Shown: positions 1 to 64,000, counted from the first letter of the stretch. The stretch is DNA of 64,000 nt from Eledone cirrhosa (GCA_964016885.1 OZ024741.1:268398001-268462000), one strand, 5' to 3'. Notes: generated from the sequence alone by a model not told the origin. Made by a program: numbers and translations.

Positions 1-1397
1 GTCCTTGTGATGAAGAGGGGTAAATTGAGCAGAAGCAATGGAATCCAGGTACCAACAGGTGAGATGATAAAGGAAATTGATGCTGAAGAGGGATACAAAT
101 ATTTAGGTGTTCTGGAGGCTGATGACATCAAGAACAAAAAAATGAAGGAACTGATAAGATCTGAATACATTCGGAGAGTAAGGAGTGTACTAAAGTCACA
201 TCTGAACAGTAGGAATGCCATAAGTGTAGTAAATTCCCGAGCTGTGTCTATTATTAGGTACAGTGCGGGAATTCTGAGATGGAATGTTGCTGAACAAAAA
301 GAAATGGATAGGAAGACTAGGAAGCTATTGACTATCTACATGTTCCACAAAAGGAGTGATGTCGATAGACTCTACTTAAGGAGATCTGAAGGTGGAAGAG
401 GTCTTGTCAGCATAGAGGACTGTGTTCAGATGGAGAAAAACAATCTACACAAATACATGACTGATAGTAGAGAGTCAATGCTCAGAATTGTACTGAAGGA
501 GAGGACAATAGACCAGGGGATGTCTAAGGAGGAAATAACAACAAGGAGAAAGAGCAACCTTCATGAAAAATCCCTTCATAGTACGTTCTTTGAGAACACT
601 GAATTCAGAGATCCACAGACATGGAACTGGTTGAAAAGAGGAGACCTTAAAAAGGCTACAGAAGGAATGCTAATGGCTGCACAAGAGCAGGCCCTCAAAA
701 CGAAGTGGCTGAAACACCATATTTACAAAGAGGAGGCTATCCCACTGTGTAGGGTCTGTGGAGAGAGAGAGGAGACTGTGGCTCACATTGTATCCGAGTG
801 TAAACACCTAGTCCAGACTCACTATAAAGGCTAGAGACATGATGTGATGGGCAGGGTGATCCACTGGCACCTATGCAAAGTAAACAATTTACCACATTCT
901 GAGAAGTGGTATGAGCATAAGCCAGAGTCGGTGATGGAAAACGATCAGGTAAAGGTGCTGTGAGATTTTAGGATACAAACGGACAAGAAACTGGAACACA
1001 ATAGACCTGACCTGGTGGTTTTGGACAAGGGAAAAAGATCGTGCCTGATTGTGGATGTAGCCTGCCCATTCGACACGAGAGTGCAAGAGAAGGAGAGGGA
1101 GAAAATTAACCGATACCAGGACTTAAAGTGGGAGGTAAAAAGGATTTGGAAATGCCATGAGGTCAAAGTGGTCCTGATTGTCATAGGCGCACTAGGTACT
1201 ATCTCAAAGAGTTTCCAAGGATGGTTAAAGAAAATTGGTCCCGCCCCGCTTTTTGGAACACTTCAAAAGGCATGCTTGCTGGGAATAGCAAGAACCCTCC
1301 GATACATCCTGAATATCTGAGGCTGCAGGTAGTGGCTTGATATTCATTTCAACAAACATTCCAGTTAAATAACATCAATGACTGAGACTCAAAGAAC
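1..1397 (+). mobile_element. R4/Dong-clade RLE non-LTR retrotransposon, 3' part (RT thumb, zinc knuckle, restriction-like endonuclease), disrupted by stops; continues beyond the window start
   Basis: YKYLG, GGRGL, CCHC knuckle CRVCGEREETVAHIVSEC, RHD after the stop at 832-834, NRPDLVVLDK..IVDVACPFD..EKINRYQDLK (PD-(D/E)xK), VIGALG; 3' end runs into (AAT)n at 1398. Confidence 0.9.

Positions 1398-1445
<48 letters not shown>
1398..1445. repeat. (AAT)n microsatellite shared by the 3' ends of two tail-to-tail LINEs
   Basis: about 16 perfect AAT units. Confidence 0.95.
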
Positions 1446-1446
<1 letters not shown>

Positions 1447-4400
1447 GTTTCTTTATTGGCCACAAGGGCTAACATGAAGAAAAACATTACAGACGGCACA
1501 GGACGATACAAAGTGGGTTTTGTCCGTGTAAAAAGGTTATAAAAGACAGAAACGTGTAAAATAAATTAAAATTCAAACAACAAAAATTCCCCAATAAGGG
1601 GGAAGCTTCCAAAGGTCACTCATGGCGAAAAGCACACAAAAGACCACGGTCACCCTGACCACCAGGGCAAGCGCCCTCTCTCAGTTTTCCCCCTCCTCTG
1701 TCTACAGGCACATACTCAGACCAGATTCGCCACTTTCACCCACCTTTCAACAAACTTACTAGAAGACAGCACTAGCCTTTCCACCCTGATCTTCCTCTTC
1801 AAGTGAAACTTGAAAAAGTTAATCAGGGATTGGCCGGAGAGGAAACTGTCTGTTTTTAACCCTTTCAACCTTGTCCACCACACAATCTCTTTCGTCATGG
1901 CCACTAGGCAGATGAAGACTGCTTGCCCTTCCACCTCTTTAAAGGAGGATGGCAGTGCTTTCTTCACAGCAACTGTTCGACATAGCTCCACAAGTCAGCA
2001 ATTCTCGGGCACTGAACAAGGGAGTGTAGGACGGTTTCGCCGTCCTGCGTGTATCTCGGACAGGCTCATCTGACAGCAACTCCGTATCTGTAGAGCTTAT
2101 CCCGAACCGGCAATGTTCCCCAGTAGCACTGCCAGGCCAGGGATTTCTGGAAATTGTCCATAGGTACTGGGCTGAAAGTTCTCTTGAAGAGAGCAAACAG
2201 CTGATCCTCTTCGACACCCAGGGTCTCCCTGAGAACGTCGTCGCTCTCCCCTCCACTAGCCCTCTATAGAATGCCAAGGTGGATGTTCCACCAATATCAG
2301 TGCCCAGATGGTAGAGGGCGGTGAGCGCCTGGAGACATTCCAGCTTCCAAATGCTATCCCTCGGTCTTTTTCTGATCCAGGACTGCAGCTCCGTCAAGGA
2401 GACGAGCTGGGGAAAAGCGTGTCTGGCAAACGGCGACCAAACCTGTTCACCATCAAGGAAGCACCAGAGACGTTGCAGCCTCAGCGCATGTTTGCGCATC
2501 ATTAGCCACGGCATGCCCAGTCCGCCACGCAAAGGGTGCTGACAGCAGATGGATCGTTTGACCATGGGAGCACGTCCCGTCCACAAAAAGTGGAAGAGAA
2601 GGCGTTCCATTTTGGTCAGAGTTGGACGGGGGCAAGGTACGACGGTCAGGTGGTAGCAGATGACGGACGCGATGTATGCATTTGCCACCTCCGCCTGACC
2701 TTTCAGAGACAGCCTCCTCTTAGCCCATTTCTGGGTTAGAGAAGCCACCCTGCTCGTCACCTCGCTCCAGTTTTTCTCCATCTGGAGGTCTGGACCGAAC
2801 CAGACCCCGAGCAATTTAACTGGTTCCTCTGTCCAGCGCCCCACGATGCTGTCGGACGGCATTGACTTGCCTCTCCAGGTGCCGAGTTGCAAGCCTACCG
2901 ACTTTTCCTGGTTTATCTTTGCTCCTGTCACCGCTTCGTATTCCTTGAGAGCAAGGCCGAGCATCTGGACGTGTTTGGTGCTCGACACCACCATTGTGAC
3001 GTTGTCGGCATAGGCCGACATGGATCTTCCGCATCCCAGTTCACGAGATACCCCCCTCATGGTCTCCAATTTGTGCAGTAATGGCTTGAGAACCAGTACG
3101 TACAAGAGGGACGAGAGGGGACAACCTTGGCAGACCGAGCGCATTATGCTGAACGGCTGCGACAGGTGACCATTCACCCTCACAATCGAACAGATGTCGC
3201 TGTGCTTCACAGTGATCCAGCCTCTAAAAACGGAGCCAAAGCCGGCTGCCTCGAGGACCACAGCCAGGTACCAATGGTCGACCCTATCAAATGCTTTAGA
3301 TTGATCCAAGTTGATCAGAGCCCCACCCGTGCCAGGTTCCTTAACCACCCTCTCTATGATGTATCACATGAGATGGAGGTTGTCGTGGATGGATCTGTCC
3401 GGAATGGCGCATGTCTGCGTGTCTCCCACCAGATTACCGATGACAAGCGCCAATCTCTTTCCTAACACTTTGGCCAAAATCTTGAACTCTGTGTTTAGCT
3501 GAGTTATGGGCCTGAAGTTGTCTATAGCATCCCCTTTGTTTGGGTTTTTTCTCAGCAGCGCCACCACTCCCCGGCTCACAAAACTGGGAATGGTCCCATT
3601 CTGCTGCCAGTTGCAGTAGACATCTGCCAAGAGGTCGCCGAACAAGTCTAGCACATACGCATAAAGCTCTTAGGGTAGACCATCCCAACCTGGCGATTTA
3701 CCCCTCGTGCAGTGTAGACATCACTTCCCGTATTTCATCTGCTGTTATTGGCTTTTCGCAGCATTGTGCTGCGGTCGCTGAGAGCCGCGGCAGTCCCTCG
3801 AGGTATGCACCGAAGTCCATATTCCGATCCTGTCCTTCGTCGCCCCCGAACAATCGAGCAAAGTGCTGTTGAAAAGCTGCACACATTTGCTCAGGTTCAA
3901 GCAATATGTCCCCATTTTGATCAGGCAAAGACCGTATTGTGGATTTGTTGCCACGTTGCGCCTCCACCACCCAGGCCCATTGAACGGCTTTCATTTCCTC
4001 GTGTTTCAGGGCACGCGCTCTAGCTCTGACAATGCATCCTTCATGCTTTGCGTTCAAGAATTGGTCGAGTGCCAATCTCGCCGCAAGTACGTCGGTTGCG
4101 ATGCCTGTCCTAAACGCCTCTTCTAGTTTTCTAATTAGCTCTCCCTCTACTCTATTTTCCTCTATAACTACTCCTTTTCTAAACCTTATCGATTCTACTC
4201 TAATAGCCCTTTTCAGAGTAAACCACCACCTGTTGTTGACGATTGCACCCGTCAACGCATGCTTAACTAATTCTGTAAGTTTTGCGTGCCGGGAAAGACG
4301 CGTTCAGCTTCCAGTAACCAGACCCTTGCCTATGGAGTCTATCTAAGTCAACCTCACAGGTCACAAATTTGAGGTAGTCGACTACTTTAAATTGTGGACA

Positions 4401-4520
4401 ACTTACTCTAGCCTTATCTGTTTCCCTACAGAATACCCTATCTAAATACGATCTGGATGACCCGATGCGGTTTGCCCTTGTCCACATTGGTACATTCGGA
4501 TAATCCAGTCTATACTTGTC
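1446..4520 (-). mobile_element. Tx1/L1-clade LINE, 5'-truncated ORF2 (end of APE endonuclease, RT, C-terminal zinc knuckle) with stops/frameshifts
   Basis: SYLDRV and GSGYWKLN (APE C-terminus), NFRPITQLNTEFKILAK, LDQSKAFDRV, QGCPLSSLLY, AYADN, LLGVWFG, GGLGMP, ETVLH..C knuckle; AATAAA then (ATT)n tail at about 1445. Confidence 0.9.
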
Positions 4521-4608
4521 AGCAGGATTTGAACTCAGGATTGGCAAGGGCCATAACTCTATGCATCAAAGTATGGTGTCCGACCCTCTACCGATACTGC
4601 CAATCCAC
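4521..4608 (-). mobile_element. tRNA-derived SINE head only, joined to the Tx1 5' end
   Basis: minus strand tggattggcagtatcggtagagggtcggac...gagttcaaatcctgc (Pol III A/B boxes); matches the head of the full SINE at 7935-8137. Confidence 0.8.
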
Positions 4609-4616
4609 AATAATAA

Positions 4617-7117
4617 TAAGAAAAAGTTCATAATATACATGCCCCATGGATAGACAGACAAATGAAAGATACAGCTCACCTTGAGGAACAAATATGGGAA
4701 AATATAACAGTTGAACATCTGCGTTTAGCTCTTAGAAAATCCAGCAAATGGAAATCCCCAGGGAAAGACAAAATACCAAATTTTTGGATAAATGCCTTCA
4801 CAGAGTCTCATGAGCTGTTAGCCCAACTTTACAATGAAATGGTTAAGGAGCCAGAAAAGATACCATCATGGCTAGTTAACGGCATTACATTCATACTTCC
4901 GAAGAATGATGAGACAAATAATCCCCAAAATTACAGACCGATAACTTGCTTGTCCACAATGTATAAAATTTTAACATCAGTCCTCCCTGAATGTACATAT
5001 GATCATCTGATAACAAATGATCTATTTCCTAATGAGCAGAAAGGGTGTAAATGAGGCTCCTATGGCTGTAAGGATCAGCTTTTGGTTAACAAAATGATAC
5101 TGGAAGATTGTCATAATAGACACAAAAATCTATCAATTGCTTGGATAGATTACAAAAAAGCATTTGATAGTTTGCCGCACAGTTGGATTGAAAAGTGTTT
5201 AGAGATTTTCAAAATATCTCCCGTTGTCAGGAGGTTCCTGTCATTCAGTATGAAAACATAGAAAACAACACTCCTCTTGAATAGTGAAAAAATCAGTGGA
5301 AGCTGGAGAAGTTAATATTAATTGTGGAATTTTTCAGGGTGACTCTTTATCACCGCTTTTATTCTGCTTCGCTCTTATACCATTAAGTAAAATGCTCAAT
5401 GAAACAAAACATGGGTATAAAGTCTATGACAAAACCATTAATCACTTGTTCTACATGGATGACCTGAAACTATTTGCAAAAAATGATGAGAAATGGAAAG
5501 GGCTATTATCGATAGTGAAGCAGTTCAGTGATGATATTAAAATAGATAAATGCACTAAAGTCATGTTCACCAGAGGAAAGCTGCTGAGTTCAGACATTAA
5601 TCTTGATCAGGGGAATGTGATAAGAGAACTTGATCAAGAGGAAACTTACAAATATCTAGGTGTTTGTGAAGGAGACGGAATCAAACACTCGACAATGAGG
5701 GAAAGGATAACGAAGGAATGTTACCGCAGAGTAAGAGCAATCTTTAGAACGGAGTTAATGCAAGGAATAGGATTGATGCCATTAACACGCTTGCCATACC
5801 AGTAGTAACCTACAGTTTCAATGTCATCAACTGGTCAAGCACAGATCTCCATAGGCTCGATACAAAAATTAGAAAATTCTTAACCATGCACAAAATGCAT
5901 CACCCTAAGGCAGATACAGATAGAATATATCTCCCTAGGAAAGAAGTAGGACGTGGATTAATCCAGTTAGATATTGCTTTGAAAACTGCAACAATTGGAT
6001 TATCTACATATCTAAGGGAGGCACATGATTTGATGATCAAGCTCATTTTGAAACATGAAAGCATCAAAAGATCATACTCCATTACAAAAGATGCACAAAG
6101 ATACAGTAATGAACTACAAATTTTAGAAGTTCCTTTACTGCTGAAATGAAAAACACAGAAAAAGCAAAGCAGGTAAAAGTAACTGCAAAGAAAGAACTGC
6201 TACAGAAACTGGCTAAGAAATAGTATGGAAAATACCCAGAGCGAGCTAACAATCCTGATGTTGACAAAACTTTAACCCATCAGTGGTTGGCATCCTCTGG
6301 ACTGAAATCGGAGACTGAAGGACTGACTATATCAGCACAAGATCAGTGTCTGCCAACAAAAAATTATCAAGCCAACATAATAAAAAATGGATGCAACCCA
6401 TTATGCCATGTATGTAAAAAACAACCAGAGACCATTGATCATATAATTTCAATGTGCAGTCCTATAGCTCCAACTGAATACCTAAACAGGCACGACAGAG
6501 CTGCACAATACATACATTGGGTAATGTGTAAGCATTTTGACCTGCCCCATCAAAAGAATTTGTGGGAGCATCAACCAGCTCCCGTATTTGAAAAAGATCA
6601 CATCTCAATCTTGTGGAACTTTAGCATCCAAACAGACCGAAAAATAGATGCAAATAGAGCTGATATAATACTGAAGGACTTTAAAAAGAGGGCATGTCTG
6701 CTAATTGATATGTCCATTCCAATAGACAAGAATGTATATCTATAAAAACATTTGAAAAATTTAAAGACCTGGAGATAGAAATTGGAAAAATGTGGAAGTT
6801 GAGAACTAAAACAATACCAGTGGTTGTAGGTGCTCTAGGAATATACCTAAGGGGTCTAAAAATTACTTATCCCAAATCCCAGGAAATATATAGAAGAAAA
6901 TGTACAGAAGAAATACAAAAGATAGTACTAATCGGAACTGCCCATATACTAAGGAAGATTCTGTCAATATAAGTACATCACAAGTCTAAACACCTAAAGA
7001 TCCATGTGTGTGTATGTATGTTCTTTCTTGAACATGGCAGACCTTGTGGTCTCTTGAGGTCACTGGTTGTGACTTGGTGATAACTCGTTTGAACATAAAG
7101 CAAGATAAATGCAGCTG
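4617..7117 (+). mobile_element. Second R4/Dong-like RLE retrotransposon (different subfamily), 5'-truncated, degenerate
   Basis: KSPGKD, NYRPITCLSTMYKILT, DYKKAFDS, GIFQGDSLSPLLF, HLFYMDD, YKYLG, CHVCKKQPETIDHIISMC, RHD, NRADII, VVVGALG; flanked by AAT repeats on both sides. Confidence 0.9.
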
Positions 7118-7183
7118 TAATAATAATAATAATAATAATTGTTTCTACTTTTGGCAAAGGCCCGCAATTACCCAGTGCATTAC

Positions 7184-7237
<54 letters not shown>

Positions 7238-7239
<2 letters not shown>

Positions 7240-7932
7240 CTTTCTTTATTAACCACAAGGGTTTACACAAAGTAAGACATTGAGGACAATACAGGACAAT
7301 ACAGGACGGTATAATGGGCATTTCTGTGTGTAAAAAAATAAAAACAGAGGATGTAACAAAAAAGAAACAATGAAAAATTCCCCAATAGTGGGGAGACTTC
7401 CGAGAGCCATCGTGGAGAAAGCCCATTAAAAAAGCCACGGTGACCCTGACCACCAGGCAAGTGCCCTCTCCCAGTTTTCCACCTTCAATTTACAGGCACA
7501 TACTCAGAGTAGGCCCATTCACTTGAGCCATTCTTGCCTCTCTCACCCATCTTTCAACAAAATGTTGAGAAGAGAGCATTTCCCTCTCTACCCTGATTTT
7601 CCTTTTCAAATGAAATTTGAAAAAAGTTAATCAGGGCATCGCCGAAGAGGTAAGTGCTCGCCTTCAGCCCTTTCAAACGCGTCCACCAAACTATCTTTTT
7701 CACCATGGCCACCAGACAGATAAAAACTGCCTGCCCTTCCCCACTAAAGGAAGTGGGCGGGGCAATCCTCACGATGGACTCAGTTGATAGCCGGACCTGT
7801 CCTACACGCGACAGCAGGTGTTCGACATAAACCCACAAGTCAGCAATGCTCGGATACTGGACGAGTGCGTGCAGGACGGTTTCGCCGCCCTGCGCGCATC
7901 TTGGACATGCCCGGCTGACGGTACTTCCATGC
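7238..7932 (-). mobile_element. Tx1-like LINE 3' fragment, related to 1446-4520
   Basis: CPRCAQGGETVLHAL knuckle and GQAVFICLVAMVKKIVWWTRLKGLK closely match the C-terminus of the first copy; ends in (ATT)n at 7188-7237. Confidence 0.85.
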
Positions 7933-7934
7933 CA

Positions 7935-8137
7935 ATAATAATAATAATTGTTTCTACTTTTGGCACAAGGCCAGCAATTACCCAGTACATTTCTGGTACT
8001 TTATTTTATCGACCCCGAAAGGATGAAAGGCAAAGTTAACCTCGGCGGGATTTGAACTCAGATCATAAAGGGACGTAACTCTATGCTTCAAAGCATGGTG
8101 TCCGACTCTCTACCGATACTGCCAGTCCACCGCCCTA
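7935..8137 (-). mobile_element. Full-length tRNA-derived SINE with a Meta-domain-like core and (ATT)n tail
   Basis: A/B boxes, core ttgcctttcatcctttcggggtcgataaaataaagtaccag, tail ggccttgtgccaaaagtagaaacaattatt; further copies or fragments at 7137-7187, 11460-11610, 33291-33463, 35637-35695, 45041-45675, 46590-46750, 48390-48510, 56581-56760. Confidence 0.85.
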
Positions 8138-8158
8138 AATAATAATAATAATAATAAT

Positions 8159-8760
8159 GAAATTATTGTGTACAGTGCTCAGGTGCACTACAACTCATCA
8201 AAGGTGCATGTATAGTACATAGAATAATGTACAAATGTCATGAAAGTGAACAGTGTATGAGTCATGATATACATGTGTATGTATGGAGGGGGGGATATCT
8301 GGTATAGAGTTGACGAATCTCAGGAAGCATGGAGGTTTTAAAGGATGCAGTGTCTCGACAGCTAACAACTGATGCAGGTAGTTTGTTCCATGCTTCAGAA
8401 ACTCTGAACGTGGAAAAAATGTTTCTGAAAGTCATGGGAGCTGTGCTGTTTTCTGACTTTTTAGGCAAGCCCATGTGTGTTAGACATATGGAAATTAAAA
8501 AGTTGCTCAGGGTTGTTGTTGGCAAGATGGTTAATAATTTTGTGGGTGTTTACCAAGTCAGTTGCCAGATGTTGGAGCTTAAATGTATCCATGCACGGAA
8601 GCAAGGCGTTCAGAGTATGGTAGATGCTTGATGGAGGGTATTCACTTGGTTGCATATCCCTGAACAGTTCCCAGGCGGTCAATGTTCTAAGCAAGATAGG
8701 GGTTCCAGACTAGTGATGCAAATTCTAAGTGTGGCCGCAGCATAGCTATATACTGCTTTT
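8159..8760 (-). mobile_element. CR1-group LINE 3' fragment
   Basis: minus-strand YIAMLRPHLEFASLVWNPYL and FSTFRVSEAWNKLPASVVSCRDTASFK; ends in (ATT)n. Confidence 0.8.
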
Positions 8761-9072
8761 ATGGGGGGGGGGGGATATATGGTACCACAACAAAAAGCAC
8801 CCAATCCATGCTGTAATGTGATTGGCATTAGGAAGGGCATCTAGCCATAGAAACCAAGCCTAAAACAAATTTGTATGAGCAAGACTTGTTATCATTCTAT
8901 TGTCCATTCCTTGGATATCATCACCATTGTTTTACATCCATTTTTCCGTGCTAGCATGGGTTAGACGAGTTGTCCTGTTGTGAGCAATGTTAGGTCAGGT
9001 GACCTTGTCTTGTTTATACAGAATTGATTTGTGCTTGGTTTCTACAGCTTGCTGACCTTCCTAATGCCAACC

Positions 9073-9355
9073 TTATTTACAGTACTGGGTGCTTTTTCTC
9101 ATGACAACTACACAACCACTTTACAGTGTGGACTCGGTACTTTTTGTTGTGACACCTACTCAACACCTTCACAGTGTGGACTGGGTGCTTTTTGTCTCGA
9201 CACCTCCACAACCACTTTACAGAGTTGGCTGGGTGCTTTTTGTCGTGACACCTCCACAACCACTTTACAGTGTGGGCTGGGTGCTTTTTGCTGTGGCTCC
9301 TCCACAAACACTTTACAGTGTGGGCTGGGTGCTTTTTGTCATGACACCTCCACAA
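9073..9355 (-). repeat. 48-bp tandem array (about 6 units) within an RTE 3'-UTR-derived fragment
   Basis: unit cactttacagtgtgggctgggtgctttttgtcgtgacacctccacaac at about 9117, 9165, 9213, 9261, 9309; the same unit occurs in the RTE 3' UTR at 44505-44605. Confidence 0.85.
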
Positions 9356-10489
9356 TCTTTCTTTCTCACTTATTCAATGTAAAATTCAGCCCTAATAATT
9401 CAGTTTCTCCGCCCAACCTATTTTCCCTATTATTGTCACTCACAGTCAACAATGGCAACAACAGCATCAACACTTTAAATATTATTAACACAATGCTAGC
9501 CATATGTTGTTTTGTATTTTTTTTATCTATGAGGAGGTTTAAATTTAAGTTTAGCTTCTGCTGCCTCACCCTCCTCCTCCTCCTATGTTTGTAATAGATA
9601 AGGTGTGTGGTTTGTGGTTTGTGGTTTGTTGTGTGCAGTGTGTGGTGTGTTAGCAAATATTACTGTGGCTGTCATCTGTGACATTAACAATCCTAAGAAA
9701 GTTGGAGATATGAACTAAAGTGAGTAAGTGTGGTGGTGGGACTTATGAACATCTATATAGATACTTTAATAGTTAGAAATAGCTGCAAAATCTCCATCAA
9801 ATCATGCCCTACTATCTCACAAAAGGGAAGGACACATTAGATAATGTAATTTTAGATACACCGATAAAAATGAATCTTTGTGCAATCACTTAATCAGCTA
9901 GATATAACAGCCAAATATCTCACAAATCAGGCCATTATGTCTTATAAAAAGGAAGAACTCATTAAATAATATAGTCCTAGATACATTTAACAAGGCAACA
10001 GTCAATGCCATGGCTCAAGCTACTAAAAATCGCAGCAAAATCTCTCAAACTACACTGCACTGTCTTACAAAAGTTAAAGACACTTTAAATAATATAATCC
10101 AAGATCCACATAGAAAGACTGAATTCTTATGACTGAAGTGCCTTCATTGATCATAGATCTATTAAGTAAAAGCTAACCTGTAGCAACAACAATAACAATA
10201 ACCATCTTCCCGTTCCGCAGTGGGATGCCACATGCAGCGACACATTCTCCAGTGGCAACCTGGTGCAGTCTGTAACTAACTCAGGCTCTGCTGCATTTTG
10301 GGTTGAGAAGGGTACTCTCCAAATATTGATTGAGCCCGTCACAATGGAGACTTCTGGTCTCCTTGGCTCTAGGGCCACCTTCCTATGATGGAATAAAACG
10401 TTTTCCAAGCCCAGGAAAGCTGAATAGAAGTGGTTGATAGCTTCTGCTACCGCGGTAACCTAATTAGCAATGGGAGAGGCTGCGCTGAG

Positions 10490-11030
10490 AGTTTAGTAGA
10501 CTAAGAACAGGATGGAAGAAGTTCAGTGAGCTACTACCTCTGTTGACAACAAAAAGTTTCTCTCTATGAATGAAAGGTTGTATGATGCCTCTGTGTGATG
10601 TTGGATGCTAAATAGTGGACATGGGCAGTGAATACAAGGGATATGTGAAGGCTAGAGAGAAATAAAGCAAGCATGCTTTGATGGATGTGCAATCTTAACG
10701 TGATAGAATGACAAAGTATGGACAAACTGAGAGAAACATTAGGTATAAGAAGAATCAGATGCAGTGTGCAAGAGAGAAGACTGCACTGGTATGGACATAT
10801 GATGCATATGGATGACAGTCTCTGGGTGAAGAAATGCTAAGAAATCCCAGTGAAAAGAAATTGCTGTAAAGAAAGAACATGGATGGAGGTGGTGAGAGCT
10901 GACCTTAAAATGCTGAACCTCACAGAGATGACTAAGGAACACAGCATATGAAGGGAGGCTAGAAAGACATGTCCAACACATGTAGGCATGGAAAAGCAGA
11001 CATAAAATGATGACAAAGATGAGGAGGAGG
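10490..11030 (+). mobile_element. Old degenerate RTE LINE 3' fragment
   Basis: remnants of GRLYDA..., QERRLHWYGH and a GAT-rich tail; similar pieces at 12070-12490, 15630-15900, 33920-34150, 35120-35350, 37340-38200. Confidence 0.7.
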
Positions 11031-11159
11031 TGCCTGATGGGCTTCTGTACAATTTCCACAAGACTTATGTCAAATCTGGTAAAAGAAAAAAAAATTAATT
11101 GGTTTAAGTTGTTATTTCTGAGTGTATGCTTGGGTTTTTAATGGTGATGCTACATTTAA

Positions 11160-11380
11160 CACTTTAGCATTTAACCCGGCCATATCCAGCCAGAATTCTC
11201 TCAACTCTTTCTGTTCAAACTGGCTGTAACCAGCCACTCATACTGATGTTAAGGTATTGTTCTCAAAATAAATAATATCAAAATCTCATAGATTTGATAT
11301 TATGTGAGATAATTATGTGAGGTAAAGTCTTTACTGGAAAAATATAATAGTAAATATAGATTAATTTAAATGCTTAAGGG
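11160..11380. mobile_element. piggyBac-type MITE (TTAA TSD)
   Basis: TTAA-cactttagcatt...aatgcttaaggg-TTAA; internal sequence is the reverse complement of the copies at 13823 and 35939. Confidence 0.75.
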
Positions 11381-12796
11381 TTAAATTGATTGATGGGTTT
11401 ACTGATAGCTATTCTAGGTCGGGTATCCATGGTTGCAATAACAGCCCCCTGCTCTTCCCCTGTACTGGACTGGTATTTTATTTATCAATCTCGAAAGGAT
11501 GAAACACAAAGCTGACCTTGGCAGGATTTGAATTCAAAACATAGTAAGCTAGGACATATAACAAGGTATTTAATCCAACACCCTAAAGACGAGTTTGCCA
11601 ATTCACTGCTTTGGATATATTAAATATAACATAAACATTTGAAAAGCTCTGGAACCCACAAAGAAACTCTCAATGGTCCACTTGTAGATTATGACCATCC
11701 TGTTGTTGATTCCTGGCTTACATCAATAGCAGGATTACAACACACTCACATACACACACATATATATAGTTCCAGAATAACAAGATGAACACAAAGATGC
11801 AAAAACACAAAGTCTTATTAGTTTCATTCTTGGGAAACTATTATAAATATATATATATATATCTTTGAACATATTGGACATTAGTCATTCATCAGGAAAG
11901 AGCAAAGTTTGGAGAGAAAGAATGTTGGAAAAATAAAAAAGAAGAGCTTTTTTAAGATGGGTGAGGAGAGCAGGCAAGTAGTTTGGCATGTGGGGGTGAG
12001 GACCAAAGTGGAGACTTAGGTGGAAAGTCCAGGTGTATCATTGGTACTGTTACATGAAGTGCATTTCGTGGATGTGCATGTCATTGTTGTTTCTCCTTCA
12101 TATGTGTATGCATGTTTTGAAGCAATCATGCTTCAATGGAGGTGCAATATTGATTGAGAGAATGACAGAGCCTGGTTGAACTGAGAGAAAAACTGAGTAT
12201 AAGAGAAATGAGATGTAGTGTGTAAGAGAGAAGAGTGTGACAGTATGAACATGTGATGTGCATGGATGATAATCACTAGGTGAAGAAATGCCAGGAAATT
12301 CCAGTAGAAGGAAGCCACAGTAGACGAAGACCTGGGTAGAAGTAGTGAGAGCTGATCTCATATCGCTGAAGCTCACAGGGGAGATGATGAAGGAACACGA
12401 AAAGTGGAGAGATGCTCTGCTGAAAAGGATCTGTTCAACCAATGCAAGCATGAAAAAGCAGACGTAAATGCGATAATGATGATGATAATGAAAGTGTGTG
12501 TGTGTGTGTGTATATATATGTGTGTGTCTATGAAATTTGTAATATATATATATATATATAAATGAAAAGTATAGAAATTATTGTGAGCAAGAAGCCAAGA
12601 GTATTCCATAATATATATATATTCCGTAATATATATTATATATATATTATATATATATATATATAGTTATGTAATAAACAACATAAGATAATTATTTCAT
12701 TTACTTGAAAGCAAACAAATTTGCTTTCAGTCATCAGAATGAAAAAATCCTGGTGTATTTATTGAAAGTGGATTTGAAAAACAAAAATATAATAAA

Positions 12797-12907
12797 TATG
12801 TCATGAAGACAAACTGACCCAAGTTTGATAAATATATCTTAAAAAATAATACTGTGTTATTTTTTCCTAGACAGTAATCTTGCAAACAAATATTGTCCAC
12901 ACCCTGT
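12797..12907 (+). mobile_element. 3' end and right TIR fragment of the maT element family
   Basis: near-identical to 19803-19913 (gtcatgaagacaaactgacccaag...accctg-TA). Confidence 0.85.
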
Positions 12908-12953
12908 ATATATACATATATATATATATATACATACATATATATATATATAC

Positions 12954-12987
<34 letters not shown>

Positions 12988-13029
12988 TAAAATATAAGTA
13001 TTAATAAAATAGATGTCCTTTTGATCAAT

Positions 13030-13088
13030 TACATTTTATTATACATATTTCGGATGTACAACAGTACGTACTCATCAGACAAAATATA
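13030..13088 (-). ncRNA. Mirror copy of the hammerhead on the opposite strand
   Basis: minus: tatattttgt CTGATGA gtacgtactgttgtacatcc GAAA tatgta TA ataaaatgta. Confidence 0.65.
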
Positions 13089-13151
13089 ATGATACATGAC
13101 ATACCCTGAGATGTTAAATGGTTTAACATCTCCGGGTATGTCATGTATCAT

Positions 13152-13210
13152 TATATTTTGTCTGATGAGGACATACTGTTGTACATCCGAAATATGTATA
13201 ATAAAATGTA
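13152..13210 (+). ncRNA. Minimal type-I hammerhead ribozyme
   Basis: stem I tatattttgt/ataaaatgta (10 pairs incl. 2 GU); CTGATGA 13162-13168; stem II ggacatac-tgtt-gtacatcc (2 mismatches); GAAA 13189-13192; short stem III; predicted cleavage after AUA at 13200. Confidence 0.75.
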
Positions 13211-13379
13211 ATTGATCAAAAGGACATCTATTTTATTAATACTTATATTTTAATATTAATAACACCTGAAAAGTATTTTCCCGTTGAGTGCTTCCAATCT
13301 ACTGTAAAACTCATTCTTTGACATAATCATCGAATATTGTTTAACAACTTAATACTTATATATATATATATATATATAA

Positions 13380-13582
13380 TAATAAACAACACAATACAAT
13401 TATTCCATTTACCAAAGCTTTCACGAAGACAGGTGAGATCAACAGAGACGTCTGAAATTGTTCATCAGAAGGAAAAATTAAAAACTTTTCCTTCTGATGA
13501 ATGATTTCAGATGTCTCTGTTGAAATCACCTGCCTTCGTGAAACATTTGGTAAATGGAATAATTGTATTGTGTTGTTTATTA
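13380..13582. mobile_element. Fold-back element (family D) with a hammerhead-like motif and long stem II
   Basis: about 95-bp imperfect arms centred near 13481; + strand ttttcctt CTGATGA(13494-13500) atga...tcgt GAAA(13540-13543) catttgg TA aatggaa. Confidence 0.6.
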
Positions 13583-13822
13583 CATATTTAAATAGCTCTG
13601 TAGCATACATAGATCACTCTCCTTTCCTTTACCCTTTCCTTTACCCTTTCTACTTCATATATATATATATATATGTAAATGTGGTTGGTGTTAGGAAGGG
13701 CATCTAGCAATAGAAAACCTGCCAGATAGTCCTATACAAGCGAGACACGGTCACCTGACCAATCTTGCCTCAAGTAGGACAATTCCCATCTAACCCATGC
13801 TAGCGTGGAAGATAGATGTTAA

Positions 13823-14021
13823 CCCTTTAGCATTTACATTACTCTATATATACTATTATATTTTCATGCTAAAGGGTTTATCTCACATAATATCGAATCT
13901 ATGAGATTTTGATAGTATTTATTTTCAGAACAATGCCTTAACATTAGTTTGAGTGGACAGTTTGAACAGAAATAGGTTAGAGAATTCTGGCCGGTTTGGG
14001 GGCAGTTTGAACATTAAAGGG
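13823..14021. mobile_element. piggyBac-type MITE inserted into an RTE-tail fragment
   Basis: TTAA-ccctttagcatt...aacattaaaggg-TTAA; host sequence gatagatgttaa|acgatgttgatg rejoins around it. Confidence 0.85.
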
Positions 14022-14072
14022 TTAAACGATGTTGATGATGATATATATATATATATATGTATTGCAAGGTTT

Positions 14073-14669
14073 TTGATATGAAATTGTGTGTCGAAACAAA
14101 TATTGTTATATTGTTATACTTGGGGAGGGTCATATTGTTATAATATTGCCAGAAATAATAACAGAACACACTCACTCTTTGGTTGGGGCTGGTTTTCGCT
14201 TCTGTATCTTTTATATATCTCCATAGTTAAAAATACAGATATAAATATATATTTATAGTCTATCAACCTCCATTTTTCCACAATATTCTTTCTCTCCAAA
14301 CTTTGCTCTTTCCTGATGAAAGACTAATGTCCAATATGTTCGAACATATATATATATATTTAGACAGAGACAAGAAGAAATAAATAAATAAATAAAATAA
14401 AAATGGCGTAGGCATTACAATACAACAGGAGGAAACATTATAGTACCACTGATGATGTCGCGGGTGTGTGTGATAGACTATTTATATATATTTATATCTG
14501 TATTTTTAATCGTTGGTCAATCAATGATAAACATTGATTGCCAAATAAATTAACTATGGAAATTTAAAAGATACAGAAGCGAAAACCAACCCAAACCAAA
14601 AACCAAACAGTGAGTGTGTTCTGTTATTATTTCTGGCAATATTATAACAATATGACCCTCCCCAAGTAT

Positions 14670-14676
<7 letters not shown>
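14073..14676. mobile_element. Nested Penelope-like inverted-repeat fragments between (TA)n tracts
   Basis: 14112-14228 is inverted at 14550-14676; 14226-14262 is inverted at 14474-14509; partial motifs cGAAAcaaatattgtt and CTGATGA (about 14313 and 14449). Confidence 0.5.
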
Positions 14677-14725
<49 letters not shown>

Positions 14726-15294
14726 ATGTGTGTGTATGTGTGTCTCTAACCCATGCAATCATGGAAAATGGATGTTAAATGGTGATGTATATATATATAT
14801 GTGTGTGTGTGTATAAATATATATATATATACTGTATATATACTGTTTATATATATATTATAAATATATATATATATTTTTTTTTTGCAGGAGTTTTACC
14901 AATCTCATCAATTGTTAGAACTATTCCTTCAGAACCATTTCCATCTCATCTTTTTCCAATATGGCTTTGACAGTTACTCCACTTTTCTGGCAAAGCATTC
15001 AATTAGCTAGTACGTACTTTCTGTCACATTCACTCTGCTATTCCAGATTTAAATAATTAAGTACAGTCTATAAGTTTACATGTCTGTCTAGATTAGTCAG
15101 TCAGTCAATGGATTCTATAGACAGAATCAAACAAACTACCTTAAGAATCTGGAGGTTTGAAATTGCAACATTGTTATTTCATGACATTTAATGAAGTGTT
15201 AAAACTTGGCCAGTATATAAATTATAGAGTAGAGAAAAATGTGAGGAAACTGTTTATTTTACTTTAACCATCGAATTATCGTTGTTGTCGTTAT

Positions 15295-15610
15295 CATCAT
15301 CAACCACCACCCTTCCCCCCTCCCATCATTCTCATCATCACCACCACTATAACTACCACTACCACTACAACCACCATCATAATTATCACTATCATCTTCA
15401 TCATTATCATCACCATCACTGCCACCATCACCACCATCATCATCTTTGTGACCACCACCACCCATCACCATCACCACTATCATTGTCATCACAATCGTCA
15501 ACATCATCATCGCCACCACTACCAACCGTCACCACTACCATCATCACTACCATCACCACCACAATCACCACCGTTATCACCATCATCACCACCACCACTA
15601 CCACCATCAT
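15295..15610. repeat. Compound (CAC/CAT)n microsatellite
   Basis: low-complexity tract that explains the spurious His/Thr-rich ORFs. Confidence 0.9.
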
Positions 15611-16182
15611 TTTATGTCTGGTTTTCTTTTCCATGCTTTCATTGTTTAAACAGGTCATCTCCAACACAATATTCCATCACTTGTTATGGTCTTTTGTTAT
15701 TTCTTTTGTCTGGCTCAAAATCCCAAGATGAATCTTTGGCCCTTCTTCTACATGCTCCTACTTAGATTGCTTGGCAATTCATATACATCCCATATCCATA
15801 CCAATACATCCATATCCATTATATTTCCATACTAGCACAATCTTCTCTCCTGCATGCTACAGCTGATTCCTCTTATACCCAGTTGTCATTTCAGTTCACT
15901 TATGTCCTGTCATTTATACACCCCGATATCATTACAATTTCTACAAGGTTTATCTACATCATTTCTTTCCACCCTCTGGCCATTCTTTGTATTCAATGTA
16001 CCTGGTTCACTAAGGGATGCAGAATTGTATTTCATACACATTCATCATTCAGCCTGCCTTTCACTCAGAAAAAGAATCCTTTTGTTGCCAACAGAGATAA
16101 TATTTCCCTTAACTCCCTGCCATTGCTCTGGTTATTTAGCTTTCACAACATATGCTTCTATGTAAATATGTATGTTTATGTG

Positions 16183-16460
16183 AAAGCACGTGGCCTAGTG
16201 GTTAAGATGTTGGAATTACAATCATAATGCCATAGTTTCAATTCCTGGGTTGGGTTGTGTGTTGTGTTCTTAAGCAAAACACTTCATCTTACATTGCTCC
16301 AGTACACTCAGCTGAAAATAAGTATCAGTAGTAGCTGAGGCTTAACTTTTGTGATGGACTAGCATCCTGTCCAGAGAGACATCTTGTACACTTAGTTGCT
16401 TAATGCTGAGGAAACTGGGATAAGCCCTGGCCTGATGAGCCTCTGAGTTTGGGACATTTT
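16183..16460 (+). mobile_element. tRNA-derived CORE-like SINE
   Basis: head gcacgtggcctagtggttaag...gtttcaattcc, core ttcttaagcaaaacactt...ttgctccagt; inverted copy at 16595-16790; related heads at 17890-18185(-), 23983-24180, 47480-47640, 52011-52130, 54651-54790, 55670-55825. Confidence 0.75.
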
Positions 16461-18432
16461 ATGTATGTTCATGAAGTAACAAAGATTGTAAACTCATAGC
16501 TAAAGGCCTCACGCTCTCTGCCTTGCCTAGCTAAGTGTGGTCATCAGTAAATCAAAAGAAACTATGAATAATGTTTTATATTATTTTTCCAAAGCCTGGA
16601 GGCTCATCAGGCTTGTGCTTATCCCAGTTTCCTTAGCAATAAGCAACTAAGAGTACAGGATTTCTCCCTGGACATGATGCCAGTCAAATGAAGTGTTTTG
16701 TGTAAGAATACAATGTACCACCCAGGCCAGGAATTGAACTTATGACATGATCCATAGTGCAACACCCTAACCACTTGGCCACATGCCTCCATGGTTAATG
16801 GGTTAGATATATGGATATCTGTCAGTAATTGTGGTTACTTCATCATCATCACTGTTTAACATCTATTTTCCATGTTTGCATGGCTTAGATGGGTTGTCAC
16901 ATTCTGTGGCCAGATAGGTCAGGTGACCATGTCCTGCTCATACATTCTGTTTTGACTTTTTTTTTCTATGGTTGGAAGCCCTTCCTAATGCTAACTACTT
17001 TACAGTCTGTAAGAGCATTTTTTGTGGTACCAGCACCACCACCTTACAGAGAAGACTGGGTGCTTTTGTTTCACTAGCAAGGTGGAATTCTACACACTTC
17101 TGATAAGGGTGGATTGAAGACTTATTTTTTGTATGCTAAAACATAGACAAACATTATATATCATTATTATCATCATTTTACATCTGCCTTCTATGCTGGC
17201 ATGGGTATTCACATGATGATGAGGTTCATCAACATCATTTTACATTTGTTTGTCCAAGCTAGGGTAGGTCTTATCTAGCACAACTTGCCTCCACTCATTG
17301 CGTTCCTCTGTCATCTCCTTTTGTAAGGTTCAACATTTTGAGGCCAGCTTTAACCACCTCTGTCCGGGTTTTGCAGCATTTTGTCCAGGTCTTTCCATTC
17401 TAAGTTCCCAAGTAGGTGTGGCAGGGATACTAAATAAAGTGGAAGCAAAATTTGAAGAAAGAAAACAAACAAACAAATAAAAAACAAACCTAAGCTCTAA
17501 AGTGTATTTAGTATATGTTTCTGTGTACATTATCAGTGAGATATAAAAAAAAAAGATATGCACGTATTTTCTGTATCTAAATGTTCATACATATATGATT
17601 GAAGGGCGAGGGATGTTTGCTAAAAACAAAAAAACCTGTGACGACAGTGCAGGACGAGTGATATTCTATTTTCTTTATACTTGCATGAACACATGTGGAG
17701 ATCTAAATTTAGCAGCCAGCAACAGCTTCTTGTGAATCTCGTTTCCTGCATTAATGAATTTTATATCTTTATTTGAAGATATTCAGTAAGTACAATTTTC
17801 ACAATTGATATACCTACCTACCTACATACATACATACATACACACACATATATATTCACACATACATAAATACACACACTCACACATACATACATATTTA
17901 CTGGCACTCCATTGGTTACAATGAGTGTTCCAGATAATACAATCAATGGAATAGCCTGCTCATGAAATTAATGTGCAAGTGACTGAGCATTCCACAGACA
18001 TGAATACCCTTAAGGTAGTTCTCAGGGAGATTCAGGACTTATAGGTACAACACATTATTTCTGGCTGAGTGGACTGAAAGAACGTGAAATAAAGTGTCTT
18101 GCTCAAGGACACAACATGATGCCAGAAATTGATCTCACAAGCCTATGATCACAAGTCAAATGCCTTAACCACTAAGCCACACGCCTATGTATGTATGTGT
18201 GTATGTATGCATGTCTGCATGTATATATGCATGCATACATGCATGCATGTATATATACATGTATGTATGATATATGTATGTTATACTCCAGTACTCATAA
18301 GTTTTATTGATAGCTTATTGCCAAACTGCTAAGTTACAACACAAATGTAGATGGGCATATGCATATATATATAATTGGTGTTGGATGCGGTAGGCCGTAT
18401 GAGCACTCGATGCCCTCGTAGAGCAGAGTATG

Positions 18433-18594
18433 ATATCACAGAAAAAAGAGAATCAGTGTTGCGACGAAAGGAATTTATTGGACATATTACAATTGTTTCT
18501 CGATCGTGCCTCGAGCTGGTTGTGCGAGAAACAATTGTAATATGTCCAATCAATTCCTTTCGTCGCAACACTGATTCTCTTTTTTCTGTGATAT
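18433..18594. mobile_element. Fold-back element with 70-bp arms carrying a hammerhead 3' half
   Basis: arms 18433-18502 / 18525-18594 with about 1 mismatch; GAAA-caattg-TA motif in each arm, CTGATGA half absent. Confidence 0.55.
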
Positions 18595-18605
18595 ATATAT
18601 ATATA

Positions 18606-19913
18606 CAGGGCGTGGACGATATTTGTTCGCAATTTTCAACTGCTAATTTTATGCAAATTTTTTTTACTTCCGTTGTCACTCTTGTCTTCATAAAAACAGT
18701 GACTATATTTCCATTATTTATTTTCAGAATAATTGATTATGAATAATTTTGAACCTCCAAATTTGTGGAAGAGACACGGAGTTCTTCTTGTAATCCACAC
18801 TGGGAGGACAAATAATGAAATTTCAGACTTTCTCAGCATCAGCAGGAGAATGGTGGAAAAGGTCAGAAAGGAATTGGAAGATTCAGAATTCGACTACGAA
18901 GCAACATCAGAGAGGAAAACACATGATCGACGATCTGACGCCTTCAGAACGCCCGAGTTTGTCGCTGAAGTTCAGGATATCATCAACAATGAACCTAGCA
19001 AGTTGATGCGTGCTATTGCAAGGGAGAAAGGTGTGGATGAAAAGCTCATTAGGCTGGTGGTACATGAAGACATTCACTACGTTTCATACAAGATGAGGAA
19101 AGGACAATTTCTGTCAAAGGCGATGCAAGAAAAGCGACTGAAGCACGCAAAGAAGCTGATCAACAAGTTGAAACACCCACTGGAGCCAGACATGCTGTGG
19201 TTTTTCTTCGACGAGAAAGACTTCTGCCAAGATCAGAAGATCAACTCCCAGAACAACAGGTGGCTCGCTGTCTCATCCAAAGACATGCCCAGAGTCATGC
19301 AGACAAAGTTTCCAGTGACAACATTGGTCTTAGGTGTCGTCAGCAGTCAAGGTGACGTCATGCCACCTCACTTCTTCCCTGAGGGCCTCAAGCTGAACAC
19401 CGATGGCTACATCCATGTTCTGAGCAAAGTAGTAAAGCCCTGGATCGACCAGGTAGCTACAGGTAGGCCGTACGTGTGGCAGCAAGACTCAGCGCCCTGC
19501 CATACCAGCCAAAAGACCCAAGCCTGGCTGTCAGAGAATTTCGTTGACCACACTTCACCTGACATTTGGCCTGCCAGCTCGCCTGACTGCAACCCCCTCG
19601 ACTTCTTTGTGTGGGGCGCAGTGGAACGAGACACCAACAGATGTAGCTGCAATATGAAAGACGATCTGAAGGCCAGGATCACAAGTGCCTTTAGTGGCCT
19701 AAGTTGGGGGACAGTGACAAAGGCCTGTAGCCGGTTCCGAGGCCGCCTTGAGGCTGTCATCAAAGCGAATGGCGGGTTTATTGAGTGAGATTGAAAGAAC
19801 AAGTCATGAAGACAAACTGACCCAAGTTTGATAAATATATCTTAAAAAATAAAACTACTGTGTTATTTATTTCCTAGCCAGTAATCTTGCGAACAAATAT
19901 CGTCCGCACCCTG
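18606..19913 (+). mobile_element. Full-length Tc1/mariner element, DD37D (maT) family
   Basis: 27-bp TIRs CAGGGCGTGGACGATATTTGTTCGCAA / TTGCGAACAAATATCGTCCGCACCCTG (2 mismatches), TA flanks, 1308 bp. Confidence 0.95.
18739..19788 (+). CDS. DD37D (maT) transposase, uninterrupted ORF of about 349 aa
   Basis: N-terminal HTH-like region; FFDEK, WQQDSAPCH, SPDCNPLDF with 37 residues between the 2nd and 3rd Asp; ACSRFRGRLEAVIKANGG terminus. Confidence 0.9.
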   Translation: MNNFEPPNLWKRHGVLLVIHTGRTNNEISDFLSISRRMVEKVRKELEDSEFDYEATSERKTHDRRSDAFRTPEFVAEVQDIINNEPSKLMRAIAREKGVDEKLIRLVVHEDIHYVSYKMRKGQFLSKAMQEKRLKHAKKLINKLKHPLEPDMLWFFFDEKDFCQDQKINSQNNRWLAVSSKDMPRVMQTKFPVTTLVLGVVSSQGDVMPPHFFPEGLKLNTDGYIHVLSKVVKPWIDQVATGRPYVWQQDSAPCHTSQKTQAWLSENFVDHTSPDIWPASSPDCNPLDFFVWGAVERDTNRCSCNMKDDLKARITSAFSGLSWGTVTKACSRFRGRLEAVIKANGGFIE

Positions 19914-20094
19914 TATATATACAACCTCTCTATTGCAAATATACATTTTGTTAGCACTCTGAGAATGGGCTTCCGTATGCATTCAAATTATTGCTTGTTG
20001 AGTGAGTAATTCGAGAGCAGTTGGACTTTGGAAAATATTTTTCCTATAGGTTCGGTAACTATAATATATATGTATACATATAATATATATATAT

Positions 20095-21630
20095 AGACCC
20101 AACTGAGGGGCCAGCCATAAAAGTTGACAGCAGTGTGAAATAAAGCAATTAAGGACATGAAGTTAGGAAGGCAGCTGGTCCATCTGGTATAGTTGCTGAG
20201 ATACTAAAAGTATCTGGCGTGGTAGGATAAAAGCTAGCCAGATGCATAGTTAATCAAGTAGTACAGAATTATATCATACTCAATGTCTGGCACCCAGTAT
20301 CAGTGTAAATTGCTACAAGGTCAAGGGAGATATATTAGAGAGAAGTAACTTCAGAGACATCAAGCTGATGGACCAGGTCATGAAAGTTGCTGAAAGGGTT
20401 ATAGCATAACTAATCAGAGACAGAATCAAGTTAGATGAGATGCAGTCTAGATTTATTCCAGGTAGGGGTACTATTGATACACCGTATCTAGTATTTGTAG
20501 ATCTGGAGAACACCTTTGACATAGTCCCATGCTCTATAATCTGGTGGGCATTTAGGAAGCTAGATGTAGATGAATGGCTTGTGAGGGTAGATGAAGTGCA
20601 GATGGAGGTCCACCAGGGCTCTGTCCTCAGTCCACTTTTATTTATCATTGTCCTTCAGGTCATCACAGAGGTGTTTAAAACTGGCATTCCATGGGGGCTT
20701 CTATATGCTGATGACCTAGTCCTCTTAGTTGAATTTGTGGAAGTGATAGAAATAAAATTGCAAGCATGGAAGAACCTCTACTTGAAACGTCTAAAAGTAA
20801 ACTAGCAAAGACGAAAGTTTTAATAAGTAGGAAAGAAGACAGGAGGGTGATACCATCAGAGAAGTGGCCACGTTCGATATATCAGAAAGGAGTGGGCAGT
20901 AATTCCATAAGGTACACATAGTGTAGTTTATGGGCACATAAGAGATGTAGTTGGAGTGCTGGCAGGTTAACAGAAAAGTTAACAGATGCACAGGAGAAAT
21001 AAGCACTAAGAACACACATGAAATAGATTCCTTCAGTTTCCACAGAGGCTGAAATAGTTGACAGCTTTTGCTACTGAGCCATTCAAATTAGCAGTGGGGT
21101 AGGATGCACTGAAAGTGCAATAGCTCGAATAAGAACTGGATGGAAGACATTTAGAGAACTGTTACCGCTACTGATAATAAAGGGCTATTCTCTCAGAGTA
21201 GAGGGTAGACTTTATGATTCTTGTGTACAAACTGCAATGCTACATGGCAGTGAAACATGCACCTTGAATACAGAAGACCTGTGGAGGCTAGAAAGAAATG
21301 AGTTGAGTATACTCTGATGATTGTGTAGTGTTAGAGTGCATGAGCGGCATAGCAAACTGAGGGAAAAACTTGGCATAAGAGGAACTGGATGTAGTGTGCA
21401 AGATAGAAGGCTGCATTGGTATGGACATGTGATACATATGGAAGATAGCAGCTGCATAAAAAAATGTAGAGAAATCTTTGTGGCTGGGACCTGAGGAAGA
21501 GGCAGACCTAGCAAGACATGGTATGTGGTTGTGAAGACCAACCTTAGAAAATTAAATACCACAACAGAAATGACAAAGGACCACAAGGTCAGGTGTTATG
21601 CTGTGCTGCTGAAAATCTGACCAACAGCAA
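20095..21630 (+). mobile_element. Degenerate RTE LINE (RT and 3' part), related to 42014-44780
   Basis: GRGTID, VFVDLENTFD, HQGSVLSPLLF, LLYADDL, RRLHWYGHV with many stops and deletions. Confidence 0.85.
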
Positions 21631-23825
21631 TGTGGCCTGACTTATCCCTGTCCCCCTGCACCAACCTCCACTAGCATCCCTAGCAGCAATCCTCCCCATC
21701 ACTACACCCACCTCAATATTCACACTTTAGCTTTTGTCAACTCAAAAGCCTTTAGATTCCTTCACTATTGCACTCTAGTAGCCACTCTACTCACTCTTAT
21801 GTACCCCATCCACTAGCAGCTATCCTTACCATCACCACACCTCCACCTAATCAATGCCCCCCCCCCCTCATGTATTCTTTAGCTGCTGTCTCCCCTTTCC
21901 CTGAAAACCCTCACTTTCAACCCTAGTAGATACTTTCTGTACCTGACTCATTCCTCTTCTACTATGACTCCTTAACTATTCTCTCCATCACTGCAACTCT
22001 TCTACCTGATAGTATTAAGTGCCACCCATCCTTACTACTTCAGTGTTCTCCTCACCGCATTCCCTTCCCACTCATCACCCTGTCAAATCAAACCACATCA
22101 CACATGCCATAACTTAACTCTTATCCACGCTACAGGTGATTGGCAACAGGAAGGGTACCCCACTGTAGAAACCAGTCATATCAAGGACAAGACATCCTCC
22201 TTAGTGTTTGTGATATACACGATAAACACACCCAATACACTTTGTAAAGCACTTGGTGATAGGAAGTTTGCCAAACAAAGTTTTGGGAGAACACTTCAGT
22301 TGTGTAAAAAATGTGACCGTGTCTCCTGTACACTCAGTAGAATGTGTGACTGTACATAAGCGAGATGCAGACACCCAGCCTGTCTAGGAGGTCAGTAGTC
22401 CTGCTACAGTATTGACTTGGTCTATGTAGACATGTCCAACCCTTGCTAGCAGGGAAAGCGGACATTAAACAATGATGGTGATGATGATGATATATGTGTA
22501 TATATATCATCATCTCCATTTAACGTCCATTTTCCTACACTATCATGGGTTAGACAAACACATATATTTGGTATAGTATGTGTTAGTTAAATAACTGACA
22601 TTGGGTATCAGGATAACGCACTCAATGAAGTATACATGTAGGTCTTCATACTCTGGAGAATAAGTATAATAATAAAATATAAGTCAACAGGTTAGAATTT
22701 ACCTCATTTATTTGTTACACAATTTCTGTTATACATATTTCAATGATAACTGTTATGTAACAGTTATGACCTCACCAGGAAGCTATTAAGTAAACAGAAA
22801 GTTACATGAATAAAAATAAGATGACATGAAAAAAATAAAAAATTACTCATGCAGTTTCCATTCATTGATATGTCACGGCCTGATTAATGATGTTTTTCTC
22901 TCAAAGCCCTGGTGACATATGTCTTTATTGGTATTATTTTTTACGTAGCCAGAAGGCCATACATTTTGGTAGGAAGCAACAATCAGTACTTGACTGGTAA
23001 TTACTTTAGGTGTCACAACAAAAAGCACCCAGTCCACGCTGTAAAGTGGTTGTGTAGGTGTCATGACAAAAAGCACCCAGTACTCACTGTAAAGTGGTCG
23101 TGTAGGTGTCATGACAAAAAGCACCCAATACTCACTGTAAATGAGGTTGGTGCTAGAAAGGGCATCCAGCTATAGAAACCAAGCTGAAATCAGTTCTGTA
23201 TCAGCATGATATGGTCACCTGACTGGCATTGCTCACAACAGGATAACTCATCTAACCTATGCCAGCGTGGAAAAATATGGATGTTAAATGGTGATGATGA
23301 CTCTGAAAGGATAAAAGTCATCACTCATACCACTATTGTTTTACAGTGCAGACTGAGTGTTTTTATTATGGCACTTGCACTATCACTTTACAAGGTGGGC
23401 TGGATGCATTTCATCACGGCACCATATCTATAAAATGCACGCAGTGTAATCTGTCAAATGGCAGGTATTAGGAAGGATTCCAGCTGTAGAAACCATGCCA
23501 AATTATGTGATATATGAGCAAGACGTCATTATCCCACATGTCTTCTCTAGGATTGTCACAACCTGCCCATCTGTGGTTGTAATCATTAAAGAAGGAGCTT
23601 TCAATATGTAAGCATTGAGGTAAATATACTAGATTATATAAAATCATGACAAACTGGCGTATATCCTCGTAGGTACTCAGAGTTTCCCAAAGCAAGCTGA
23701 TATTACTGCCAGTTTGCCATGTGTGTGTATATATATACACACACACATATATATATATATATAATATGCAGATTTGCAGAGTTGTGTCAGGGATGAGGGG
23801 TAACCGTTAAAAAAGGTATCTTTAT

Positions 23826-23953
23826 TATATATAGAAAGGATTTCTACAAGACTAGCACTATTTCAATCGTTTGGAAGCATGAAATCATCTTGAATTGCTG
23901 ATGATTTCATACGAATGAAACAGTTCTAGTCCTGTAGAACTAATTTCTATATA
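23826..23953. mobile_element. Degenerate fold-back element with a hammerhead-like remnant
   Basis: imperfect inverted arms; CTGATGA 23898-23904, GAAA 23917-23920, cagttctagTC; stem II partly deleted relative to the other arm. Confidence 0.45.
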
Positions 23954-25840
23954 TGATAACGATATATATATATGTGTGTGTGAAGCTGCATGGCCTAGTG
24001 GTTAGGGTATTCAGGCAGCGCATTGTCTTTGAACAAGATACTTTATTTCATGTTGCTCCAGTCTACTCAAATGGCAAAAATGAGTTGTATCTGTAATTTG
24101 AAGGTTTATTAATTCAAATGCTCAGCCATTTGCACAATCAGGCTGTTCCATTCATCAAATCAACTGGAACACTCACTTTATACACTCAGTGTTTTCTAGG
24201 AAACAATCGTTTCGGCGACCTTATTTATATCTAGCCTAGATGGTGTCTTGTAAAAGAAAAAAAAATGAATCTAAGGGAAGCAGCAGGAAACCATCTATAG
24301 GTTCTCATGCAAATTTTATGACAATATATAGTTTGTCAAGGAAGTCTGCAGGACGGGAGCTGGACCGCTGACAGCGAAGTTCTTGCCATCGTCAGCAGCT
24401 TGCCTTACCGAGGTGTCAGGGGAGGGTGCTTGGTTGTTTCTACGCCTTATCCTCGCCATCACCAGTGGTAATGCTACGAGCGTGTTGGCTTGCCTCAAAA
24501 AGTTCCGATCACCTTTACCGCACTTAGACTTGGTGTTGAATTGATGTTTTTTTTCGCTTTGATTGTATATTTTTGTGTATTATATTATAGGGTTCATAGA
24601 AATAATTAATTGACTGTATGTATTTTTATCTTATATTAATGTAATAAAAATTCGTCAATAATATAATAAGAAGTGATACTATTTTACTATATGAAAATCA
24701 TGGCTAAACATGTGTTGTACAGAACGGAATCTGGGTGGAAACAATATTTCTGTTCTTGACTGGTAAACTTAGTTTTCCTGATGACCGACTTCTACAGACT
24801 TCTTTGACAAACTATATGCGTGCCTTTAATGTAATACAAATTGTTGAAAGCATGTAGGCCAGATATCCCGAAAAGTGTCATGCACGCTGTCCCTCTCTTC
24901 TGCTTAAGAAATTAAAGGGAAACAAAATAAAATAAGGTACCGAGTCAAAATTACCCATCCTGCCGAAATATAGCTACTTGAAAAGTAATAAGTTTAATCA
25001 TAGTAGATGCAATTTTTATTTTTGTGTTAGAATTATCATATGTATTAACATTTAATAATATATTATACGTAACAATATTAGAAATATTGAAAATAAATAA
25101 TTTCATCGATAATTGTACTATTGATTAGGAAAGGAATTAAGGATGAAACAAGCACTGGATTGAGATTATTATTTTTTTTTGTGAGTAATTTTTTTTAATG
25201 ATCAAAATATAATATTTCTTTTAAAAAAAATTCCCCTCGTAAAATGTATATAATGGATTCGTGTAAATGTTACCAAAGAAAAAATAAAACAGCAAACAAA
25301 TGTCGTCGCTAGACGGAATTAACCGAACGATCAAGGATAGCAGTCTGGTTGAATCAGCTAACATGTTGATCTGTAGTTTCCACCTGCGTCTATTCGGAAT
25401 GAAATATTTTAGGAAAAACATTTACAAGCTGCAAATGTCACGGATAAAATGCTACAGAATCAAGAAAAAGATATTATCTATACACATAGACAAAAATGAA
25501 ACAGTCACGAACGTTTTTATAATGACAATTTAAGGCTTTTGCTCTATTGAGCCAGAGAGCGCCAAAGAACAAACATTCACTCGTTTGATTAGTAGAAACT
25601 TGCTGTCGTTTCTTAATAATTTACGAACAATTTTTGAAGAAAAAATACTTTATGATAGAAGAAAAGAATATTTTTCTAAATTTTCGTCGAATGTCTAAGA
25701 CCAAAAGCTTCCAGCGTGACCACGCGACAGGTAAATCACAGTCTTGATTTTCTGGTATCTGGTAAGAGTATTATTGTGGTGGGAGGGAGCTAGCAATCGA
25801 GACAAGTTTTGTTAAAATTTTGAGATATTTAACCAGAAAC

Positions 25841-25877
<37 letters not shown>

Positions 25878-25881
<4 letters not shown>

Positions 25882-26073
25882 TATTAAGTTGTTAAACAAT
25901 ATTCGATGATTATGTCAAAGAATGAGTTTTACAGTAGATTGGAAGCACTCAACGGTAAATAAATTTCAGGAGTTATTAATATTAAAATATAAGTATTAAT
26001 AAAATAGATGTTCTTTTGATCAATGTAATTGATCAAAAGAACATCTATTTCATTAATACTTATATTTTAATAT
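25878..26073 (-). mobile_element. Second copy of fold-back family A with a shorter hairpin and no ribozyme
   Basis: reverse complement of 13210-13358; hairpin 25979-26073 with a 3-nt loop; (TA)n on both sides. Confidence 0.75.
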
Positions 26074-26280
26074 ATATATATATATAGTATTAAGGATACT
26101 ATTTATGGTTATGTAAACCTTTTATAGTTATATATATATTATACCCTAAATAGTGAAAGACAGTAATTTATTACTATCTTATTACCAGTAAGATAAATAG
26201 CTCAATTTAACAACATCAGTTGTTTTACAGAGCAGTTATATAGAGATTACATGAAACAAAGTTCTGTTTAAATCATTTAT

Positions 26281-26329
26281 TTGCTTACAATTGTTTCTTC
26301 CAAACCGAGGTTTGGAGTCTTCGGAGCAA
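26281..26329 (-). ncRNA. Minimal hammerhead ribozyme (U4C variant) in an inverted-repeat element 26241-26557 (family E)
   Basis: minus: ttgct CCGAAGA ctccaaac-ctcg-gtttggaa GAAA caattg TA agcaa; stem I 5 bp, stem II 7 bp, palindromic stem III. Confidence 0.6.
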
Positions 26330-26552
26330 TTATTCAGTGATTTTTAACATACTTGACCTCCTTTTCAACACAAGAGACATATAGAAACATATGTATATAT
26401 TGACCCACAGTGGGTTGACATCCATTATAATAATATAGCATGGTAATTCACATACAAAGATTACAGTCATATTAAAGGACAAAATTAAAGTTAATTTGGA
26501 AGAAACAATTGTAAGCAAATAAATGATTTAAACAGAACTTTGTTTCATGTAA

Positions 26553-26588
<36 letters not shown>

Positions 26589-26711
26589 ACCAAAGATTAA
26601 TATGGTTCATTGATTACTCAATGAATATAGTTTTACAATAGATAAAAACCACTCTACAACGAATTTTTCTGGAGTTATTAATAAATGAAGACGTTCACAT
26701 AATCAAAATAT

Positions 26712-26780
26712 ATGTTTTATTATATATATTTCGGAGGTACTGTGCTCTTTTTTCAGTACGTCCTCGTCAGATAAAATACA
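26712..26780 (-). ncRNA. Minimal type-I hammerhead ribozyme (family B, element about 26587-26845)
   Basis: minus: ttttat CTGACGA ggacgtactg-aaaaaagagca-cagtacctcc GAAA tatata TA ataaaa; stem II 9 of 10 bp, stem I 6 bp. Confidence 0.75.
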
Positions 26781-26882
26781 TGAATTGATGTATGGCATAC
26801 CTCAACTGTCTTGATGGTTCAATTCCAGTATTGGCAGTCATATATATATATATAACCAAATTAAAAGGTATATGTTTATATA

Positions 26883-26990
26883 CTCAATAGACTTTATCTA
26901 GAGCCATAATAACCAAATTAAAAGATATATGTTTATATAAACATATATCTTTTAATTTGGTTATTATGGCTCTAGATAAAGTCTATTGAG
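26883..26990. repeat. Perfect 108-bp palindrome
   Basis: ctcaatagac...gtttat|ataaac...gtctattgag, no mismatch seen, no loop. Confidence 0.9.
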
Positions 26991-27046
26991 CTTACTTATC
27001 AAGAAACACAAAATTCTAAACATATTTATGTTTTGATTCATCATTT

Positions 27047-27188
27047 ATAATATATTTGAATGTATAGGAAAAACAAACGACTAGGCGTGAAGTATAGATT
27101 AGGAGTGAAGAATTTAATCAAATTCTTCTCTTCTAATCTGTACTTCACGCCTAGTCGTTTGTTTTTCCTATACATTCAAATATATTAT
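27047..27188. repeat. Near-perfect palindrome of about 142 bp
   Basis: arms ...gactaggcgtgaagta...gaagaattt / aaattcttc...tacttcacgcctagtc..., 4-nt loop. Confidence 0.85.
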
Positions 27189-27369
27189 TACTCCGTGATC
27201 TTCCAGCTTGATACAGTACTTTGATCTCTCTTTTTGGACTATTACCGTACCTCATTCAAAGACCATGTTGAGAAAAATACTTGGTTAAGCAATCTTATTT
27301 TTGTTGGTACACTGATCTACAAAAACAAATTTTATCCGTACATATCTTCATACACACACATACATACAT

Positions 27370-27948
27370 ACATGGTGACTGCCAACTCGTTTTCGAGTAC
27401 GGCCACTACGTTATATCCATGTAGGAGAACCCCTACCGATGCGCTGAACGAGTGTGACTTTTTAGTCCAGCCAGCGACTTGAAAACTCTGGTACAAACAC
27501 TACACTTGTGACAATTATTGACACATAGTGCTGGGCCCATGGTACCATGTGACGACAAGTGCAGAGAGATCTCCAGATATAAAGCAATGCCTGTGCCGTG
27601 AAGCTTTTATAGTGAGCAAAGGCACTGCACAAAGCCAGTCCCACTCTCTTAACCAAGATGATATTTACCAAAAAGAAGAACAAGTCAACATCATTGGATA
27701 CCATCAGGGTTGCAGGTGTTATTTCAGAGTTTTCCTTCTCCTAGAATTCTGCCATGACAAAGGCTAAGGGGTCATCTCTCCCGGTGATTTTGGATGGCCA
27801 TTGACTCTTAAGAGCTCCTTTGCCCTTTGACAGGTTTTGTTTTTAGTCCTGCAGGATGTTCAAAGTCACCCTCCTCACCAAGAAACCTTGGTGGGGTTGC
27901 CAGTTTAGTCGCCAACGACCCGACCATGAGACAGGTTGTACTGGGATA
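27370..27948 (-). mobile_element. SINE-like repeat with a Nin-domain-like block; about 80 bp duplicated at 28137-28217
   Basis: gagttttccttctcctagaattctgcc...aaggctaa resembles the Nin domain (recalled); flanked by (TACA)n. Confidence 0.45.
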
Positions 27949-27969
27949 CATACATATATATATACATAC

Positions 27970-28015
<46 letters not shown>

Positions 28016-28365
28016 CATACATATATAATATATATATATATATATACATATATAATATATATATATATATATACATACATAATATATATATATATATATA
28101 CATACATATATATATATACATACATACATAATATATAGTCAACATCATTGGATACCATCAGGGTTGCAGGTGTTATATCAGAGTTTTCCTTCTAGAATTC
28201 TGCCTTGACAAAGGCTAATACATACATACATACATACATACATACATACAGTGATAATAATAAATTTGAAGATTAAAATCCAAAGAGGGCTCGATAAGGA
28301 TAAGTATATATCAAATATATAAGAACAAGGTGGATTCTTTGCTTAAACTTTAATCTGTTATTTTA

Positions 28366-28406
<41 letters not shown>

Positions 28407-29669
28407 ATCAAACTTTTTATCATCATATAACGAATATATAAGATTAAATAGAAGTACATATAATCAATTAATTATTGCTAGGAAGCTTATAAATATGATA
28501 TACAAAAATATACAATCAAAGTGAGATCAATTCAACAACACTGAGTGCGTCAATCGGTCATATCGAGTGATTGCGAGGCTAAGGTGCTGAAACAGCCAAG
28601 TACTTTCACGAGCATCACCTGATACCTGGGTAAGGTGGGCCGATGACGAGGACTTCGCTGTCAGCGGTCCAGCTCCCCCAAACGTCTCGAACGCCACAGA
28701 CTGGAAGATATATATATATATACATTCATTTGATTTATTGATTTATTGATAATTTATCTGAGTGTCCCGAATCTTCCATATCGCAATTTTTCGGTTGTAT
28801 GGTTGATTGTAGACATATTCTACGTGTGACGGTATTTTAACGATAGTTATAGCTCTGATTTATCTGAATTATGGAGCCCTCTGCCGCTCATCTCGAATTT
28901 TGTTTATCGTGAACTCGTGCGCCGATTTTTCGATACTCGATTATTCTACTATATATATATATATATATGATAAACACAAAACGTGTTTGCATTGTAACAG
29001 ACAAAGTTAGCTATTAATGAAATAAACTAATTAAAGTGAATACAATTTGTCTGTCTCAATATAAGTCAATAAAGACAAGCTTATATTGGCAAAGGCCGTG
29101 ATTCCTGGACAAATCTAAATTTCAAAATCCAAACCCGCTCCGTAGATGAATTTGAATTTCGAAACCTAAACATGTTTCGCAACGATGGTACGCGAATTGA
29201 AAAATAAAGAGAATCGAAATGGAATTGAAATAAAAAGTGAAATATCCAAATCTTCTGTGCTTATCAACAGGAACCCAGTAAAATTAGCATATCTCACCAT
29301 CAACAAATTTTGCAGGTCTGACTACACGTGTGTCTAGCCAGGCCAAAGTAGCCGTCCCGCATTCCCGGTGCTAGAAATAACAGCCGTTTGTGCGGGATTA
29401 AAGATCAGCTCTACAGTTAAGGAGCAATATACTATATTATAATTTGAGATTAAACTCTCAGTCGTTTACAATAAATCAGCTCCAAGAAAGGGGCTTTTCC
29501 GAGCAGTTAAATATATATCTGTTAGACACGCAGTGACTAACAACAGAATGTTTTAAGTCTGCGTGTCTTGATGATGATGATTGACATACATGCGTAGCTT
29601 GTGAATAAAAAATTCAAGGGGTATCGCTGGCCGTGGTGATGCCTCCCAAACATCTTTTGTAATGTATCA

Positions 29670-29750
29670 GCTTATTGGCTAATTTCATCGTCTTATTGGC
29701 TAATCAACCAATGAGAGTAATTGTTGCTCAAAAGCATCGACCATTTTGTT
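29670..29750 (+). promoter_or_regulatory. Probable Pol II promoter: three CCAAT boxes and a YY1-like CCATTTT motif
   Basis: ATTGG at 29674 and 29695 (both cttattggctaat), CCAAT at 29708, gaCCATTTTg at about 29739; locally CpG-retaining. Confidence 0.55.
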
Positions 29751-29830
29751 TGCACGTTTATTTATCGTTTCGCTTTCGAATCTTCCTCCAGTATTTCGTC
29801 GTTTATCATCAAAATATTTTTCTTGTTTTG
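29740..29830 (+). other. Candidate non-coding first exon
   Basis: follows the CCAAT cluster and ends at the consensus donor ttttg|GTAAGT (29831); no ATG. Confidence 0.45.
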
Positions 29831-30046
29831 GTAAGTTATATTGTTAATTTATATCTGATTTTTTAAATTTATATTAACTATTAAAAGTCTGAAAATAGTT
29901 TTATACATCTTACAATAATATTTATAAGATCATTTATAAAATAATAATTATATAATCTAATTACATTACAACGATAATTTATTATTAATATATATCATGT
30001 TTAACTAGAGTTATTACAAGCATTGCCTTAAAAAAAATATTAAACC

Positions 30047-30486
30047 AGACCTGAAAAATGCACAAGCTCAAAAGAGCCACAGAATGTTATAATAAACCTT
30101 CAAAAGTGTGGGACTAGAGTTGTTGCTCAAAAATATTGTAATCATTATCTATCGTACACTTTGTGGCATCCTTTTATAAAAAAGAGACTCATAACGAACT
30201 CAAGACGACACAATAATTATTTAAGTGAATTTATAATATAGAATTCGGTTTAAGTGCATTTCGTATTAATCATTACTAAACATCTAATATGAGATATTGA
30301 ACATTAGCTTAAATAATTATCGTGTCGTCTTGAGTTCGTTATGAGTCTCTTTTTTATAAAAGGATGCCACAGAGTGTACGATAGATAATGATTACAATAT
30401 TTTTGAGCAACAACTCTAGTCCCACACTTTTGAAGGTTTATTATAACATTCTGTGGCTCTTTTGAGCTTGTGCATTTTTCAGGTCT
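30047..30486. repeat. Long inverted repeat: 179-bp arms, 82-bp spacer
   Basis: 30047-30225 vs 30308-30486, about 2 mismatches. Confidence 0.9.
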
Positions 30487-31022
30487 AGTATATGTATATA
30501 TATAACCATAGGATGACACTCAAATTCGTGAAGCGTTCCATATTTTTTGTTGTAGTGCACCCGAGCACAATAATTTCAATATTATATATGTGTGTGAGTA
30601 TGTGTATCTGCATAATAAAACTGAAGGTGTTGCGCTACAATCGCTTTGTGCTAGATTTGTTTGCAAAATGGTAGTCTGATATCTTTCTTCCCTATCCATC
30701 TCAGTGTTGACGAGCAGGTCAGTGATCAAGAGCTGCTAGCTATTGTCCTTCAGGCACTAAAAACATCTATCTGAATCTATCTAGCCATAAACTTAAGAAA
30801 ATTAACAAAGAGGGGACAAGATAATGAAGGAAAAAAACAATTTTCTAAGGGGAAGCCTTAAAAAGTTATTATTTAAAAAAATAAAAATACAAACGAAGGA
30901 CACAGAACTCGAGGGTCATCAGCCGTTGAGGTGGACTTTGGCTGTTTTGACCCCTACCAACAGTACTGTTGGTCCACCCGGGGTCACAGCATGTGACACA
31001 AGATAAATGCTGTCAAGTGGAG

Positions 31023-31741
31023 TGTAACGGAATATTATGTGTGGTTGTAACGGTAAGTGGATGGATGTAACTGTTGGTATGGTGGTTTCGATGTAAAGAA
31101 AAATACCAGGATTGTGTTGTTACAAAGTTTATTTTATTATAACAATATTCAATTTAAATATTGGATGATAAAATCAATAACACAAAATATTCATACAATA
31201 ATTTGGTGGCTCTTCGAGCCACGTAAATTCAAGTATCACAGAATATGATTATAATATAATTTGTACTGTATCAGAAAGATACAATATGTGTAAACAGAAA
31301 TGGTGCGTGTAAAAATACTGAACTCACTATGAATGCGTGTATGCGTATCAGTATATTTAATTATTTGTATTGCAGGAGTCAGCGATCAGCCAGGAAGGTG
31401 CGAATAAGTGGCAGACTGGTTTTTCGTGATGAGAGCTTGTAAATACGACTTGTCTTGTCTGTATATCACTTCTTTTCTCCTTGGAGCGTAAACAACCCCT
31501 GTATTTATAAGAGTTGAAGTTAGAAGGATAGATATATCCTCTGAACTTTGGTTAGTCTCCCAAGGGATTAGTTTTCCAAGCGTAAACAAGTCAGAAAGAT
31601 GGATATATCCTCTGACCTATTTTCTGTCAGGCGTAAACACATCTGACCTGTGTTTAGCCTCTCGAGCGTAAACAAGTTACCACGGCTAGTCCCAGAGGCG
31701 GGAAAGCTCAGATTCAGTTTCGAATCTTCGCCACCGTTATA
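31023..31741 (-). mobile_element. Solo LTR (Gypsy-like)
   Basis: termini TGTAACGG...CCGTTAtA, 4-bp TSD GGAG (31019-31022 / 31742-31745); minus-strand TATAAATA at about 31502-31509 and AATAAA at about 31127-31138. Confidence 0.7.
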
Positions 31742-32048
31742 GGAGTAAGAGATGAGAAACAAAACATTAATTTATAGCATAGACATAGATGTATAAGATA
31801 GGTAGGACAGTCATCGTAATTTAGTGCATATATGTTTGATAATCATTAAAGACAATATGGAAGAAAGTTGTTTAAATGAATGTAAAATGAAATACGTCAA
31901 TGATTGACAAGAGGGGTGGGGGAAGGAGGTCAAAGATAATTGAGGATTCGAGCATCTTTACATAGAATGTTGTAATAAAGGAATTATTACATGAAATATT
32001 TTTAATAAACCCCAGTATTTTTCATGGGTACTATGCTCATATATATAT

Positions 32049-32912
32049 ATACAAAATTTAGTACAGCATCAACGAAGCCAAGGTTTCAGCCAAGCTAATG
32101 AATGCAGTCTCGGTGTGCAGCTAAGCACTCAATAGGGTATATAACCCTAGAGTTATAACATTACGTTTAGACAGCTTTGCAAATTGAAGACAGCGACCGG
32201 CAGAAGGGCCGCAGTGACCATAGCGCCGAAAAAGACTGAACTCGGGAAAAAATTTTTGACTAACCTGGACCATCAAGTCATACACAACACATGATATAAT
32301 ATACATCACATATAATCTACAATATCTCCGCTAGGTTTCTGTAAATCCGAAATCGACAAAATCCACTTGCAGGGGTCTGCAAGTTAATGGTTTTTGGAAG
32401 ATAGAACAATGGAGTTTACTTCGTCAACAAGTTTTTCGTTCTCGTCCGCTCGGGTGTGAATGCTAGAGTAAGCGCTGCTAGCAAGCACATGGTTTTCCCA
32501 AAGAGAGGTAACCCCCGATTTTGGTGGTCAATTCAAAATTTGGAACAAAGGAATAAAATTCCTTTACACAAACCGAATTAAGCACTCGACTAGAAGTTAT
32601 CAAACAAACATAAACAATTAATCGATCAATAGAATTGTCTAATTAAATGAATCAATTAATCGTTAATTCTAGTAGATACAAAATGATACAAAATTTAGTA
32701 CAGCATCAACGAAGCCAAGGTTGCAGCCAAGCTAACGAATGCAGTCTTGGTGTGCAGCTAAGCACTCAATAGGGTATATAACCCTAGAGTTATAACATTA
32801 CGTTTAGACAGCTTTGCAAATTGAAGACAGCGACCGATAGAAGGGCCGCAGTGACCATAGCGATGAAAAAGACTGAACTCAGGAAAAAATTTTTGACTAA
32901 CCTGGACCATCA
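32049..32912. repeat. 227-bp direct repeat pair (period 637 bp), probably a partial tandem of a non-autonomous DNA or rolling-circle element
   Basis: 32049-32275 vs 32686-32912, about 8 mismatches, several at CpG; small internal hairpins. Confidence 0.75.
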
Positions 32913-33096
32913 CGTCGATATATATGTAGAAGAGATATTTAATTTGTTGGAAATCCAACAAATATAGACTTTCCAGGGATAACTTGAACCGTTAAGGTAT
33001 ATTATCCTTGGTCATGTCAAATATTTATAAAACATTTTGTATTTTATCTGATGATGAAATATAGTTTTATAAATATAGTTTCCATTTATTTAATAT

Positions 33097-33140
<44 letters not shown>

Positions 33141-33253
33141 GTTTTCATATACGAAAACATATAAAGGTAGGCGAAGAAATTTCTACAGTTTAAAATACGA
33201 GATTTATTGCAGTAAACTATCAGGCTACATACAATATTTAATCGAATGAATTC

Positions 33254-33295
<42 letters not shown>

Positions 33296-33468
33296 GTTTC
33301 TACTTTTTAGGCACAATGCCAGCAATTACCCAGTGCATTACTAGTACTTTATTTTATCGACCTCATAAGGATGAAAGGCAAAGTCAACCTCGGCGGGATT
33401 TGAACTCAGATCGTAAAGGGACGTAACTATGCTGGAAAGCATCACGTCCGACCCTCTACCGATTATAT

Positions 33469-33885
33469 AATGATATTAAATAAATGGAAACTATATTTAT
33501 AAAACCATATTCTATTATAGGGTACCAAAAACTTTGGTATGCTTTCATCGGATAAAATAAAAAAATGTGTTTTATAAATTTTGACATAGCCAAGGAAACA
33601 TACTTTATCAGGTGAATTTTCCTTGGAATTTTCCAACTGATAAGGTATGTTTCCTTGGCTATGTCAAAATTTATAAAACACATTTTGTATTTTATCTGAT
33701 GAAAGCATACCAAAGTTTTTGGTACCCTTGAAATATATATAATAGAATAAATATGGTTTTATAAATATAGTTTCCATTTATTTAATATCATTGAATATTT
33801 ACTCCGGAAACTTGTCGAGTGCTCTGAATCAGTTATAAACATTTATATTTGTTGAATTTCCAACAAATTAAATATCCCTTCTACT

Positions 33886-33888
<3 letters not shown>
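33469..33888. mobile_element. Fold-back element (family C): about 145-155-bp arms plus about 95-bp tail; second partial copy at 32922-33102
   Basis: palindrome 33469-33792; right arm has an intact hammerhead motif, left arm has lost the GAAA region. Confidence 0.7.
33688..33749 (+). ncRNA. Minimal type-I hammerhead ribozyme (family C)
   Basis: tattttat CTGATGA(33696-33702) aagcataccaaagtttttggtaccctt GAAA(33730-33733) tatata TA atagaata; stem I 8 pairs. Confidence 0.75.
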
Positions 33889-33916
<28 letters not shown>

Positions 33917-35938
33917 TGGATGGGTCCTTTCCAGCACATTCCCTTCACTCGTCGTCTCCCCTGTGAAGTTCAACGTTTTAAGATCAACTATAACCATACC
34001 AGCTCAGGTTTTTCTCAGTCATCCGATACTGCAGCTTCCTTCCACTGGCATCTCTTGGCACACCACTCAACGTTCATTGTTCATATGCATACATGTCCAT
34101 ATCACCACAGTCATCTCTATTGCATACTATAACTGATTCCTCTTATACCAGTGGGATAGCTTCAAGAGTATTGTTTTTATTTTCTTTACTATAACCTTAA
34201 GGATTACAAGCTATTCTGTTAGAAACTCAGCTACAAATTGGTTTTCAACAAGCTTCTTCATTTTATCTATTTTTATATTAACACCATTTGTTTCTCAGTA
34301 TCTTATCTTTTTTCATTTTTTATTTATTTTGTGATGTCAAAAATTTGTTGCACTCTTTACGACCTGGGCGATAACAATTCCACTGTACTAAATGAAAAGT
34401 GGTTATAACATTTTTTTTTGTTTTGTTTTAATGGCTAAAATGACTTCCATGATGAAATAGCTTCAGTTTGAATACATGATCTCAAACCGACTTACTTGTC
34501 AAGTGAATACAACTCTAAAGTGATCTCATTTTAGTTTATAATATTTCTTAAATTTATAGTTATGATGGCCAGCAAGAAAGAATAGAGTGAGGCAGAGGTT
34601 CAGATCTATTTAAAAAAGAAGATAGAAGACATAAAAGTGTTTTGAATAACTGTGCAGTTGTTACCAAACAATGTGGGCTCGCTGACAATAAAAACTGAAT
34701 AATGTAAAGGCAGTCCCCTAGAATTGACTCAGTTGAAGGAGCCACCATCTCAGATAATAACTAAATGATGGGGCTGTGCATGATACTGTATAGTTATAGT
34801 GGATAAGGGCAGTGTTAGCTACACAGTATAGTGTAAGCAGAATATAACAAAAAGTTATACCCATTGAGAAAGGAAACACTAAGGACCTGAAACTAATTGA
34901 TAATTAATGGCAATATTAAAATGGATGTGGTACAAATGGGATTTTATATTGAGAGATAACAGGTGCTGTTTTCTCAGCATAACAATTATAGAAAAGATGA
35001 CTGTTTAAAGAAAACTTATTCAACATGAGAATATGATAGTTTGCTTGAAGCATTATTGAATATGTAGAATGTATATGTGTTACAGAAGTGTTTAGCAGTA
35101 CAGACCGAACATTAAATGTCATCATCATCGTCATTTTATATCTGCTTTTGTATACTTGCATGAGTTTTCAGCACACCACCTCTCCACTCATTGTGTTCCT
35201 TCATCATGTGTGAGCTTCAGTGATTTGAGATCAACTCATCATCTCCCTAGGATTTCTTGCCAATTTTTCACCCAGCAATCATCGTCCATATGCATCACAT
35301 GTTCATACCAGCGAATTCTTCTCTGTTGCACACCACATCTGATTCCTCATAATAATAATAATAATCTCTTCTTATTTCTGGGAGGGTTGTGGGGACAGAG
35401 TCCTCAAATATGCCTCCCAGCATGTCCTGCCAGAAGCAACCGTCTCCAATTGATCTGGTTGGATCCCCAAGCAAGATCAAACAAACTCATGGATTTCATC
35501 CAACCATCTTAATTGAAGTTTACCCTTAGGTCTCCTACTGGTTGATTTTTGTCCAAGGACGTTGAAGGAGAGACAATAATATTAATAAAAATATTGAAGT
35601 GTTCATCTTCTTCATTATTATCATTATTATCAAAAGAAAGTACCAGTAATGCACTGGGTAATTGCTGGCCTTGTGCCTAAAGTAGAAACAATTATTATCA
35701 TAATTTTTACATATCCATACTTTTCAATATGTAAGAATCATATTTTACTGAGGTTTTTTTTTTCATTTTGATTACTCTGAATGTTTCTAAATGTGAAATC
35801 AGAAAATTTTATTTCACTTAATAAAATTAGTATGGCTAAAGTTTATCTTGTGTGTACATACATGATTAGGGTACCAAAATCGGATTGTATGAGCAAAATG
35901 TGGATTTTTTAGGCATAGTGTAACATCTAACCGCTTAA

Positions 35939-36158
35939 CCCTTTAGCATTCACATTATTTTATATATACTATTATATTTTCATGGTAAAGGCTTTACCTC
36001 ACATAATTATCTCACATAATATCGAATCTGTGAGATTTTGAAAGTATTTATTTTGAGAACAATACCTTAACATCAGTTTGAGCAACCAGTTACAGCCAGT
36101 TTCAACAGAAAGAGGTAGAGAATTCTGGCCAGTTTTGGCCGGTTTGAACATTAAAGGG
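35939..36158. mobile_element. piggyBac-type MITE (TTAA TSD)
   Basis: TTAA-ccctttagcattc...gaacattaaaggg-TTAA. Confidence 0.85.
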
Positions 36159-39100
36159 TTAAAAGGTAAACTGCTTATTCTCTAATGCCTAGACAAACAA
36201 GTGAATATTGAACAAAAAAGACACGGGTATCAAATATTGCTTAGTCAGATTCATTGAGTTTAAGATCATAGATCAGGAAGATCATAGATCAGGAATATGG
36301 CTGTACTGACATCTGAAAAAACTGGAAAATATTACAACCTTATTACTTGGCTGATAAAAACTTATAATTAACTATCGAAGTTCGCATTGTTGATATTACA
36401 AAAGATGTCAGTGTTATTTCATGCTGTTTGTGTTTCAAAATATCAGTCAAATCTTTTTATGTTAACCCCATTTTGAAATCACTATCCTCATTTTTAAGTC
36501 ATAAAGTCTCATTGTGAAACTTTCAATTCACCCTTTCATTACCATATTTCTAATAAAATACTCTGTATCTTAATTAATGACTGAAGAATATGGAGGGATT
36601 TACTAAAATTATTTAAATTATCAAAATGGTATTTCTAACATAACAAAAGGTTCTAATATAAAATTTTTATTTTATATCTAAACCATTTAGAAGCAGAGGT
36701 GGTTTAGGGCAGGTTGATATGAAAAAAATCTTAATACTGAATGGTGTCTATTTAGATAAGGATTAGGTCAGCTTAATGTTCCAATGATACATCTTGCTAA
36801 AAAGTACTGGTTAATTCTTTTGTCACCCTTTGGGAGTAATGCCTTTGCCATTTTGTCCAACAAGGACCATGAAACTTTGTATGACATGCTATGATTTCTG
36901 TTGTTTATTGCATTCTGAAAAAAACAGTAGCTCCAATAAAGTACTGACATGCATCTAAAAAAAAAAATGGATGTTATGCATTGATGGTGATGTTATTTAA
37001 AAAAAAAAAAAATTAGATTTTTTAAAAATGGCTTCTGTGGGTTGAGCAGGGTTGTAGTCAGGTAGAAGATAGTGTAGTAGATTGAGGTTATAAGAACATA
37101 GTTGAAGTTGGAAATTAGTAAGGGACATGAGGGGGACACCACATAATTGAAGCTATCTCATATGCAAGAAGATAATGAGGTTATCTTACTAAATCCCTCT
37201 AAATTCTTGATTGTTTTCAAAATTTAAAAAAAATCATAATCTAATTTTTATTAGAAATATAGTAATGAAAGGGATAATTAATCAGATAGAATAGCAAGGT
37301 ATTATCTGTAACAATTGATATATTGGAACTATTGTTTCCGAAACCACGTTTGGAAAGGGGAAATTATAGAAAGTTCAAACTGATTGAGCAAGTTACAAAA
37401 GAAGCATGTGTAAGGAGTGTGATGCTGCAGAGTTGAGTGACTTGAATGTGGAAGATCTGTGAAGGATGGAGAGAGACGAGCTGAACCTCATCTGTCGAAT
37501 GTATAATGTTTACAACCTATGTGGTAGTGAGATGTCGGGTATTGAATGTGGAGGCTGGAGAGAAATGGTGTTTGTTTGATGTGTAATGTTAACATACGTG
37601 ACAAGTGAGGAACAAGTGATCTAACAGAATTACTGGATCACTTCTGCTTCATATGATGATATTGTATGTGGGAAAGGGAAGTGTGATGGTATGGACGTGT
37701 AGTGTGAACGGAGGATGAGTGTTGGATAAAAAGGTGTTGTGTGCTGACAGTGGAAGTTATCTGTGGCAAAGAAAGACTATGGAAGATACGAGAAGATGTA
37801 TTGAAGCTAGAAATTATGTAATCTCACAAATAAGATGATGCCAGGTTTAGAGAAGTAGCTCTAAGTTATAAAATAGACAGGTCCAACCCGTGTTAGTATG
37901 GAAAAATGGATCTTATAATGAGGATTATTACCATCATTTTTATATCCACTTTTCCATGCTTGCATGGTTGGATGCATCCGGCCACTTGTTGCATTCTTTT
38001 GTCAGGTTCCAAATCTTGAGATGGATTTTCACCACTTATGCCTATGTCTTCCTTTATCTTCTTCTTTTGCAGCTCCTTCTCAACTGAAACTCGTGGTACT
38101 TCTTTAACCCAACTGTCATCATCCATATATATTACATGTCTGTACATGCAAAGTCTTCTCTCTTGCACACAGCATCCAACTCCTCTTATACCCAGTTTTA
38201 AAGATACATGATATAAATAAGTTTGGTCTTGTTTTGTGTTTGCAAACATACCCTAGTATATAGGATTTGTTTTGTGTTTGCAAACATACCCTTATACGTA
38301 GCATGTAAATGAAAAAAATAAATAGAATTAAAATAAGAAACTTTTGTCAAATTGTTTTCAAACCTCTTTCACTTGACTGGGGGATCTGTTCAGTTTCTTG
38401 TGTTCTAATACTTAAAATTATCTGTAGAAAAACAAAAGAAAAAGGAAAAAAATTGTTACTTAATGTCTTTGTAGATAAAATAGATTTCTAAGTTTCAACA
38501 TATTACTAGTAAGTTATATAAGAAAATACCAGCAAGATTACCAATAATTCTGAAGTTATAGATAAAGGCAGGGCAACTCCAGCTTCATCTAGTTTCAATA
38601 CTTGCTATGATTTCACTTCTGTCTTTGAACTGGTGTGTCTGATGAAAAAGTTTGATTCTCAACTATTTCAATTATTTTCCCAAACTTTACTGAAAATCAC
38701 CCTTTATTCTGTCTTCTTATATGTGTAAAGATTTGAACATTTCCTGTTAAATTATTCCAACTTTTATGTATATCATTCACATTTCTTTGCAATGAATATT
38801 TACAGCTCTATAATTGATTTATTTTCTTTACATTATCAACATAATCTTGTGATTTAGAGGCCATTATGATTGAGTATTTCACAACAATAAATATTGTTGT
38901 AATTACAACTAGGGGCCAGCAATTTTTTTTTTCTAGTTTTTCCCATGGCTCACATGAATATTATATTTTACATATCCATCTTTGACAAGGTTCAAAGCCC
39001 AGAAGAACGCTTCAATGGTCCACTTTTTGCTAACCCCTTGCTGCAGCCTTAAGAATGAAGAGCCCTCTTTTTATTACTTAGCATGATTTCAGTTAATAAT

Positions 39101-39796
39101 TTCCTGAATCTAAATCAAACATATTCATAACTCTTATTAAATTTCCTACTAAATTGTACATAGCAGTAATTAATGTTGATAATAATATCCAATACCTATA
39201 TTATCAAATGAATTGTCTTGAGAAAAGAATCCTCTTTACATTATATCTTCATCATCACCACCATTTAACATCTATTTTCCATGCTTGCATGCGTTAGACT
39301 AGCTGTCACATTATGAGACCAGACATGTCAGATGACCACGTCTAGCTCATTTGATCACGTCTAGCTCATTTGATCTGTTTCGGGTTTGGTTTTTGAAGGT
39401 TAGATGCCCTTCCTAATGCCAATCACCTTACATTGTGGACTGGGAGCTTTTTTTGTGGCACTAACTCTACCACTTTACAGGATGGAGTGGGTGATTTTTG
39501 TCGTGACATCAGTATGACCATCTTAAAAGGTAAACTTGGTGCATTTTTGTTATAGTACCAGTATAATCATCGTAGAGGCTTGACTGGGTGATTTTGTTTT
39601 GTTGTGGCACCAGCATGACCACCTTACAGTGGGATGACAAAATATTTAGTGTATTTTAAAAATACAGAATGATTGAAGATGAGGAATTAAGGGTATTTGT
39701 ATCGTCATCTAACCCCACACTAGGTCCATGGATCTCTGGAGGTCTGTGTGGGTAGTAATGTTAGTCCATGGGCTAAGTTCAAAATTTCAAGTACTT

Positions 39797-39900
39797 ACCA
39801 TATATACTTGAATATAAGTTGATCTGAATATAAGTCGACCACTTATTTTATGTTTGAGAAATGGGCAAAAATCCAAACCCTGTGTATAAGTCGAGGCAAG
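39797..39900 (+). mobile_element. Tc2/pogo-like DNA transposon end; related MITEs at 47012-47237, 56471-56560, 62088-62264
   Basis: TA-cc(a/g)tatatact(t/c)ga(a/g)tataagtcga-type termini with repeated tataagtcga. Confidence 0.5.
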
Positions 39901-42013
39901 TAATCAACTCAATGTTTAGATGACACGGTTTTAAAATTCTCATAAATGGAGAATATATTTATGCAGTTTTAATATTTTGATATTTAAAATGTTTTGAGTG
40001 TCGTTAAGTGTATGGTTTTTGTTTCAGAACTCCATTAGTAATGATTTTTTTTACCAAATTCCGACTATTTTGAAGGCCATATTCACATCAAAAACAATAG
40101 GAAAAACGAATTTCACATCAAAATTGAAACCAATATTCACTGCCAAAGCAAAAATATTTTAGCACCTCATTTACATAGAATTTGAAGTTGGTGAAAATTG
40201 GCAAAATATTTACCTCAAATATATGCTACCCTCATTTTACCATTTAAAAAAAAAAAATGTATTGTAGTAGTTGTAGTAGTAGAACTACTACTACTACTAC
40301 TACTACTACAAATGTTAACAACAGCTGTTTCTGAATTAGGGAAGTTGCTTATGATTAAAAACATTCCTCTCTGACTATTCCATCCATTTTCAAGGCACAG
40401 TGCTCCTACAATTCCATTATCTAATGTGATCTGAAGAGACTTGACTGCTTCCTCTAGGAGGTTAAGAGACTGTATATGACCTCTTTCTCTTTGACCCATT
40501 GGCTAGCATAAGTTATGTTGATATGGTGGTCAAGAATTAAATACTTGTAGTAGAACACATGTCTACGTGACATAAGTTCACTTTGTCACCTCTTTAAATA
40601 CTGGCTGCTTTCTTAATACAACCAAGTTAATTATTGTGGAATGGAGGGGTGGGGTGGAGGTACTGTTTGATTTAGCAGATGATAATCTGTAGATACATTA
40701 GTAAGAGAGTGTTGACTCTTTGCTACTGTGTTTCTAATGACATACACTGCCTATCAGTTTTGAAAATTTGAAGAATTTAATGAGATAACTAACCTTTTCA
40801 TTATCCTTATCATCATTTAATGTCTGTTTTCCCTGCTATTCTCCCAGACAAGCCAGAGGTCTGCAACTCGCTTACATATGATCCCACACTCTACCAAGTC
40901 CATTTTATTGTAATACCAGCAGAAGAAATGTTGTCATCCAAACTCTTTGTTTGGCAAGCTTTCTATGGCCAATCACTTTACAGCGTATACTGGGTGCGCT
41001 TACTGTATAGATCACCAATACTAAGGAGATTGTCATGTCCTTGATGCAACTGATATTCGAAACATTACTTAACAAAAAAAATGTCTTAAACAAATTTATG
41101 ATGACAGGTTTTAATATAAGTATGAACATTTTAAAACGTTTGGTATCAAGAGTTAATCAATGCATTACAGAGTGGGAGAAGTTGTGAGAAGATGAATGGT
41201 ACTATTTATTATGAGAATGGAGATTTGGAGGATGAATTAATCAAAATAATATATCTAAAAGTACTACTACTACATTTGCCTCTTAGGGCTGGTTGGTCTC
41301 ATGTCATCACTCAAGCACTTTCAATTCAATTGTCTCTCCTTTTCCTACCATCCATGTTGTGTGTGCCCCTGACAGTGCACTAAACACCCATGATGCATGT
41401 GTGTGTGTGTGTGTGTGGGGGGGTATGTATGTGTCAGGTTGTGCACTAAAATCCCTTGTGTGTGTTTTCGGTCATGCACTAACCACTACACACAGTCCAT
41501 CTTGTCCAGAATATCAGCCCACTGGAATTCCCTCTGTCTTTTTTGCAGTCATCAACAGCAGTTTAGGTAGAATGTTAACGGCATTCATCTCAAGCCCTAG
41601 GAATTGGGGAAAACAAAAAAAACAACATTTTGGTAGTTCGGATAAATAACCTCTTGTACTAACATTAAGATTGGGTTTTAAATGTTTTTTCATAACCAGG
41701 CAGGAATTTGCTAAATACTGGATTTTACTCTATTGATAATTTGTTGGTAATATTACATATTTTATATAATTAGCCCACCCTGTATGGCGATCATGCTGGT
41801 ATCATGACAAAAAAGCACCGAGTCCACTCTATTAGGTAGTTGTGTTGGTGCCATGATAAAAAGCACCCAGTCTACTCTGTATAGTGGGAGTGGTGGTGCC
41901 ATGTAAAAAGATCCTAGTAATGTAGTTGGTATTAGGGTGAGCATGTCCTTGATGCAACTGATATTCGAAACATTACTTAACAAAAAAAATGTCTTAAACA
42001 AATTTATGATGAC

Positions 42014-44780
42014 AACCACCTGATCACCTATAGATCAGGGGAGCACTCTAGTCAGTTAGATTTTATCCTCATCAGAGGATGTGACAGATGGACGGTCGTA
42101 AACACAAAAGCCTTCCCTAGTGAGGAATGTACATCCCAACATAGCTTAGTTGTCAGCGACCTCACGGTCAGAACTAGACGAGCCCTGAAACAGAGGCCAA
42201 CCTGGAGAAGAAAGATCTGGAAGCTGAAAGTCCCCTCAACCAGTAACAGATTTAAAGATATTTTACTCAACGCCTACGACAGTAAAGAAGAACAGATAGA
42301 GACATTTAACGTAGAAGAGAACTGGGAGTTCCTAAAAAATAACTTACTAGAGGCGACGGATGAGGTTTGTGGCTGGAGTAAGACCTCAAGCAGGAGGAGA
42401 GTGACTTGGTGGTGGAACAATAAGGTAGATGAAGCAGTCAAGGCCAAGAGACAGGCATGGAAAGAATAGAAGAACGGGGGGAGCAGGGTACATTACATAG
42501 AGACCAAGAGGGAAGCTAGGCGACAAGTATACTTAGCTAGGAGGGAAGCAGAGGATAGAAAATTCAAGCATGTTTTACAACGTGAGGACCAGAAACAGGA
42601 GGTATTCAAGATTGCGAGGCAGTGTGTCAGAGATAGTTGTGATGTCATTGGAGAGAAGTGTATCCGGAATGATAAAGGTGAGCTTGCCCTCACAAGTGCT
42701 GAGAAGAAAGATGCATGGAAGAGTCATTATGATAGATTACTAAATGAGGAGAATGCATGGGAAGAAGAGACCCTACCCCACGTAGACCCTATAGAGGGAC
42801 CAGCAGTACAAGTCAGCGGCAGCGTAGTAAGTAAGGCAATCAGAGATATGAAGATAGGGAAGGCAACCGGTCCATCGGGTATAGCTGCCGAGATGCTGAA
42901 GGCATCTGGGTCTGTAGGTCACACTATAACCACACGTATCGTTAACCAGGTAATACTAGAGGGGGCCATACCAAAAGATTGGTGCAGTAGCATCATTGTC
43001 AACTGTTACAAAGGTAAAGGCGATGCACTAGATAGAGGAAACTATAGAGGTATAAAGTTGATGGACCAGGTCATGAAAGTAACAGAAAGAGTTATAGCAC
43101 AGCTGATTAGGGACCGGGTGAATATAGACGAGATGCAATTTGGGTTTGTACCAGGGAAAGGCACCACTGATGCCCTCTTCCTTGTGAGGCAATTACAGGA
43201 AAAGTACCTAGCTAAAAGTAAGCCACTCTACTTGGCATTTGTCGACCTTGAGAAAGCCTTTGACAGAGTTCCACGTGCAGTAATCTGGTGGGCTCTTAGA
43301 AAACTAGGAGTAGATGAATGGCTTGTGAAAGCGGTACAAGCCATGTATAGGGGAGCAGTCAGCAAAGTTAGGATTGGCAATGAGTATAGCGAGGAATTTA
43401 GCGTACAGGTTGGGGTCCACCAGGGCTCTGTTCTTAGCCCTCTCCTGTTCATCATAGTCCTGCAGGCAATAACGGAGGAGTTTAAGACCGGATGCCCATG
43501 GGAACTCCTGTATGCTGATGACCTCGCATTCATAGCTGAATCTATGGTAGAACTAGAGAATAAATTCCAAACCTGGAAACAGGGACTAGAGAGAAAGGGC
43601 CTCAAAGTCAACATGACAAAGACTAAGGTCCTTATAAGTAGACGAGAAAACAGAACCCAGATCCCCTCAGGGAAATGGCCTTGCTCAGTATGTAGGAAAG
43701 GTGTAGGTAGGAACTCCATTCTCTGCCCCAAATGCAAACAATGGGTACACAAGAGATGTAGCGGGATCTCAGGAAGCTTAATTAAGAATGTAGGATTCAC
43801 ATGCAGCAGCTGTGCTGAAACAGCAAGCAAACAGCCACAGGAAACAAGTACCACCAATCTCTGGGAGGGCCCTGTAGAAACAGTAGACAGCTTCTGCTAC
43901 CTAGGTGACCGAATTAGCAACGGAGGTGGGTGCTCAGAAAGTACAATAACTAGGGTAAGAACGGGATGGAAGAAGTTTAGGGAACTACTACCACTGCTAG
44001 CTGCAAAAGGCTTCTCCCTCAGAATGAAAGGCAGACTGTATGATGCGTGTATCCGAACAGCGATGTTGCATGGTAGTGAGACCTGGGCGCTGAAGGTGGA
44101 AGACTTACGTAGATTAGAGAGAAACGAAGCCTGCATGCTCCGATGGATGTGTAACAGTAATATACGTGAACGACAAAGCATAAAGGAATTGAGAGAGAGA
44201 CTGAGCATAAGAGGAATCAAATGCTGCGTGCAGGAGAGGCGGTTACGCTGGTATGGACATGTGATGCGTATGAAGGATGAGAGCTGCATAAAAAGGTGCA
44301 GAGCATTAGAAGTTGATGGAAACCGCGGAGTGGGGAGACCCAAGATGACTTGGGATGAGGTGATAAAAGCCGACCTTACCCAACTACACCTCTCAAAGTC
44401 AATGACACACGACCGTGACTTCTGGCGTCACGCAGTAATACAGGGTACCCGACCTCCCATGGGTACATGCTGAAGCATATAAACAATATGCCCCCCCCCC
44501 CACCGCAAGGTGGTCGTGGAGGTGCCACGGCAAAAAAGCACCCAGCCCACACTGTAAAGTGGACGTGTAGGCGCCACGAAAAAGCACCCAGCACTCACTG
44601 TAAATGAGGTTGGTGTTAGGAAGGGCATCCAGCTGTAGAAATCAAGCCAGATCAGTTCCTGTATGAGCAAGGCATGGTCAGCCGACCAGACACTGCCCAC
44701 AACAGGACAACCCGTCTAACCCATGCTAGCGTGGAAGAACGGACGTAAAACGGTGATGTTGATGATGATGATGATGATGA
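42014..44780 (+). mobile_element. Young RTE-clade LINE, 5'-truncated within the endonuclease, with 3' UTR and (GAT)n tail
   Basis: single reading frame from 42014 (ITYRSGEHSSQLDFIL...SQHSLVVSD) to 44473 with one stop seen (TAG 42467); 3' UTR with 48-bp units; GAT tail 44754-44780. Confidence 0.95.
42848..44473 (+). CDS. RTE reverse transcriptase with an embedded Cys-rich PHD-like finger (open portion of the truncated ORF)
   Basis: NYRGIKL, FVDLEKAFD, HQGSVLSPLLF, LLYADDL, CSVC...CPKCKQWVHKRC...CSSC, FCYLG, RRLRWYGHV. Confidence 0.9.
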   Translation: MKIGKATGPSGIAAEMLKASGSVGHTITTRIVNQVILEGAIPKDWCSSIIVNCYKGKGDALDRGNYRGIKLMDQVMKVTERVIAQLIRDRVNIDEMQFGFVPGKGTTDALFLVRQLQEKYLAKSKPLYLAFVDLEKAFDRVPRAVIWWALRKLGVDEWLVKAVQAMYRGAVSKVRIGNEYSEEFSVQVGVHQGSVLSPLLFIIVLQAITEEFKTGCPWELLYADDLAFIAESMVELENKFQTWKQGLERKGLKVNMTKTKVLISRRENRTQIPSGKWPCSVCRKGVGRNSILCPKCKQWVHKRCSGISGSLIKNVGFTCSSCAETASKQPQETSTTNLWEGPVETVDSFCYLGDRISNGGGCSESTITRVRTGWKKFRELLPLLAAKGFSLRMKGRLYDACIRTAMLHGSETWALKVEDLRRLERNEACMLRWMCNSNIRERQSIKELRERLSIRGIKCCVQERRLRWYGHVMRMKDESCIKRCRALEVDGNRGVGRPKMTWDEVIKADLTQLHLSKSMTHDRDFWRHAVIQGTRPPMGTC

Positions 44781-44969
44781 TCTAGCGATAGAAGACTGAG
44801 CCCAAAAGATCTCTGTATGTGCAAGATGTGATCACCTGACCTGGTTATCCTCATAATGTGACAACCTGTCTAACCCATGCAAGCATAAAAAATAGATATT
44901 AAACGGTGAAGAGGATGATTTCAATTTTGAATTTAGAAAAAGCCAAAATATTGTGTGTATTGATGAATC

Positions 44970-45780
44970 ATGAGAGATAGTAATACTAATAATTACTAAT
45001 AATGGGGTGTAGTGGTGTGCTATGAGATAATAATACTAATAATTGTTTCTATTTTAGGCACAAGGCCAGCAATTAATTAGTACATTACTGGTACTTTATT
45101 TTATCGACTCTGTAAGGATGAAAGGCAAAGTTAACCTCGGCAGGATTTGAACTCAGATCATAAAGGGACGTAACTATATGCTTCAAAGCATGGTGTCTGA
45201 CTCTACCGATACTGCCAATCCACTGCCTATAATAATAATATTAATAATGGTGTATATTAGTGTACCGTAAGATAGTAATACTAATAATTGTTTCTACTTT
45301 TGGTACAAGGCCAGCAATTATTCCAGTGCATTACTGGTACTTTATTTTATCGACCCCGTAAGGATGAAAGGCAAAGTCAACCTCGGCAGGATTTGAACTC
45401 ATATCGTAAAGGGACGTAACTATGCTGGAAAGCATGACGTCCGACTAATATGGTGTGTATTAGTGTACCATGAGAGATAGTAATAGTTTCTGATATAGGT
45501 ACATGGTTAATAATTTTGGGGGGAGGGGAAAGTTGATTAAATCTACCCCATTCCGTTACTGGTACTTTATTTTATCGACCCTGTAAGGATGAAATGCAAA
45601 CATAACTTCAGTGGGATTTGAACTCAATGTAAAGGGCTGTAACTATATGCCGCAGAGCATGGTGCCCAACGCTGTTTTACGACATATAGTAATAATGGGG
45701 TATACTTGTGTGTCTTGAGAGACAATAATACCAATAATGGGGTGTATTTGTCAACCATGAGATAATAATTATAATAATGT
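44970..45780. repeat. Degenerate minisatellite (unit about 40 bp) interrupted by three SINEs
   Basis: recurring aataatggggtgtatt(a/t)gtgt(a/g)ccatgagagatagtaatact units; minus-strand SINEs at 45041-45230, 45286-45445, 45490-45675. Confidence 0.6.
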
Positions 45781-47010
45781 CTAACATTTCAAACATGGTT
45801 CTTTATTGTTGAGTAGTAAACTTGTTGTCGTTATCATTGTGTTTTTACAACCTATTTTTTCCGCACTAACTTGGAAGAAACTATTTTTGAGGCAGTGTTT
45901 CTACAGCCTTTCCTGATGCCAACCCTTACTAGTTTTTTTTTAGGTATTGTGCTCGTTCCACATCGAATACCTGAGCTGTGGGACATAGTCTGATGTCACA
46001 AACTGCCCAAGCGATGTCAATGTGAAGACACATGCAGAGACACATTATCATTGTCATCATCATCATTTAATTTCTGTTTTCCCTGCTAGCAAGGGTTGGG
46101 GCATGTTATCACAGATAATGTGAATTTTATTGGAGGATATCATGTCCTTGGTACAGCTGAAGGATTCAAATCCTATCAAGGTCAACTTTACTTTTCACCT
46201 TTTGAGGGTTGGTAAATATATTACCAGTCCAAGCAGCACTGGATTGGTGGAAATGTTAGAGCCTCAAATGAGATGTATACTTTGTGTTATCTTTTCTGGA
46301 CTTTATGCATTCTGAGTTCAAATCCTGCTTTCTGTCACTAGAACAGCAATGACTCTTTCATCAAGAGTTGTGACCAATGCAAAGTATCAGCAATGGAAAG
46401 ACTAACGGAAACAGTTTCTTTGATCCCCTGTTTCCTTTTTCCTTAACCCTTTCATTTTTTCTAATGATATACACTGTATTTCCATTAATGAAATATTTGG
46501 ATTAGTTTACTAAAATTATTAATACTTTAATATTAAGATGGTATTTAGGGTGTCATATTTAAGGAGGTAGTCATTTGAGTATAGGATAAAACGCGTTATG
46601 TTCTAAGTTGAAATCCCGCCAAGGTCAACTTTGCCAATCATCCTTCTGAGGTTGATAAAATAAAATACTAGTTCAATACTGGGGTTGATGTAATTGACTT
46701 TCTCCTTCCCCCAAATTGCTGGTCTTGTACCAAATTTAGAAATAATTATTAAGATGACATTTGTAACATAACTTAAAAGTTTCTTATATAAAATTATACT
46801 GGAAGGTTTTAATTAAAAATTGGAGCCCTTTAAAATGGGTGTGTTTGTTGAACCAGAGGTAGTTTTGGACAGGTTGATTATAAAAAAAGTTAATCCATTT
46901 AAAACAAGCTCTTATATTGTAGAAGACATAGTTTTCTACATTTAATTACTTTCTCTGCTACTATTTTAGACCATCTCATTAATCAAACATCAGCTCTTAG
47001 TTAACAATAG

Positions 47011-47065
<55 letters not shown>

Positions 47066-50000
47066 TTGGGTATAAGTTTCACCTTTATCCACGATTAAAA
47101 AAATAACAATGTAAAAACCTATCTATGATTTACTGGACTTGCAAAAAATATGTTAGTGTAGTACTGAGCTAAGAATGTTGCATGTAGAATGGTGTTATTT
47201 ATTTATCAGCGTGGCTTACATATGAATATATATGGTATTTTATTAAGTTTACTTCATATTGTGATGTTTACATTGAACAGTTGATTTTCATGAATTGATA
47301 TGGTGATAAATTTATGTCATCTTTTGAAATGTGAGGAATTTCTAAATCTTTACTCTTATATTCTCTCTCTCCCCCCTTTTTTAAAAACATTTTGTGCATT
47401 ATATATGTGTGTGTGTGTATTTATAAACCCTTGCTAGCAGGGAAAGTGGATGTTAAAATGACGATGATGATGATATAGGTGTAGGCCATTGTTATGTAGT
47501 TTAGAAGTTTGCCTTTCAACGAAGTGGATTCAGGTTCGATCTTACTGTGTGGGACCTTGGGCAAGTGTCTTTTACTTCTAAAATCTCAAGGTAGCTTATG
47601 CTTTGTAAGTGAAATTGGTTAACAGAAACTGCAGAAGCCTGTTGTATATGTCTATCTGAGTGTGTGTGTGTCTATGCATGTATTTGTGTTTGTCTCTGTG
47701 TGTCTTTATATTGACATCACTTGGGCAGCTAGTGGCATTTGCTTATGTGCCACATAAGCAATATATATATATATTGCAGCTCATTAGTTCAACAGGTGAA
47801 GTTCAGTGCAAAAAGTACCTTAATTAAAAACAAAGTTTGGCATCAAATAGCATATCCAGCCATAGAATATTGCCTCAAAATTTCGTATCCAATCAATGCC
47901 AGCATGTAAAAACGTAAAAATGATAACAATGATGATATAATTTTCATGATTTATAAAGTAGTGTCTCTCCATACTGTAAAACTATTTTATATTTGAGTAA
48001 GTTGTAATCATATGAGTTCTTTTTTGTAACACTGCTTATCCATGGCTCACCTCTCCTGAGACATGACTACCTTTGAGCAACTTTTGCCATCTCCGAGGCT
48101 AACTGCATAGCCCTTACCTACTGGCTCCTAAATGTTCATCAGTGATACTAAAGTATATGAAATAGTTAAATTAAATTTATTTCAGTGATGTACTGTGATT
48201 CTATTGCTTCTAATAAATTCAAATCTTTAGAATTCTTAGTTTCCATTTATCTGACCTATATTGGCTGTAGGGGCACTGTAGTGATAATCAGCATTTTAAA
48301 CCTGATGGAGCCTAACATTCTTCAGGTCTGAATACAGCTGATTTCTTCCATAAAAGGAAAGCGATAGAAAGATATATAGAGGAAGAATTAACCCCCAGTA
48401 CTGGATTAATACTTTTTTTTTTATTGACCTCAGAAGGAGGAAAGGCAAAGTTGACCTCAGTGGGTTTTGAACTCAGCACAAAGCATTTTATCCAATATTC
48501 TAACGACTATGCCGTTTGTTGCTTTGTCCTATATAGACCCAGTACATATTCTAATTCTTTCCTCCCTTGTCACTTCACACTAAACAATATTGTTCATGAT
48601 CTTTTAGTAATTCATTGTCTGAGGAAATATCAACCCTCTTTCAATATTTAACCCCTCTTTCTGTTTCTATTTCCCCCATCATTGCTATTACTTTAACAGT
48701 CTTGTGCTTAAGTTAACCAATGCTTTTGTCATAATTTTTATCATTAAGTTATCTATTTATAATTAGTTTTGCTAAATTAATGATTAAGCTTTGTGGCATC
48801 TTTTTCTTTTCATCTGACAGTTGTATTTGTCATCAACTTTCAACTAATTAACCCTTTTAGCACTATGGCTTTTTGATTACATAACAAAAGAAAAGCTACA
48901 TAGTAATTGTCAAAAACAGTAGAAAACCAGTATGACTCAAATAACATCAAATAACTTAATCTGTTACTCAGAGCTGCTATAAACCATAGATTTTTGTATA
49001 ACAAGCAAATGTGGCAACACATTTCAACTAACAGAACAAGTGAAAATTAAACTAATTAGGCTAATTTGTTCATTTGCATACTAATGAACATCAAGACAAA
49101 TGGTAAAGTTTTCATTTCTTGCAGAGGTTACCTTTCACCAATATCACCCACATTATTAAAACTTCCCAATCTCTGCTCGATAATTATGTCAGAAATAATT
49201 AGTTAATATTGTCAATATCATGATCACAATTACTGTTATCTGTGTCACCTATCCTCTCATAAAACTAATAGAAATCACTAAAAATAAGTGAAATAAACAA
49301 AAAGCCTGGCAAAAGACTTCTATACACAATGCCTACTAAGTGTAAGATGTAGTCCACAACAAGATGGGTTCTCTTGGATTTTGCTAGCCATTTTTAGGTT
49401 GATATGTCAGCCGAGTAGTGATTTTTGGCTAGATTATTGAGATTGATATATCAGCCTCGCAGTGCTATGAGGGTTAAATAAATTCTTTTTATCTACGTCC
49501 TCCATTTAATAACAGTCTATAATTAGTTTTCAATGATTACATATTTGATTTTAAAATTATATTTTAATCTCATATGTACATAATTCTTGTTTCTTGTACA
49601 TCCAGTAACAAGAAGCCACATACTAGAAAATAAAGGAACCAAACTAATAGTAAAAAAAACAACAAAAAAACATCTTTTTTGGTTAATAATAGAGGTGTAT
49701 ATGACAGCATATATGATATGTTATGTAATATAAATATACAAGAGTCTTGCTATGAATGTTTTCAGCTGTCTCAGTAACCATGTGAGAACATCAGGTACAT
49801 GTTTCTGGATTTTTATCCACCATCAGTGAAATTTACTCACTTGGTACTGAAGCAAGAATAAGCTATAGCTTATATGCTTTTTTTGTGCATGAAACATGGA
49901 CTGGCTAGGATTATTTGGCAGTGTCACTAGCATTTCTTGGTTATTCCTGTTAGGATGCTGCGGTTGTGGCACTAGAGGGAATAAGGAATTTAGAAGGATC

Positions 50001-51309
50001 TATCAATGAAGATGGTGCCTGTGGAGTGGCTAGTGGCAATATACAATTCATTTAGAGTATTAAATATAGTGTTCGTTAATAGGAAGGGTATCCAACTGTA
50101 AAAACTGCTAAACAAAGAAGGACCCTTTAGTTGTGTCAAAGCCATGACAACTGCCGTAGTGTGTTGATTTATTTGATAAATGCCCAAGACAATGTCACTG
50201 GACCGAGATCTTTGGCGCTACACAGTAATAGGGAAGACCCGCCTTACCTAAGTACAAAGTGAAACCTATTACAGTCAGTAGGCACCTCTAACAAAATACA
50301 ACTCCGTCCCACTACCCCCACCCCATCCACACCACCCCTTTCAATGGAAAGTTATGTTGGAACCACAACATCCAGCCCGAAACAAATGAGGTCGTGTAGG
50401 TGTCACGACAAAAAACACACACAGTCCACGCTGTAATGTGGCCGTGTAGGTAACACGGTAAAAACCTCCCAGTTCCACACTGTAAATGTGGTTGGTGTTA
50501 GGAAGGGCATCCAGCCGTAGAAAACCCGCCAGACAGTCCTATGCGAGCAAGACAACCACTCTTGCCTTAAGTGGGAAAACTCCCGTCCAAACCCATGCAA
50601 GCGTGGAATATGGACGTTAAACGATGACGATCATGATGATGATGATGATGACACAGTATACTCTGTAAAGTGGTTGGTGATAGAAAGGGCATGCAGCTAT
50701 AGAAAACTTATCGAATAACGAGTCAGGAAGAATCTTAAGCTGTGTCAAAGACATGACAACTTCCTTAGTGCTAGTTGCATGATAAAATGTACACGGCAAA
50801 GCACAGGAATGAATTATTGTGCGATGCAGTCTCCTGGCCTGTCTGAACACTCAGTACAATACAGGAAAGTATCTAAGTAAAATGTTGGTAATCAAAGAAA
50901 CCTGTTGGGAGATGTGGATGGAACAATACAATAGAATCATTTAATCTTTTTGTTGCCATATTTCCAAAGAAAGACATTGCCAATGATTTTCAAATAATTT
51001 GGAAAATAATTGTGGGGTGGTGGTAGGATTGAGTGATATAACTTTATTATAAAGCTGGTGTTTGAAACATAACTTAACAAATATTCTTATAAAATTATGA
51101 TGGAAGGGTTTTAGATAGATATAAGCACTTTTAAAACAAACAATTTTGTATTATAGAACTAGGGGCAGTTTCATGTGAGTTGGTATCAAGAAGAGTTAAG
51201 ATAAAAAAAAATGTTCCTTTTTTCTCTGTGGTTAGAATATGTGATGATTACAAAATGTGAAGGCCAAAGAGATAAATGCTTTTAGTTTAATGATGTTTTT
51301 TTAATTTTT

Positions 51310-51920
51310 ATTAACTAGGTCTAGAAGAAGGGGCAGTGTCCATGATCTTTGCAGGTCCTCCGAGACTGATGAGATTGGTACCATTGACATGTTGCTGAGG
51401 GCTGCATGAAAGACATGTATAAGGAGGAAATCCCAGAGGACTTGCATTTTTGGGAGAAAGGACTGGGTTTAGTGATGAGTATGGGGCCTGGAAGTATTGG
51501 ACATGAGACGAGATGAAATGAGTAGAGATAAGTGAGTCAGGGCTGCTTGAACTGAAGTGGATTAAGATCAGCCAGCTCTTAGGAGCAGAAGCCTTGTTGT
51601 AGTGATAGAAAAGGCAGTAACCGACTTTATGCCAATCAGTCAAGTAGCCTTTCCCTGGATGCAATCTAGGATGCTCACATGTGTAACAGCAGCACCATCC
51701 TAGATGTGGGAGCAGTGTTCCATTGTGGACCTCACCTGAGCTTTGAGAAGGGTCAGTAATTAGGAGATGAAGTATTTTCTGGCTCTGAATTGGAAAGGCA
51801 GTCTTTCAAATGCAATCTTAGCTCTATTAAGAATGTGTGGTTGTTATGAGAGATCCTCAGTAATTTTCAGGTTTAGCAAATTTTAGTTATGGTGAGGGCT
51901 CTAGTTGCATGCTGCTAATA
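51310..51920 (-). mobile_element. Degenerate CR1/Jockey-group LINE 3' fragment
   Basis: minus LLKAQVRSTMEHCSHI*DGAA...LDCIQGKA, typical of the CR1-group C-terminus. Confidence 0.6.
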
Positions 51921-52568
51921 TTTAACCCGTTAGATACTAACTCGGCCAAAACCGATGCAGGTTCTATGAAACAAAACCACACATTTTAAAGGGTTCTTAT
52001 TCAAATTAGTGAAGGCATGTGGCTGATTGGTTAGAGAACTGGATTCGCAATCGTGAGGTTGTCAGTTCAATTCCTGGACCAGGCGATGCATTATGTCCTT
52101 GAGCAAGACACTTTATTTCACGTTGCTCCTTCTACCTGGAGTTGCGACCGATAGATAGCATTAGCAATTGGAAAGACCAACGGAAACATTGTTTCCTCGG
52201 TCCGATTTGATGAAAGTCGATCGACAAATTTTTTTATTCAAATTAAAATCTTCCAACATAATTTTACTTAAACCATATGTTAAGTTATTTATCTTAGTAA
52301 TGAAATAATTAATTATGTTAGTAAATCCCATTAAATTCTTCATTAATTAATTGAAATATGGTCACAAAAAGTTAAGGGAGAGTGTTTTTTTTTATATGAG
52401 CAGTTGTGTTTTTTTTTTTTGCTGATGAAAGAGACAAGATTGACATGACTCTGCTGGAGGATGCTTTCCAGGTCTCTGTTCATGAAGTCAATGCAGATTT
52501 GGCTTATTTTGGTATTGCAAAGGGATGATACTTGGGTGGTTGAGTGAAATAAGAGAGTAGGTCATTAA

Positions 52569-53123
52569 CCCTTTCGATACTAACCCACCTCAAAACTGGC
52601 TCTGCTTCTATGGAACAAATCTATCCATTGAGAAAGATCAGATTTAAATAAAAATCTTCCAACAGAATTTTATATAAAAACTTTTTTGTTATGTGAAAAA
52701 TACCCTTTCATGACTGCATTTCTAATGAAATACTGTCTATTTTATTTAATTAATGAAGAATTTTAGAGGGATTTATTAAAACTATCAATTATTTCATCAC
52801 TAAGATAGTAACTTAATGTAAGATTCTTATATAGAATTATTTTGGAAGATTTTAATTTAAATTGGAAACTTAGTATATCTGTATGAACGAAGGTAAAACC
52901 AAAGTATTCACCAAGCGTAATTTCAAACTACCAACAAGATCACTACAATGAGACTCCGTATACACTGTCTAATGACAGTTCACTCCAGTTATTATTTATA
53001 GACATTTTGCCTAGTCCACTTTTAGTTACGCTGGGGTGTTTAAGGTTTTTACAGAAACCTTTAAAATAGGTGGTTTATTTTATAGAACTAGAACTGATTT
53101 TGGTCAGGTTGGTAACTAAAGGG
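52569..53123. mobile_element. Larger TTAA-type (piggyBac-like) MITE family; related pieces at 36530-36735, 46447-46893, 51000-51200, 51926
   Basis: TTAA-ccctttcgatactaacc... and ...ggttggtaactaaaggg termini. Confidence 0.5.
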
Positions 53124-53167
53124 TTGATAATTGAAACAATTTTAGTAAATCCTTCCAAATTCTTCTT

Positions 53168-53649
53168 TCATCATCATCATCACCGTTTTACGTCCGTTCT
53201 TCCATGCTAGCATGGGTTAGATGGGTTGTCCTGTTGTGGGCAGTGTCTGGTCGGCTGACCATGCCTTGCTCATACAGGAACTGATTTGGCTTGATTTCTA
53301 CAGCTGGATGCCCTTCCTAACACCAACCTCATTTACAGTGAGTGCTGGGTGCTTTTTCGTGCCGCCTACACGTCCACTTTACAGTGTGGGCTGGGTGCTT
53401 TTTTGCCGTGGTACCTCCACGACCACCTTGCAGTGGGGGGTGTGGGGGCATATTGTCAATATGCTTCAGCTTGTACCCATGGGAGGTCGGGTACTCTGTA
53501 TTACTGCATGACGCCAGAGGTCACGGTCGTGTGTCATCGCCTTTGAGAGGTGTAATTGGGTAAGGTCGGCTTTTATCACCTCATCCCAGGTCATCTTGGG
53601 TCTCCCCACTCCGCGGTTTCCATCGACTTCTAGTGCTCTGCATCTTTTT
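53168..53649 (-). mobile_element. 3' fragment of the same young RTE family as 42014-44780
   Basis: highly similar to 44288-44775 in reverse orientation; shorter piece at 54815-54985. Confidence 0.9.
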
Positions 53650-54391
53650 GATTAATTAATTCAGTGTTAAATACAGTGTATTTTAACAGAAATGTGGTAA
53701 TAAAAGGGTTAAAGAGAGAAAAAGATTTGAAATATTAGAGAATATCACTGTTAAATGCTGTGTCCATGGAACATCTTATAGCATATTTCCAAAGATTGGA
53801 ATGTATCCATGTAAGGAGAAAAAGAGAAAGATTGAAGAGAATTTACTTTGATCTTAAGACAAACTATATGTTGTTGAAAATAGTGGAATGAATTGTCTTG
53901 GCCATATGGAACCTATTTATATTGCTTATCAATATTGTCTAATAATTACTTTTATAGATACTTGGGAAAGAAATGAAGTTCTTGCTCTACATAAACTATT
54001 ATATTTCACTATTAATTGTGTAAAACATTGTGTATGGAATTGAAAAATTTGAAGTTTATTGCCAAGTTAACTGAATTTAATGCTTAACATTGGAATCTGG
54101 TGAGCTACCTCCCATGCTGAAACTACATTTAGATTGAGTATGAATATGGTGAACCATATATATATATATATATATATATGTCGGCTGGAACATGTAATAT
54201 ATATATATACAATAATACATCAGTTAACATTGCCTAGACAAAATGTATCCAAGACCATGTGTAGATATATAGATATAAAGGCACAAGAATAGTGGGACAG
54301 TACAGTAAACAATGAACTTACATGAAGATGGTAAACACTGATCCCTGTTGGCTCATACAATTGCCAGACAAAACGATTGATATTTTGTGTA

Positions 54392-54432
<41 letters not shown>

Positions 54433-54589
54433 CTTAGTTCTAGTCTTAGATTCTTCCTTGCCTTCTGGCGCATTGAGCAGTAAGTAGTCGCCAAGCCACG
54501 ACCAGCTGTGGCTTTTTCACGTCTGCCAAATGATGTTGGCTGCCATCAGGTCTTTTTGGAACATTCGTTATTGTATGTATGTATGTATG

Positions 54590-54652
<63 letters not shown>

Positions 54653-56632
54653 AGGCACATGGCTTAGTGGTTAGAGCATTGGCTTTGCAATCGAAAGGTT
54701 GTGAGTTCAATTCTCAGACCGGGTGATGTGTTGTTTCCTTGAGCAAGACACTTTATTTCACATTGCTCCAGTTTACTCAGCTGTAGAAATGAGATGATAG
54801 GACTGGGGTCCATATCATTCCACTGCAAAGTGGTTGTGGAGGTGCCACGGCAAAAAAGCACCCAGCACTCACTGTAAATGAGGTTGGTGTTAGGAAGGGC
54901 ATCCAGCTGTAGAAATCAAGCCAGAATCGGTTCCCGTCCCACCCTTGCAAGCAGGGAAAATGCGGACGTAAAATGAAATGAATATATATAATGTATACAA
55001 CAAACATCATAATCATCATTAGTTAACTTTTATTTTCCATGCTGGCACAAGTTGGAGTCGGTTCATATTTGGAGTTACTGACCTCCTAGATGGGTTGGAG
55101 AACCACGTGTAGCTCAGATATATCAACTTTTGGCATGGTTTCTATGGTTGGGTGACTTCCGTAATACCAACTATTTTACAGAGTGTACTAAGTGCATTTT
55201 ATAATAGCATCAGCACTAATTTAGGTTGTCATGTCTTCGAAACATGTTGCATGTTGTCCCTGTTTGATCAACCACTTTACAGGGCGTACTGGGTGCATTG
55301 TATCATTGCCAACACCTGAGGGATTGCCTTGTCTCCACATGGCATTCTAGATTGTCTCGTTTTTTTTTTGTGTGGAGTGTAATTCGAAGGCGAGTAATGG
55401 CCAAAAGGTTAAATGAGAAGAGAGTATGAATGTGTGTTAAGTGGGGAAACAGTGATAAGATGGAAAGGAGAAAGAGAGGGTTAATAGCTACATGCTGGTT
55501 GTTGGCAGGAGAGAGGTTGAGCAGTGCGCGTGTGCATATATGTGTTGGTGTAGAATAGATAATTCATTATTTGTTTGATATAAACAAATAAGTTTGGACG
55601 ACTTTATGAATATTTTCCAATTAGCTAAATTTATGTACTGAAAAATAATTCTTTATATTTGAGCAATAGGGGCAGGCATATGTTTAAGGAGTTCGCTTTG
55701 TAACCATGTGGTTGTTGGTTCAGTCTTGCTGTATGACACCTGAAGCAATTATATTCTATAGCCTAAGGTTGACCAATACCTTGTGATTTGAATTTGGCAG
55801 ACGGAAACTACAGAAGCCCACTGTATATACATAAATATATATATGTGTGTGTCCATGTCTATATTTGTCTCTGTTTATGTCCCATAAATCAAGGTTGTAC
55901 TCCAACATGACCACAATCTAATGACTGATAATGGTAAAAAAATAATGTTGTTTTAGACTAATGCTCAATGTATCATATGTAATAATGTCTTGGTTAATGT
56001 CATAGAAGACATGGAGTATGGTCAGTAATATTAAATCTCTGCCATGCATTCAATCATTATAAAATATCTAATGAATTAATCTGTTGGACATAACTAATAA
56101 ATTATTTTGGCTTGGGTTTAGAATATTTAAAAAAAATTCTTAAGTGCAATTACTAGAATTGCTTTTTCTTATAACCAATGTTAGTTAATGTCAAGTTTGT
56201 TAGCACATATGTAAAACCAAAATAACATTTTATAAAGATTACCTAGATCTTTATAGAACACCATATCTGTAGGAATTTAAAGTGTTCTTGTGTGACACAT
56301 TGGTGAAAATTCTCGTAGTCTTGTATTTGAAATATTTTAATTATATCTGAAAAGATTTCATTTAGAAAGTTTAATTTGATAAATTCTTAATCCTATTGTT
56401 TTAGAGCAGTATTATATATTTCAATAAAAGAGATTCTTTTTAATGGTTCTTTTCTAAGCTTTGAAATAGTTACCGTATACACAAGTAAATAAACTGTAGT
56501 TTTTTTACTAAAAAAGATTAGACTTGAAAACCCACACGTGACTTATCTACTGCACCTTGCACTGGGCTTGAAATATTAAATAATTGTTTCTATTTTTGGC
56601 ACAAGCTCAGCAATTATCCCAGTGTATTACTG

Positions 56633-56760
56633 GTGCTTTATTTTATCGACCCCGTAAGGATGAAAGAGCGGAGTTAACCTCGGCGGGATTTGAACTCAGA
56701 CCAAATCCCGTCGAGGTTAACTTCACCTTTCATCCTTACGGGGTCGATAAAATAAAGCAC
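56633..56760. repeat. SINE-derived hairpin (about 60-bp arms, 9-nt loop)
   Basis: gtgctttattttatcgaccccgtaaggatgaaag...gggatttg / caaatccc...ctttcatccttacggggtcgataaaataaagcac. Confidence 0.85.
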
Positions 56761-58018
56761 AATGAAGCCAAAATATAACCACAAAGCTGTGTGAGTTTAT
56801 GAGTATATTTGGTAATAAGAAATGTTTTTTTAACCTTTTTATTCCACTGTAAATCTCATTGGAATTGTTTGTTTTAGAGTAAATCACACCTGCTAGTTCT
56901 ATGTTTTACAAAATGTATGTATAGTCTATATGAACAGATTTGAATATATAAAAATGTGATATATATAAGGTTTTGTTTCTGTTTTAATAATGGGACAAGA
57001 CCTTTTATAATATAATGAATTTTTTCTTATGCTAGTGTTTCATATATAAGTAACTGAAACATGATGGAGATAGACTGAAGACTATATCTGGAGTGAAATA
57101 ATCAAAAATATTTTCTATATTCTAAAAATAATCAAAATTTAGTATATTTGTGATGGGTGTTGTTTTACTGTAGTAAAATTTTGGGAAGCTTTGATGAATC
57201 TATAAAAATAAGATTTTGCGTGTTAGTAAAGCGTTTAGCTTTAAAAGATTAGAAAAAGACTAAATGGCAAACAGTATTAAAAAATAAAGTTCTTACTTTT
57301 GAAGGATGTAGAGAAGATGTCTTGAGATTTAAAGATGGTAAGGTTTCTTTGTTGGTCATAAGCAAACTAGTCAATGGAGCTACACAATTTGGGTCGTGGA
57401 ATGAATGCGCACGCGCAAAAATGTTGGAGAATAAAATTCTGCAAATCTTGTACTATTTCCTATTTTTTGTTACCTACAAATATATTCTTTAAATTAGAAA
57501 AAAAGAATTGGTTTCTGTGTAGATTACATATGTGATCTACCTTTCGGTTACGCTACTTTGGTTGATTGCTTTCAACAAAGTTTGTCGGTAGTGTTGAAGC
57601 TGATTTAAGATTCTAATTCTTTAATAAGATAAACTTATTTTTTTCTATTAGAAGAGAAAAAACATTTAAATTGAAATTGAAGGATGTAGTTGGAAGTTAA
57701 ATCTATTTCCTTTTAATACGTTAAATCTTGATGGAAAACCTTATTTTAGTCTACCATGTTGACATTTGGTAAGAAACACACCTTTACTCAGAAAGATAAA
57801 TGCAGAGTTGAAGGACATAAAGAATTTTAGTTTTATAATAGAAATAATGACCATATGTCACTTTTTTAAAAACCTTATATTAATATAGATGGATTCTTTC
57901 TTACCTGAAATATTTCTGGATATCTAAAAAATACAGTATAACTTCTTCTGTACTCCTAGTAATATTTATATATATATATATATAGATAGAACCACGCACA
58001 TACCCCCCCCCCCTCCCC

Positions 58019-58052
<34 letters not shown>

Positions 58053-58124
58053 GTATGTCCCTAGGTTTTGCTTCAGTGTATAATTAAGAAAAATTGTTTC
58101 TATAAAATCATTTTGTCTTTTCAG

Positions 58125-58250
58125 GAATCTAACGAGTTATCCTAGAATTCCACAGTATAATTCCGTGCTGAGTGTATATTTGCTATATGTGGTATTCCAT
58201 TTGTGCCGGTTGTTTAATCATTATTTGGTTAACTTTTTAAATCAGTGCAG
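58125..58250 (+). other. Candidate internal exon, product unknown
   Basis: acceptor ttttgtcttttcag|G and donor cag|GTACC; 126 bp; one open frame with no recognisable motif. Confidence 0.25.
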
Positions 58251-61200
58251 GTACCCTTGTTACTATTTTCTTAATTGAATGCAAAACTGTAAGGAACAGT
58301 TTTGCGTTACACCTCTAAACACAGCCATATTATCTGCGTGTGCGCATGTCTGTTGAAAGTTACAAATGTCTAAGAGATACTCTAGTTAGTGTTGTTTTTA
58401 ATGATGATGATGATGCTTGATTGGCCTTCTCATATCCCTTTGATAAAAAGTTAGACTTCACACCAACACTGAATAATTACAAACCTATCCCCGTTAGATA
58501 CGTGCATGCATATGTATATTTTATGTGAACTGTTTGCATATACATATGCACACACACCCATTTTACACATACATATACAAACTGATGCACACCTCTATAC
58601 ACACAGATATATACTCACGTATATAAATGTGTCGCTTGCATGCATGCGTGCGCATCTTCATATAAATTTATAAACATGTGCACCTATTTTTGTGTATGTG
58701 TTCTAGATTGTAATTTATATGTATCAGACTACATTGAGATATTAATTAATTTATTCTCAATTAATTGTTTCTTTATAAATTATATGACTGTTCACATAAA
58801 AGCACATTTTGTTTTTGTTTCAGCTGAAATTACTGAAATTATTAAAGTAATATTGTTTAGTTTGTATTGCCGGCATTTTAAGTTTAAAGTTTATGACGGA
58901 ACTTAACGCCAATGAAATAGTTTACAATTTGTTTCAAATTTCTTTACTAGAAGTAAAACTATGCAGTTTCAGTTTTGATCTGCAAAAAAAACAAAAACTT
59001 ATATTAAATCATTTTAAATAGACTGGTAGTTTTGAGACGGAAAACATTTGGAACTGGATAGAAAAAGAAAGAAAAAACCTCATCAAATTTTACAAAATTA
59101 GTTAGAAAATGCTAGTAATGATCAAATTATATAGTTAATTTTTCTGACAACTACGACTACTACTACTTCTATTACCACCACCACTACCACCACTACTATC
59201 AGCCCCCCTCCCCCCCTCCCCTACCACAGCCAAAACCAAATAGTATTATTTGCATAAATGTTTATTTATTTGTTGAGACACACCTCTGTTTATATAGCTA
59301 GTCGTGGTATTTTTAGGCAGATAAAAAGAATGTCAAAGTTATATAGGGTAATTTTATATTTAATTTTATTTGCAACAACTTAATGTCAAATTCTAAACCA
59401 AAGTAATAATACATATGTTGATTAGTTGCGTTCTACGTCAGTTAAACTTGAAAACTTTTCAAATTTACTCTGGACTGAATATATTAAAATAATTGTTGGG
59501 GGGGAAAAAAAGCCCAATGAAAATATCACTACATACTTGGTTTAAACATTGACAAAATTCTGTTGACCTTCCAATCTTCTATAATGGTTAAGCTGTTACA
59601 TCATAGCATGTTTTTTCCTATGTTGGGATGTTGTTAATCTTTCCTCTCATATCTCTCTCTCCTCTCTCTCTCCCCCCTCCCTTTTCTTATTCCTATAATT
59701 GATAGCCTCTTTGCCTGCCTGCTTGCTTTTTATGTACTCAGTGCAGTATGAGTGTAGACTGACATCTGCAACAGGTTATGCTGTCCCCAGCACACAGACA
59801 AGCAGTGAATAGGCACACAGTTCATTTATGTGTATGTGTGTGTGTGTTTTCTATGTGTGTGCGCATGTCTGTGAAATCGGGCTGCAAATTTCTCTTGTTT
59901 ACCTTCATTGTTCCCTATTCTTACCAACAGTCTATGATGTAATATAAATAGACTACTTTACTTATATGTAAATATAAATGGATTTTATTTCTTTTGGTGC
60001 ATGGGCTGTTATATATCACAGACAGAAATTAGATGCCCAGACTTTACAATTGTGTTCTATTTAAAATTTTACCACTGCGTCGCTGTTTTATTCTTTGCTC
60101 TTTCTTTCTTTCTCGGGTGGGTATTACAATTTTAAAACTCGCTGCACCCTTATTTAAAATACGTGTCTGTTATAAATATTTGATATTATCGAAAGACCGA
60201 AATGTTGGTGGATAGTTAATTTAATCTAGTTTGTTGCTTTCTTGTAACTTCTCAACAACCTCTCAAACTATATCGGGTATCTATTTAACTTGAGTCCTTG
60301 TGTTTGAATAAATGGCGTAAGCTAAATACAATTATATTGCATGAGTGGTTTTATTAATTAATACGTATTAAGTAAGAGCAAGAATAAATTAATTTCATCT
60401 CTGCGCAGTTTTTAATTCAGATTAAACAAAATTGTTTTCATATTTTAAAACATAACTAATTACGTTTTGTAATAAATATGTGTTGAAATTCTTCCCGTCA
60501 ATCCTTATAATTCCCTTTACTAAAATGTAAACAAGTATTTGGGTTAACTCTTAACACTTACTCGACTGCACTTTTGTTTACATGTACTACTAGTTAGAAT
60601 TAGTGCAAGGTCACCGTGACCTATGTTCTTGCAAATAATCTCTTTCTCTGCTATCTTGTTTGCATTGTTTACATATGTGGGTGTTATATGTCACGTTGAC
60701 ACGAGCCTCTGTAGGAGACGTGCTGCTCCATTAATTTCTCTACACTGCTTACATGCATGTGATTAGTGTTTTATTACAATGTATATTTATATAATTTCTC
60801 GGTGGTATACTTTCGCTTGTTGTTGCAGCAGCATTACGATGAATGCGTCTGAAATATATTTGCATGCCTTCTGTCCTATAAAATAATCGGGCTGTTGAAT
60901 ATCCCCTTTTTTTCATAGTCTATTTTTCTTTATCTTTCTTTCGTAGAATGTTTTTACTTTATCTTTTGTAGTGTATTTCTTCTTTATTATTATTATTATT
61001 ATTTTTTTACTATAAATTTATAGATTGAAAAGGAATTGTGGATGAATATAGAATTATACAAAAAATGCAGTAAAACAAGTTTGAAAATTAAGGTTACTAT
61101 AAAACCTTCATGTTGATATTTTTTAGCCGGCGAAAGTTTATGCTCTTGATTATTGTATAACAGCTGTTATGTATGGGTAAAAAATTAATTTCTAAATAAT

Positions 61201-62555
61201 GTATACTTTGACCTTTTGATATAAATAGTAAAAATTTTGATTTTAGTAAGATTGTTTTAATTTCTTACAATATACAAGCTATATTGGTATGTACTGAATT
61301 GTTAAAAGTGCTCATACTTACAGAATATTCTGGTAATTTTGCTTCAGTCTTTTATGATTTAATTTCTTGAGGGAAATTTTACCCTGTCTTTGTTTTGTTA
61401 CCGACATGCAAGTGGGGAAAACCCTGTTCAATCAGATATTCCCTTTATCATATACGTATACATAGAGGGCGTGTGGTCATGTGATCATAGGGAATTCCGT
61501 AAATTTCATCGGACATTTTAACAGTTTATTTTCCAACAAGCCTCATCTATATAAACTTGATTCAGTTTTCACATTTCCTGGATATTTTCTCTTTCAATGA
61601 GTAAAAAAAAAACCCCAAACATGTCAAGTAATAATCATACTTATTAATTTTGAAAAATACAGGCAGAGATGACTGAAAATCCTACACAGCTTTAAAAACC
61701 ATTTACCACTACTAACATCTTATATTTTGTTCATTTTATGTAAAGCAATAATAATAATTGTAGACTTGAATGAAAAAAAAACTGAGAATGTAAAAAATGT
61801 ATTTATTGAATAGATTGTTTTATACCTTAATAATGTTAAACTAATAACTTTCATATGTAAAACTGTTAGGCGAACAACATATATAATCTAACACATACAC
61901 ACATATATATATACAGGCACACACACCCACACACACATATATATGATATAGCAAATGTGTGGAGAAATGTGTGTAATGGGGTAATTTTAATGTTTATATT
62001 ATTTGTTCTAATTTGATGTTTTTCTAAACAGATTCAATATAATCTTGTTGTTCAATTGTTTCACTAATGTTTTCTTTTCTCTCTATATACCATATATACG
62101 TTGCACCTTTTCCCACAAAAATACCACATGAAAAACCTGCATGTGACTTATCTACTGGACCTACAAAACCTCGGTTCAGAAAATATGGCACATTGTAAAT
62201 GTTATATGTAAAATGAAGGTGCGGTTTACCAACCAGTACAACTTATACTTGAGTATATACGATAATTCGCATATACGATATTTCGTATATACATGAGTAT
62301 TTACGATATTTTGTATATACATAAGTATTTACGATAGTTGTTTCATGTCATTTTATTTTCCTATTTTATCCATGATTTCAAAATAAGTAGCAGGGCTAAT
62401 CCTCTTATGATGAATATACCTCCTCATCTTGTAAGTAGCAAACCACTCAAATGGTGTTCTAGTAAAGGAAGTATGTTTAGAAAGCAGCGAGCGGAAATTG
62501 AAATAGCTTTTGCCGTAAATTCTTTTTGACTAAATAATATAGCCAAATAGCAGGA

Positions 62556-62591
62556 CATATAAATCCACTGAACGTTCAGTGGATTTATATG
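62556..62591. repeat. Perfect 36-bp palindrome at the centre of a degenerate fold-back (about 62490-62660)
   Basis: catataaatccactgaac|gttcagtggatttatatg with imperfect outer arms. Confidence 0.8.
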
Positions 62592-64000
62592 CCCTATTAT
62601 TAGACTATTTTATTTAGTAAAAAAAAAGTTAAGCAAAACTTTCTATTTTAATTTTCGGTTTTCTAATAGTTGCATCAGTGCTGCACACACAAGACACACA
62701 GCCTACTTACAACTCTGACAGGAAATCAGTCACCATAACCAGCTGGGAGATATTCATTTACAAACAGAAATTATGCAATATAACCATGTAGAAAAAGAAA
62801 AGGATATCATTAAATAATGTATTGAGTGCAACTTCTTGGCTTTGACTAATTTACCCCTACATTTTGGTTCCTTCTAAGAAGAATCAGAATATCATGTTTA
62901 CATCGAGCATCCTTCACACGCTGATAAGTGTAAACAATAACTTCCATTTTATGCCTCATATTGTTCATCTGCATAGATTCTGAAAATCTAATTTTGTTGG
63001 GTACTTTCACACATGTTGCTGTCTTGCCATTCATAACTTTAGCATAAATTTAAACAGTTGCTCTTGATGTCAAAAAGAGTCTTTGTCCCTTTAGAGAATT
63101 TTCCTCATAAAATTTCCCAATTATGATCTCTATTCTAGAATGTTTGTAATATGACACTTCATTGGATTTTTCTCCTCTGACCCCATCTCTTATCATCTCA
63201 GGCGTGTTGCATTCTTCACAATTTCTGCTACATTTATCCTTCTTTACAATAATGACCTACACCTCACATGACCCTTCCAACATAAACCTCAGCAATATGT
63301 CTTATGGTAATAAAAGCTATGATACAGTCTCCCCCATTGCTTTTTACCAACTCTCAACTCAAACCATTTCTCTATAAATGCTAGATGATTTATATCTCTG
63401 ATAATCCTCTTGAAGTTTCCAAACTCTTTTCCATAGCATGGCTTTTCTTCTGTGATAGCTGAACAATCATCCACATATTTATTCTGAACTGCATTAAAAA
63501 CAGAAAGCCTTAATATACCAATAATCTTTAACCTCTATTACCAAAGACCCCTTTTATTTAAATGGATTTCTCCATGGGCCTCTTGTTACATTCACTCCCC
63601 ACTCCATATTGTTATATGGTGTGTATAACAATTGGAAGAGAAAAATGTTAGCATTTAGAGAAGAATGGATATCCAATAGTGTGTGCATATTATGTTTTTA
63701 ACAAAGTAATTAAAATGTTGAACTTAACTTGCAAACCCCCTGTACTATCTTCAAGGATCCCAGCCTTGGAACCCCTTTGCTAAATCTGTCTTCCCTATCT
63801 TTGTTTTCTCTAATCCTCATAATTTGTCAACACCATACCTCTCTGCTAGAATGTGTTTATATCCACTTGTCGTCTCACCATTTAAACCCTATACTAAACA
63901 TGTTACACCATTTTTTACATATTAACAACACACAATTTTGACCCTCAAAAATCAATGTGAATGTGGATTCAGAATCTGTGATAATTTCTCTTGTCAACCT

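Follow-up and report, generated by a model that had tools for sequence, protein, structure and literature searches.

Hammerhead-bearing fold-backs in Eledone cirrhosa as probable insertions of Hydra-motif Penelope-like elements

Results and discussion

The hammerhead ribozyme motifs found in a 64,000-nucleotide stretch of Eledone cirrhosa DNA (the window) are very probably pieces of the pseudo-LTRs (pLTRs) of several autonomous Penelope-like element (PLE) families with Hydra motifs. Each fold-back among them is likely to represent one insertion, in which the reverse transcriptase (RT)-endonuclease would have primed two cDNAs on a single source RNA.

Hammerheads in the window

A type I descriptor scan of the window gave three strict hammerheads, with cores beginning at 13162(+), 26770(-) and 33696(+), compared with a mean of 0.07 and a maximum of 2 in 100 local dinucleotide shuffles. 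These belong to families A, B and C, in which the CUGANGA, GAAA and UH core and stems I to III are complete. Of the six cores named in an initial annotation of this DNA, these three hold as strict matches, and the other sites named are recognizable but imperfect, as listed here, with signed positions counted from the predicted cleavage site:

11765..11934, minus strand: old family E copy, with CTGATGA at 11895 and stem II present, GAAA box missing; 3' flank at 11765-11848
12648..12781, minus strand: single arm of family D2, core beginning at 12737, deleted for the GAAA box and for half of stem III
12984..13123, minus strand: family A short arm, -83 to +56; core beginning at 13078 intact, second stem II pair broken by a G>T change
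13122..13356, plus strand: family A long arm, -78 to about +155, tail of about 100 nucleotides; pLTR of a 4.36-kb, apparently Hydra-type PLE
13150-13212, plus strand: complete type I hammerhead of the family A long arm, cleavage predicted after 13200
13367..13480, minus strand: family D short arm, core beginning at 13468, core boxes intact, stem I imperfect
13487..13658, plus strand: family D long arm, core beginning at 13494, core boxes intact, stem I imperfect
14272..14359, plus strand: another family E copy, with CTGATGA at 14313 and likewise lacking the GAAA box
18372..18594, unstranded: family G fold-back, cut inside stem II, with only the 3' half of the hammerhead (18500); left boundary approximate
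22715..22790, minus strand: degenerate single hammerhead of another family, core CTGGTGA at 22778
23817..23964, unstranded: family H fold-back, core at 23898(+), stem III of 4 bp, stem I lost at the junction
25863..26073, unstranded: family A remnant fold-back beginning at +5/+11, no ribozyme core
26097..26489, minus strand: family F long arm, U4C hammerhead with CCGAAGA in place of CTGANGA at 26324, palindromic stem III; pLTR of a young 4.24-kb, apparently Hydra-type PLE
26495..26557, plus strand: family F short arm, -18 to +44
26585..26845, minus strand: single long arm of family B, complete hammerhead, core beginning at 26770
32923..33109, unstranded: rearranged family C fragment, CTGATGA at 33048, remaining ribozyme deleted
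33469..33626, minus strand: family C short arm, core CCGATGA, no GAAA box
33634..33887, plus strand: family C long arm, complete hammerhead, core beginning at 33696

The D2 arm was absent from the initial annotation. Among the partial sites reported there, the one at 14313 stands as a CTGATGA without its GAAA box, an absence common to both family E copies and nine relatives examined, and the one at 11810 is family E 3' flank rather than a hammerhead. A longer relative of the family G fold-back (L339) has the core CCGAGGA. The palindromic stem III and the association with (TA)n were described correctly; the description of the elements as inverted repeats fails for the family B element and for the copies at 22778 and 12737, which are single arms. 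A, B and C have the tttt(a/g)t...tat(a/g)ta context in common, and D, F and H do not share it.

The proposed covariation of stem II is borne out across the A/B/C-clan families: both sides have changed in five of the six pairs, and 97.6% of cells pair versus 34-63% in slid controls, these percentages coming from 17 hand-picked, related sequences and carrying no probability. The Rfam hammerhead models in Infernal, to which the initial annotation had looked for a check, matched nothing at gathering score, or at E<=10 over 11000-35000; the matches were just sub-threshold hairpins, such as microRNA models. With RNAfold, the hammerhead fold was not the minimum-energy structure of the window copies of A and D (z -0.23 and 0.35). 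An inverted pair at 24355-24637 and 28440-28677 has CTGACGA, but a hammerhead fold was not found there.

Linkage to an RT-endonuclease ORF

Elsewhere in the same genome, the A, B, C and F sequences of longer copies continue unbroken into an ORF for RT and endonuclease 1.1-1.9 kb upstream, and in some copies the ORF start lies 170-275 nucleotides downstream; the elements of these four families are therefore pLTRs. The Penelope-like link drawn in the initial annotation is right: A, B, C and F are joined to an RT with a C-terminal GIY-YIG-type endonuclease. Its remark that there is no ORF is true inside the window only, and its description of the elements as non-autonomous is not supported for the four families followed. 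To judge from these sequences, the window elements of A, B, C and F are pLTR-only insertions of autonomous PLEs. For family D, including the long arm at 13487..13658, an ORF link was not found in 20 loci, and none appeared for E, G, H or I among the loci in hand. An ORF-like stretch beside family E, at 12.0-12.5 kb, was considered as a PLE endonuclease and rejected, having no tblastn match in the window; it matches another repeat at 10.7, 21.4 and 44.1 kb.

Upstream of the A, B, C and F hammerheads lie YRDD-type RT frames with a C-terminal domain, carrying the motifs YRDD, RWR/RWK, DKT, CxCx5C, CxxC and CxH. One family (L068) has RWK and DKT; A (L064) and F (L336) also have DKT, with R for K in the first motif (RWR). 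In a protein alignment of seven sequences, with family B left out, C62, C64, C160, C163, E166, N179, C188 and H190 are invariant, and the third linker cysteine of CxCx5C is altered in one copy. The endonuclease aligns to the PF01541 region of a homolog (P0080); its structural model (pLDDT 92) ranked T4 EndoII and Hpy188I at the top, but at non-significant E-values of at least 0.43. A single-sequence fold was too low in confidence for use (pLDDT 47), and when the PLE proteins were searched by sequence against Pfam and PDB, neither an RT nor a GIY-YIG domain was matched directly. No fully intact ORF was found among the loci fetched, the longest frames being 727 and 644 amino acids.

Copies close to full length carry one hammerhead at each end, spaced 4,363 nucleotides (L064) and 4,236 nucleotides (L340) apart, and so exceed the length below 3 kb that is typical, though not diagnostic, of Hydra. 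The RWK/DKT motifs, the CxCx5C/CxxC/CxH series and insertion at (TA)n are each as in Hydra; the ORF for RT and C-terminal GIY-YIG endonuclease, the hammerhead repeats in pLTRs, the truncated partner and the tail at one end are as in endonuclease-bearing (EN+) PLEs. Judged by protein motifs, the clade appears to be Hydra. The initial annotation thought the elements possibly uncatalogued; their kind is already catalogued (Hydra-1_Obim), and these particular families may be new.

Architecture of the fold-backs

A long arm is paired with a short arm in 99 of 102 deduplicated fold-back pairs, most of the loci having been picked by similarity to queries that, for A, B and C, forced one long arm; the same holds for 25 of 25 D and H pairs, from a sample not selected for tails. 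The arms end at two fixed internal sites, a near one at +44 to +57 and a far one at +143 to +155, shortly before the ORF start; both are TA-like tracts inside full-length copies. BLAST 3' ends at +170 to +190 extend into TA repeats, the true long ends being near +143 to +155.

Junctions between the arms, which often overlap by a few bases, are distinct in 101 of the 102 fold-backs, which therefore were not copied as units. This bears directly on the idea that the fold-backs are DNA transposons of the MITE type, bounded by long terminal inverted repeats and a duplicated TA target. They are indeed short, ORF-less, inverted and flanked by TA, but their arms are unequal, their centers differ at every locus and the arms run into an RT ORF. 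We regard the idea as extremely improbable overall, and as refuted for A, B, C and F, where unequal arms and distinct junctions are opposed to a fixed unit copied whole.

The two arms of a fold-back share variants. At non-CpG sites in B, C, D, F and H, 310 comparisons are concordant and 27 discordant, versus 118 discordant expected, and in family A, where two sites were compared in 12 pairs, 12 of 12 are concordant, one of the two sites being invariant; such concordance could also arise if the arms were gene-converted later, or if one master locus supplied two RNAs. Shared variants, together with the short junction overlaps, would also suit a single cDNA that folds back by self-priming, possibly on an antisense template, so that the second arm is copied from the first, and self-priming has been proposed for rotifer Penelope. 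The tailed template arm should then reach at least as far 5' as its partner, but the short arm extends further in 52 pairs and the long arm in 38, with 12 ties, a comparison that later trimming could blur. We consider this route doubtful.

5' ends and the cleavage site

None of 30 tail-selected A copies begins at the predicted cleavage site, the nearest starting at -10, and among 488 arms, 11 start and 10 end near it. Instead, 5' ends concentrate around TCA(C/A)T at -102, -117, -124 and -115, with a TATA-like box 28-32 nucleotides further upstream in three of the four families. Six of 30 tail-bearing A copies run past the proposed start site (-208 to -740), and some templates must therefore be read-through, 3'-pLTR or circular RNA.

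These ends can be set against two other explanations. The short elements could be non-autonomous retroelements, SINE-like or retrozyme-like, with an internal promoter and a PLE protein supplied in trans. Short copies do start near the proposed transcription start, D. virilis Penelope is described as having an internal promoter, and rotifer pLTRs are described as able to act in trans; in addition, a Hydra-type endonuclease lies upstream in just 2 of 40 dispersed strict matches, and D, E, G, H and I have yielded no ORF link. However, the unique junctions, the continuity of A, B, C and F with ORF-bearing copies, the position of the TATA-like box upstream of the short-copy starts and the head-to-head rather than tandem arrangement all count against this explanation, which we judge distinctly unlikely. 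Under the preferred reading as pLTR insertions, most products (about 95% of a small sample) lack the ORF and were probably dead on arrival.

Alternatively, the ribozyme could cut a tandem precursor to unit lengths, with ligated circles as the template, as in the model of Cervera and De la Pena 2014 (PMC4209133). Copies do cross the cleavage site, some tailed ones extend far upstream and the core is conserved between families. Yet a circle leaves the 5' edge at -100 to -125 without a reason, the F clan has spread with U4C in its core and the lowest stem II pair mismatched, and cleavage was dispensable for a lizard PLE in vitro (PMC11167929). On balance, circular templates of this kind seem unlikely as the general route.

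Proposed insertion mechanism

We propose that transcription would begin at the TCA(C/A)T initiator, about 100-125 nucleotides upstream of the cleavage site, and that the GIY-YIG-type domain would cut both strands of a (TA)n tract. Of the two TA-like sites, the near one (+44 to +57) may then be primed by one DNA end and the far one (+143 to +155) by the other. Both cDNAs would extend towards the 5' end of the RNA and then be joined head-to-head, usually over a few shared bases. Because copies span the hammerhead intact, the template RNA would be uncleaved or religated; cleavage, if any, would presumably require a dimer or help from protein. Long and short arms, unique junctions and shared variants fit such two-site priming on one uncleaved RNA.

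By analogy, two-site priming would fit in vitro work on the Poseidon element PAc of the lizard Anolis carolinensis, for which Frangieh et al. 2024 (PMC11167929) show that RT starts at two internal sites, that both strands are extended and that ribozyme cleavage is not required. In both systems the tail would be set by two internal RT starts, with both strands cut and extended and an uncleaved RNA as template, the cut and the template being proposed here from genomic copies. The PAc starts are described as lying within the ORF, in a stem-loop that is AC-rich and not homologous to the target, whereas the end sites here are both TA-like, upstream of the ORF start and about 100 nucleotides apart, and, unlike in PAc, the pairing of one site with each arm is seen in the genome.

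The U4C clan and the role of the hammerhead

In family F the core carries U4C, stem II is mismatched at its base (10.1-11.1) and stem III is palindromic. The young F clan, with more than 6,000 copies in the genome, is fixed for U4C, which is also found in at least four other families. U4C or cephalopod variants may already be described in a 2017 study of PLE hammerhead variants by Lunse et al. An unlikely possibility is that the hammerhead serves mainly as a pairing module for RNA and less as a cutter: two pLTR copies would be joined through the palindromic stem III and handed one to each subunit of a dimeric RT-endonuclease, which would write a long and a short arm into the cut (TA)n ends. 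This would account for a palindrome kept by compensatory change while the core drifts to U4C, and for the absence of copies starting at the cleavage site. A natural viroid U4C hammerhead had lowered activity in vitro and was tolerated in vivo (cited in Perreault et al. 2011, PMC3088659); the core substitution is the same here, but fixed in a young clan.

Abundance in the genome

Exact-pattern matches in the genome number 77,026 for the A/B/C clan and 6,305 for the F clan, more than 83,000 in total. In 80 evenly spaced 10-kb stretches (799,400 nucleotides) we found 67 strict matches, or 51 when two tandem arrays are left out, a density of 64-84 per Mb; three in the 22-kb interval are therefore expected, and what the initial annotation took for a cluster is average genome density (P at least 0.17). 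The genome would hold roughly 150,000-390,000 such motifs. A (TA)4 lies within 250 nucleotides downstream of 48 of the 67 strict matches, against a background of 0.28. The density per Mb seems to be above published counts, from studies whose descriptors differ. The axolotl genome is about ten times larger than that of E. cirrhosa. Its hammerhead motifs are reported to number 126,247 (PMC7229834; bioRxiv 10.64898/2026.07.22.740005).

Relation to known elements

Craig et al. 2021 (PMC8557442) describe an Octopus family, Hydra-1_Obim, with (TA)n preference and a hammerhead. As in their Hydra clade, the elements here have the RWK-type, DKT, CxCx5C, CxxC and CxH motifs, a hammerhead near the end, (TA)n insertions, an inverted 5'-truncated partner and a tail at one end. 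They differ in length (4.2-4.4 kb, with a 3' UTR of 1.1-1.9 kb, versus generally less than 3 kb for the published elements), in their tails (about 50-100 nucleotides versus 30-40), in their many families and tens of thousands of motif matches, and in the U4C core, which is absent from the Hydra motifs listed in file S2 of that paper.

The type I fold, palindromic stem III and many variable families recall the minimal PLE hammerheads of PMC4209133, most of which are described as truncated and dispersed, with some copies lying 100-700 bp from one another on opposite strands. Their counts of about 2,000-9,000 per genome are far below those here, and, unlike the hammerheads described there, ours have a 6-9-nucleotide palindrome as stem III and a conserved internal C-N mismatch in stem II. 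Animal non-LTR retrozymes (PMC7229834; bioRxiv 10.64898/2026.07.22.740005) are likewise type I, PLE-related and high in copy number, but are described as tandem ORF-less units, whereas the window elements are head-to-head and ORF-linked. With no tandem hammerhead array in the window, we rejected a retrozyme identity for its elements; retrozyme-like arrays are present elsewhere in the genome (L187, L190). We did not find this hammerhead-PLE expansion reported in the literature searched, and the O. vulgaris repeat paper has no whole-word occurrence of hammerhead, ribozyme or Hydra.

Conclusions

Hydra PLEs with hammerheads and (TA)n targeting, including one Octopus family, are known already; what is new here is the scale, the longer elements, U4C fixed in a young clan and the strict rule of one long and one short arm. 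As Rfam misses these hammerheads, repeat annotation will mislabel the elements as unknown repeats, MITEs or microRNA hairpins. The findings bear on how PLEs insert and on what their hammerheads are for, and we know of no biochemistry for the Hydra clade. Tens of thousands of young insertions made under a strict rule constrain models of insertion and name exact sites. The U4C clan offers a natural test of the importance of cleavage, and if the hammerhead were a pairing module, no other genome would hold so large a natural record of mutations bearing on that mechanism.

Hammerhead motifs in the window

Searching the 64-kb window with a type I hammerhead descriptor (CTGANGA, stem II, GAAA, stem III, UH, stem I) gave three complete matches, whose cores lie at 13162(+), 26770(-) and 33696(+), versus a mean of 0.07 in 100 local dinucleotide shuffles, showing that the motifs reported in the initial annotation are genuine. 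The other sites named there are hammerhead-derived as well, but are damaged or variant copies, and the one at 11810 is flank only. Rfam gave no detection at the complete or the damaged/variant sites of the window.

Damaged or variant hammerheads in the window
13078, minus strand, damaged/variant hammerhead
13494, plus strand, damaged/variant hammerhead
13468, minus strand, damaged/variant hammerhead
26324, minus strand, damaged/variant hammerhead with core CCGAAGA
11895, minus strand, damaged/variant hammerhead
14313, plus strand, damaged/variant hammerhead
18500, damaged/variant hammerhead
22778, minus strand, damaged/variant hammerhead
23898, plus strand, damaged/variant hammerhead

The window also holds a Tc1/mariner-like DNA transposon (18606-19915) whose terminal inverted repeats are flanked by TA and whose 351-aa frame (18733-19788) is uninterrupted. 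A remnant of this transposon's right end occupies 12800-12916, and 20094-21546 is a decayed LINE-type RT fragment related to 10427-10846 and 42783-44378. At 14872-15000(+), an open frame preceded by a T-rich tract with CAG at its end is possibly a host exon. Three more long fold-backs adjoining (TA)n without a hammerhead core (26883-26990, 27047-27188 and 30041-30492, the last with a 93% relative with unequal arms at locus L198) are possibly fragments of Penelope-like elements (PLEs) from other families. An inverted pair (24355-24637 and 28440-28677), whose repeat recurs as a short tandem at L281, contains CTGACGA, and no hammerhead fold was found in it.

Stem pairing

Among 17 chosen sequences of the clan uniting families A, B and C, five of six stem II pairs are changed on both sides and pairing collapses in slid controls, bearing out the covariation claimed earlier. 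Across 101 distinct stem II sequences, where the inner pairs are the sole independent check because the descriptor demanded the first pairs, position four is a C-N mismatch almost without exception. Stem III is palindromic and pairs solely between two copies in A, B/C, D and F; in family H it can form within a single copy, and H is a candidate for monomer activity. Family H (window 23817-23964, L150, L156, L160, L210) is abundant, with 17 probe matches in 0.8 Mb. Its stem III spans 4 bp and carries a palindromic loop, its stem I covaries, and the base of its stem II has a U-U mismatch; its parent element was not found.

Abundance in the genome

The host is probably an octopod, judging from the genome build and from named Argonauta homologs with ~40% identity. 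In 80 evenly spaced 10-kb stretches of the 3.0-Gb genome the same descriptor matched 67 times (16 from two tandem arrays), versus 0-2 in ten shuffles. At this density three matches in 22 kb are expected (P 0.17-0.28), leaving the proposed 'cluster' unsupported. Extrapolated to the genome, the motifs number 191,000-251,000, and bootstrapping widens this range to 146,000-386,000. Exact-pattern searches confirm the order of magnitude: the A/B/C clan has 77,026 matches and the F clan 6,305, whereas reversed patterns have none. Tandem arrays at L187:281-3381 and L190:8630-9683, with ~310-nt units each carrying a type I hammerhead, resemble classical non-LTR retrozymes; an inverted copy flanks the L190 array.

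Parent elements

Walking along genomic copies of family A revealed ~1.8 kb of untranslated sequence upstream, then an ORF with RT and C-terminal endonuclease. The nearly full-length L064 comprises hammerhead, tail, ORF start, ORF, 3' UTR and a second hammerhead 4,363 nt from the first. In family B the endonuclease lies upstream on the same strand in 18 loci chosen by a 3' UTR query; family C is linked in L119 and L121, and in L106 with the ORF downstream; family F is linked in 17 loci, with hammerheads 4,236 nt apart in L340. Twenty family D loci gave no link, a screen of the available loci gave none for families E, G, H and I, and no intact full ORF was seen among the loci examined. The initial pointer to Penelope-like elements was correct, and for the linked families A, B, C and F the label 'non-autonomous' lacks support. 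Most copies consist of the pseudo-LTR (pLTR) only, since 2 of 40 dispersed matches in the random genome sample have an endonuclease upstream; we regard non-autonomous spread of short elements as improbable.

Alignment places the endonuclease on the GIY-YIG region of a homolog, and its structure model ranked the GIY-YIG enzymes T4 EndoII and Hpy188I at the top, non-significantly. The proteins bear RWR or RWK, DKT, CxCx5C, CxxC and CxH. These motifs characterize the Hydra clade in Craig et al. (2021, PMC8557442), whose supplement includes an entry, Hydra-1_Obim, that prefers (TA)n and has a hammerhead. Judged by protein motifs, the elements are Hydra-type PLEs, a kind already known; for their scale, core variant and insertion rule a literature search found no earlier report. 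In the family F ORF (L336, L340) the RT and the endonuclease are separated by a long stretch rich in asparagine, a feature also recorded for rotifer Penelope elements. A further Hydra-type family at L068:6120-8458(-) (RWK, DKT, CxCx5C) has a pLTR hammerhead with a stem II of ~85 nt, and stem II carries insertions of 50-95 nt in several other families.

Fold-back anatomy and insertion

After deduplication, head-to-head pairs almost always combined one long and one short arm (A 31/32, B 19/20, C 16/17, F 8/8 and, in families not tail-selected, D 15/15 and H 10/10), with distinct junctions in 101 of 102. At non-CpG variant sites in B, C, D, F and H, the two arms are concordant in 310 cases and discordant in 27, versus 118 expected under independence. 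Arms end 3' at two TA-like tracts, both present within full-length copies upstream of the ORF start (relative to the cleavage site, +56 and ~+155 in A; +44 and +143 to +155 in F). The 5' ends concentrate around a TCA(C/A)T motif, which lies at -102 in A, -117 in B, -124 in C and -115 in F. Three of these four families also have a TATA-like box 28-32 nt further upstream; Arkhipova et al. (2013) note this combination of TATA and TCACT for a rotifer pLTR. Among 30 tail-selected family A copies none starts at the cleavage site, 24 starting between -109 and -10 and six further upstream.

The best reading is two-site priming on one source RNA. The enzyme would cut a (TA)n tract, a sequence that reads alike from its two sides, on both strands. 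Each DNA end would then prime on a single RNA, one using the near and the other the far site, and the two cDNAs would be joined near the RNA 5' end. One-way snap-back of a single cDNA fits less well and seems unlikely, because the arm with the greater 5' reach is the short one in 52 pairs and the long one in 38. A circular RNA template also seems unlikely. For two-site priming there is a precedent in the lizard Poseidon element: Frangieh et al. (2024, PMC11167929) showed cutting and extension of both strands, a tail delimited by two internal start sites, and dispensable ribozyme cleavage. This genome adds a one-site-per-arm rule and target-like start sites.

A U4C clan

Family F is young (copies 95-100% identical), and its core is CCGAAGA in each of 20 copies, picked at random or with a 3' UTR query, as well as in 99 of the 100 first-listed of the 6,305 F-clan matches, whose pattern permitted C or T. 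One subfamily preserves the stem III palindrome through a double change, ACAATTGT to ACAGCTGT; the one-sided form ACAGTTGT is likewise common. At least four other families have CCGANGA cores too, and for some of them CTGA relatives exist. The U4C variant is known in a viroid, where it lowers activity (cited in Perreault et al. 2011, PMC3088659). This clan, the most unusual detail of these elements, supports, without proving, a role of the hammerhead in pairing rather than cleavage.
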